This document shows positions 1 through 64,000 of a stretch of DNA of 64,000 nucleotides, piece by piece. Made by a program: the position numbers and the translations under genes. Source of the DNA: the human T2T-CHM13v2.0 reference genome, Homo sapiens; assembly GCF_009914755.1 (NCBI RefSeq), contig NC_060933.1. One strand, given 5' to 3'. Below the pieces are notes generated by a model. It saw only the letters and a list, made by a program, of their open reading frames with translations, had not been told where the DNA came from and made no database searches. How positions within the stretch are numbered: the first letter of the stretch is position 1; every line of letters starts with the position of its first letter.

Positions 1-737
1 CAGTGGGTTAAAAATACAAATTTCAGTCAGATAGTTGAGAGGGGTTTTTTGGGTCTAGATAATTATAACTGAATTTTGTTATCTTAGATAATTTCTCTAA
101 TTGGATGTTCTAAATTTAGATTCTAAATTGATCAATTTTTGTGCACTGATGTGTCCTATTTAAGCTAATAGTACTTAAACTTAATGACTTATCTGACAGT
201 GAAGACAGTGATAACTGGGCAGTAGTACAGGAGTAGGGAGTATGGCAGAAAATTCTTACAGGGTCTTACATCTGGTATCCTGGAAAATTTTATCCTTTGG
301 AATCGGAAGTGAAGATGGAAAAAAATGTATTCATATGGTGAAGGTATTTGTCAATCAATCTATTTGTCTGTCTGTCTATGTCAGAATACCAGAAAGTAGG
401 GTTATATTGCTTCTTCCTTTCTTGAATACAGTCCTTCTGGTGGAATCAAAGACCACAGAAACTTTACTTGAGAAATTCCGTGATTTGAGCAGAGCCCACC
501 TATATCAATTCCATATATCTAGAATATTTTGGTGCAATTTAGCCTTCCATCTGCCATAAATGCTTGTTGGTCCTTGGGTTTTTTTTTTTATCTGCAAGTG
601 GGAATTGCCATGGCTATTAAATCATTAGAACATCTCTGAATGATGTAACATTACCTTTACTACTTACGCATTATGAAGAAATACCAAAAAGTATCATGGG
701 GCAATTTTAGGATAAACTATATAAAAAAAAAAGATTT

Positions 738-908
738 GGCCAGGTGCAGTGGCTCATGCCTGTAATTCCAATGCTTTGGGAGGCTGATTGCTTCCTAAAG
801 CGCTTGGGTGGATCACTTAAGCCCAAGAGGTCAAAGCATAGTGAGCTGCAATCGTGCCATTGCACTCTAGCCTGAGTGACACAGTGACACCCTGTCTCAA
901 AAAAAAAT
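738..908 (+). mobile_element. Old Alu monomer or deleted AluJ-like element
   Basis: GGCCAGGTGCAGTGGCTCATGCC start, AluJ-like right-arm end, A tail. Confidence 0.8.
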
Positions 909-1253
909 TTTTTTTTTTTTGAAGGTAAAACTAATGGAAAGAGGTTGAGAAAATGGTATGCCAGTTGAGACACTATGGTTTAATGGAAAGATTAGTTGAT
1001 TCAGAACTCACTGTACAGGATTCTAATTCTGTCTCTGCTGCTAACAAATTGTGTGGCTTTGGGCAGATTACTCAATCATATGTCTCCATGTTGTCATTGT
1101 TAAAGATGAAATATTGAATTAGATGATCTTGAAGGTCCCTTCTGGTTCTTAAGCTTATGCAGTCATGTGCATGTGCACATCCAACCCCTCCAAAATAAAG
1201 AAAATAGGCCTGATTATTCAAATGATTTGAACTTTAAAGCTATTTACATATAA

Positions 1254-1481
<228 letters not shown>

Positions 1482-1612
1482 TAGAATTACTCTATCTCTG
1501 AACTTTCATATTTCTTTCACATGATTTGTATTTTTTAGCCCATCTAATTTTAAAAAGAAGGTTGGTGTGGCATTACACAATTTATTCTCAGTTTGTGGTT
1601 CTTTAATTATAG

Positions 1613-1816
<204 letters not shown>

Positions 1817-1960
1817 TAATGAATCATTACTAATTTTTAATTCCTTTAAAACATTTTCTTGATGTCATTTGGGCCCTCTTAATTTCTTATGTTCATATGG
1901 CTTTTCATGCTTTATACATATTCTAATCTCCTTGACTGAGAATTATTTTCATTTTTATAA

Positions 1961-2273
<313 letters not shown>

Positions 2274-2773
2274 AAAAAGACCTTTTCTTTCAGTAACCTA
2301 ATTTTAGTTTTCCATTTAGTGAGTTGTAAATTATAGTATTTTTTTTTTTGCTTAAATTGACTTTTAAAAAACAATTCTCTTTAACATTTCTCATATTTTA
2401 TAATTGATTGATTTTCTAAACATGAGCTGTATTTGTTTTGCTTTGTTCTCTCCTTTTTCAAAATACTGAGCTGAAATGCATGTGTTTGACCTATAGGTGC
2501 TTTCTACCCCAGTACTACTCACCTTTCTCACAATAAGTATCAGTATATTACCTTACTTTATGAATACTAAAACTTCTTATTTTGGAAAACAAAATTTTAT
2601 CCTTTGCAAAGTCTCTCTTGAAGGCCTGTCAGATTATGGGTAATGATTAAAGGCTCCCATTAATATAATTGAAACTATTTGAGTTTCCCTGTATCATTTA
2701 GTATTTTTAACTCACGATTATTTTGGTCAACTTGAATGTATATCAGTTTAGTCCAGAGAATGTTATTTGCTAA

Positions 2774-2965
<192 letters not shown>

Positions 2966-3115
2966 TAGAGTATAATCATTTCATTTAGGAAAAACTTAAG
3001 AGCGTTTCTAAAGTTCACTTTCTACAACATTTTAAGGAGTGCTTGTAGAAAAAAAAGGTTTGGTTGTCAGATGTTGGAGAAATGCTGTGTTAAATAAACA
3101 GCTATCTTTACTGAA

Positions 3116-4079
3116 TGAAGGGGGCCAGCCCCTCCACACCTGTGGGTAATTCTCGTCAGGTGGGACCAGAGACTGAGAAAAGAAATAAGACACAGAGACA
3201 AAAGTATAGAGAAAGAAAAGTGGGCCCAGGGGACCAGTGCTCAGCATATGGAGGACCCGCACCAACACTGGTCTCTGAGTTTCCTCAGTATTTATTACTG
3301 TTTTCACTATCTCAGCAAGAGGAATGCGGCAGGAGAGCAGGGTGATAGTGGGGAGAAGGTCAGCAAGAAAACATGTGAGGAAAGGAATCTGTGTCACAAA
3401 TAAGTTCAAGGGGAGGTACTATGCCTGGATGTGCACATAGGCCAGATTTATGCTTCTCTCCACCCAAACATCTCAGTGGAGTAAAGAATAATAAAGCAGC
3501 ATTGCTGCCAACATGTCTCGCCTCCCGCCACAGGGCAGTTTTTCTCCTATCTCAGAAATGAACAAATGTATAATTGGGTTTTATACCGAGGCATTCAGTT
3601 CCCAGGGGCAGGCAGGAGACAGTGGCCTTCCTCTTTTACTAATCCTCCCCAGCACAGACCCTTCACGGATGTTGGGCTGGGGGACGGTCAGGTCTTTCCC
3701 ATCCCACGAGGCCATATTTCAGACTATCACATGGGGAGAAACCTTGGACATTACCCGGCTTTCCAGGGCAGAGGTCCCTGCGGCTTTCCGCAGTGCATTG
3801 TGTCCCTGGTTTATTGAGACTGGAGAATGGCGATGACTTTTACCAAGCATACTGCCTGTACACATTTTGTTAACAAGGCACATCCTACACAGCCCTAGCC
3901 TTAAACCTTGATTCCATACAACACATATTTTTGTGAGCTTCAGGTTGGGGCAAAGTTACAGATTAACAGCATCTCAGGGCAAAGCAATTGTTCAGGGTAC
4001 AGATCAAAATGGAATTTCTTATGTCTTCCTTTTCTACATAGACACAGTAACACACTGATCTCTCTTTCTTTTCCCTATA
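3116..4079 (-). mobile_element. HERV-K (HML-2) solo LTR, older LTR5A/B type
   Basis: 964 bp; LTR5-type termini; 6-bp TSD ACTGAA at 3110-3115 and 4080-4085; subfamily assigned from memory. Confidence 0.85.
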
Positions 4080-5762
4080 ACTGAAGAACTTTTCAGAGGC
4101 TTTAACATGTAATGTGCATGAACATCTTCAAGAGGAAGATGAATTAGGCAGTATTATTCAAATTGACTTGACCAAGAGACTGTTCCTTGGTAGCAGGAGT
4201 TCATTGTTAAGTGATTCAGTGAAATACAGAAAGGAATACATAAGCTTTTCTGCCTGCCTTTCTGCCTTTAGTTATCTCAGGGAGAATTAATCTTATTGCT
4301 TAGGGTCTAGGATTTTGACTGTGCCATATTCACTAGCAGAGACTCTGTCTATTAAAACGTCACACAGTCATGTATAACCTACATATTATAAGTAAGACCA
4401 GGGAATGCTCAGTTCTTAGTAGGTCCAACCATAGTGGTAAGCTCTTTCTCGCATAAGCTTGCTAGGATAAGGTTCTCACTAGTAAGTACCATGTTAGTGT
4501 TGTCTGTTATTATCAGCTATTCCTAAATTCATATTTTCCTGAAATATCTCCAGATGTCATTGATTTTCCTCTTTTCTGGGAACTTATAGCATTTATTGTT
4601 TCTTTTATACAATTTAATCACAGTCTTCTGTTGTTTATTAGATCTTGGTTTTTGTTTGCTTGCCCTTTTTTTCCTTGACTTAAAAAAAGTTCCTTTAGAT
4701 CCCAATAGATTACCAGGCACACAATTTTGTCATATATTGTCAAAACAATGGAATATATACTGGTATTTAAGAAGTAGACATAACAAAGAATACATCAAAA
4801 GATCACTAATTTAGATTAACAAAAGGGAAACAGCAGACTAAATTATAAAGTTATCTTTTCAAGTAATTTTTTCTAGTTATGAAAGTGATATACTGCTTAT
4901 AGAGAAATTGGAAAATATTACAATGAAGATACGTTCCATTTGTTGTAGTCTCTGCACAACTACACAATTTCTTTCAATAGTGAAACCATTCTATATATAC
5001 AATTCTATATCTTGCTATTTTTCATATATCAAGATTTTCCCATTATTAATATTCTTTTGAGACATAATTTTAAGTGAATATACCATAATTTATTTACAAC
5101 ATTCCCCTTTATTGTAATTTTGAGTTAATTTTCTTTTGCTTTTTAACATTTTTAGTGTTTTCCATAGTTCCGTGAGCTTAAAATTCTTTTAAACATAAGT
5201 AAATTGAAGAGACTCTAAGGAAGGCGTTTTCAAAATACATGTACAATGAAATATATTTCTTAGTAATTTAGTTTGTAGGAAATGAAAGGTAAATGGTGTA
5301 ATCATTAGTCAGTCATAGATATTTTAATGTGGATATTTCCTATCTGTATTTAACACCATAATTTTACTTTCATCTTTGTTTGTTTGAAGTAATTGATGTG
5401 TTCAGTGGTTTGTCTAGATATTTGTACTGCCTTACTGAAACAATCAAAATGCCATTCCTACAAAAATGATTGCATGTCACCTTTCCATTTTATAAAAATT
5501 AGCTACTGTATCCCTTTGTTATCCTTTTCAATTAGTGGTATGGTGAAAATATTCCAAAGAGGGATATATATTTAAAATTATTTTCATATGTTTTAAGCCA
5601 AGAGAAATAATGGTATATTTTTTTATTTTTTAAAAAATATTTTCATACTGTTGTAAAAGGAGCCAAGAAACTATTGTGAAATCTTTTCTTTTGCTATTTG
5701 AAATCTAGAGTGTTTTTTGCTTTCTTCCTTTATCCTCATGCCCACATATACTTATATTCTTT

Positions 5763-7384
5763 TTTAAATTAATTTTAACATGGATTATTTGTGTAATAGC
5801 CTTACATGTGGATATTAACAGTGTAAACAGTACCACATATAACCATCAAGACACCTCAATTAGAATTTATAGGACTAGAATGACAGATTCAGATGGTTTA
5901 ATTACATTTAAAAAGTTATCTGAAAAAACTTTTGCAATAAAACAAATTGCCCATCAATAAGTTTGATATCTTTTAAAATGATTTTTGGTTATCTGCACAT
6001 GAAGCAAACAAAGTGTATTCCACAAAATTCTTAGGCACAGTCTGAGATAGCTGCCAGAAAGAACAGAAAGAGTTGTCATTTATGTCTTGTGAGTACAATT
6101 TCTGAAAGTTGAATGAGGGCGTCTCTTTCTGGGGATGAGAAGTTTACTGCTCTCTCTTATTGCTTCATGGCAGTACTGCTGGGCAAGGTAGGTTGTTTGT
6201 TTTACACCATCACTCTGTAATACATACTGTGGAGCTCTGTCTACATCTCCCGGCAAACTGAACCATCTCATGATCATAGCATTCATTTCTGGGAACTGCT
6301 GACAGGCAAATAGGACAGGACCAGTGGCTAACCTGAGATTCACATCAGCTGATGTTGGTTTGCCTATGTTAGAACATGAGGTGAAGTCGAATACATCATC
6401 TATTAGCTGAAAAGCTATTCCTACATTTTTTCCGTACTGATAGGTGATCTCATGCACCACTGGGTCGGGGCATCCTAGAACAGAGACTGCTTTACAATTG
6501 TTGGCTATCAGGCTCGCAGTATTCTTGAAGGTCTTTTCAAGGTATTGTGCAAATCTCTCATGCTCATTTTCTTTTGACCCGAGCTGAAGAAATTCACCAC
6601 ACACCAAATCTTCAATAACTCGGGTTAAAATAGATATAACAGCTGTATTTCCAGTTTGTGCCCCACCTATAGATACTACAGAAAGAATTAAATCTCCAGC
6701 AAGGACAGCCTTCTTTTCACCCCAGATCTTGTGTGTTTTCCTTTTCGAGAACGTGCATTATCAATAACGTCATCGTGAACAAGACTAGCAGTGTGGATCA
6801 TTTCTGCAATTAAGGCTGTGGCGCGCTGGCTAGCTTGCACATGTCGGGAGTTATTATGATGAATATTACATGCTCGGGCCATTAGTACCACAATAATTGA
6901 TCGAAAGGCTTTTCCTTTTACATCAAAGTAGTACTCAGACATTTCCTTAAGTTCTGTTGTTGATATGAGCGGTTCCTTTCTAATACCCTCATACAGACCT
7001 TTCAAGTCTCTCCAACCGAGTTTGAAAGGATCGGTGTATTTCTCACCACTGTGTGTTTTGCTGTACGGGGTTGTGTGATGAAACTGTGATATACTATATA
7101 CATTTGGACAGGCAGGTGTTAAATGCTTCACAAGATTAAAATAGGGTATCTGAGACAAGTCAAGTCCCTTCTGCCTATGAGCCTGCGCGGGCATCGGCAG
7201 CGGCGCGCGGCCCCGGCGGCCCCGCAAGGCTCGGGGAGCGGTCTCCACGCCGCCGGTCTCCAGCAACAGCCGCGCCGCCCCCGCCACCAGCGCGAGGCCA
7301 CGGTCGGAGTCTGAAAGTCGCGGTAGGATGGTGGCTCCGCCTCTGGCCCGCGATCCTCCTGCCAGGACCTGGAGCCTGAAACCT
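5763..7384 (-). pseudogene. PDSS1P1: PDSS1 (decaprenyl diphosphate synthase subunit 1) processed pseudogene
   Basis: Intronless CDS remnant 7301-6076 with LVHDDVID and FQLIDD motifs, ATG changed to GTG, frameshifts; TSD CTTATATTCTTT at 5751-5762 and 7385-7396. Confidence 0.93.
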
Positions 7385-8198
7385 CTTATATTCTTTATAT
7401 CCTTTACCTTCTCGCTTCACTCCTAGCGGTTTTGAAATCCTCTTTATTCCTTTTTCCTCCATGGTGCAGATATGGGATTCAGAGATCAGGATCTTAGTGC
7501 GACTACTTTGAAATTATCAGCATCATTCTCAATCTTCTCTGAATATGATTCTTATTTTCCTCTCTTCCCATCATTAGCTAACATCTTGGTCCACATTCCT
7601 TGAATACTTTTAGTACTCATTGTTTTCTCATCACCTTACCTCCTGCCATTATTTTGGATGCCCTTCCAATACTTAAAAAAAAAATTCCTTGGCTTCTCTA
7701 CCCCAAAGTTATGATTATGTTAAATGAGTTCCTTTGAACTCTATAATCCCATGTAATAACCTTACTTAGAAAATTTCCTACCCTGAAATCTCCCTGTCTG
7801 ACTATAACTTTATAGCCTTTGGCTTTTTTCAACATAAATGCCTTCTTTTTGATATCTTTGGTATTGCTAGTGTCTTTCACACTTTCTTCTTATTGGAACG
7901 TAAATTGGTGACCCTTTCTAGAGAGCTTCTCATAGAGCAGTTTGTATCAAGCGCGTTTAAATGTTCATATCTTTTAAACTACTTTCGCTGGTATCCACAA
8001 TTATATCACCCCCCCTTCCCTTGATTATCTGCTTCACTTTCCCTATTATTTCCTAGTACGGGAACAATACAACTTAGCATTTTTAAATTGTGCTTCCATC
8101 CCTCAAACACTAAAAGAAAAAAATCAGATATAAATCTTTATTGTTTTCATTGAAAATTGGTTTCCAACATTGGTTAGGCACTTATGACTCTTACTGGT

Positions 8199-8555
8199 TG
8201 TATTAGTCTGTTCTCACGCTGCAAATAAAGACATACCCGAGACTGGGTAATTTATAAAGGAAAGAGGTTTAATTGACTGACAGTTACCCATGGCTGGGGA
8301 GGCCTCAGGAAACTTACAGTCATGGCAGAAGGCACCTCTTCACAGGGCAGCAGGAGAGAGAATGAGTGCCAGCAGGAGAAATGCCAGATGCTTACAAAAC
8401 CATCAGATCTCATGAGAACTATCACGAGAACAGCATGGAGGAAACCACCCGCATGATTCAGTTGCCTCCCACCAGGTCCTTCCAATGACATGTGGGGATT
8501 ATGGGGTTTACAATTCAAGATGAGATTTGGGTGAGGACAATGCCAAACCATATCA
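8199..8555 (-). mobile_element. THE1/MST-type MaLR solo LTR
   Basis: TGTATTAG...CCATATCA termini; 5-bp TSD CTGGT on both sides. Confidence 0.9.
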
Positions 8556-9684
8556 CTGGTAGTTCTTTTACTCTCCCTTACTTGATTTCTTTTCTGGTCC
8601 TATCTCAAACCCTTCTGGTTTTCTATCTTAAATCTTTCTTTTCGCTGTATTTTTCTTCATCTCCTTCTTCCATAAGAAAAATAGAGGCATTCCGAATTAA
8701 AAGTGAGACTGATTTTTGCCTATCAAAGTGACAAGGATTTAGAAAAAGTATAATGATCATTGTTGGCAGGGATGTGATAAAATATACATTTTCCCACTGC
8801 TTATTGGAACATCAAATGGTAACCACTGCCAGACAGCTTCTAATGCAGTGTGTATCAAGTCCCTTTGAAATGTTCTTATCTTTTGAACAGCTAATTAAGT
8901 ATCCTTAATAGAGATGTACACAAATATTTATTTATAAGAATATTATTGCAATGACATGACTGTATTTAAAAATTTTTCTTAGTGTACATTTATGTTTCCA
9001 ATGTTAAAATTAGTGCATTCGTGTGACAATATACAATAATTAAAAATTATTAATTTCAAGGAATATATAGTGGCACTAGAAAATAAATTTTATGAACACA
9101 TTGTTAAGTAGAGGGGAAGAAGATAAAACTTATTTCCTACTTTTGTTTTCTAAAATGTGTTTTGGAATAATTTCTCACAACAGCCTCATGAGATAGACAT
9201 TTTATTATTCTCCACTTTAAGGATGAAAAACCTCATTTTAGGGAGTTCTGAATTGTCCGCGGTCACAGAGAGAGCAAGTTGTGGATCAATATTCTAGTTC
9301 CAATCTGACTTGAGAGTCCTGGGTCTTGAGAGTCCTGGGTCTATCCACCTTATTGTGTGGCCTTCTAAACTGTGTAATTAAGAGATTTAACTTTGAGCCT
9401 ACATGGTCTAGGTTTTTTAAAAAACTGACTTCAAGTATATAACTGAAAATATAGTCACTTAGAATCTTGTAACTCAAGAACTACATTGTTTTATCCTGTA
9501 AGAATGCAATAATATCCAAAATACACTAATTTGATTAATATCAAAAACCTATACTTTATTTAAATGTTATAGCAACTTACCAATTCTATGTACTTAATGA
9601 GTTTTAGGTAAAAAGAGTGGATTTCTTTAAAGACATCTTCAAAAAAAAAATGTAGAGTCATCCCATAGGCTAAAAGTTTCTTAC

Positions 9685-10062
9685 TTCTTAATTTGCTTTG
9701 GCTGCTATAACAAAATACCATAGACTGGGTAGCTTAAACATCAGACATTTATTTCTTTGAATTCCAGGGCCTGGAAAGTCTGAGATCAAAGTTCTGGCAG
9801 GGATTGGTTTCTAGTGAGGTTTCTTCTTGGCTTGCAGATGGCCATCTTCTTGCTGTGTCCTCACATGGGAGAGAGAGATTGCTCTAATGTCTCTTCCTCT
9901 TATAAGGGCACTAGCCTTGTCACATTAGAGTTCCACCCTTATAACCTAATTTAACTTTTATCACCTCCTCACAAGGCCCTATCTCCAAATACAGTCATAA
10001 TGGGGGTTAAGGCTTCATTATATAAATTTTGGGTAAGGGGTCACTGACATTTAGCCCATAAC
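9685..10062 (-). mobile_element. MLT1-type MaLR LTR
   Basis: GCTGCTATAACAAAATACCATAGACTGGGTAGCTTAAACA...CCATAACA; ends approximate. Confidence 0.7.
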
Positions 10063-10354
10063 AGACACATTCCATCCAGATCACTGACAGTGATAGCAAA
10101 AGGTATTTTGTAAAAAAGGAAAATTCTTCCTGGAAGTTAGTGACAAAAGTTTAGGAATCCTCAGCATGTCCCTTGGCTTATCTTGACAATTAATGCTCAT
10201 CATTTATTTAAATGCTTTTTTGAAGTAATTTATATTTCAGCCTATAATTCCTTTTGAAGAAATTAAATTTACAGATTTACTACCCACCTGTTGAGATAGT
10301 ATTTCCTTTTCTTGTTCTAAGAGTTCCTTAATATAAGCTTAAAGATAGTCTGCT

Positions 10355-10673
<319 letters not shown>

Positions 10674-10762
10674 CTACTAGAATTTTCTATATAATTATAA
10701 AATTTATTTGTAATTTGCCTTGAAAACTTGGTATTTCCATCCTAATGTGATGTGTCATTTAG

Positions 10763-11008
<246 letters not shown>

Positions 11009-11506
11009 TAATATAAATGTACAATGTCTTAACGATCTGGACTTATGCCAATGCCCAGAGGGAGAGGCATTCTATAATGACTAGAGATTGTGTTTGGTGA
11101 TCATAGACTATAACTATAGGAAGTATTTGGCTAGTTGGTTAAACATTCTTTTCACCTCTTGCTTAAGCTTACCAAGAAAGTATCATTTTTAAAGGAATTG
11201 TTTTTGTTTACATTTTCTATAAAAATATTTTTGAATTCAATGTTTTTTGTTCGATATCAATGAGGAGAAAGGAAGTTTTCTCATCAGTTTATTTTGGTTT
11301 GCCTGAAGAGTTATAGAAAACTGAAACGCAAATAGTTTCAAAGCTTTTATTCATTCAAAAGTTTTTGATTCAAAAAGACTATGTTCTTAACAACTATATC
11401 ACCTTTAATGTATAATAAAGTTTTGTCATCTTAGATTTCATATATGTTTAAGTCATTTATGTATGATAGTTTTCTAATATTTAATCAGTATAATATGGCA
11501 GAGTAA

Positions 11507-11689
<183 letters not shown>

Positions 11690-11827
11690 TGAAGCAACCG
11701 TGTTGAAGTAGACATTAGGAAATCATCTAGACGTTTTCATAGATAATAAAGGGAATATATAGGGTTAAGACCATTTAAATTGTTTATATTTATAAAACTA
11801 GCTGAAAGAAAAATGTTTTATCCATAG

Positions 11828-12001
<174 letters not shown>

Positions 12002-12092
12002 TGAGTATATTTCAGTATGATATATGAAATTTTAGAGCACAGACTTCAAACTTTATTGTTATTTAATAGTTTGCCATTTCTATATTTACAGT

Positions 12093-12107
12093 AACAGTGA
12101 ACATTTA
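12093..12107 (+). repeat. Left copy of 15-bp direct repeat (putative TSD of the composite insertion)
   Basis: AACAGTGAACATTTA, identical to 37123-37137. Confidence 0.9.
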
Positions 12108-12144
12108 AGTCTTTTAAGTCTTACATTTAACTTTTTTTTTTTAG

Positions 12145-13169
12145 GTCTTATAGTCATGGTTATAGTCCACGTGGGAAAATGGCATATGCTTTATTTCTAT
12201 TAAGTGTTGTCTTATTTATAGGGATTGTAGGTTTTTCTTCAAAACTGTCTCCTATTTATTGAGGCTTAGGGGTAATTATTAGTGGTGCTGTGGGTTGTGG
12301 TATTGTGTTGAATTTTGGTGGGGCTTTCATGGGGTTAATAGTCTTTTTTATTTACTTGGGTGGTATAATGGTTATTTTTGGTTATACTCCAGTGATAGCT
12401 ATTGAGGAGTATCCTGAAACATGAGGGCCAAGTACTGATATTTGAGGGGCCTTATTATTAGGATTATTAATAGAGTTGATACTGGTTTGGTGAATAGTTG
12501 AATATGATGGGGTGGTGATCACGGTTGATTTTAATAGCATAGGGAGTTGATTTAATTTTTGAGGGGGAGGGGTTGATTCATGAGGATTTTGTAGGTGCAG
12601 CTGCCTTGTATAATTATGGGTGTTGGTTGGTGGTTGCTGGTTGATCATTGTTAGTATTTTTGTCGCAATTGAAATTACTCAGGGTAATAGATTAGATAAT
12701 TAATAGTAGAGTTTAGGCCTTTTTGGTCAGATACAGTAATGGAGGCTGAAGTTTGGGTTCGTGAAATGGTTTTTGGTATAGACTTTTCTAGTCAAACTGG
12801 GTCTAGTAGAAGTGAAGCTAGATTTTGGCTTATGAATAGGCTTAAGTCGGGGGGCTGAATGGTGAATTGTAGCTGAATAAAAACCTAGTATACTGGAGAA
12901 GTTAAATGTCTATAATGGGTACTTTAAGGTTGTTAGTTATGAAATTAAGCTCTATTGCTAGTAAGAGACCTAGGGTGGTTACACCTAGGGCTGTGAGCTT
13001 TAGGTGGAGTGGTATAGTTGTTTGGGGGGATGAAGTAGGGATAATACTGTTAGTGATGAGGAATCCGGCGAAGATACTGCCGATTGCTAGGTGCTGAACT
13101 GAGTTAATTCGGAGAGGATTATCATTAATAACAATCAGAATTGTAAAACAAGGTTGTCCTATTACAGCA
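12145..13169 (+). pseudogene. NUMT, inverted block: partial tRNA-Glu, ND6 (12179-~12691, +) and 3' part of ND5 (-)
   Basis: ATGGCATATGCTTTATTTCTATTAAGT matches ND6 start (MAYALFLLSV); reverse-complement ND5 follows up to 13169. Confidence 0.92.
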
Positions 13170-15184
13170 CCTAAGGTTATAAAGTAAGCACAAGTAAATA
13201 CATAAAAACGTTAGGTCAACGTGTAGCTCATGAGGTGGCAAGAAATGGGCCACATTTTCTACCCCAGAAAATCTCACGACAACCTTTATGAAATCTAAGG
13301 GCTCAAGGAGGATTTAGCAGTAAACCAAGAGTAGAGTGCTTGGTTGAGTTTGAATAAGGCCACGAAGCACGCACACACTGCCTGTCACCCTCCGCAAATA
13401 TCATTCTAGAAATATTATTTAAATTCTCTATACATGAATAGAGGAGATAAGTCGTAATATGGTAAGTGTACTGGAAAGTGCTCTTGGACAAACAAAGTGT
13501 CGCTTAACCCAAAGCATCCAGCTTACACCCGGAAGATTTCATCACAACCTGATCACTTTGAGCCAACCCTAGCCCCAAACCTCACTAAAAATACTATTAA
13601 ACCATCGTAATCAAACCATTTACCTTAGACAAAAGAATAGGCAATAGAAATTCTTATCTTGGCACAATAGATACAGTACCGTAAGGGAAAGATGAAAGAA
13701 CTGAGCAAAGACAAGCCCTTATACCTTCTGCATAAAGTATTAAGTAGAAATAACTTTACACAGAGATAGCCAAGTCCCCCGAAACCAAATGAGCTATGCA
13801 AGAATGGCTGAAAGAGCGTACTCACCTACGTGGCAAAATAGTGGGAAGATTCATGAGTAGTGGTGATAAGCCTATCAAGCCTGCTGATAGCTGGTTGTCC
13901 AAGATAGAATCTTAGTTCAGCTTTAAACTTACCCACAGAATTACTTAATCTCCCTGTAAGTTTAACTGTTAATCTAAAGAGGGACAGCTCTTTAGACCCT
14001 AGGAACCAACCTTCCTACAGAGAGTACAAAATAACATCGCCATAGTTGGCCCAAAAGCAGCCAACAATTAAGAAAGTGTTCAAGCTCAACATCCAAGTAT
14101 CTTAAATTCTAATCACTCTACGGAACTCCTAACATTACACTGGTCTAATCTATTATTTAATAGAAGCAATAATGTTAATATAAATAACATGAAAATATTC
14201 TCCACCGCATAAGCTTACATAAGACTGGAATAACCCACTGACTGACAGTTAACAGCTAGATATTTTACAATAACCATCCTATTATTTATACTGTTAATCC
14301 AACACAGGCATGCTCTAAGGAAATATTACAAAAAGTAAAAGGAACTCGGCAAATCTTACCCCACCTGTTTACCAAAAACATCACCTCTAGCATTACCAGT
14401 ATTAGAGGCACTGCCTGCCCAGTGACATATGTTCAACGACCACCATATCCTGACCTTGCAAAGGTAACATAATCACTTGTTCCCTAAATAGGGACTTAGA
14501 AGAATGGCCACATGAGGGTTCAGCTGTCATGAGGGTTCAGCTGTCTCTTAAGTTTAATCAGTAGAATCTGACCTATTGGTGAAGAGGAGCTTATAAGCAA
14601 ATAAGATGAGAAGACCCCATGGCACTTTAATTCATTAATGCAAATAAAAACTCAAAAAGCCTATAGGCCTTAACCTACTATCTCTGCATTAAAAATTTTG
14701 GTTGGGGTGACCTCATAGCATATTCAACCTCCGAACAACCTAAACTAAGACCACAGTAGTCTAAGCGAGTTAATACACATTGACCCAATAATTTGATCAA
14801 CAGAACAAGTTACCCTAGGGATAACAGTGCAATCCTATTCTATCATATCAATAATAGGGTTTACGACCTCGATGTTGGATCAGGACATCCTAATGGTGTA
14901 GCCGCTATTAAGGGTTCATTTATTCAATGATTAAAGTCCTATGTGATCTGATTTCAGACCAGAGTAATCCAGGTTGGTTTCTATCTGTTTAACATTTCTC
15001 CTAGTATGAAAGGACAAGAGAAATACGGCCCACTTCATAAAGTGCCCTCCCCCCATAAATGATGCTATCTCAATCTAGGAAATCACCACACACCCAAGAA
15101 CAGGGTTTCTTAAGATGGCAGAGCCTGGCAATAGCATAAAACGTAAAACTTTACAATCAAAGGTTCAACTCCCCTTCTTAACAA
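13170..15184 (+). pseudogene. NUMT: 3' part of 12S rRNA, tRNA-Val (13493-13561), 16S rRNA, tRNA-Leu(UUR)
   Basis: Conserved motifs GGAGATAAGTCGTAA, CCTGTTTACCAAAAACATCACC, ACGACCTCGATGTTGGATCAGG. Confidence 0.95.
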
Positions 15185-15185
15185 T

Positions 15186-17348
15186 ATGCCTATAATTAAC
15201 CTTTTCCTACTTATATTCCCACTCTAATTGCTATAGCATTCCTTACACTTAACAGTTACGCAAAGGACCTAATACCGTAGGCCCCTGTGGACTGCTTCAA
15301 CCATTTGCTGACCCAATAAAACTTTTCACCAAAGAACCCTTACGACCCTCAACGTCTACTGTTACCCTTTATATCATTGCCTCCAACCCTGGCCCTTTCT
15401 ATCACCCTCCTCTTCTGGACTCCCCTTCCTATACCCCATCCCCTAATTAATTTTAATATAGGCCTCTTATTTATTCTAGCCACATCAAGCCTAGCAGTCT
15501 ATTCCATTCTATGATCAGGATAAGCATCCAATTCAAATTATGTACTAATCGGCACACTACGAGCTGTGGCCCAGACAATTTCATATGAAGTCACCCTAGC
15601 CATTATCCTGCTATCACTACTACTACTAAGTGGCTCAACTTATACGCATGCATCACAATGCCAGAATTACTCTGACCGCTCCTACCATCATGACCCTTAG
15701 CCATATTATGATTTATTTCCACACTAGCAAAAACTAACCGAGCCCCTTTTGACTTAACAGAAAGAGAATCAGAACTAGTTTCAGGCTTCAATGTCGAATA
15801 TGCTGCAAGTTCATTTGCCCTCTTCTTTATAGCAGAATATATGAATATTATTGTATAAATGCCCTGACTACTACTATTTTTCTAGGAGTACTACACACTA
15901 TGTATTCACCAGAACTCTGTACCATAAATTTCATTACCAAGACCCTCCTTTTAACCACCGTTTTTATGAATCCGAACAGCATACCTCCAATTCCACTACA
16001 ACCAACTCATATACCTTTTATGAAAAAATTTCCTACCACTTACATTAGCATTCTGCATATATCTCAATGCCTTTCCTAATTTCCAGCATTCCACCCCAAA
16101 CATAGGAAATATGTCTGACAAAAGAATTACTTTGATAGAGTAAACAAGAGAGGTTAAAATCCTCTTATTTCTGGAACTATCGGAATTGAACCTATCCCTG
16201 AGACTCCAAAATTCTCCATGCTACCTATTAAACCATATCCTAAAGTAAGTTCCGCTAAATAAGCTATTGGGCCCATACTCCTGAAAATGTTGGTTATACC
16301 CTTCCCATACTAATTAATCCATTAGCTCAACTTATTATCTCTCTTACTATTTTCACAGGAACCCTCATCACAATGCTACGCTCACACTGATTTCTTATCT
16401 GAACAGGCCTAGGAATAAATATAGTAGTTCTTACCCCCATCTTGATTAAAAAAACAAATCTCCACTCTACAGAAGCAGCCACCAAATATTTTCTTACACA
16501 AGCAACTGCATCTATAATTCTCATGATGGGTATCCTTTTCAACAACCCGTCCTCCGGGCAATGGACAATAATAAACACTACTAATCAATTTTCATCCTTA
16601 ATAATAACAGCCCTAGTAATAAAACTAGAAATAGCCCCCTTTCACTTCCGAGTCCCAGAAGTAACCCAGGGAACTTCTCTAATGTCTGGCATACTTCTCC
16701 TCACATGACAAAAACTAGCCCCTATCTCAATTATATTTCAAATTTTCCCATCAATAAACACGACCAGTCTCCTATCTATCACAATCCTATCCATTAACGT
16801 AAGCGGTTGAGGAGGACTTAATCAAACACAATTCTGCAAAATCTTAACCTACTCCTCAATTACTCATATAGGTTGAATGATCCCAGTACTAACTTATAAT
16901 CCAAACGTTACCATTATAAATCTGATTATTTACCTTATTTTAACAACTACCACATTTCTAGCACTTAGCCTAAGTATAAGCACTACAACCCTGTCACTGT
17001 CTCACACTTGAAACAAATTAACATGATTAACACCTATAGTTTCACTAATTCTACTATCCCTAGGAGCTTTACCTCCATTAACAGGATTTCTGCCTGAATG
17101 AGTCATCATTCAAGAATTTTCAAAAAACAATAGTCTTATTACCCCAACCATTATAGCTATCATAACACTACTCAACCTGTAGTTTTATATATGCCTAATT
17201 TACTCCATCTCAATGACAATATTCCCCACATCCAATAATACGAAAATAAAATGACAATTCAAAAACACAAAACCCATATTACTCCTCCCTCCACTTATTT
17301 CTTCTACCTTCCTCTTACCCATCTCTCCACTGATTCTAGTTATAACTT
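15186..17348 (+). pseudogene. NUMT: ND1, tRNA-Ile/Gln/Met, ND2
   Basis: ND2 peptide [16 protein letters not shown]; ND1 TNRAPFDL; mitochondrial gene order; indels and stops. Confidence 0.93.
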
Positions 17349-17740
17349 AGAAATTTAGGTTAAATAAGACCAGGGACCTTCAAAACCCTTAGTAAATGAA
17401 TTATACTTAATTTCTGTAACAAACCCAAGGACTGCAAAACTCTATTCTGCATCAGTTGAACGCAAATCAACCACTTTAATTAAGCTAAGTCCTTGCTAGA
17501 TCGGTGGAATTCAAACCCGCAAAAATTTAGTTAACAGCTAAATACCCTAATCAACTGGCTTCAATCTACTTCTCCCTCCATGTGGGGGGAGGGTGGTAGG
17601 CCGGAGAAGCCCTGGCAGCATTGAAGCTGCTCCTTTGAATTTGCAATTCAACATAAAAAATTACCTCAGGGCTGGTAAAAAGAGGTCTTGACCTCTGTCT
17701 TTAGATTTACAGTCCAATGCTTACTCAGCCATTTTACCCT
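17349..17740. pseudogene. NUMT: WANCY tRNA cluster with light-strand origin remnant (17569-17609)
   Basis: tRNA-like sequences in mitochondrial order; CTTCTCC...GGAGAAG stem. Confidence 0.88.
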
Positions 17741-17751
17741 TTTTTCCACTT

Positions 17752-20487
<2,736 letters not shown>

Positions 20488-20489
20488 GA

Positions 20490-22003
20490 ATGCCTCAACT
20501 AGATACTTCCACATGATCCATTATTATCCTGTCAATAATCATAACTTTATTCTCCATTATTCAGTTAAAATTATTAAATTTCATTTATATTATCCCTACA
20601 CCAAAAATAATCAAAACACAAAAACACAAGGCTTCCTGAGAATTAAAATGAACGAAATCTATTCATCTCTTTTGCTACCCCTACAATTCTAGGCCTACCA
20701 GCAGTAGTATTAATCATTCTGTTTCCCACTGTTTCCAACCTCTAGTCATCAAATTAGTAACCAATTATTTTCTATTCAACGATGATTAATCCAACCTGCA
20801 CTAAAACAGATAATAATTACCCATAACATTAAAGGACAAACCTGATCCCTTATAATAATATCCCTAATTATCTTCACTGCCTCAACCAACCTCCTTGGGC
20901 TTCTACCCCATTCATTTACACCAACTATCCAATTATCAATAAACCTGGGTATAGCAATCCCCCTGTGAGCAGGCGCAGTAATTACAGTCTTCTGCTTTAA
21001 AACGAAAAACTCCTTGGCTGGCTTTTTACCACAAGGCACACCTATGCCACTTATCCCTATACTAGTAATCATTGAAACCATTAGCCTATTTATTCAACCA
21101 ATAGCATTAGCTGTGCAATTAACAGCCAACATTATAGTCAGTCATCTACTAATACATTTAATTGCAGGAGACACACTAGTACTATTAGCTATTAGTTTTC
21201 CCACAGCTTCAGTTGCTTTTATTATTCTAATCCTACTGACTATTCTCAAATTCGCCATAGACCTTATTCAGGCTTATGTCTTCACACTACTAGTAAGCCT
21301 TTATCTATATGACAACACATAATGACCCACCAAACACATGCTTGCCATATAGTCAAACCCAGCCCCTGACCACTAACAGAAGCTCTCTCAGCTCTACTAA
21401 TAACATCTGGCCTGGCCATGTGATTTCACTTTAATTCTACTACTCTTTTAACCCTAGGCCTATTAATCAACACACTAACTGTATACCAATGATGATGTGA
21501 TATTATCTGAGAAAGTAAATTTCAAGGCCACCATACAACAGTTGTCCAAAAAGGCCTCCAATATGGAATAATTCTATTTATTATCTCAGAAGTATTCTTC
21601 TTTGCTGGTTTCTTCTGGGCATTCTATCACTCTAGTCTAGCCCCAATGCCAGAATTAGGAGGACACTGACCCCCCAACAGGCATTTTTCCCCTCAAACGC
21701 TTAGAAGTACCTTCCTGAATACATCTGTATTATTTGCATCAGGAGTTTCAGTTACTTCGGCTCATCACAGCCTGATAGAAGGAAATCGAAAGCAAATAAT
21801 TCTAGCACTATCCATCACGATTACCTTAGGTATTTACTTCACCCTCCTACAAATCTCAGTACTTTGAGGCCCCTTTTACTATCTCTGATGGGATCTATGG
21901 CTCAACATTCTTTACAGCCACAGGCTTTCATGGATTTCATGTTATTATTGGATCAACATTTCTCACTATCTGCTTCCTCCGCCAATTAAAATATCACTTT
22001 ACA
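20490..22003 (+). pseudogene. NUMT: ATP8, ATP6 (20648-21322), 5' part of COX3
   Basis: ATP6 C-terminus LPQGTP...[18 protein letters not shown]; COX3 start MTHQTHA. Confidence 0.95.
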
Positions 22004-24304
22004 AGATGTCTGAATAGGAATAGCTCCAGTCTGCAGCTCCCAGCATGATCGACGCAGAAGATGGTGATTTCCGCATTTCCAACTGAGGTACCTGGTTCAT
22101 CTCATCGGGACTGGTTGGACAGGGGGTGCAGCCCACAGAGGGCAAGTTGAAGCAGGGCGGGGCATCACCTCACCCAGGAAGCACAAGGGGTCAGGGGATT
22201 TCCCTTTCCCAGCCAAGGGAAGCCATGACAGACTGTACCTGGAAAATCAGGACACTTTTGCCCAAATACTGTGCTTTTCCAACAGTCTTACCAAATGGCA
22301 CACCAGGAGATTATATCCCATGTCTGGCTTGGCAGGTCCCACACCCACGGAGCCCTGCTCACTGCTAGCACAGCAGCCTAAGATCCACCCATGAGGCAGC
22401 AGCCTGGCAGGCGGAGGGGCGTCCGCCATTGCTGAGGCTTGAGTAGGTAAACAAAGTGGCCAGGGAAGCTCGAACTGGGTGGAGCCCACCACAGCTCTGC
22501 AAGGCCTGCTGCCTTTGTAGACCACACCTCTGGGGGCAGGGCATAGCTGAAAAGGCAGCAGAAACTTCTGCAGACTTAAACGTCCCTGTCTGACAGCTCT
22601 GAAGAGAGCAGTGTTTCTACCAGCATGGTGTTTGAGCTCTGACAATGGACAGACTGCCTCAGGTGGATCCCTGATGCTTCTGTAGCCTAAGTGGGAGACA
22701 CCTCCCAGTAGAGGCCAACTGACACCTCATACAGGTGGGTGCCTGTCTGGGACGAAGCTTCCAGAGGAAGGATCAGGCAGCAACATTGGCTGTTCTGCAA
22801 TATTTGCTGTTCTGCAGCCTCCACTGCAGATACCGAGGCAAACAGAGTCTGGAGTGGACCTCCAGCAAACTCCAAGAGACCTGCAGCTGAGGGACCTGAC
22901 TGTTAGAAAGAAAACTAACAAACAGAAAGGAATAGCATCAACATCAACAAAAAGGGCATCCACACCAAAACCCCATCTGTAGGTTACCAGCACCAAAGAC
23001 CAAAAGTAGATAAAACCACAAAGATGGGGAGAAACCAGAGCAGAAAAGCTGAAAATTCTAAAAACCAGAGGGCCTCTTCTCCTCCAAAGGATTGCAGCTC
23101 CTTGCCAGCTGGATGGAGAATGACTTTGACGAGCTGACAGAAGTAGGCTTCAGAAGGTTGGTAATAACAAACTTCTCCAAGCTAAAGGAGGATGTTCAAA
23201 CCCATCGCAAGGAAGCTAAAAACCTTGAAAAAAGATTAGACCAATGGCTAACTACAATAAACAGTGTAGAGAAGACCTTAAATGACCTGATGGAGCTGAA
23301 AACCATGGCATGAGAACTACAGGACGCATGCACAAGCTTCACTAGCCGACTTGATCAAGTGGAAGAAAGGGTATCAGTGATTGAAGATCAAATTAATGAA
23401 ATAAAGCGAGAGGAGAAGTTTAGAGAAAAAAGAGTAAAAAGCAACAAGATAAAGCCTACAAGAAATACAGGACTATGTGAAAAGACCAAATCTACATTTG
23501 ATTGTTGTACCTGAAAGTGACGGGGAGAATGGAACCAAGCTGGAAAACACTCTTCAGGATATTATCCAGGAGAACTTCCCCGACCTACCAAGGCAGGCCA
23601 ACATTCAAATTCAGGAAATACAGAGAACTCCACAAAGATACTCCTTGAGAAGAGCAACCCCAAGACACGTAATTGTCATATTCACCAAGGTTGAAATGAA
23701 GGAAAAAAATGTTAAGGGCAGCCAGAGAGAAATGTCGGGTTGCCCACAAAGGGAAGCCCATCAGACTAACAGCGGATCTCTCAGCAGAAACTCTACAAGC
23801 CAGAAGAGAGTGGAGGCCAATATTCAACATTCTTAGAGAAAAAGACTTTTCAACCCAGAATTTCATATCCAGCCACACTAAGCTTCATAAGTGAAGGAGA
23901 AATAAAATCCTTTACAGACAAGCAAATGCTGAGAGATTTTGTCATTACCAGGCCTGCCTTACAAGATCTCCTGAAGGAAGCACTAAACATGGAAAGGAAC
24001 AACCAGTAGCAGCCACTGCAAAAACATACCAAATTGTAAAGACCATCGATGATAGGAAGAAACAGCATCAACTAACGGGCAAAATAACCAGCTAACATCA
24101 TAATAACAGGTTCAAATTCACACATAACAATATTAACCTTAAATGTAAATGGAATGAATGCCCCAATTAAAAAACACAAACTGGCAAATTGGATAAAGAT
24201 TGAAGACCCATCACTGTGCTGTATTCAGGAGACCAATCTCATGTGCAGAGAAACACATGGGCTCAAAATAAAGGGATGGAGGAAGATCTACCAAGCAAAG
24301 GGAA

Positions 24305-24336
<32 letters not shown>

Positions 24337-27300
24337 GCAGGAGTTGCAATCCCGGTCTCTGAAAAAAAAGACTTTAAGCCAACAAAGATCAAAAGAGACA
24401 AAAAAGGCCATTACATAATGGTAAAAGGATCAACTGGGCAAGAAGAGCTAACTATACTAAATATATAGGTACCCAATACAGCAGCACCAAGATTCATAAA
24501 GCAAGTCCTTAGAGACCTATAAAGAGACTTGGACTCCCACACAATAATAATGGGAGACTTTAACACCTCTCTGTCAATAATAGACAGATCAATGAGACAG
24601 AAGGTTAACAAGGATATCCAGGACATGAACTCAGCTCTGCACCATGTGAACCTAATAGACATCTACAGAACCCTCCACCCCAAATCAACAGAATATACAT
24701 TCTTCTCAGCACGACATCACACTTATTCCAAAATAGACCACATAGAAGTAAAGCACTTCTCACCAAACGTAAAAGAACAGATATCACAACAAACTGGCTC
24801 TCAGAGCACAGTGCAATCAAATTAGAACTCAGGACTAAGAAACTCACTCAAAACCGCACAACTTCATGGAAATTGAACAACCTGCTCCTGAATGACTACT
24901 GGGTAAATAATGAAATGAAGACAGATATAAAGATGTTCTTTGAAACCAACGAGAACAAAGACACAGCATACCAGAATCTCTGGGACATATTTAAGGCAGT
25001 GTGTAGAGGGAAATTTATAGCACTAAATGCCCACAAGAGAAAGCAGGAAAGAGCTAAAATCGACACCTTAACATCACAATTAAAAGAACTACAGAAGCAA
25101 GAGCAAACAAATTCAAAAGCTAGCAGAAGGCAAGAAATAACTAAGATCAGAGCAGAACTGAAGGAGATAGAGACACAACTCTTCAAAAAATCAATGAATC
25201 CAGGAGCTGGTTTTTCAAAAAGATCAACAAAATAGATACACTGCTAGCAAGACTAATAAAGAAGAAAAGAGAGAAGAATCAAATAGAGGGAATAAAAAAT
25301 GGTAAAGGGGATATCACCACCGATCCCACAGAAATACAAACTACCATCAGAGAATACTATTAACACCTCTACACAAATAAACTAGAAAATCTAGAAGAAA
25401 TGGATAAATTCCTGGACACATACACCCTCCCAAGACTAAACCAGGAAGAAGTTGAATCTCTGAATAGACCAATAACAGGCTCCGAAATTGAGGCAATAAT
25501 AGCCTACCAACCAAAAAAAGTCCAGGACCAGATGGACTCACAGCCGAATTCTCCTAGAGGTACAAAGAGGAGCTGATACCATTCCTTCTGAAACTATTCC
25601 AATCAATGGAAAAAGAGGGAATCCTCCCTAACTCATTTTATGAGGCCAGCATCAGCCCGATACCAAAGCCTAGCAGAGACACCACAAAAAAATAATTTTA
25701 GACCAATATCCCTGATGAACGTCGATGTGAAAATCCTCAATAAAATACTGGCAAACCCAATCCAGCAGCACATCCAAAAGCTTATCAACCACGATCAAGT
25801 CGGCTTCATCCCTAGGATGCAAGGCTGGTTCAACATTTGCAAATCAATAAACGTAATCCATAACATAAACAGAACCAATGACAAAAACCACATGATTATT
25901 TCAATAGATGCACAAAAGGTCTTTGACAAAATTCTACAGCCCTTCATGCCAAAAACTCTCAATAAACTAGGTATTGATGGAATGTATCTCAAAATAATAA
26001 GAGCTGTTTATGACAAACTCACAGCCAATATCATACTGAATGGGCAAAAACTGGAAGCATTCCCTTTGAAAACTGGCAAAAGACAAGGATGCCCTCTGTC
26101 ACCATTCCTATTCAACACTGTGTTAGAAGTTCTGGCCAGGGCAATCAGGCAAGAGAAAGAAATAAAGGGTATTCAATTAGGAAAAGAGGAAGTCAAATTG
26201 TCCCTGTTTGCAGATGACACGACTGTATATTTAGAAAACTTGGTCATCTCAGCCCCAAATCTCCTTAGGCTGGTAAGCAACTTCAGCAAAGTCTCAGGAT
26301 ACAAAATCAATGTGCAAAAATCACAAGCATTCCTATACACCCATAACAGACAAACATACAGCCAAATCATGAGTGAACTATTCACAATTGCTACAAAGAG
26401 AATAAAATACCTGGGAATCCAACTTACAAGAGATGCGAAGGACCTCTGGACCTCTTCAAGGAAAACTACAAACCACTGCTCAATGAAATACAAGAGGACA
26501 CAAACAAATGGAAGAACATTCCATGCTCATGGATAGGAAGAATCAATATCGTGAAAATGGCGATACTGCCCAAAGTAATTTATAGATTCAATGCCATCCC
26601 CATCAAGCTACCAATGACTTTTTTCATAGAACTGGAAACAACTACTTTCAAGTTCATATGGAACCAAAAAAGAGCCTGCATTGCCAAGACCATCCTAAGC
26701 CAAAAGAACAAAGCTGGAGGCATCACACTACGTAACTTCAAACTATACTACAAGGCTACAGTAACCAAAACAACATGGTACTGCTACCCAAACAGAGATA
26801 GACCAATGGAACAGAACAGAGGCCTCAGAAATAACACCACACATCTACAACCATCTGATCTTTGACAAACCTGACAAAAACAAGAAATGGGAAAAGGATT
26901 CCTTATTTAATAAATGGTGCTGGGAAAACTGGCTAGCCATATGTAGAAAGCTGAAACTGGATCCCTTCCTTACACCTTATAGAAAAATTAATTCAAGATG
27001 GATTAAAGACTTAAATGTTAGACTTAAAACCATAAAAGCCCTAGAAGAAAGCCTAGGCAATACCATTCAGGACTTCATGATGAAAACGCCAGAAACAAAG
27101 GCAACCAAAGCCAAAACAGACAGATGGGATCTAATTCAACTAAACAGCTGCACAGCAAAACAAACTACCATTAGAGTGGACAGGCAACCTACAGAATGGG
27201 AGAAAATTTTTGCAATCTACCCATCAGACAAAGGGCTAATATCCAAAATCTACAAAGAAATTTACAAGAAAAAAACAACCCCATCAAAAAGTGGGCAAAG

Positions 27301-28107
27301 GATATGAACAGACACTTCTCAAAAGAAGGCATTTATGCAGCCAACAGACATATAAAAAATGCTTATCATCACTGGTCATCAGAGAAATGGAAATCAAAAC
27401 CACAATGAGATACCATCTCATGCCAGTTAGAATGGTGATCATTAAAAAGACAGGAAACAACAGATGCTGGAGAAGATGTGGCGAAATAGGAACACTTTCA
27501 CACTGTTGGTGGGAGTAGTGTAAACTAGTTCAACCACTGCAGAAGACAGTGTGGCGACTCCTCAAGGATCTAGAACTAGAAATACCATTTGACCCAGCCA
27601 TCCCATTACTGGGTATACACCCAAAGGATTATAAATCATGCTGCTATAAAGACACATGCCCATGTATGTTTATTGTGGCACTATTCACAATAGCAAAGAC
27701 TTGGAACCAATCCAAATGCCCATCAATGATAGACTGGATAAGAAAATATGCCACAAATATCCCAAGGAATACTATGCAGCCATAAACAAGGGTGAGTTCA
27801 TGTCCTTTGCAGGGACATGGATGAAGCTGGAAACCATAATTCTCAGCAAACTAGCGCAAGGACAGAAAAGCAAACACTGCATGTTCTCACTCATAGGTGG
27901 GAGTTGAACAATGAGAACACTTGGACACATGGCAGGGAACATCACACAAAGGGGCCCGGGGGAGGGATAGCATTAGGAGAAATACCTAATGTAAATGACG
28001 AGTTAATGGGTGCTGCAAATCAACATGGCACATGTATATCTATGTAACAAACCTGCACATTGTGCACATGTACCCTAGAACTTAAAGTATAATAAAAATA
28101 TATATAC
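22004..28107 (+). mobile_element. Full-length, inactivated primate L1 (L1PA5-7-like) inserted in NUMT COX3
   Basis: 5' UTR start CAAGATG..GAATAGGAA, ORF1 from 23024, ORF2 EN/RT remnants (FADD) with start mutated to ATA, 3' UTR and A tail; TT/AAAA site and TSD ATCACTTTACA at 21993-22003 and 28108-28118. Confidence 0.95.
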
Positions 28108-28118
28108 ATCACTTTACA

Positions 28119-31100
28119 TCCAACCAGCACTTTGGCTTTGAAGCCACTGCCTGATGTTGACACTTTGTAGATGTAGTATGACTATTCTTATATGTCTCTA
28201 TCTACTGATGAGGATCCTACTCTTTTAGTATAAAGAGTACCATTGACTTCCAATCAACTAGTTTCGATAATATCTGAAAGATATTAAATAACCTGACACT
28301 AGCCTTAGTAACCGACACCTTACTGGCCCTACTACTACTAATAATTACATTTTTACTTCCACAAATTAATATTTATATAGATAAATCCAGCCCCTATGAA
28401 GGCAGATTTGACCCAATAACCTCCAACTGCCTCCCCTTTTCCATAAAATTCTTCCTGGTAGCCAACACATTTCTCCTCTTAGACTTAGAAATCGCTCTAA
28501 TACTACCCCTGCCATGAGCTATTCAAACAAATTACCTAACAACAATAATCACCACAGCCCTTATACTAGTTATCATTTTAATCCTAGGCTTAATTTACAA
28601 AAGAACTCAAAAAGGGTTAGATTGAATTGAATTGGTAAATAGTTTAAGTCAAAAGAAATGATTTCGATTCATTAGATTATAATAAACCATATTTACCAAA
28701 TGCCCTCTATTTACATCAACATTATATTACCATATACCATATCACTACTGGTAAAATTAATCTATCAAACCCACCTAATATCATCCCTATGTGCCTAGAA
28801 GGCATAATACTGTCAATATTTATCATAATTACCCTTATAACTTTAAATATACATTTTACTCTAGCATCTATAATACCCATTATCCTCCTAGTATTTGCTG
28901 CCTGTGAAGCCGCAGTGGGCCTTGCCTTATTAGTTTCAATCTCCAACACATACGGCCTAGATTACACACAAAATCTAAATTTACTTCAGTGCTAAAAATT
29001 ATTCCGACAATTATGCTGTTACCAATAATATGATTCTCTAAAAATTCTATAATCTGAATTAACATGACCATCCACAGCCTACTTATCAGCCTCATCACCC
29101 TATTGTTTTTTAACCAATTCAACAGTAACTCATCCAACTTCTCACTAGTTTTCTCTTCTGATCTGCTGATGTCACCCCTCCTAATTTTAACAGCCTATTA
29201 CCTTTTATAATCCTAGCAAGCCAATATTAACTGTTCAATGAATCACCCCCACAAAAAAGCTCTATATTTCTATATTGATTTCCCTGCAGATTTTTTAAAA
29301 TTATAGCATTCACAGCCACAGAACTAATTATATTTTATATTTTCTTTGAAGCCACACTAATTCCTACCCTAATTATTATTATCACCCGCTGAGGGAACCA
29401 ACCAGAACGCCTCAATGCAAGCTCATATTTCCTATTGTACACACTAGTAGGGTCCCTTCCTCTACTTGTTACACTTGTCTACACTTTAAATACTTCAGAT
29501 TCTCTAAATATGCTAGTAATGATATTTACTGACCAAGAACTGTTAGCCTCCTTATCCAATAATCTTATATGACTAGCATGTATTATGGCCTTTATAGTAA
29601 AAATAACTCTATTCGGACTTCACCTGTGACTCCCAAAAGCCCATGTAGAAGCCCCTATTGCCGGCTCAACAGTACTTGCAGCGGTACTCCTAAAACTAGG
29701 CGGCTGCGGTATAATACGGCTTACCCTTATCCTCAGCCCCCTAACAGAATATATAGCCTACCCCTTCCTCACACTATCCCTATGAGGGATAGTTATGACA
29801 AGCTCCATTTGTCTACAAACCGATGTAAAATCACTTATTGCCTACTCCTCTGTAAGCCATATACCACTTGTCATCATAGCTCTCCTAATCCAAACCCCTT
29901 GAAGCTTTACAGGTGCCGTCACCCTTATAATTACCCATGGAGTCACTTCATCCCTGTTATTCTGCCTAGCAAATTCCAACTACGAGTGAGTCCAAAACGG
30001 AATCATATACTTACCTGAGGCCTTCAAATACTCCTCCCACTGATATAGCCTCATGATGACTTCTAGCAAATCTCACTAATCTTGCCTTACCCCTACCATT
30101 AATCTAGTAAGGGAACTCTCTGTGATCATGGCTTCATTCTCCTGATCAAACATCACTATTATGCTTACAGGACTTAATATACTAATTACAACCCTCTACT
30201 CCCTACATGTACCAATCACAACACAATGAGGGACACTTACATATTACATTAACAGTTAAACCTTCCTTTATACGAGAAAATACATTAATATTTATACATG
30301 TTACACCTATTCTTCTATTATCCTAAATCCTAAAATTATTATGGGCTTTACATGCTGTAGCTATAGTTTAACCAAAACATTAAATTGTGGATCTAATAAT
30401 AGAAGCCTGCAACTTCTTATCTACCAAGAAAGTATGCAAGAACTGCTAACTCATGCCCCCATGCCTAACAATATGGCTTTCTCAACTTTTAAAGGATTGG
30501 AGTCATCCGTTGGCCTTAGGAACCAAAAACATTGGTGCAACTCCAAAGAAAAGTAACAAATATGTATTTTTCCACTACTATAATAGCCCTAATCGCCTTA
30601 ATCACACCAATTATTACGTTAGTCAACCCCTGCAAAAGAAGATTCATACCCAAATTACATAAAAATAGCCATCACATGCGCCTTCACCATTAGCCTCATC
30701 CCAACGTTTATATATACAGACCAAGAAGTCATTATCTCAAACTGACATTGAATGACAATCCCAACTCTTGAACTCTCACTAAGCTTTAGACTACTTCTCC
30801 ATAATATTTATTCTAGTAGCACTATTTGTTACCTGTAGAATTCTCAATATGATATATAAACTCAGACCCTAACATTAATCAATTTTTCAAATATTTTCCT
30901 CATCACAGTATTCTTCCAATATTCCACCAACAAACTCTTTCAACTCTTTATCGGATGAGAAGGTATAGGAATCATGTCTTTCTTACTAACTGGCTGACAA
31001 TATGGCCGAGCAGATGCTAATACAGCAGCCCTCCAAGCAGTCCTGCACAATCGCATCGGCGATATTGGTTTTATTTTAGTTATAGCATGGTTCCTCTTTT

Positions 31101-31816
31101 CCTCCAACACATGAGAGATTCAACAAGCATTCATTCTAAACCCTACCTCTAATCCCCTTCCATTAATTCGCCTTCTCTTAGCAGCAGCAGGAAAGTCAGC
31201 TAAATTCGGCCTCCATCCCTGACTTCCATCCGCCATAGAAGGCCCAACCCCAGCCTCAGCCCTGCTCCACTCCAGCACTATAGTTGTAGCAGGAGTTTTC
31301 CTGCTCATCCGCTTCTACCCTTTAATAGAAAATAACCTCTGAACCCAAACCTTTACATTATCTCCAGGGGCTGTTACCACCTTATTTACAGCAATCTGCG
31401 CTCTAACACAAAATGATATTTAAAAAATCATAGCATTCTCCACCTCAAGTCAGCTGGGCCTTACGATAGTCACAATTGGCATTAATCAGCCACATCTAGC
31501 ATTCCTTCACATGTGCACCCACACCTTTTTTAAAGCTATATTATTTATATGCTCAGGCTCCATCATCCACAATCTCAATGATGAACAAGATATTTGAAAA
31601 ATAGGACTATTCAAGACTTTACCCTTCACTTCCTCTTCCCTTATTATTGGTAGCCTTGCACTTACAGATATGCCTTTCTTCACAGGCTTTTACTCTAAAG
31701 ACCTTATTATCGAAACCACAAATACTGTCATATACCAACGCCTGAGCCCTTTCTATTACTCTTACTGCCACCTCCTTAACTGCTGGCTATAGTACCCGTG
31801 TTATTTTCTTTGCTCT
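28119..31816 (+). pseudogene. NUMT: end of COX3, tRNA-Gly, ND3, tRNA-Arg, ND4L, ND4, tRNA-His/Ser/Leu, 5' part of ND5
   Basis: ND4[25 protein letters not shown]; ND4 [12 protein letters not shown]; ND5 [14 protein letters not shown]; ends ...TTTGCTCT. Confidence 0.95.
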
Positions 31817-34499
31817 GCGGACTGGCCATGCAGGAGTGGTAAGGGCCCGGGCCACGCGCGACGCCTGGGGGCCCTGCTGCATCGCCCGTTTGTTCGGGGA
31901 AGGTGGGGGGGACGCTTCATGCCGCCGCGCCCAGCAGGGTTTCCATGTCTGAGATGCCCGCCCTGGCCCCAAGAGAATGAACCAGCCGCAGAGGATGGCA
32001 TCCGTGGACACGGACAAGGAGCTCAGTAACCTGGACTTCAGCATGATGTTCCCGCTGCCCGTTGCCAACGGGAAGGGCCGGCCCGCCTCCCTGGCCGGGG
32101 CGCAATTCAGAGGTTCAGGTCTTGAGAACTGGCCCAGCTCAGGCTCCTGGGGCAGCGGCGACCAGAACAGCTCCTCCTTTGACCCCAGCTGGACGTTCAG
32201 CGAAGGCGCTCAACTTGCTGAGTCGCACGGCAGCCACTCTCCATTCACATTCCTGGGACCGGGACTCGGAGGCAAGAGCAGCTAGCGGGGCCTATTCCTC
32301 CTTTGGTAGAGACGCAGGCGTGCGCAGCCTGACTCAGGCTGGCTTCCTGCCGGGCAAGCTGGCCCTCAGCAGCCCCGGACCCCTGTCCCCCTCAGGCATG
32401 AAGGGGACCTCCCGGTACTACCCTCCTACGCCAGCAGCTCTGGCGGACAGAGGCGGACAGCGGCCTGGACACGCAGCCCACGAAGGTCGGGAAGGTCCCG
32501 CCTGGTCTTCCATCCTCGGCGTACCTGCCCAGCTCAGGTGAGGAGTACGGTAGGGATGCCGCCGCCTATCCATCCGCCAAGACGCCCAGCAGCGCCTGTC
32601 CCGCCCCCTTCTACATGGCAGATGGCAGCCTGCACCCCTAAGCCGAGCTCTGGAGTTCCCTGGGCCAGGTGGGCTTTGGCCCCATGCTGGGCGGGGGCTC
32701 ATGCCCCTCGTCCCTCCCGCCCAGCAGCGGCCCTGTGGGCAGTGGCGGAGGCAGCAGCACGTTTGGCGGCCTGCACCAGCACGAGCGCGTGGGCTACCGG
32801 CTGCACGGAGGAGAAGTGAACGGTGGGCTTCCGGCTGCATCCACCTTCTCCTTGGCCCCCGGAGCCACGTAGGCGGCGTCTCCAGCCACACGCCTGTCGG
32901 CGGGGCCGACAACCTCCTGGGCTCCCGAGGGACCACAGCCAGCAGCTCTGGGGACGCCCTCGGGAAGGCCTGGCCTCAATCTACTCTCCGGATCACTCAA
33001 GCAATAACTTGTGGTCCAGCCCCTCCACCGCCGTGGGCTCCCCCCAGGGCCTGGGAGGGACGTCGCACTAGCCTGGAGCAGGAGTCCCTGGTGCCTTATC
33101 ACCCAGCTACGACGGGGGTCTCCACGGCCTGGAGAGTAAGATAGAAGACCACCTACCTGAACGAGGGCATCCACGTGCTCTGCAGCCACGCCATGGGCAC
33201 GGCTAGCAACGTGCACACGCTGCTACCCGGCCACCGGGCGCTGGCCTTGGGCTTCGCCGGCCCCATGCTGCTGGTGGGGGCAGCACGCAGGCCTGGTTGG
33301 AGGCGAACACCCTGAGGACGGCCCTGCGGGCAGCGCCAGCCTCATGCATATCCATGTTGCCCTCTCCAGCTAGCCAGGCGCCCTCCCCGACCTCTCTTGG
33401 CCTTCCGACTCCTGCAGTGGGCTAGGGCGAGCAGGCCACTGGGGAAATCAAGCGGGAGGAGGAGGATGAGGAGAACACGTCGGCGGCTGACCACTCAAGA
33501 GGAGAAGAAGGAGCTGAAGGACCCCCGGGACCGGACCAGCCCAGACAAGGACGAGGAGGAAGATGACCTTTTCCCCCCAGAGCAGAAGGCCGAGTGGGAG
33601 AAGCAGGTGGCCAATAACGCCAGGGAGCGGCTGCGGGTCCCTTAAGAGGGCTCTTAAGGAGCTGGGGCGCATGTGGCAACTGCACCTCAACAGCGAGAAG
33701 CCCCAGACCAAACTCCTTATCCTGCACCAGGCCGTCTCGGTCATCCTGAATTTGGAGCAGCAAGTGCGAGAGCGGAACCTGAATCCCAAAACAGCCTGTT
33801 TGAAACGGCGAGAAGAGAAGGTGTCGCGCGTGTTCGGAGGCCCCCAGATGGTGCTTTCAGCTGCCCACCTGGGCTTGAGTGAAGCCCACAACCCCGCTGG
33901 GCACATGTGAAAGGTACGCCTCCGTGGGACGAGCCACCCGCCCTCAGCCCCGTGGGCTGGGCCCAGAACGCCCACTTGAGGCCCTGGGCTTCATCCACAT
34001 CCACACCTCACACAACTGTTGTCAGCATTGAGCCAACACCGACCTGATGAGGCTCAGAGTGATGGGGGCAAGGAAGGTGAGTGATGGGGGTGAGGAAGGT
34101 GACGCTGGGTCCAGGAGCTCCCTGGGACCCCGGCTCACCCCTCACTGGCCTCGCTCCCCCTGCCCCCGTATCTCAGCCACCATGTCACCCTGTGACCTGC
34201 CCCATGGACCCTGAAACTGCATCTTGGCCCTGTTGTCTGGGCTGGCAGGAGCTTTTTTTTTTTTTTTTTTTTTTTTTTCCAGTAAACAAAACCTGAATGC
34301 AAGCAACAAAACATACACTTTGTCAGAAAAGAAAAAAATGCCTTAACTATAAAATGTGGAGAAATCGTAACATATCACTTGAGGGAGATGCTGTGGAAAC
34401 TTGGCTTATTCTTCAAAAGCCAGCAGCAAATTGTGCCTAAGCGTAATTTTTTTTAAGGAAAATAAAAAGAACATTAGTTATTTAAAAAAAAAAAAAAAA
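31817..34499 (+). pseudogene. TCF3P1: TCF3 (E2A) processed pseudogene, E12 isoform, with 5' UTR, 3' UTR and poly(A)
   Basis: ATG 31977 [17 protein letters not shown]; E12-specific [18 protein letters not shown] and [22 protein letters not shown]; ends AHNPAGHM* at 33910; AATAAA 34461, A16 at 34484-34499. Confidence 0.95.
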
Positions 34500-36005
34500 C
34501 CTGGACTGACCTTGGCCAGGCTGGATCAGACTGGCCTAGAGTAGACTTCAGAGGGTGACTCCCCTGGTGGGCTGGTCTCAGCTGATCTTGACTGTCCCGC
34601 CTCCACACAGGGCCCATCCATCTTCCTCTTGATCCCCTGCTGCAAAGACATTGCCTCTGATGCCACCTCCATGAACCTGGGCTGCCTGGCCACAGGCTAC
34701 TTCCTGAAGTCAGTGACTGTGACCTGGGACACAGGCTCCCTCAACAGGAGCGCTGGGACCTTCCCAGCCACCACCCTCACGCCCTCTGGCCATTACGCCA
34801 TCACCAGCCAGCTGACTGCCTCGGGTGCGTGGGCCAAACGCTCACCTGCAGCGTGGCACACACTCTGTGGTCCGCAGACCAGGTCAGTACCTTCAGCATC
34901 TACTCCAGGGACTTCACCCTCCCCACCGTGAAGATCTTACAGTCCTCCTGTGATGGCAGTGGACACTTACCCCCGACCATCCAGTTCCTGTGCCTCATCT
35001 CTGGGTACACCCAGGTGCCATCAGCATCACCTGGCTGGAGGATGGGCAGGTCGTGGATGTGAACTGGTCCATCGCCTCTCCCATACTGGAGGATGAGCTG
35101 GCCTCCACACAAAGCAAGCTCACCCTCACCCAGAAGCGCTGGCTGCCCGACCACACCTACACCTGCCAGGTCACCTATCAAGGTAACACCTTTGAGGACA
35201 GTGCCAAGAAGTGTGCAGATTCTAACCCGCAAGGGGTGAGCACCTACCTGAGCCGGTCCAGCCCCTTCTACCTGTTCATCCGCAAGTTGCCCACAATCAC
35301 CTGTCTGGTGGTGGACCTGGCACCCAGCAAGGAGAACGTGAAGCTGACTTGGTCCCAGGCCAGTGGGAAGTCTGTGGCTCAGGTCATCCTAAGGCAAGAG
35401 AAGCAGTGCAATGGCACGTTCACCATCACGTCCACCCTGCTGGTGGGCACCAGAGACTGGATCAAGGGGGAGACCTACCAGTGCAGGGTGACCCACACCC
35501 ACCTGCAGTCCACGACCAAGATCAGCGGCCCATGTGCTCCCCCACAGGTCTACGTGTTTGCAACGCTAGAAACGCCGAGGAACCAGGACAAGCGCACCCT
35601 CACCTGCCTGATCCAGAACTTCTGGCCCAAGGACATCTTGGTGCAGTGGCTGTACAACGAGGTGCAGCTCCCGGACACTTGGCACAGCATGACGCAGCCC
35701 CGCAAAACCAAGGGCTCTGGCGTCTTAGTCTTCAGCTGCCTGGAGGTTACCAGGGCTGAATGGGAACAGAAAAACGAGTTCATCTGCTCTGTGGTCCATG
35801 AGACAGCGACTGGCTCACAGACTGTCAAGTAACTGTTGTCTGTAAATCCCATTAAATGTCCTCCTGCCTTCCTCCCCACTAGGGCTCTGTCCAGCTGTGT
35901 GGTGGGAAGGGCTGGCCAGACCTTCTGTCCACTGTTGCAATGACCCCAGGAAGCCACCCCCAATAAACAGTGCCTGCTCAGAAAACAAACAAACAAACAA
36001 ACAAA
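34500..36005 (+). pseudogene. IGHEP2: IGHE (IgE constant, secreted form) processed pseudogene with non-VDJ leader
   Basis: CH1 starts GCCTCCACACAG at 34599; CH1-CH4 joined without introns; AATAAA 35962; (AAAC)n tail 35982-36005. Confidence 0.95.
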
Positions 36006-37122
36006 CATAAAAACCCTAGAGGAAAACCTAGGCAATACCATTCAGGACATAGGCATGGGCAAGGACTTCATGACTAAAACACCAAAAGCAATGGCAACAA
36101 AAGCCAAAATAGACAGATGGGATCTAATTAAACTAAACAGCTGCATAGCAAAAGAAACTGATCAGAGTGAACAGGCTACCTACAGAATGGGAAAAATTTT
36201 TTGCAATCTAGCCACCTGACAAAAGGCTAATATCAAGAATCTACAAAGAACTTAAACAAGTTTACAAGAAAAAAACAACCCCATCAAAAAGTGGGTAAAG
36301 GATATGAACAGACACTTCTCAAAAGAAGACATTTATGTGGCCAACAAACATATGAAAAAAAGCTCATCATCACTGGTCATCAGAGAAATGCAAATCAAAA
36401 CCAGAGTGAGGTACCATCTCATGCCAGTTAGAATGGCGATCATTAAAAAGTCAGGCAACAACAGATGCTGAAGAGGATGTGGAAAAACAGGAATGCTTTT
36501 ACATTGTTGATGGGAGTGTAAATTAGTTCAACCATTGTGGAAGACAGTGTGGCAATTCCTCCAGGATCCAGAGTTAGAAATACCATTTCACTGAGCAATT
36601 CCATTACTGGGTATATACCCAAAGGATTATAAATCATTCTACTATAAAGACACATGCACATGTATGTTTATTGTGGCACTTTTCACAATAGCAAAGACTT
36701 GGAACCAACCCAAATGCCCATCAATGATAGACTGGATAAAGAAAATGTGACACATATACACCATGGAATACTATGCAGCCATAAACAAGGATGAGTTCAT
36801 GTCCTTTGCAGGGACAAAGATGAAGCTAGAAACCATAATTCTCAGCAAACACAGGAACAGAAAACCATACACCACTTGTTCTCGCTGATAAGTGGGAGTT
36901 GAACAATGAGAACATATGGACACAGGGAGGGGAACATCACACACCAGGGCCTGTTGTTGGGTGGAGGGCTAGGGGAGGGATAGCTTTAAGAGAAATACCT
37001 AATGTAGTTGATGGGTTGATGGGTGCAGCAAACCACCATGACACGTGTATACCTACGTTAACAAACCTGCACCTTCTGCACATGTATCCCAAAACTTAAA
37101 GTATAATAAAATTTAAAAAAAA
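36006..37122 (+). mobile_element. 5'-truncated L1 (L1PA7/8-like) 3' end
   Basis: ORF2 C-terminal region, 3' UTR, AATAAA and A tail running directly into the 15-bp repeat. Confidence 0.93.
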
Positions 37123-37340
37123 AACAGTGAACATTTATTGTAGGCTTACATTGGGCTAAATGCATTTTATGGATAATCTCATTTAATCCTCATAACAACC
37201 CTTGGAGAACATGTATGATTATTATCTCTATTTTAAGCATGGAGAACTGAATAGCTTACCCAAGGTGGCATGACTAGTAAATCACTGGACCAGGATTTAA
37301 ACCCAAAAAGTCTGATCCCAGAGTTCATGCTTATAAGCCT
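37123..37340 (-). mobile_element. MIR whose edge is the right copy of the 15-bp repeat
   Basis: AACATTTATTG...ATCTCATTTAATCCTCATAACAACCC...CCCAAGGT MIR core. Confidence 0.8.
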
Positions 37341-38453
37341 TCCTAACCATGATAATGCTTTAATCTGGCATTAATTGTTCTCTAATTTGGGTAGGTTTGA
37401 AATTTTTCATAATAAATATTAAAAATACTTTTTGAGGAAATGTCGTCATGATAAACATTAGAACTGCGTTCATCTAATTACTTTTAGGGTATGAGTGAAA
37501 CTAAAAAGTAAGACTCATCTAAAAATAATCATCTGTTTTGGCCATATCCCCAGTGATACATGAATTTAATTGTTTTTATTGTTTTCAGAATGAAAAATTA
37601 AAGAGGTTAAATAAAATTAGCTGGCAATCAAAAAATATTAGTTATATGAAGATTCAGAGATTTGGTTATACTTAATGAATACAAGCTAATAAATATTTAT
37701 TAAGACTCTACTGTGCTCCAAATACTATACAGGGAGGTAGGGATATGAAGATAGGCTTAGCATCAGAAAAGGACTGTCCCTTAGTAGAAAGGCTGAACTA
37801 AAAGGAAAAGTTTGACGTGATAGGCAAATTCAACTGACAGGTCCACTACCCATAGTCCCTTCAAGAGCTCATAATTAGGAAAAGTCATATGTATAATATG
37901 GCACTTTCAATAATTAAGTGCAATAAGTGTAAGTGCAATAATTAAGGTACTGGGAAAACATAACAGTACAAATAATTCAGCTGAAGATTTATGTAAGATA
38001 ACTAAGATGACATTTCAACGATTGGTTGAATTGACCTCTCCCTCATGAATGGGATTAAGGCCCTTATAAGAGGCTTCATGCAGCATTTGGCTCCTCTTGC
38101 CTTTCCACTTTCATCCATGTGAGGACACGGCATTCCTCTCCTCTAAAAGATGTGGCAACAAGGCTCCCCTTGGAAGCAGAGAGCAGCCCTCACCACACAC
38201 CTGAACCTGCCAGCACCTTTATCATGGACTCCCAACCTCCAGAAGTATGAGAAATAAATTTCTGTTCTTTATAAATTATCCATTGTCAGGTACTCTGTTA
38301 TAGCAGCATACATGGACGCCCAGTACATCATGTTAATGAGTTCAGACCTTCTTTAGTAGACAGTGCGTAAGGTGGGAAATTAGAGGCTTTATCCAGGGGA
38401 ATAACATGGTGAGATTCATATTTTAGAAAGATAGCTCTACTTTTGTTATAGAA

Positions 38454-38872
38454 CAGCAGTTCTGAAAGTGTGGGGACTTTAGGGTGTCTGTGAAGTAAAA
38501 AATATTTTCATAATAATGGATGTTATTTGCTCTTTTCACTCATTTTTTCATAAGTATAGTTTTCCAGAGGCAATAAGATATGTTTTCTATTTAACCAAAC
38601 ATTGAAGAGACTTGCAAAAATGTAAAACAATGTGACTCTTATCAAAGTTTATTTTGGAAATAGTTGTTTTCCATAAAATACATTACTTATGTTAACAGGT
38701 AATGGTTTTATCTTAAATAAATTAATAAATATTTTTATATTTTATTAGCTTTAATATTTAATATGGTAAATACTGGTAGATATAACTCACAGAAACAAAA
38801 GTTTTTTGGCAACCTCAGTAATTTTTAAGAGTATACGAGGAAGCCTGAGATCAAAAGCTTTGAGAACTACTG
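38454..38872. mobile_element. hAT/Charlie-type DNA transposon remnant
   Basis: Imperfect terminal inverted repeats CAGCAGTTCTGAAAG and CTTTGAGAACTACTG. Confidence 0.55.
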
Positions 38873-39146
38873 ACAGAGGGGACGTTGTATTAATGAGAGG
38901 CTAATAGTAGAGAGGCAGCTAATTAGATTTTATGAGGATCTAGGCCACTGGTTTTCAAACCTTTTAAGTATATATGCTCACTAAAAGAATTTAGAAAAAC
39001 CACATCCTCTTACACATTTTTAAATTGATAGCTAATTTTTTTCTTTGTAAGTAGTTATAATGTATTTTCTAAAGTACTGTAAATATTGACATTTAAATAA
39101 CAGCTATGTCAATCCTTTAAATGTGTCCAACTGAATCTAAATAGTG

Positions 39147-39222
39147 CTTGCAGTGAGCGGAGACCTCGCCACTGCACTCCAGCCTGGGCGACAGAGCGAG
39201 ACTCCATCTCAAACAAACAAAT
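39147..39222 (+). mobile_element. Heavily 5'-truncated Alu
   Basis: Last ~65 bp of right arm plus A-rich tail; TSD TAAATAGTGC. Confidence 0.85.
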
Positions 39223-41031
39223 AAATAGTGCAGCAATTTGATACCCACTTATCACCCACTTAAAAAGATTATATGAATAGACTTTTATTTTTTTGTACAA
39301 ACTTTGTATCATTCCTTTTTCTCTTTAAAATAGTATTCCCACTTCCCTTCTCATTCCAAATTTTGCATAATATGTTACACTTTGTATTTGGATAATCTTA
39401 TGATCACCTATTTTCTTTGTAACCAAGATATGTATATAAGTAAGTTGAAATTAATTAAAAATTTTCCTGTGACCAACAAACTTGTAACTATTCACATTTT
39501 TCTTCTGGGTTATCATTGAAGTTACTAGGATACAGTTTTCCAAAGCAATGTAAATAACAAATTTGGATAATTGCTTTAAAAATTTTATTGGTGAATGGAA
39601 CAATCCCTCCCCTCCAATTGGTTTGTATATCCTCGGATGAATATTATTTATTTCTATAATGGGACAAGATTAAGCATAAATTCTGTGTTCATTTTGCACT
39701 TTACAGATGTAAACGCTGAGAAAACTTGTTTGTGTAAGTGAGTGGACAGGAATGGAAGGAGTTTTGTTATAATAGTATCATTCATTTCTATGACGCCTTC
39801 TGAGATATGCAGGAAAAAAGTACAGTAATATACCATTAAAAATTATCTGTTATTGGGCAGTTTCATTTGATCAGATCCATTATGTTTCAATTTTATTAAA
39901 AGCAGAGAATTAAAACCACTTGACTTTCAAAAATGAGTTTACTAACCAGTCATCAGGTTCATCTGTTTTCTCAATTTCTGAAAAGTATACCAAAAAGCTT
40001 TTAAAATTAATTCCAACTATATGTTACACTTTCACGTGGATGTACCTTGTTTAAACTAATACATTCAGAAAAGTTTGAAAAAACAGACTATTATTAATAC
40101 ATTATTATTAACATATTTTATCATGTTTTAAATATATGATTTAAACACAGCAAACCTCTCAGCTACCTCAAAGGTTGAGTAGATTTTGTGAAGAATGTCC
40201 TTCATACAACCCATTTGGTAATGCCAGGCATCAAACAAATCACTTAATTTCTGGCAGAAAAACTCAGACTTCATTTTTCAAGTCACTAAATATATTAATA
40301 ATATGTGATTTTTTTAAAACCTGAGAAACAAATGACAGAACAAATGCATGGAGGTATGTTTATTATGAAGCTAATGAAGCATATCCAGAGGTCCTCCTTC
40401 CAAGGTTCCTTTCTAATTTTAAATAGAAAATTATGCACTTTCATGTATAATTTTGTATTCTTTGTCATAATGAAAGCCTAAAAAAAAAAGGCTTCAAATT
40501 ATATAAGCTTTGGGACCTGTATCTCTGCCTATACATGTGAAAAAATCATGAGGGCAGTCAGGATAAGCTGAAGATGATATATATATCTGGCATAATTAAT
40601 TTCATATTATGAAAATAAGATAATTTCTCATTACTTAATTTGCAATAAATAATACAGAGTAAAATATGGCTAAGATTATAACTTATGAAGTAAGGTATAT
40701 GGTACATGGCATGGTCATTCCTTCAGTAAATGTGTTAGGGGGAGGTATGAAGTGAATTCTGACTTTGGGGAATAATTAGAAGCAACTTGTATGAAAATCA
40801 GAAATAACTTATTTTTCCTCATGATCAAAATTTTCATATGTACTTAATGAACACAAAAAATATATACTGCTAAAAGCAAATCAGGCAGTTAGCATATAGT
40901 TTTATTTTTATATTTGCAAGTAGAAAATAAATATTTTATACAATGAAATGAAGTTCATTAAATTTTATGTAAATATTTTAGAATATGAGTTGATAAAATA
41001 AGTTTGAGCTAACTTATTGAATAATAAACAC

Positions 41032-41415
41032 TGTCTTAGTCCCTTTATGCTGCTATAACAGAATACCTGAAAATGGATAATTTATAAAGAACAGAAATTT
41101 ATTTCTCACACTTCTAGAGGTTAGGAGTCCATGAAAAAAGTGCTGGCAGGTTCAGGCGTCTGGTGAGAGCTGCTCTCTTCTTTCCAAGATGGAGCCTTGC
41201 TGCTTCATCCTTCAGAGAGGAGGAACACCATGTCCTCACATGGACAAAAGTGGAAGGGCGAGAGGGGCCAAATGCTGCATGAAGCCTCTCATAAGGGCCT
41301 TAATCCTATTCATGAGGGAGAAGCCCTCATGGCGTAATCATCTCTTAAAGGCCCCACCTGTTAATACCATCACATTAACAACACCTGAATTTTGGAGGAG
41401 ACACATAGCAAACAC
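41032..41415 (-). mobile_element. MST/MLT1A-type MaLR LTR
   Basis: TGTCTTAGTCC...GCTGCTATAACAGAATACCTGA; ends approximate. Confidence 0.7.
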
Positions 41416-44021
41416 TAAATCTGAAGTCTGAAAGAACTCAATTTTTATTCACAGGATTTTGCCCATGATATCATTTTTTTAAAAACTCAATTTCATTTAA
41501 AAGAAACTTTGTTATCTATATTGTTTTTCTTGTTCGAAAAGGCTCTTTTGTTTTAAGCTAACAATATGGTTGACGGTAATAACTGGGGGAAAAAGTGCCT
41601 CTGCTTAAATGTTGTAAAAAATCGGTGAAACAGGATTTTGGACTCCTGGAGGATCCTTTACTCTTTTTACTACAGAAGTACCCATTGGATGATCTTTGTA
41701 CATTATTCTTCACCTTGTGTGAAGACCTCTGTGCTAGTCATGAGATAAGGATGTGATGTAAACTGTAACAATGGGTTAGGAGACTGATTGGAGATATTTC
41801 TAAGCTATACTCTAAAGGGACTTAGTGGGTCATTAGACACTGGAGTGAAAGATGCGTCAAAAATAATTAAGATTTTCAAATTGAGCAGCTAAATAGATTG
41901 TGATGCTATTTATTGCATAAGAAACAAAATAATCAGCAAGTTTTGGAAAGAGGATGGAATTCTGTTTGCCTATAGATCTTTAATGTGGAAATGTTCTAAA
42001 AGTCTGGAGCACTAAACAAAGGTCAAAGATATGGTTATAAATTTGGGAGACTTTAGTATATAGGTGGATGATACTATCTAAGGGAAAGTTTTTAACCAAG
42101 AGAGGAATAAATCTGATGATGAGACCCTGGGAAACCTTCAATTTAGAAGAGGCAGAATAGTAGTAGTAGTGTTGGGAAAGTATAATTGAAAACAAAATCT
42201 TCCAACCCAGAAAACCTTTCCACAAAGATAGAAGGAAAACAATTTTATGATTGAGTAAGCATTAGAGCAGGATGTGATGTGTATCACAAGCAGTCCCCTA
42301 AGAGATTTGCAAAGACAGAAGGAAATCTCACCCTTTTATATAGCCAACCTGATATAACCCCTTTCATTCAAGTTCTTAGGATAAACATTAACTAGTCCTC
42401 AAGTAAGAAGACTTGACAGCACTATTTGCCACATACGTAGTTTATTCTAAATTCACTTGGTAATTGGAGTGACTTTGCTAATTGGCTTTATACAAAGGAA
42501 AATACACTTTTCATATCTTCATGACAGGAGGTAGTTTTGCAGCTTGGAAGGAGGCTCCTGCTGAAGTTAGGCTTCTACTCCCACAGAAACTGGGAGTAAG
42601 GGTGCTATCTTCCTTGATGACTGAATTCCCAAGAGATAGTTACACGTTCTTGAGAAAGACATTCATGGGTCACAAAACTGGCAAGAGGCTTTGAAGCAAG
42701 AGATTTTTAAAAGATTTACATACACTTCAAAAAGACAAAGAATTTACAAGTTTTCTGAATGCTCTAAGAACAAAGAAGGAGGAGTCTTTCTTCTTATTTT
42801 CAACAAGGGGAATTAATTTTGTTCTTTTTAAATTTGTATTTACCCTTACATAAGTGATAGAACAGACAGAAAAAAACAGCTGTGGAAATGTGCGGGAAAT
42901 TACAATGAGTGCTATATGAAAACCAGAGGAAGAGCATATTTTGCAAGGAGTGAGGGAATAGTGCTGTCTTCAAGAACTTTGCATTCCCCTTGTGGAATAA
43001 AACTAACATACATTTGATAATAACATAACTAGATATGTAAAATTTGTAAAGACTAAATGTAAAAAGAATATAGCATTAGGATGTTTAATTACGTAGTATG
43101 GACTGCCAGTACTATAGGAATTCAGTGGCCTGAGGGCAATAAGACCTGGAGTAGGCAGGGAAGGATTTGTGGAGATTAGGAAACTTAAATGGGATTTTGA
43201 AGGAGAGATTAAATCTATGTAATTCACATTTTTAATATCAGTCTAAAACACATCTCTGTAGCTGTCTCTATAATAAAGATAAACTTAGCAATGGAACCAT
43301 GATACTCACAGTCCACTAGGCCAAAACGTTCCCTTGGATAGTGTTAATGCTTGAGTGAACAATGACACCATTGCTGTGACTTTTTCCTTTCTGTATTCCT
43401 TAGTCACCCCTCTTCTGGTTAACAGGTTCTTTCTTTTATAGCTTTAAGTCTTGCCTTGGAACCAATTTTTTTCTCCAGCATATTTATATGGATTCATTTA
43501 AAGCTTAACTTGCAAAGAGCAGCTTATTTTCACTTCTTAGAAGGTACTCTGCAGTTAACCTTGGTGCTGTCTACAGAGACAAAAATAAATTTCTTTGGAT
43601 TTTAGTTATCTTTCTATGTCAGAGATTCCCAAGACCATCCCCAGGTTGACGATTTGCTAGGAAGACTCACAGGACTCAGCATATATCCATATTCATGGTT
43701 ATGATTCATTATAGGGAAATAACATAAAGCAAAATTAGGCACTCTCCGCCTGGCACATACTAAAGTTACATACTCCCAGAAGAAAAGTAGATGTCAGCAT
43801 AAACCGTATTGTTTGTACAAACAATCTAGGCATAGTGAGTCACTCTTATTTAGGGAATTGTGGAATCCCTCCTGAAATCTAAGTTCACAGGTGCCAGGCA
43901 AAAAGGCCCTTTTAATCATAGAAGCCTCAGGCCTGCTGTGATAACTCTTTTCTCTACATGTTTTTTTTTTTAATTTATACAATGATTTGCAGGTAAAATC
44001 AAGAGTCCACATATCAAGTAA

Positions 44022-45853
<1,832 letters not shown>

Positions 45854-47412
45854 CAAGTTTTTTTTTAACATGAGAAAGGATTTATCCAAAGAATAGTAAG
45901 CCTAGGACTCACTTTAGAGCTTTTATTGCTTATTTTTAAGGCAATATCAAACAAAATAATCCCAAACCTATTCCTAAACTAGCTTGAATTTTTAAAAAGG
46001 GGATATTGGGAAGCTAGTTAGTACAGTCTCTTAATATTACTTTTATTAAATCCAGTAAGCTAATTCATTCTAGGAATTATTGCATAAGTTAAAATAAACC
46101 TTCCAAAGTAATTTTTCTCTTGGTCATCATAGAATTTTTTTTAATATGGAAAAGTATGAAAAAATAAAAATCATCTCTAATGCAATTACTCAGAGAAGAC
46201 CACCTCAATATTGTGGTATGTTACCTTTCAGGCTTCATTTTGTGTATAAAAGTATATACAAAGAAGTATATAAAACTTTTATAACTTTTATAAAAGTTCG
46301 CTTATATAAATATATATTATTTTATAAAATTAAGGTCATACTGTGCAGTTTGCTCTCCTTCTGTTTCATGAAGTATTACAGCATGAGTAATTTACTGTAT
46401 TAGAAAAATGTACTGCAAATATGTTTTCTAATTGCTGAGTAGCATTCCATCATAAGGCTATATATGTCTGAACAATCATTTTCCATTCTTCAGTCTTTTA
46501 AGTAACACTTCAGTGAACGTAGTGAACATCCTCATGCATAAATATTTATATTTATCTCTGATAATTATCTTAGAATAAAAGTATAAGTAAAAGTTATGAA
46601 CTATTTTAAAATTTTTTTAATTTCAAAATGCTTTCTAGAAAAGCTGTGCCAAATTATATCTCAACAGCAATGCATAGGGATGTACATTTCATCATTTGCC
46701 ACTATTGGTTATTATATTTTTATGTACTTTTGCCAAGTTGATAGGGGAGAAGTTATATATATTTTAATTTCCATTTCTTTTATTAATGTGATTGACTATT
46801 GCATTTCTTTTCTTAATGTGATTGACTATATATTTGTTGGGTGTTTAGGGTGGGTATGTATATATGTGAATTATCTCTTCTGTGCTTTGCCTATCTTTAT
46901 ATTTGTAATTTTTTTTCCCAATTTATAAGAGCTGTCTATATTGAAAATAAGTAAATGATGTTTAAGTATTTTCCTAGCTTATAATTCAGATTTTAATTTT
47001 ATAAACTTTGACATATGAAAGTTTTCTTTGTTGTATTTATGCTTATTCATTCATTTTTTCTTATATTCTCTTTTATATTCAACTTTTTATTTCAATTGAA
47101 ATGTAATATGATAAAAATATGAGTTTTTTAACAACAAAAAACTCAAAGGAAATATGTTTTTAGTTCATGTGTTTTGAGCCCTCCTCAGGGGATTTGTGTT
47201 GAGTTTATTACAGCTATGGAAATGGAAATTATAGAAGTTCCATATTTAACAGCCTTATGTTTTTGATCCTAAAAGTAGTTTGTTTTGAAAAGGTTTGAAA
47301 ACATACAAAAGCACACATATACTAAATTTTTTCCCATTGACTGGAGGAAATTGAGAAAGAATTTTGCTACAAATTAAATGTACAAAAAATATTGAAAGTG
47401 GGTTTGTTTTAG

Positions 47413-47541
<129 letters not shown>

Positions 47542-47727
47542 TAATCCAGGGTAGTCATGCATTTTCTTTTACTTTTTACTCAAGGACTTCAGTTCACTTC
47601 CTGAAATTTAATGTGCGGAGCTTCCAGATAAACAGCATAATCAGATGACTGTGGAACAAGGCATGGTTATGACATGTGCCCTGTATTGAAAATTAATGTC
47701 TTCCACCAATTAAAAGATGGCCCTTAG

Positions 47728-47871
<144 letters not shown>

Positions 47872-49157
47872 AAGAAATGACCTTCATTCTGAGACCAAAG
47901 TAGATTTACAGAACAAAGTTTTATATTTCACATTGCTGTGGACTATTATTACATATATCATTATTATATAAATCATGATGCTAGCCAGCAAAGATGTGAA
48001 AATATCTGCTCAAAACTTTCAAAGTTTAGTAAGTTTTTCTTCATGAGGCCACCAGTAAAAGACATTAATGAGAATTCCTTAGCAAGGATTTTGTAAGAAG
48101 TTTCTTAAACATTGTCAGTTAACATCACTCTTGTCTGGCAAAAGAAAAAAAATAGACTTTTTCAACTCAGCTTTTTGAGACCTGAAAAAATTATTATGTA
48201 AATTTTGCAATGTTAAAGATGCACAGAATATGTATGTATAGTTTTTACCACAGTGGATGTATAATACCTTGGCATCTTGTGTGATGTTTTACACACATGA
48301 GGGCTGGTGTTCATTAATACTGTTTTCTAATTTTTCCATAGTTAATCTATAATTAATTACTTCACTATACAAACAAATTAAGATGTTCAGATAATTGAAT
48401 AAGTACCTTTGTGTCCTTGTTCATTTATATCGCTGGCCAGCATTATAAGCAGGTGTATACTTTTAGCTTGTAGTTCCATGTACTGTAAATATTTTTCACA
48501 TAAAGGGAACAAATGTCTAGTTTTATTTGTATAGGAAATTTCCCTGACCCTAAATAATACATTTTGAAATGAAACAAGCTTACAAAGATATAATCTATTT
48601 TATTATGGTTTCCCTTGTATCTATTTGTGGTGAATGTGTTTTTTAAATGGAACTATCTCCAAATTTTTCTAAGACTACTATGAACAGTTTTCTTTTAAAA
48701 TTTTGAGATTAAGAATGCCAGGAATATTGTCATCCTTTGAGCTGCTGACTGCCAATAACATTCTTCGATCTCTGGGATTTATGCTCATGAACTAAATTTA
48801 AGCTTAAGCCATAAAATAGATTAGATTGTTTTTTAAAAATGGATAGCTCATTAAGAAGTGCAGCAGGTTAAGAATTTTTTCCTAAAGACTGTATATTTGA
48901 GGGGTTTCAGAATTTTGCATTGCAGTCATAGAAGAGATTTATTTCCTTTTTAGAGGGGAAATGAGGTAAATAAGTAAAAAAGTATGCTTGTTAATTTTAT
49001 TCAAGAATGCCAGTAGAAAATTCATAACGTGTATCTTTAAGAAAAATGAGCATACATCTTAAATCTTTTCAATTAAGTATAAGGGGTTGTTCGTTGTTGT
49101 CATTTGTTATAGTGCTACTCCACTTTAGACACCATAGCTAAAATAAAATATGGTGGG

Positions 49158-49200
<43 letters not shown>

Positions 49201-51030
49201 ATACAAAACTTAAAATACTTGCTGTTTTGATTAAAAAGAAAATAGTTTCTTACTTTATTTTTACTGGTATGTTCTACTTTTTTGAAAGTTGTACTGAAGA
49301 CTTCTGATTTTGGGTTGAAGGGAAGGAAAAGGAAGAAATGTTTTTTACATTCATTATTATACTTAAAGCATTTTTAAAGCATTTTAATAGTTCTGGATGC
49401 AGAAATCATCTAAAATGACAGTGAATTAGGTTTTAAAAAGATTTTAGATTTTTTTGAAAGTTTAATTTTTATTTGTAAAGACTCCTCAAGGATTTGTATA
49501 TGCAACACAGTAAGGAGATCTTCCATTTTACTACCTTTCAAGTGAAAAATAGCCTATCATACAATATGCTTGATTTCAGATTTTCATACTAAAACTTAAC
49601 TACATACTTAAAAGTAGGTTCTTATCAAGGGTCTCTAACATTGCTTTTTAAAACAAGATGTGAACTAACTTTTCTTAAACATTTTTTTAAATGCTTCATC
49701 TTTTAGTTTTATATAAAGAATCCCACATGTACATTCTTGTTTTTAGAATGGGGTGACTACCTTATTATAAAATTCCAAGTTTCCAAGAGACTTCTTTTCA
49801 TTGAGGCTTCGTAAAGTTTTCCATTTTGATTCTGACTACACATAAAAATAAGATAACCCTGTAGTTATTAAGTTGGTTCTGTACAAGAAACAGGTAAGTA
49901 ATTATTGTACCAGTTAATGCCAAAATATTTTTCACGTTAATATTCTTCAGAAACAAGGGTAAAGGTATTCTTAGAATTATGTAATTCTGTAACTATTCCA
50001 GTATATTAAGTTATACAATCTTTATATAAATGACTTTTTCCATGGGTACTTGTTTGGAAAATAGTCACTTTTTCACGCTATTTATATATGCTGCCAGTAA
50101 CACTATAATTTGCTATGGAAGAGTGTTCTTTTAACCTAAGGCTTCTAGTTTACAGTCAAGTGTAATTTTCATCACAACTATAACTTCTGGTATTTAAATT
50201 TTATTTAAACAGCTACAAAAGAGTTAGCAAATACCTACAGTTCTGTATCTATAGAGCCAATCTTGATGGTGGGTGTGGCATTATGTGCTCACTTTATTGA
50301 GCCTATGTTAATTTCTTTAGCATGCTCCCCCTAAATTGAAATAGTGATGTAGTAAATATTCAGAAGCGATTTTCTTTTGCATTTTTACCTAACCAAGGAA
50401 ACGGGCCACACACCTTGGTTTAGGGATGTTGTGATAGCTTACCTTCCAGTTTTTAAGAAATGCTTCCTGCAACTGCTGTCAACCACTGTATTGTCTTTAA
50501 TGAACACTGTTGTATCCCATCCTAATTCTTGTACTGAAATTATTTCTCATGAAAGTTTCTCTAATATTTCTAATGAAAGTTTCTCTAATTTGGGGGCATA
50601 ATGTACTAAGAATCAGTTTGCTGTATATTAGAATAAATAGTAACAGTAAGTCAGCAGGATTATCCAAACAAAAGACTAGGTTTTATGAGATAAGCTTGAT
50701 TTAAGAAAAAAACAATTAAAGTATGAATATCAGAAATACTGTGTGTTTACTCTCAGATTTTAGTTGGTTGGATTTAATATCAAGATAACTAGCTGCTAAG
50801 CGTTTCATAATTCTCACAGTGATATTAGATTTCAAAATGACACTGAGAGAACTGAAAAACTACATCAGTCAAATTCATGTATGTATATCATATAGCCTTT
50901 AACTTTTTACATTAATCAGATTCTTAGTAAAATGCAGACTGTATACCTAAATATTAAAATATTTACTTTTATAATCTTACCTTTTATTTCAATATAAATA
51001 AAATTCTTCTTAGGTTAAAAAATTAATTTC
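47872..51030 (+). other. JAK2: JAK2 3' UTR with alternative poly(A) signals
   Basis: AT-rich stretch without recognisable transposons after the stop; AATAAA 49142-49147, ATTAAA 49230-49235, distal AATAAA 50997-51002 followed by a GT-rich element; end approximate. Confidence 0.75.
49161..49194 (+). repeat. (TG)17 microsatellite in JAK2 3' UTR
   Basis: Direct count. Confidence 0.97.
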
Positions 51031-51740
51031 AGTTGTGTTTATGCCAGATGGCATTGCTTAGTTGGTGCAAGCTCTCAATATGTTTCATTCTTTTTTATAG
51101 TCTTTCACATTTATAAGGAAAAGCCTTATCTCCAACTGAAACACCAGTCTTACTACTACGGTTTTAAAAGTTGTTAATGATCATTATCTATTATAAGGCC
51201 TTTATTTACATAGCAAATTACTTAACATTTTATTTTGAATATAACAGATTTTTAAAACGAGACCTTTAAAGGAGCTCTAAGAGTCCCTGTTCTAGTTATT
51301 TGTATTATAAGCTTCTGTGAATGTTTTAATTTTAATAGCAGTAGTAGGAAGATATATGGCAGTAGAAGCACTCATATACATGCTATTTATTGAGGTAAAG
51401 TAAATCATCTTTGAGCAGTGTGAACAGACAGAAGCACAGCTTTTAGATCTGAATTATTGGTAAATAACAGATAGATCAAGGTGGTATGGAAAAATGGTAG
51501 AGCAGGCATATTACAGAGACAACAGGCAGCTAAGAAGGCAAATTATCAGTTGCAGATGATAAGACTTGTCACAATAAGCACTAAAAACACAAAGTGTGAA
51601 ATGGAAAAATCTGTTACCAGTTATTTATTTTCAAACACAGTTGTATACATAGATGAAAATGTTTAGGTGCTTTTCATACACAGATAATTAAGTACATGGT
51701 ATTTAATAATAAAAAAGTTTAAGGTCCTCCAAATACTTGA

Positions 51741-52102
<362 letters not shown>

Positions 52103-52509
52103 CGAGTATGAATTTTCTAAGAGCATGTAGTATAAGATTGTGAGTTGGAATTTATTTACTGAAATGAAAAACAATGAAGTTAAAGAAATCAAAGATACTA
52201 AAGCAAATGGAAAGATAAACCTAACAAGGCACTCAATAATGAAAATACTTAGTGGAATACTACTTGAAGTATACATATCATACTTTCTTCCTCTGCTTAA
52301 TAATTTTGTTGAAGGCTGTTATTACAGTGAGCTTTTATTGGCTATCCTAAATTTTAAGTATATTAGAACAAAATTTATTATTATGACCTTAGTAACATTT
52401 AAGACCCCTCAATTTTTTATTAGAGAAAAAAAGTTGTTTACAGAATCAAAGACTTCATCTTGATTTTTAAGAACAAATAGCTGAATTCTTTAACACCACC
52501 AGTTAACAA

Positions 52510-52821
<312 letters not shown>

Positions 52822-54515
52822 CAGTTAACAATTTTAATCTGCATAACCAAGGTATATAAGCCGTCATGTGCAGGCTGTAGGGAGCCCACAGCTAAACGAC
52901 AATAATTGGATTGTATTGATTGATAGCACTTACTGACTACAGTTAAGAGGCATTTAAAAATTAAAATAATAGTATTTCCCACAAATTCTGCCAGAATTGT
53001 TTTTTTAAAGGCTGTTATAAATCCTTGTTTCTATCAATAATTTTGAAGACAGTGTGAATCTCATGGTACCACTTTTTTTTACCTTTATTACTTTTATAAC
53101 TGCTTTGCAGTTTGTTGAATAGAAATTCTTGGTAATAGGAGTAAAGGTTGTTGTTGACAAAGAAACTTGAAACTGAGTTTTACCTTCTTATTGAAGGACT
53201 TTGAAAAATGTTGAAGTTGAATCCTAGAACAGTGAGCATACCATTATTCCTTAAGAAGGCACCATTCATTTTTAAAATTATTTCAGAGGAAGAAAATTCT
53301 AAAAATTGAGACTTTACTGTACAGAACAATCCTTTTCTAAAACATAGTTTGGAAATCTGAGATCTAAAGAATGATGAACATGGTGCTAGGAAAAAAGAAT
53401 TTCAGTTTCTATCATCTAAGATCATTCACATTTAATGGGAATTTTTTTCAACATCTTTAATTTCTCTTATTTTAAAACTACTGTCCTAAATGTGGAAGGT
53501 GAGAGTATGGACAATACAATCAAATGCCAAAAATACCTTGGTTCTAGTAATTGCCTAGGCCATTCTCTCACAGTTGCTCCAACAACTTAGCTGTTTAACA
53601 ATCAGATTCTTAGTAAAACATTTTTTCTTTTTCTTAAAAAAAAAAAAGACTATCCATATTGCATACCACTTCAGACTTTTCTACATAGACATTCACCCAT
53701 CAATACTGACAGTGCAAGCTACGTACAACTTCAAGTTGCATCAGATAACTCATATTAATGGTTGTAGTAGTGAAACTGATCTCCTAAGTATGTTGATAAA
53801 GTCCTAAATCTTGTTCAACATATTAAGAATAAAGAAGAGTAGATAAACCAATTATGGATGTAGCAAAGGAATCCTGGATAATCTTACTTGAGGGTGAATC
53901 CTGATGGTGTATCAATTTAGAATTCCCTGTTAAACATTCAGACAAAATTAGAAGATTACAACTTTCAGTTCTGCTACCGCTCTGGGAATATGAGCCCTAA
54001 TCATAGTTTTCAGGGAGCCTAATTTGGTGTGGCCTCAAATAATCTCATCATCCATAAAGATCCCAGAGGAAGGGTATGTTGGACCTGGGGTAGTGAGAGT
54101 TGGAATTTCATATATTCTTTCTAGGGCATGATTTTTTCAGCAGAGGTGTTATGCCTCCAAGAGTGTGAAAACTGATGTTGGAGGATGAAAAAATCATATA
54201 AAGCACAGAAATACAGTACATAAACAGATATGCAGTGATATTAGAGTGTCATGGTAGAGGAAATTAGGGAAAGATGTCTAAAATGTTCCTGGTGGGAAAG
54301 TTGGGGGAGGATAATGCAAAAAAAAAGTTGAGAAACACTACTTTAGAGTGTGCTCATATAGACATAGGTCAAACCAGCACTACCTCAGAAATAACCTCAA
54401 TATGATAAGCAGATACGACAGTGTCAGAAAAGCTAAGAGTACTAGATCTTTAAATAAATACTGAGCCAAAAAAAATAGTTTACACATAATCTTTTTAAAA
54501 AGTTACCTTATGTCA

Positions 54516-59829
<5,314 letters not shown>

Positions 59830-61796
59830 TACTGAATCCCACTGATTTAATATCTAAAAAAATAGTTACCTAATTACAATCTCTAGAATTTAAAGATCTC
59901 CTTCCTAGATGCAAAAAGTGCCTCTTTTTTCAATTGAAATACATCCCCAAGTACTCTTCTGTCGGGTTGTTTTTATATAGTCACAAAAAAAATAAATAAA
60001 TAATCCTCTCAAGAAAAGCAGGAGATTTTAACAATATGCACCATGTTAAAAAACATTTCTTGGTTGTTCAAGGAGATAATAAAGTATCTTTCACTATTAA
60101 AACCATATGTTATATTACTGTGTATTAAAATAAAAATAAAATTTCCTCAAACAGAACATTTTTGAGAAATAGGAAAGAAACTAATAATGCCAAATAAAGG
60201 TCATATCTTTGCTATGAAATTTACCCAGAAGACAATGTGCTCTTCTTCTTTGACTTAAAAATGCTGCCTTTTAAAAGAATTGGAGGCATTCTAATGGGTG
60301 TGTAGTATAGCATTGTGGCTTTGAAGTATATTTTTTTAATGATAAGCAATTTTTTCACGTGCAGTTTAGTGGCCATTTGTTCATAGTTGGATTACTACAT
60401 CCTATCCATCAAACAAATTAATTGCACAACAATTTGATAAAATGTTGACAGTCTTTGTAGAAGGAGCAATGTAGGGGATAATACTGCCTTTTGCTAGATG
60501 ACAAAGAAAGTTGAAAGTAAATGAATTTTTAAAAAGCTTGAACTGGATGACTTTTGCCTCAGAGTATTAGGTGAAAATAAAAAGAAGTGTTATTTAAATT
60601 AGACACTCTCAAGTCTAGACACATCCCTGGTTGCTTGAGGAAAGGAACCATATTTTCTAAAAGGTATCATATCTGCTACATGAAATATAACTAGAAGAGT
60701 GCTACTGGAGTGGTAGAAGAGAATCAGAGATTTAGTTGAAACCATTTATGAGCTATCTGAAGAAGCTAAGTCCAAAGAGGTTAGCTTGACTTGCTCACAT
60801 CAAAGATCTGCTCAGGAACACAGCCAGGCTAGAGCCCAGCTCTTCTGATTCTGATTAGTGCTCATTATACAACAACATGCTAAATTATTTTATTTTTAAA
60901 GAAATGAGCCTAGGTTGTAAACAAACCACAAATTTTAATCATTTAACAAATCTTTTTTGAAAGCTTGTAGTGAACATGGCACTGCTAAATACTTTTGGTG
61001 AACAAAAATGTGTCAGATGTCTTTTCAAGGGATTGTTAGTTGAAAATAGACTGAAATGTATCTTTAGAAAGCATTACAAAGATGACTTGCAAATAACTGG
61101 GAAAAAACCCACAACATTAAATAGTACATTTCTAAAAAGAAGTTTATTCTGATGAATTTACAGAAGCAAATGACAGGTAAAATTGAAGCAGCATCAGTTA
61201 TGCATTTAGGAAATATATTTAATCTATTTAAGTCAAATCAATAACCTGGGAAATATTAACCTAGAATCAATACTGCAAAACCATTTTGTATAAAAGTGAA
61301 TGACACCAACTAAAGCCATATATAAGAACATTCACAGCTATCAGATCAGAACTCTCAGGCAGAACTCATCATATTTTCTCCAAAAAGCAGCCCCCATCCC
61401 TAATGTACCTAATCATAATAATGACACCACACTTATATTAGTCATCAGAGCTCCGAAACCCTAAGTAAAAACTTTTGACTCATTTTTATTACTTGCACTT
61501 TCTTTCCATTCTCTTTCAATGCTTCATCAGTCTCTTCTTTTACACTCCCCCATAATTTTGTGTTGTGATTATTATGATAACCTTCTAATTAGTCTTCCTA
61601 CCTTCTCTCATTAGTCTTGCACATCACTATTAGGTCATTCTTCCCAAAGCACTATTATAACCATGTCATTCTTTTGCTCAAAAGCTTTCCAACTTTCTCC
61701 ATTTCCTACAGGATAAAGTCCAACATCCCAGACTGTCACCAGTGGCAGAGGCAGATATTAACTTCAAAAGTAAGGAAACCTGGGGTGGGGATTCAC

Positions 61797-64000
61797 TTTT
61801 TTTTTCCCCTTAATTTTAAGTTCAGGGTACATATGCAGGTTTGTTACACAGGTAAACTTGTGCCATGGGGGTTTGCTGTACAGATTATTTTGTCACCTAG
61901 GTATTAAGCCTAGTTATTTTTCCTGGTCTTCTCCCTCATCCCACCCTCCACCCTCTAATAGGCCCCTGTATGTGTTGTTCCCCTCTTTGTGTCCCTGTAT
62001 TCTCATCATTTAGCTCCCACTTATAACTGAGAACATGCGGTATTTGGTTTTCTGCTTCTACATTAGTTTGCTAAGGATAATGGCCTCTAGCTCCATCCAT
62101 GTCCCTGCAAAGGACATGATCTCATTCCTTTTTATGCTGCATAGTACTCCATGGTGTATATGTACCACATTTTTTTCATCCAGTCTATCACTGACGGACA
62201 TTTAGGTTGATTCCATGACTTTGCTATTGTGAATATGTTGCAATGAACATATGCATGCATCTTTATAATAGAATGATTTATATTTCTTTGTGTATATACC
62301 CAGTAATGGAATTGCTGGATCAAATGGTATTTCTGCCTCTAGGTCTTTGAGGAATAGCCACGCTGACTTCCACAATGGTTGAACTAATTTACACTCCTAC
62401 CAGCAGTGTAAAAGTGTTCCTTTTTCTCCACAACCTCACCAGCATATGTGTTTTGACTTTTTAATCATAGCCACTCTTATTGGCATGAGATGGTATCTCA
62501 TCGTAGTTATGATTTACGTTTCTCTAATGATCAGTGATGTTGAGCTTTTTTTCATAGGATTGTTGGCCACATGTATGTCTTCTTTGAAAAGTGTCTGTTC
62601 ATGTCCTTTGCTCACTTTTTAATGTTTTTTCCCTTGTAAATTTAATGGGTTTTTTCTTTTAAATTTGTTTCTAAGTTCCTTATAGATGCTGGATATTAGA
62701 CCTTTGTCAGATGCATAGTTTGCAGAAATTCTCCCCCATTCTGTAGGTTGTGTGTTCACTGTGATGATAGTTTCTTTTGCTGGGCAGAAGCTCTTTAGTT
62801 TAATTAGATCCCATTTATCAATTTTTGCTTTTGTTGCAATTGGTTTTGTCATCTTCACCATTAAATCTTTGCCCATGCCTATGTCCTGAACGGTATTGCC
62901 TAGGTTGTCTCCCAGAGTATTTACAGTTTTGGGATTTATATTTAAGTATTTAATCCATTTTGTGTTAATTTTTGTATATGGTGTAAGGAAGGGGTCCAGT
63001 TTTAATCTGCATATGGCTAGCAAGTTATCCCAGGAGGATTTATTGAATAGGTAATCCTTTAGCCATTGCTTGTTTTTGTCAGGTTTGTCGAAAATCAGAT
63101 AGTTGTAGGTGTGAAATCTTATTTCTGTGTTCTCTATTCTGTTCCATTGGTTTATGTGTCTGTATTTATACCAGTACCATATTATTTTGGTTACTATGGC
63201 CCTTTAGTGCAGTTTGAAATAGGGTAGCATGATGCCTCCAGCTTTGTTCTTTTTGCTGAGGAATGCCTTGGCTATTTGGCTCTTTTTTGGTTCCATATGA
63301 ATTGTAAAAGTTTTTGCTAATTCTGTGAAAAATGTCAATGGTAGCTTAACAGGTATAACACTGAATCTGTAGATTGCTTTGGGCAGTAGGGCCATTTTAA
63401 CTATATTGATTCTTCCTATCCATGAGCCTGGAATGTTTTTCCATTTGTTCATGTCATCTCTGATTTCTTTGAGCAGTTGTTTGTAGTTCTCCTTACAGAG
63501 ATCTTTCATTTTCTTAGTTAACTGTATTTCTAGCTATTCTAACTGTGAATGGGAGTTTGTTCCCGATTTGGCTCTCAACTTGAGGTGTTGTTAAGTGTAC
63601 TGAAATGCTAGTGATGTTCTGCAAATTGATCTTGTATCCTGAGGCTTTGCTGAAGCTGTTTATCAGCTTAAGAAGCTTTTGGGCTGAGACTATGGGGTTT
63701 TCCAGATATAGGATCGTGTCATCTACAAACAAAGATAATCTGACTTCCTCTCTTCCTATTTGAATACTCTTTCTTTTTCTTGCCTGATCACCCTGGCCAG
63801 AACTTCCAGTACTATGTTGAATAGGAGTGGGGAGAGAGGGCATCCTTGTTTTGTGCCAGTTTTCAAGGAGAATGCTTCAAACTTTTACCCATTCAGTATG
63901 ATATTGGCTGTGGGCTTGTCATATACGGCTCTTGTTATTTTGAGGTATATTCCTTTCAATACCTAGTTTATTGACAGTTTAACATGAATGGATGTTAAAT
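61797..64000 (-). mobile_element. L1PA 3' portion, runs off the window
   Basis: Poly(T), reverse 3' UTR and ORF2 RT/C-terminal peptides. Confidence 0.93.

What the first reader, a model, noticed from the sequence alone, without database searches (positions are those of the whole stretch)
12093..37137. One 15-bp TSD brackets NUMT + TCF3 + IGHE + L1: a single ~18.6-kb multi-template chimeric retro-insertion in JAK2 intron 22
Seen: AACAGTGAACATTTA at 12093-12107 and again at 37123-37137, directly after the L1 poly(A). Between them, mitochondrial sequence, TCF3 mRNA with poly(A), IGHE mRNA with A-rich tail and an L1 3' end follow one another with no host spacer; TCF3, IGHE, L1 and the main NUMT block are co-oriented. 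Joining the two flanks restores a continuous MIR end (CAGTAACAGTGAACATTTATTG...). Removing the nested L1 (6115 bp) and Alu (312 bp), which have their own TSDs, leaves ~18.6 kb; the ancestral intron would be ~7.0 kb instead of 32 kb. Known: L1 ORF2p template switching yields chimeras such as U6-L1. Inference: TPRT began on L1 RNA and jumped L1 -> IGHE -> TCF3 -> mitochondrial nucleic acid. The parts are normally annotated as independent pseudogenes; I do not know of a description of them as one event. Caveat: the nick site (GT/AACA) is only a degenerate L1 endonuclease site.
Basis: partly seen in the sequence, partly recalled or inferred. Interest (0 to 1): 0.95.

Follow-up and report, generated by a model that had tools for sequence, protein, structure and literature searches.

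The report
NUMT, two retrocopies, L1: one insertion
A 25-kb block in a JAK2 intron, made of mitochondrial DNA, copies of the TCF3 and IGHE messenger RNAs and an L1 tail, is bracketed by one 15-base target-site duplication, so it most likely entered the genome in one L1-driven event.

Summary
AACAGTGAACATTTA occurs exactly twice, at 12093-12107 and 37123-37137. The right copy directly follows the L1 poly(A). Among 8 junctions it is the only target-site-type repeat of 8 nt or more.

New here: the two mitochondrial blocks, one inverted, end at the same ND5 position in 7 of 7 reference NUMTs, with 0-6 nt overlap. They therefore come from one break or one template.

TCF3P1 begins in exon 1, 1-2 nt after ND5. 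IGHEP2 begins directly after the TCF3 A16 tail. No part has its own duplication, and no second copy of the cluster exists in the genome.

The divergences of the L1, TCF3P1 and IGHEP2 fit one date.

Not settled:
- IGHE and the L1 could have entered later, at poly(A) boundaries.
- The mitochondrial part could have been copied (RNA or single-stranded DNA) or ligated as double-stranded DNA.
- Primate orthologues could not be examined.

At minimum, the NUMT and TCF3 arrived together in an L1-type event. I found no description of the cluster as one event. Verdict: partly supported, a new variant of chimeric retro-insertion.

The parts
12093..12107 (+). Left copy of the 15-nt target-site duplication (AACAGTGAACATTTA), 93-107 nt downstream of JAK2 exon 22
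   Evidence: aligns 13/15 to the first 15 nt of the dispersed repeat that continues in the right flank
12108..12136 (+). 5' junction stretch. Either a strongly diverged 5' half of mt tRNA-Glu or junction filler. It contains ACATTTAA twice and AAGTCTT twice.
   Evidence: In 4 of 7 NUMT references the BLAST homology starts only at 12137. In 3 of 7 a looser alignment (about 78% identity) runs to 12098-12103. aragorn finds no tRNA-Glu here.
12137..13168 (+). Mitochondrial block A, inverted relative to block B: 3' half of tRNA-Glu, ND6 in sense (start 12179), then about 465 nt antisense to the 3' part of ND5
   Evidence: hub annotation MTND6P5 and MTND5P36
13169..31817 (+). Mitochondrial block B, in the sense of the H-strand transcript: last ~320 nt of 12S rRNA, tRNA-Val, 16S, ND1 ... 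ND5 up to about codon 448. The tRNAs are retained. It is interrupted by a later Alu and a later L1.
   Evidence: hub annotation
19769..20094 (-). Later Alu (19783-20080) with its own 14-nt duplication TTAAGCTTCAATTC. Not part of the original event.
21993..28118 (+). Later near full-length L1 (22004-28107) with its own 11-nt duplication ATCACTTTACA. Not part of the original event.
31819..34499 (+). TCF3 processed copy, from exon 1 (5' UTR) to the polyadenylation site, plus a pure A16 tail (34484-34499)
   Evidence: 19 exon blocks match the chromosome 19 gene, introns absent
34500..36002 (+). IGHE processed copy: a 100-nt upstream exon spliced to CH1-CH4, ending at the gene's poly(A) site, then an (AAAC)n-type tail (35983-36002)
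36003..37122 (+). 5'-truncated L1 3' end (about 1.1 kb) and poly(A) remnant
37123..37137 (+). Right copy of the 15-nt target-site duplication. It is the first 15 nt of the dispersed (MIR-like) repeat that runs on to about 37350.

Best explanation
One L1 endonuclease / target-primed reverse transcription event, dated roughly to the early anthropoid period (recalled rates), put about 18.6 kb into JAK2 intron 22.

**Proposed sequence of steps:**
1. The bottom strand was nicked just left of AACAGTG (site TGTT/AC).
2. First-strand cDNA started on an L1 RNA poly(A) and copied 1.1 kb.
3. It moved to the poly(A) end of a spliced IGHE transcript and copied it to its 5' end.
4. It moved to the poly(A) end of a TCF3 mRNA and copied it into exon 1.
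5. The growing end became joined to mitochondrial sequence inside ND5.

**The mitochondrial part.** It consists of two pieces that meet at one mitochondrial position: 12S-to-ND5 in one orientation and ND5-to-tRNA-Glu in the other. Both pieces have their 3' ends at that position. This is what is expected in three cases:
- a polymerase jumped in turn onto two 3' ends created at one site (a broken mtDNA, or the ND5/ND6 RNA pair);
- the free 15-nt top-strand overhang primed a second copy on the same template until it met the first one (a reversed form of twin priming);
- three fragments of one circle were made and two were ligated in.

Filling in the staggered nicks gave the 15-nt duplication.

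**Shown:** the duplication, the order, orientation and tightness of the junctions, the RNA origin of the TCF3 and IGHE parts, and the shared mitochondrial breakpoint.

**Inferred:** that all four parts arrived at once, the order of template switches, and the nature of the mitochondrial template. My split is about 0.25 RNA, 0.25 copied single-stranded DNA and 0.5 ligated double-stranded DNA.
For: - **Exact 15-nt duplication in target-site geometry.** It abuts the L1 poly(A) on the right and the mitochondrial end on the left. Of 19,881 random 30-mer pairs, 0 share 13 nt or more.
- **The 15-mer is the start of a dispersed repeat** that continues only in the right flank. The left copy is therefore a duplicated fragment.
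- **No internal duplications.** No pair of the 8 junctions other than the outer one shares more than 7 nt.
- **Tight junctions.**
  - ND5 ends at 31816/31817 and TCF3 exon 1 homology starts at 31819.
  - TCF3 A16 is followed at once by the first base of the IGHE copy.
  - The IGHE poly(A) site is followed by 20 A-rich nt and then the L1, with AAAC microhomology.
- **TCF3 and IGHE are RNA copies.** Introns are absent in 19 and 5 exon blocks respectively. The IGHE upstream exon has a GT donor and CH1 an AG acceptor in the gene, and the copy ends at the gene's poly(A) site.
- **Shared mitochondrial breakpoint.** The inner end of block A and the 3' end of block B fall within 0-7 nt of each other in 7 of 7 other NUMTs. 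By chance this is of the order of 1 in 1,000 for a 16.5-kb genome.
- **No source locus.** TCF3P1 and IGHEP2 match only themselves, their parent genes and paralogues (TCF4; other IGH constant genes).
- **Compatible ages.**
  - Terminal L1: 6.3% (5.6% non-CpG) from the consensus of 29 relatives.
  - TCF3P1 against TCF3: 7.2% non-CpG over 2,227 sites for both lineages together, with pN 0.090 and pS 0.146 over 378 codons.
  - IGHEP2 against IGHE: 10.0% non-CpG over 1,275 sites for both lineages.
  - The nested L1, which must be younger, is 6.5% from the consensus of 12 relatives. Those relatives are on average younger than the terminal L1's (4.2% against 5.0%).
- **Block A length.** From the ND6 start to its end, block A is 990 nt. 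A passage in PMC12871924 gives the mature ND6 mRNA as 1.0-1.1 kb.
Against: - **Size.** 18.6 kb, with up to about 17.5 kb on one cDNA, is far beyond the usual size of L1-mediated insertions (recalled).
- **Nick site.** TGTT/AC is only a partial match to the L1 endonuclease consensus (recalled consensus).
- **The structure does not exclude later entry of IGHE and the L1.** The edge between a T-rich 3' UTR end and a poly(A) tail is itself a good endonuclease site. A duplication made of A would be invisible there.
- **Weak age resolution.**
  - The L1 consensuses come from relatives picked for likeness to the query: 29 loci taken from 40 scored of 15,790 candidates, and 12 of 39 hits.
  - The TCF3 codon count covers only the first 378 codons, because my exon joins lost the frame after that.
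  - IGHE evolves too fast to split the two lineages.
- **Against an RNA template for block B.** All tRNAs found lie in place over 12.4 kb (aragorn finds 14 at expected places). The template would therefore have been an unprocessed polycistronic precursor.
- **Left junction.** The first 23-29 nt after the left duplication cannot be assigned securely.
- **Overlap.** The 0-6 nt overlap at the shared breakpoint is ambiguous, because CAGC can be read as part of either block.
Confidence: 0.6

Rival explanations
1. Staged origin. The first event was a TCF3 processed pseudogene with mitochondrial sequence joined to its 5' end, flanked by the 15-nt duplication. Later, IGHE and/or the L1 fragment were inserted by separate L1-type events at the 5' edge of the existing poly(A) tail(s). 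They kept the same orientation and their duplications consisted of A only.
For: The structure fits equally well. Each internal boundary lies at an A-run: A16 at 34484-34499 and (AAAC)n at 35983-36002. The L1 truncation point lies in an A-rich stretch with AAAC microhomology. The age estimates cannot resolve gaps of some millions of years. Insertion of retroelements into older poly(A) tails is common (recalled).
Against: It needs a rare processed pseudogene to land at exactly the tail of another rare chimeric pseudogene. The divergences show no sign of different ages. Even in this model the NUMT and TCF3 share one event, because the 15-mer has no third copy between ND5 and TCF3.
Confidence: 0.28
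2. Independent events throughout: an ordinary NUMT inserted by end joining, followed by three unrelated retro-insertions next to it. The 15-mer repeat is then a coincidence.
For: Each part is annotated separately as an ordinary pseudogene (hub table). NUMTs normally integrate by end joining without duplications (PMC2567098, passages).
Against: The repeat is exact, 15 nt long and placed at 0 nt from both outer junctions; 0 of 19,881 random pairs reach 13 nt. None of TCF3, IGHE or the L1 has a duplication of its own. The left 15-mer is a detached copy of the start of the repeat found in the right flank.
Confidence: 0.03
3. The cluster was assembled elsewhere and moved as a unit. Either one long read-through RNA ending at the L1 poly(A) signal was retrotransposed, or a DNA segment was transposed or duplicated.
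For: A single long RNA would also give one duplication and one terminal poly(A).
Against: No other copy of TCF3P1 or IGHEP2 exists in this genome. The internal A16 and A-rich tails, and the inverted block A, would still need the same explanation at the source locus.
Confidence: 0.04

Closest known systems
Bipartite L1 chimeras such as U6/L1 (Buzdin and colleagues; Law and Burns 2026, PMC13174262, sections read: outline and section 10)
   Same: A 5'-truncated L1 3' end lies at the 3' side. Another cellular RNA copy is fused in the same orientation at the 5' side. One duplication flanks the whole. Template switching by the L1 reverse transcriptase is the usual explanation.
   Different: Here there are three or four further templates, two of them full polyadenylated mRNAs joined tail to head. 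The 5'-most part is 13.4 kb of mitochondrial sequence. [quoted passage not shown]
Tripartite chimeric retrogenes: WEIRD-MgSINE-MGL in Magnaporthe, B2-U6-L1 in mouse (PMC2104539, passages)
   Same: Several templates in a row and one duplication of 14-16 nt around the whole, read as double template switching.
   Different: That paper states that the two human tripartite elements then known had no identifiable flanking repeats. This human case has a clean 15-nt one, is far larger and includes organelle sequence.
NUMT integration by non-homologous end joining at double-strand breaks (PMC2567098, passages)
   Same: Mitochondrial fragments, sometimes several and rearranged, are joined with little or no microhomology. 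tRNAs and gene order are kept as in mtDNA.
   Different: This NUMT lies inside an L1-type target-site duplication and is joined base to base to the 5' end of an mRNA copy. The break it filled was therefore an L1 insertion intermediate.
Proposed retrocopies of mitochondrial RNAs with poly(A) and duplications (RetroSeeker, PMC11727581, passages)
   Same: An L1-linked route for mitochondrial sequence into the nucleus.
   Different: Those are single rRNA or mRNA-sized copies with their own poly(A). Here there is no poly(A) on the mitochondrial part, it spans 12.4 kb with tRNAs in place, and a second, inverted block is present.
L1 twin priming (5' inversion), recalled from Ostertag and Kazazian 2001; not read here
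   Same: An inverted 5' segment plus a sense 3' segment from one template, within one duplication.
   Different: In canonical twin priming, the flank-side end of the inverted piece adjoins the 5' end of the sense piece on the template. Here the inner end of the inverted piece adjoins the 3' end of the sense piece. Only a reversed variant would fit, in which the second primer sits downstream of the entry point of the first cDNA.

Membership tests
L1 target-primed reverse transcription insertion | Target-site duplication of about 7-20 nt flanking the whole insert | tested here: met
   15 of 15 nt identical, at 0 nt from both outer junctions
L1 target-primed reverse transcription insertion | 3' end is a poly(A) tail abutting the duplication | tested here: met
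   L1 3' end, then TTT, then 8 A (10 with the first two bases of the duplication)
L1 target-primed reverse transcription insertion | Nick at the endonuclease consensus (TTTT/AA on the nicked strand; recalled) | tested here: inconclusive
   The inferred site is TGTT/AC, which matches 3 of 4 T and the first A
Chimeric retrogene by template switching | Parts in the same orientation, fused directly, 3'-most part a 5'-truncated L1 | tested here: met
   The exception is mitochondrial block A, which is inverted relative to block B.
Chimeric retrogene by template switching | No duplications around the single parts | tested here: met
   Longest other repeat in target-site geometry is 7 nt. A duplication made of A only could not be seen.
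Chimeric retrogene by template switching | All parts present or absent together across species | not testable with these tools
   No primate genomes are on hand. The divergences are compatible but coarse.
Processed pseudogene (TCF3P1, IGHEP2) | Introns removed at the gene's splice sites, ends at the gene's poly(A) site, A tail | tested here: met
NUMT inserted by end joining alone | No L1-type duplication, no attached poly(A) element | tested here: not met
   It lies inside the 15-nt duplication together with poly(A)-ended copies
RNA-derived mitochondrial retrocopy | Ends at RNA processing sites, tRNAs removed, poly(A) | tested here: not met
   For block B the tRNAs are retained, both ends lie inside genes and there is no poly(A). 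Block A is inconclusive: its length fits ND6 mRNA but its 5' end is uncertain.
Canonical L1 twin priming | The flank-side end of the inverted piece adjoins the 5' end of the sense piece on the template | tested here: not met
   The adjoining ends are the inner end of A and the 3' end of B

The most novel reading that the evidence does not exclude
The mitochondrial part was not captured DNA but was reverse-transcribed by the L1 enzyme from mitochondrial RNA. That RNA would be 12.4 kb of unprocessed H-strand precursor plus the roughly 1-kb ND6 transcript that pairs with it at ND5. The whole 18.6 kb would then be one product of four or five template jumps. It would be the largest RNA-derived NUMT, and evidence that leaked mitochondrial (double-stranded) RNA can be written into the germline by L1.
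Probability: 0.2. Interest if true: 0.85.

Novelty: new variant of a known kind. Interest (0 to 1): 0.65.

Why it matters
NUMTs are held to enter by end joining at breaks of unknown origin. Here a 13.4-kb NUMT sits inside an L1-type target-site duplication, fused to mRNA copies. This ties its entry to an L1 insertion intermediate.

It would also be a human multi-part chimera with a clean duplication. A 2007 paper said such a case was lacking for the human tripartite elements known then (PMC2104539, passages).

It shows how much sequence one such event can add: it quadrupled an intron of an essential kinase gene, about 100 nt from a splice donor.

The shared ND5 breakpoint gives a concrete, testable handle on whether polymerases copy mitochondrial templates during L1 integration.

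For annotation, fifteen separately named pseudogenes may be one mutation.

Tried and rejected
- **Mitochondrial reference.** The held assembly has 24 contigs and no mitochondrial contig. I used other NUMTs as stand-ins. All rCRS-style coordinates are recalled and approximate.
- **My first estimate of the breakpoints.** Taken from the annotation rows, it placed the two ND5 breakpoints about 100 nt apart. Direct alignment showed that they coincide.
- **Block A starting exactly at the tRNA-Glu 5' end (a processing site).** Not supported. The first 23-29 nt align poorly, and aragorn finds no tRNA-Glu.
- **m1A stop site in ND5 (recalled position).** Considered as the cause of the breakpoint and dropped, because it lies some 25-30 nt away by my approximate coordinates.
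- **Canonical twin priming.** Rejected on geometry.
- **A later retro-insertion at the NUMT/right-flank boundary.** Rejected. It would have left a third copy of the 15-mer between ND5 and TCF3, and there is none.
- **Codon-based split of the two lineages.** It worked only for the first 378 TCF3 codons and is uninformative for IGHE.
- **7-mers shared between the duplication and the 3' ends of IGHEP2 (AACAGTG) and TCF3P1 (GAACATT).** About 5% of random pairs reach 7 nt, and the IGHE gene reads ACTGTG at that place. Treated as chance.
- **Literature searches.** Searches found the NUMT listed as HSA_NumtS_329 in JAK2 (10.1101/239053, one passage). They found no account of the cluster as one event.
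- **Papers not held**, which may describe the flanks:
  - Buzdin 2003
  - Ueda 1985
Full report
**Observation**

The 15-mer AACAGTGAACATTTA occurs twice in the window, at 12093-12107 and 37123-37137, even when two mismatches are allowed. The right copy follows the end of an L1 3' UTR, TTT and eight A. The left copy lies 93-107 nt into JAK2 intron 22 and is followed by mitochondrial-like sequence.

That call's shuffle statistic (9 of 100 shuffles with two or more matches at up to two mismatches) does not address placement. I therefore compared the 30 nt left of each of eight junctions with the 30 nt right of each later junction. Only the outer pair shares more than 7 nt, and it shares 15, flush with both junctions. 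Of 19,881 random 30-mer pairs from the window, none shares 13 nt or more.

The right flank is a dispersed repeat with 20 other matching places. In 2 of those 20 the homology begins at base 1 of the 15-mer. The left 15-mer aligns 13/15 to the same repeat positions, but nothing upstream of it does. The left copy is therefore a detached duplicate of the first 15 nt of that repeat. The name MIR is from recall.

**Anatomy**

| Part | Coordinates | Notes |
|---|---|---|
| Junction stretch | 12108-12136 | Uncertain assignment |
| Mitochondrial block A | to 13168 | tRNA-Glu 3' half, ND6 in sense from 12179, then about 465 nt antisense to ND5 |
| Mitochondrial block B | about 13169-31817 | From the last ~320 nt of 12S rRNA through 16S, ND1 ... 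into ND5; tRNAs in place |
| TCF3 copy | 31819-34483 | 19 exon blocks including exon 1; then 16 pure A |
| IGHE copy | 34500-35982 | Then an (AAAC)n tail |
| L1 3' end | from about 36003 | 1.1 kb, AAAC microhomology at its start |

- aragorn finds 14 tRNAs at expected places in block B, plus one probable false hit.
- The first 100 nt of the IGHE copy come from an exon about 760 bp upstream of CH1 in the gene. That exon has a GT donor and CH1 an AG acceptor. The copy ends at the gene's poly(A) site.
- A later L1 (22004-28107) and a later Alu (19783-20080) have their own 11-nt and 14-nt duplications.

**New finding: the shared breakpoint**

I aligned the inner end of block A (12800-13200) and the 3' end of block B (31400-31860) to seven other NUMTs that run through this part of ND5. 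In 7 of 7, the two ends fall at the same place, from a gap of 1 nt to an overlap of 7 nt.

The multiple alignment shows B ending in GCTCTG and A, read in the same sense, beginning GCTGTAATAGG, where the references read GCTCT(A/G)ATAGG. The four bases CAGC at 13165-13168 can also be read as 12S sequence. The true overlap is therefore between 0 and 6 nt.

For a 16.5-kb genome, coincidence within a few bases has a chance of the order of one in a thousand. The two blocks thus come from one break or one template. My first estimate from the annotation rows (about 100 nt apart) was wrong.

**What this implies**

- In the window's top strand both blocks have their 3' ends at the shared position.
- The mitochondrial stretch from cytochrome b through the D-loop to mid-12S is absent.
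- Three mechanisms fit:
  - (a) End-to-end template jumping. The cDNA leaves the TCF3 5' end and lands on a 3' end at that position. It copies down to 12S, then lands on the complementary strand's 3' end at the same position and copies up to tRNA-Glu. The two 3' ends could be those of a broken mtDNA, or of the H-strand RNA and the ND6 RNA that pairs with it.
  - (b) A reversed twin priming. The 15-nt top-strand overhang primes near the tRNA-Glu/cytochrome b boundary on the same template and runs until it meets the start of the first cDNA.
  - (c) Ligation of two of three double-stranded fragments of one circle.
- Canonical twin priming is excluded by geometry.
- In favour of RNA: every piece is in transcript sense, the D-loop is absent, and block A from the ND6 start is 990 nt. 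A passage in PMC12871924 gives the mature ND6 mRNA as 1.0-1.1 kb.
- Against RNA: 12.4 kb with all tRNAs unprocessed, no poly(A), ends inside genes, and the sheer length.
- I cannot decide between these.

**One event or several**

A separate later insertion of TCF3 at the NUMT boundary would have left a third 15-mer between ND5 and TCF3. There is none. The NUMT and at least TCF3 therefore share the event that made the duplication.

For IGHE and the L1, the structure allows a rival. The edge of a poly(A) tail is a good endonuclease site, and an insertion there keeps the orientation and leaves a duplication of A only.

The ages do not separate the models:

| Comparison | All sites | Non-CpG |
|---|---|---|
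| Terminal L1 vs consensus of 29 relatives | 6.3% (1,108 sites) | 5.6% |
| TCF3P1 vs TCF3 | 278 of 2,653 (10.5%) | 160 of 2,227 (7.2%) |
| IGHEP2 vs IGHE | 201 of 1,454 (13.8%) | 127 of 1,275 (10.0%) |

- For the terminal L1, only 40 of 15,790 candidates were scored, so the consensus leans towards the query.
- For TCF3, pN is 0.090 and pS 0.146 over the first 378 codons. This suggests that most change lies on the pseudogene branch.
- For IGHE, pN is about equal to pS, so the two branches cannot be split.
- The nested L1 is 6.5% from the consensus of 12 of its 39 hits. Those relatives are younger on average than the terminal L1's (4.2% against 5.0%), so the nesting order is not contradicted.
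- With recalled primate rates, about 6% corresponds to some 40-45 million years.

No second copy of TCF3P1 or IGHEP2 exists in the assembly. This argues against a source locus.

**Literature**

- The NUMT is listed as HSA_NumtS_329 in JAK2 (10.1101/239053, one passage).
- Searches found no description of the cluster as one event.
- Law and Burns 2026 (PMC13174262) catalogues L1 chimeras by multi-species alignment. [quoted passage not shown] It does not mention TCF3, IGHE, JAK2, mitochondria or NUMT, and has no chr9 entry near the expected coordinates. Files not held could differ.
- PMC2104539 (passages) states that the two human tripartite elements then known lacked identifiable flanking repeats.
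- RetroSeeker (PMC11727581, passages) proposes L1-mediated retrocopies of mitochondrial RNAs.
- PMC2567098 (passages) gives the end-joining view of NUMT entry.
- Buzdin 2003 and the 1982 and 1985 Ueda papers on this epsilon pseudogene are not held. They may describe the flanks.

**Verdict**

One L1-type event certainly covers the NUMT and TCF3. It probably covers all four parts (0.6), with staged entry of IGHE and/or the L1 as the main rival (0.28).
- This is a new variant of the known chimeric retro-insertion, notable for its size, its number of templates, its clean duplication and its link between NUMT entry and an L1 insertion intermediate.

Noticed in passing
window 34500-34599; L030 838-937: The first 100 nt of IGHEP2 come from an exon about 760 bp upstream of IGHE CH1, spliced GT-AG to CH1. 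The parent RNA was therefore a sterile (germline-type) epsilon transcript, not a VDJ-bearing mRNA. The copy starts 2 nt after an AG in the gene.
   Followed up: partly
window 12101-12130: Just after the left duplication, ACATTTAA occurs twice (12101 and 12123) and AAGTCTT twice (12107 and 12116). This looks like short templated duplications at the 5' junction, or a badly decayed tRNA-Glu 5' half.
   Followed up: partly
window 14511-14544: Perfect 17-nt tandem duplication (CATGAGGGTTCAGCTGT, two copies) inside the 16S rRNA part of the NUMT.
   Followed up: no
window 34057-34100: 22-nt tandem repeat (two copies, 91% alike) in the 3' UTR part of TCF3P1. I did not check whether the parent gene has it.
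   Followed up: no
window 35966-35972 and 34469-34475: The 3' ends of IGHEP2 (AACAGTG, 10 nt before the tail) and TCF3P1 (GAACATT, 8 nt before the tail) each share a 7-mer with the target-site duplication. The IGHE gene reads ACTGTG there. About 5% of random pairs reach 7 nt, so this is probably chance.
   Followed up: partly
window 12001-37137 relative to JAK2 exon 22 (ends 12000): The 25-kb insert lies about 100 nt from the exon 22 splice donor. It is in the sense orientation of JAK2 and carries at least three polyadenylation signals (TCF3, IGHE, L1), yet the gene is functional. The effect on JAK2 transcripts was not examined.
   Followed up: no
window 13949-14024, minus strand: aragorn in mammalian mitochondrial mode calls a tRNA-Phe on the minus strand inside the 16S region of the NUMT. 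It is out of place, so probably a false call.
   Followed up: no
window 19783-20080: The Alu nested in the CO2 part is inverted relative to the insert and is little decayed, with a 14/14 duplication. It looks like a young subfamily by eye; not classified.
   Followed up: no

What the first reader, a model, noticed from the sequence alone, without database searches (positions are those of the whole stretch)
12120..12262. Insertion-created splice acceptor would fuse JAK2 exon 22 in frame to ND6 transmembrane helix 1
Seen: TTTAAC-T11-AG|G at 12126-12145, 144 nt after the exon 22 donor, with a better pyrimidine tract than the real exon 23 acceptor (CATATATTTACAG). Splicing gives TG|G, preserving W1020, then SYSHGYSPRGK-MAYALFLLSVVLFIGIVGFSSKLSPIY* (38 aa, stop 12260-12262), in frame with the ND6 ATG at 12179. 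An AATAAA lies at 12876-12881. Inference: an intronically polyadenylated isoform would keep FERM-SH2-JH2, lose APE and the rest of the C-lobe (kinase-dead), and end in a ~20-aa hydrophobic tail-anchor-like segment, a possible dominant negative. The nearest branch-point candidate is rather close to the AG (~15 nt).
Basis: partly seen in the sequence, partly recalled or inferred. Interest (0 to 1): 0.72.

Follow-up and report, generated by a model that had tools for sequence, protein, structure and literature searches.

The report
Unproven cryptic splice site in JAK2
A run of eleven T's followed by AG at the edge of an old mitochondrial DNA insert in a JAK2 intron looks like a good splice acceptor and would add a short hydrophobic tail in frame, but nothing found here shows the cell uses it, and its features fit an ordinary silenced decoy site.

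Summary
Every sequence fact in the finding holds. T11-AG|G lies at 12132-12145, 144 nt after the exon 22 donor. The W1020 codon (TG|G) is preserved, 38 further codons follow to a TGA at 12260-12262, and AATAAA lies at 12876-12881. The last 27 residues match ND6 residues 1-27.

Three refinements:
- The NUMT edge lies inside the T-run.
- The AG, the long T-run and the TGA are absent from 7 of 7 paralogous NUMT copies. They are private changes of this copy, not mtDNA sequence.
- A second branch-point-like motif sits 21 nt upstream.

Nothing shows that the isoform exists. Comparable acceptor-like sites number 24 of 2964 intronic AGs, 15 of them in intron 22. AATAAA occurs once per 780 nt. An unbroken U11 tract is the class that hnRNP C binds, blocking U2AF65 (PMC3629564). 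Ten paper searches found no report of this junction.

Best reading: a decoy 3' splice site, silent or used only as noise (0.75). No RNA-seq was available, so conditional use as a terminal or poison exon stays open. Interest is low.

The parts
11828..12000 (+). JAK2 exon 22. It ends with TG of the W1020 codon; the donor is CTG|GTGAGT.
   Evidence: Hub gene table; sequence; donor matches 8 of 9 consensus positions; c.3059 numbering from PMC8059723.
12001..12144 (+). The 144-nt mini-intron that use of the cryptic acceptor would remove.
   Evidence: No unusual RNA structure over 11990-12290 (z = 0.00).
12104..12122 (+). Perfect 9-nt tandem duplication (TTTAAGTCT, 2.1 copies), on the host side just left of the NUMT edge.
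   Evidence: Tandem Repeats Finder, 100% matches.
12120..12131 (+). Two branch-point-like yUnAy matches: CTTAC with its A at 12123, 21 nt from the AG, and TTAAC with its A at 12130, 14 nt from the AG.
   Evidence: Motif scan. Motif match only; no lariat data.
12132..12142 (+). Continuous T11 tract. It is both the polypyrimidine tract of the candidate acceptor and a tract of the hnRNP C-binding class. The NUMT edge lies inside it.
   Evidence: Paralogous NUMTs carry 5-6 T's here. Identity to their consensus is 12 of 26 just left of the tract and 12 of 16, then 19 of 20, just right of it. U-tracts of 9 or more are the strongest hnRNP C sites (PMC3629564 passages).
12143..12144 (+). AG of the candidate 3' splice site, inside the mitochondrial tRNA-Glu-derived part.
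   Evidence: None of 7 paralogous NUMTs has AG here; they read CATAT, CATGT or TATAC.
12145..12262 (+). Would-be coding part of a cryptic exon: 11 codons from the tRNA-Glu remnant, 27 codons of ND6 and a TGA.
   Evidence: Translation. ND6 residues 1-27 match chain 5xtc_m at E = 1.6e-05, with 21 of 27 identical by my count of the printed alignment.
12179..12690 (+). MTND6P5, the ND6 pseudogene, in sense with JAK2.
   Evidence: Hub table. Its table-2 translation matches ND6 chains at 166 bits for the best chain. It holds two mitochondrial-code stops, AGG at codon 139 and AGA at codon 171.
12260..12262 (+). TGA that ends the extension. It is a private G-to-T change of a Gly codon, not an inherited mitochondrial Trp codon.
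   Evidence: 7 of 7 paralogs read GGA or GGG. The best solved ND6 chain has G at residue 28.
12876..12881 (+). AATAAA hexamer 731 nt after the candidate acceptor.
   Evidence: Background density is one per 780 nt on this strand.
13170..13172 (.). Junction between the inverted NUMT piece (tRNA-Glu remnant, ND6, 3' end of ND5; about 12138-13169) and the large forward piece that starts in 12S rRNA.
   Evidence: the two parts match other NUMTs on opposite strands in 3 loci (C1, C4, C8) but lie on the same strand here. Rfam SSU and LSU hits at 13376-13486 and 13687-15002. The piece has no second copy in the window.

Best explanation
The site is a decoy (pseudo) 3' splice site at the left edge of the known large NUMT in JAK2 intron 22. 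An inverted mitochondrial fragment (3' half of tRNA-Glu, ND6, end of ND5) was joined to the intron at a T-run. In this copy the run is 11 T's long, and a G stands where the paralogs carry T, which gives TTTAG|G. Because ND6 lies in sense with JAK2, the exon 22 phase happens to read through its first helix. I infer that the site is ignored or used only at noise level, for three reasons. The unbroken U11 tract is bound by hnRNP C, which displaces U2AF65. The nearest donor-like GT sites score no better than the weakest true donors, and the nearest AATAAA sits at background density. The pre-mRNA also carries many equal decoys that do not prevent normal JAK2 splicing. Shown here: the sequence anatomy, the NUMT edge, the private changes and the decoy counts. 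Inferred: hnRNP C binding and lack of use.
For: - Anatomy confirmed.
- The NUMT edge lies in the T-run. Identity to the consensus of 7 paralogs is 12/16, 19/20, 37/42 and 37/42 from 12143 rightwards, against 12/26, 12/30 and 13/30 to the left.
- The AG, T11 and TGA are absent from 7 of 7 paralogs.
- Decoys are common: 24 of 2964 intronic AGs are of equal class, 15 of them in intron 22.
- 12 runs of 9 or more T's lie on the + strand of 1..51022, and 5 of them have an AG within 3 nt downstream. Two of those carry the GAGATGGAGTCT / GAGACAGAGTCT context that I recall as typical of antisense Alu.
- AATAAA occurs once per 780 nt.
- Within 350 nt downstream, donor-like GT sites match at most 6 of 9 consensus positions.
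- hnRNP C binds most strongly to continuous tracts of 9 or more U's and displaces U2AF65 from U10 RNA in vitro, and interspersed C's relieve this (PMC3629564 passages). Long U-tracts keep new 3' splice sites cryptic (PMC5115870 passages).
- The one JAK2 transcript in the hub table has no exon here.
- No paper reports the junction or MTND6P5.
Against: - By simple motif measures the site equals or beats all 9 true JAK2 acceptors in the window. It has a pyrimidine at -3, a G at +1, a clean AG-exclusion zone and a branch-point motif at 21 nt.
- It is transcribed about 32 kb ahead of the true acceptor, which would favour it kinetically.
- My crude donor count does not separate weak from real donors: 2 of 8 true JAK2 donors also match only 6 of 9. 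Exon definition through 12226 or 12271 is therefore not excluded.
- Intronic polyadenylation in JAK2 is reported under CDK12/13 inhibition (PMC10161439 passage). The site is not stated in the text, and the figure that shows it is not held.
- I had no RNA-seq, CLIP or 3'-end data and no SpliceAI or MaxEntScan, so lack of use is inferred, not shown.
- The other 8 RefSeq JAK2 transcripts were not shown to me.
Confidence: 0.75

Rival explanations
1. Conditionally used alternative terminal exon. The acceptor is normally repressed, but it is spliced and polyadenylated near 12900 when repression fails, for example at low hnRNP C, under CDK12/13 or U1 inhibition, or with slow elongation. The mRNA would escape nonsense-mediated decay because the stop lies in the last exon. 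It would encode JAK2 1-1020 plus 38 residues: kinase-dead with a hydrophobic tail. This would be a by-product, not a selected function.
For: Strong acceptor motif. The stop at 12260 would lie in the terminal exon, and AATAAA is at 12876. JAK2 shows intronic polyadenylation with loss of downstream exons after THZ531 (PMC10161439 passage). hnRNP C-repressed exons appear on knockdown (PMC3629564). A JH1-truncated mouse Jak2 protein is detectable in spleen (PMC3783367 passage).
Against: The AATAAA is no more than background density predicts. The JAK2 polyadenylation site in PMC10161439 is not located in the text, and the supplements list JAK2 only by name. No junction or 3'-end evidence is at hand. 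From recall, U1 bound at the exon 22 donor 876 nt upstream should suppress this signal.
Confidence: 0.17
2. Low-level poison exon. The acceptor pairs with a weak donor at 12226 (ATT|GTAGGT, an 82-nt exon) or 12271 (GGG|GTAATT, a 127-nt exon). The exon shifts the frame or carries the TGA, so the transcript is degraded by nonsense-mediated decay and is invisible at steady state.
For: Both donors match 6 of 9 consensus positions, the same as 2 of 8 true JAK2 donors. Both exon lengths are typical and are not multiples of 3.
Against: Neither donor has the G at +5 or a good -2/-1 context. There is no evidence of inclusion. The same hnRNP C argument applies.
Confidence: 0.06
3. A selected, regulated dominant-negative JAK2 isoform that is membrane-anchored by ND6 helix 1.
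For: In-frame fusion to a 19-residue segment with mean hydropathy 2.52 and 8 residues after it. FERM-SH2-JH2 would be kept.
Against: The frame match is a 1-in-3 chance, and 4 of 15 equal decoys in intron 22 also read 30 or more codons. The stop and the AG are single private substitutions with no sign of constraint that I could test. The truncated kinase lobe lacks its core helices (inference). In the mouse K915X paper 'dominant negative' occurs 0 times, and the phenotype was reported in a second mouse line that the cut abstract does not name. There is no literature on such an isoform.
Confidence: 0.02
4. Recursive splice site. The AG|GT at 12143-12146 would be used as a zero-length exon to remove the 32-kb intron stepwise, leaving no trace in the mRNA.
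For: The site reads polypyrimidine-AG|GT inside a long intron.
Against: The regenerated donor would be CTG|GTCTTA, which by my own reading matches only 4 of 9 consensus positions. A first step that removes only 144 of 32,053 nt gives no benefit.
Confidence: 0.01

Closest known systems
hnRNP C-repressed cryptic 3' splice sites at the U-tracts of antisense Alu elements (Zarnack et al. 2013, PMC3629564; Attig et al. 2016, PMC5115870; passages read)
   Same: Inserted DNA supplies a long continuous U-tract directly ahead of an AG. The tract is both a potential polypyrimidine tract and, at 9 or more U's, a prime hnRNP C site that blocks U2AF65. The new 3' splice site arises by point mutation beside a long U-tract.
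   Different: The source is a NUMT junction, not an Alu poly(A) tail. Part of the tract comes from the tRNA-Glu remnant. hnRNP C binding here is inferred, not measured.
Disease-causing NUMT insertions that disturb splicing or coding. Examples are the 251-bp NUMT behind a factor VII splice-site mutation and NUMT insertions into exons of GLI3 and of the mucolipidosis IV gene, which I recall as MCOLN1 (review PMC2820518, passage read)
   Same: Mitochondrial DNA inside a nuclear gene changes, or could change, its splice signals or reading frame.
   Different: Those are recent insertions with a demonstrated effect on the transcript. This one is an annotated, reference-genome NUMT in a gene that splices normally, and no effect is shown.
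HSA_NumtS_329, the large NUMT in JAK2 (named in bioRxiv 10.1101/239053; the tRNA look-alikes in JAK2 pre-mRNA are noted in PMC4189335)
   Same: It is the same element. The finding sits at its left edge.
   Different: The passages I read in those papers describe the NUMT and its tRNA look-alikes, not a splice acceptor or a fusion frame.
C-terminally truncated JAK2 forms: mouse Jak2 K915X (PMC3783367) and the exon 14-skipped JAK2 isoform (review PMC10167241)
   Same: A JAK2 that lacks a working JH1 domain can be made and detected.
   Different: K915X is a germline nonsense allele and behaves as loss of function. Neither form has a hydrophobic tail or arises from intron 22.

Membership tests
U2-type 3' splice site (functional acceptor) | AG dinucleotide with a pyrimidine at -3, preceded by a polypyrimidine tract | tested here: met
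   TTTAG|G with 15 of 18 pyrimidines at -20..-3 and 12 unbroken pyrimidines abutting the AG. It equals or exceeds all 9 true JAK2 acceptors in the window.
U2-type 3' splice site (functional acceptor) | Branch point 18-40 nt upstream, with no AG between it and the acceptor | tested here: met
   CTTAC places its A 21 nt upstream, and there is no AG at -15..-3. Motif level only.
U2-type 3' splice site (functional acceptor) | An exon-definition partner: a downstream 5' splice site or poly(A) site | tested here: inconclusive
   Only 6-of-9 donor matches lie within 350 nt, but 2 of 8 true donors score the same. AATAAA lies 731 nt away, at background density.
U2-type 3' splice site (functional acceptor) | Spliced junction seen in RNA | not testable with these tools
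   No RNA-seq or junction database was available. The papers returned by ten searches (listings and matching passages) give no report.
hnRNP C-repressed cryptic exon | Continuous U-tract of 9 or more at the 3' splice site | tested here: met
   U11 at 12132-12142. The threshold comes from PMC3629564.
hnRNP C-repressed cryptic exon | hnRNP C crosslinking at the tract, and exon inclusion on HNRNPC knockdown | not testable with these tools
   No iCLIP or knockdown data. JAK2 occurs 0 times in the main text of PMC3629564 and of PMC5115870. Their supplements were not searched.
NUMT (nuclear copy of mitochondrial DNA) | Homology to mitochondrial genes in mitochondrial gene order | tested here: met
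   ND6 translation matches ND6 chains. There are 43 NUMT matches in the same genome, rRNA and tRNA hits, and the hub's pseudogene table.
Intronic polyadenylation isoform (alternative terminal exon) | Poly(A) signal with mapped cleavage sites | tested here: inconclusive
   The hexamer is present. No 3'-end data. The JAK2 polyadenylation reported in PMC10161439 is not located.
Tail-anchored membrane protein | A single hydrophobic segment within about 30 residues of the C-terminus | tested here: met
   A 19-residue window with mean Kyte-Doolittle hydropathy 2.52 and 8 residues after it. This is sequence geometry only. The distance criterion is recalled.
Tail-anchored membrane protein | Post-translational membrane insertion of an expressed protein | not testable with these tools
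   No evidence that the protein exists.

The most novel reading that the evidence does not exclude
The NUMT edge supplies a latent alternative last exon of JAK2. When hnRNP C occupancy or U1/CDK12-dependent suppression drops, exon 22 splices to 12145 and the transcript ends near 12900. The result is a stable mRNA for a kinase-dead JAK2 that carries the first transmembrane helix of ND6 as a C-terminal anchor and competes with full-length JAK2 at cytokine receptors. It would be a primate-specific, mitochondrion-derived brake on JAK-STAT signalling.
Probability: 0.04. Interest if true: 0.6.

Novelty: new member of a known kind. Interest (0 to 1): 0.2.

Why it matters
JAK2 is a major drug target and leukaemia gene, so a natural kinase-dead, membrane-tethered isoform would be of real interest. 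A NUMT that contributes coding sequence to a signalling protein would also be rare. On present evidence this is one more decoy splice site of the kind long human introns hold in numbers. Its main use is as a clean non-Alu test case for the rule that a continuous U-tract both makes and silences a new 3' splice site. It is also a place where a T-tract-interrupting variant or a splicing-factor defect might unmask aberrant JAK2 transcripts.

Tried and rejected
- ARAGORN on 11000-33000 found 0 tRNA genes, so the tRNA-Glu remnant is not a detectable tRNA. Rfam gave only the rRNA hits and two downstream tRNAs.
- The window's assembly holds 24 contigs and no mitochondrial genome. I could not align the NUMT to present-day mtDNA or date it, and used 7 paralogous NUMTs instead.
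- A possible extension of the NUMT to the whole tRNA-Glu left of the T-run was rejected. Identity there is 12 of 26 where the paralogs agree with each other at 0.86.
- RNA folding of 11990-12290 gave z = 0.00, so no structure hides or presents the site.
- An inverted repeat between the inverted NUMT piece and the forward piece, which could form double-stranded RNA, does not exist. The only hit was the piece itself.
- Recursive splicing was rejected because the regenerated donor is poor.
  - 'MTND6P5': 0 papers.
  - JAK2 with NUMT, intronic polyadenylation, cryptic exon, intron 22, isoform phrases, or HNRNPC plus cryptic: none of the listings, and none of the passages I read in the papers I opened, describes this junction.
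- Supplements of PMC10161439 list JAK2 only as a gene name. Its figure S11A is not held.
- I ran no MaxEntScan or SpliceAI because neither is installed. I used plain counts rather than a weight matrix recalled from memory.

Full report
**1. The observation**

Reading 11760-13260 and 43980-44240 confirms every coordinate in the finding.
- Exon 22 ends at 12000 with ...TTCTG, followed by gtgagt.
- TTTAAC lies at 12126-12131, an unbroken T11 at 12132-12142, AG at 12143-12144 and G at 12145.
- The distance from the donor is 144 nt.
- The true exon 23 acceptor reads catatatttacag|G at 44054.
- Translation of 11999-12265 shows SYSHGYSPRGKMAYALFLLSVVLFIGIVGFSSKLSPIY and then a stop in the frame that continues the split W codon.
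- The stop is the TGA at 12260-12262, and the ND6 ATG at 12179 is in that frame.
- AATAAA is at 12876-12881.
- W1020 is right. A variant table in PMC8059723 gives c.3059+23 in intron 22, so c.3059 is the last exon 22 base and the second base of codon 1020.
- The 27 ND6-derived residues match residues 1-27 of solved ND6 chains (best chain 5xtc_m, E = 1.6e-05; 21 of 27 identical by my count of the printed alignment). I recall 5xtc as human complex I; the tool gives no organism.

**2. What the element is**

The window's own assembly holds 43 matches to 12050-13400, all of them other NUMTs. It has no mitochondrial contig.

I aligned the window to 7 paralogous NUMTs (L002-L008) that run on through tRNA-Glu into the cytochrome b side.
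- Identity of the window to their consensus is 37/42, 37/42, 19/20 and 12/16 going left from 12262 to 12143.
- Identity is 6/11 inside the T-run.
- Further left it is 12/26, 12/30 and 13/30, although the paralogs agree with one another at 0.86-0.92 in those columns.

The NUMT edge therefore lies inside the T-run, and the mitochondrial part begins in the tRNA-Glu remnant.

Three features that make the finding are private to this copy:
- The paralogs have 5-6 T's, not 11.
- 0 of 7 have AG after the run. They read CATAT, CATGT or TATAC, so a G in place of a T makes the AG.
- 7 of 7 have GGA or GGG where the window has TGA. The best solved ND6 chain has Gly at residue 28.

The stop is therefore a G-to-T change, not an inherited mitochondrial Trp codon. 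'Insertion-created' is half right: the insertion brought the tract's right half and the ND6 frame, and changes private to this copy made the acceptor and the stop. Whether those changes arose before or after insertion cannot be told without outgroup genomes.

The piece from about 12138 to 13169 is inverted relative to the large forward piece that starts in 12S rRNA.
- In three other NUMTs (on C1, C4 and C8) the two parts lie on opposite strands. Here they abut on the same strand.
- The inverted piece has no second copy in the window.

The NUMT itself is known. It is named HSA_NumtS_329 in JAK2 (bioRxiv 10.1101/239053, passage), and its tRNA look-alikes in JAK2 pre-mRNA are noted in PMC4189335 (passages).

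**3. Is the acceptor more than chance?**

By plain counts it is a good site.
- It has 15 of 18 pyrimidines at -20..-3 and 12 unbroken pyrimidines abutting the AG.
- It has T at -3 and G at +1, with no AG at -15..-3.
- It has two yUnAy matches.
- The 9 true JAK2 acceptors in the window have 9-15 of 18 pyrimidines and runs of 0-7.

It is not unique.
- Of 2964 intronic + strand AGs in 1..51022, 24 meet the same class: at least 15 of 18 pyrimidines, a pyrimidine at -3 and a clean exclusion zone. Fifteen of them lie in intron 22. Three of the 24 also have G at +1. Eight of the 2964 have a run of 10 or more pyrimidines.
- Twelve runs of 9 or more T's lie on this strand of the JAK2 part, and 5 of them are followed by AG within 3 nt.
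- AATAAA occurs 82 times on the + strand of the window, one per 780 nt, so one at 731 nt is what chance gives.
- The 38-codon open extension is not special either. Among the 15 equal sites in intron 22, 4 read 30 or more codons in the exon 22 phase: 39, 82, 30 and 49.

**4. Would it be used?**

I could not test this directly. No RNA-seq, CLIP or 3'-end data and no SpliceAI or MaxEntScan were available.

Indirect points against efficient use:
- The tract is continuous U11. In the passages I read, the strongest hnRNP C sites are continuous tracts of 9 or more U's. hnRNP C displaces U2AF65 from U10 RNA in vitro, while interspersed C's protect U2AF65 binding. Knockdown unmasks cryptic exons (PMC3629564). 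New 3' splice sites are reported to stay cryptic while a long U-tract sits beside them (PMC5115870). A 'better pyrimidine tract' made only of U's is thus not a better acceptor in vivo.
- Exon definition is weak. Within 350 nt downstream the donor-like GTs match at most 6 of 9 consensus positions. This crude score does not settle the matter, because 2 of 8 true JAK2 donors also score 6.
- From recall, U1 bound at the exon 22 donor 876 nt upstream should suppress the AATAAA.
- No RNA structure stands out (z = 0.00).

Points for use:
- The motif is strong.
- The site has a 32-kb head start over the true acceptor.
- Intronic polyadenylation with loss of downstream exons is reported in JAK2 after the CDK12/13 inhibitor THZ531 (PMC10161439 passage). 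The text does not say which intron, the supplements name JAK2 only in gene lists, and figure S11A is not held. That figure may bear on the claim.

**5. Consequences if used**

As a terminal exon, the stop would lie in the last exon, so the mRNA would escape nonsense-mediated decay. It would encode residues 1-1020 plus 38 residues.
- The kinase lobe would end just before APE and would lack the rest of the C-lobe. It would be inactive, by inference from kinase architecture.
- The best 19-residue window of the tail has mean hydropathy 2.52 with 8 residues after it, a tail-anchor-like geometry.

As a cassette exon through 12226 or 12271 (82 or 127 nt, neither a multiple of 3), it would be a decay target.

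On dominant negativity, mouse Jak2 K915X gives a detectable 95-kDa inactive protein (PMC3783367 passages). [quoted passage not shown] Jak2+/- mice were analysed alongside it. 'Dominant negative' occurs 0 times in the text.

**6. Literature**

- 'MTND6P5': 0 papers.
- JAK2 with NUMT: 35 papers.
- JAK2 with intronic polyadenylation: 29.
- JAK2 with cryptic exon: 45.
- JAK2 with intron 22: 18.
- JAK2 isoform phrases: 37.
- JAK2 with HNRNPC and cryptic: 12.

I saw listings for all of them, and the passages that matched my search terms in the papers I opened. None describes this junction, an exon in the NUMT or a JAK2-ND6 fusion. Papers outside the held library and the supplements I did not open remain unseen.

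**7. Verdict**

The conditional reading is correct. The claim that an isoform exists or acts is unsupported. The most likely state is a silenced decoy 3' splice site of the U-tract class, here made at a NUMT edge rather than in an Alu (0.75). Conditional use as a terminal exon (0.17) or as a poison exon (0.06) remains open. A selected dominant-negative function is unlikely (0.02).

Noticed in passing
window 12138-13169 versus 13173-31817: The JAK2 NUMT is two pieces of one mitochondrial genome joined head to head. A roughly 1-kb inverted piece (tRNA-Glu remnant, ND6, last 471 nt of ND5) abuts a forward piece that runs from 12S rRNA to ND5. The two ND5 fragments (471 and 1232 nt) do not overlap and together nearly make up one ND5 (about 1.8 kb; gene length recalled). 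As a result all annotated mitochondrial pseudogenes lie in sense with JAK2.
   Followed up: partly
window 12104-12122: A perfect 9-nt tandem duplication (TTTAAGTCT, 2.1 copies) lies on the host side, 10 nt from the T-run. ACATTTAA also recurs at 12101 and 12123. These may be a footprint of the repair event that captured the mtDNA. The duplication also supplies the CTTAC branch-point-like motif.
   Followed up: partly
window 12023: Intron position +23 after exon 22 is T in this assembly. PMC8059723 lists c.3059+23A>T (rs2274649, minor allele frequency 0.29), so this genome appears to carry the minor allele.
   Followed up: no
window 1973-1992, 19784-19797, 34253-34278: Other long T-runs (20, 14 and 26 T's) are directly followed by AG-containing contexts on the JAK2 sense strand. 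Two have the GAGATGGAGTCT / GAGACAGAGTCT context that I recall as typical of antisense Alu. One lies inside the NUMT region and one inside the TCF3P1 span of the hub table. They are cryptic-acceptor candidates of the same class as the finding.
   Followed up: no
window 31924-35959: Per the hub table, the pseudogenes TCF3P1 and IGHEP2 lie directly after the NUMT in the same intron. Intron 22 thus holds three unrelated captured DNAs in a row.
   Followed up: no
window 11000-33000: ARAGORN finds no tRNA gene in the NUMT. In the 5-kb stretch 11500-16500 that I scanned with Rfam, the tRNA model scores two NUMT tRNA copies, at 16105-16173 (43.3 bits) and 15109-15183 (22.7 bits, below gathering). PMC4189335 singles out JAK2 pre-mRNA as one of the two transcripts with the most tRNA look-alikes.
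   Followed up: partly
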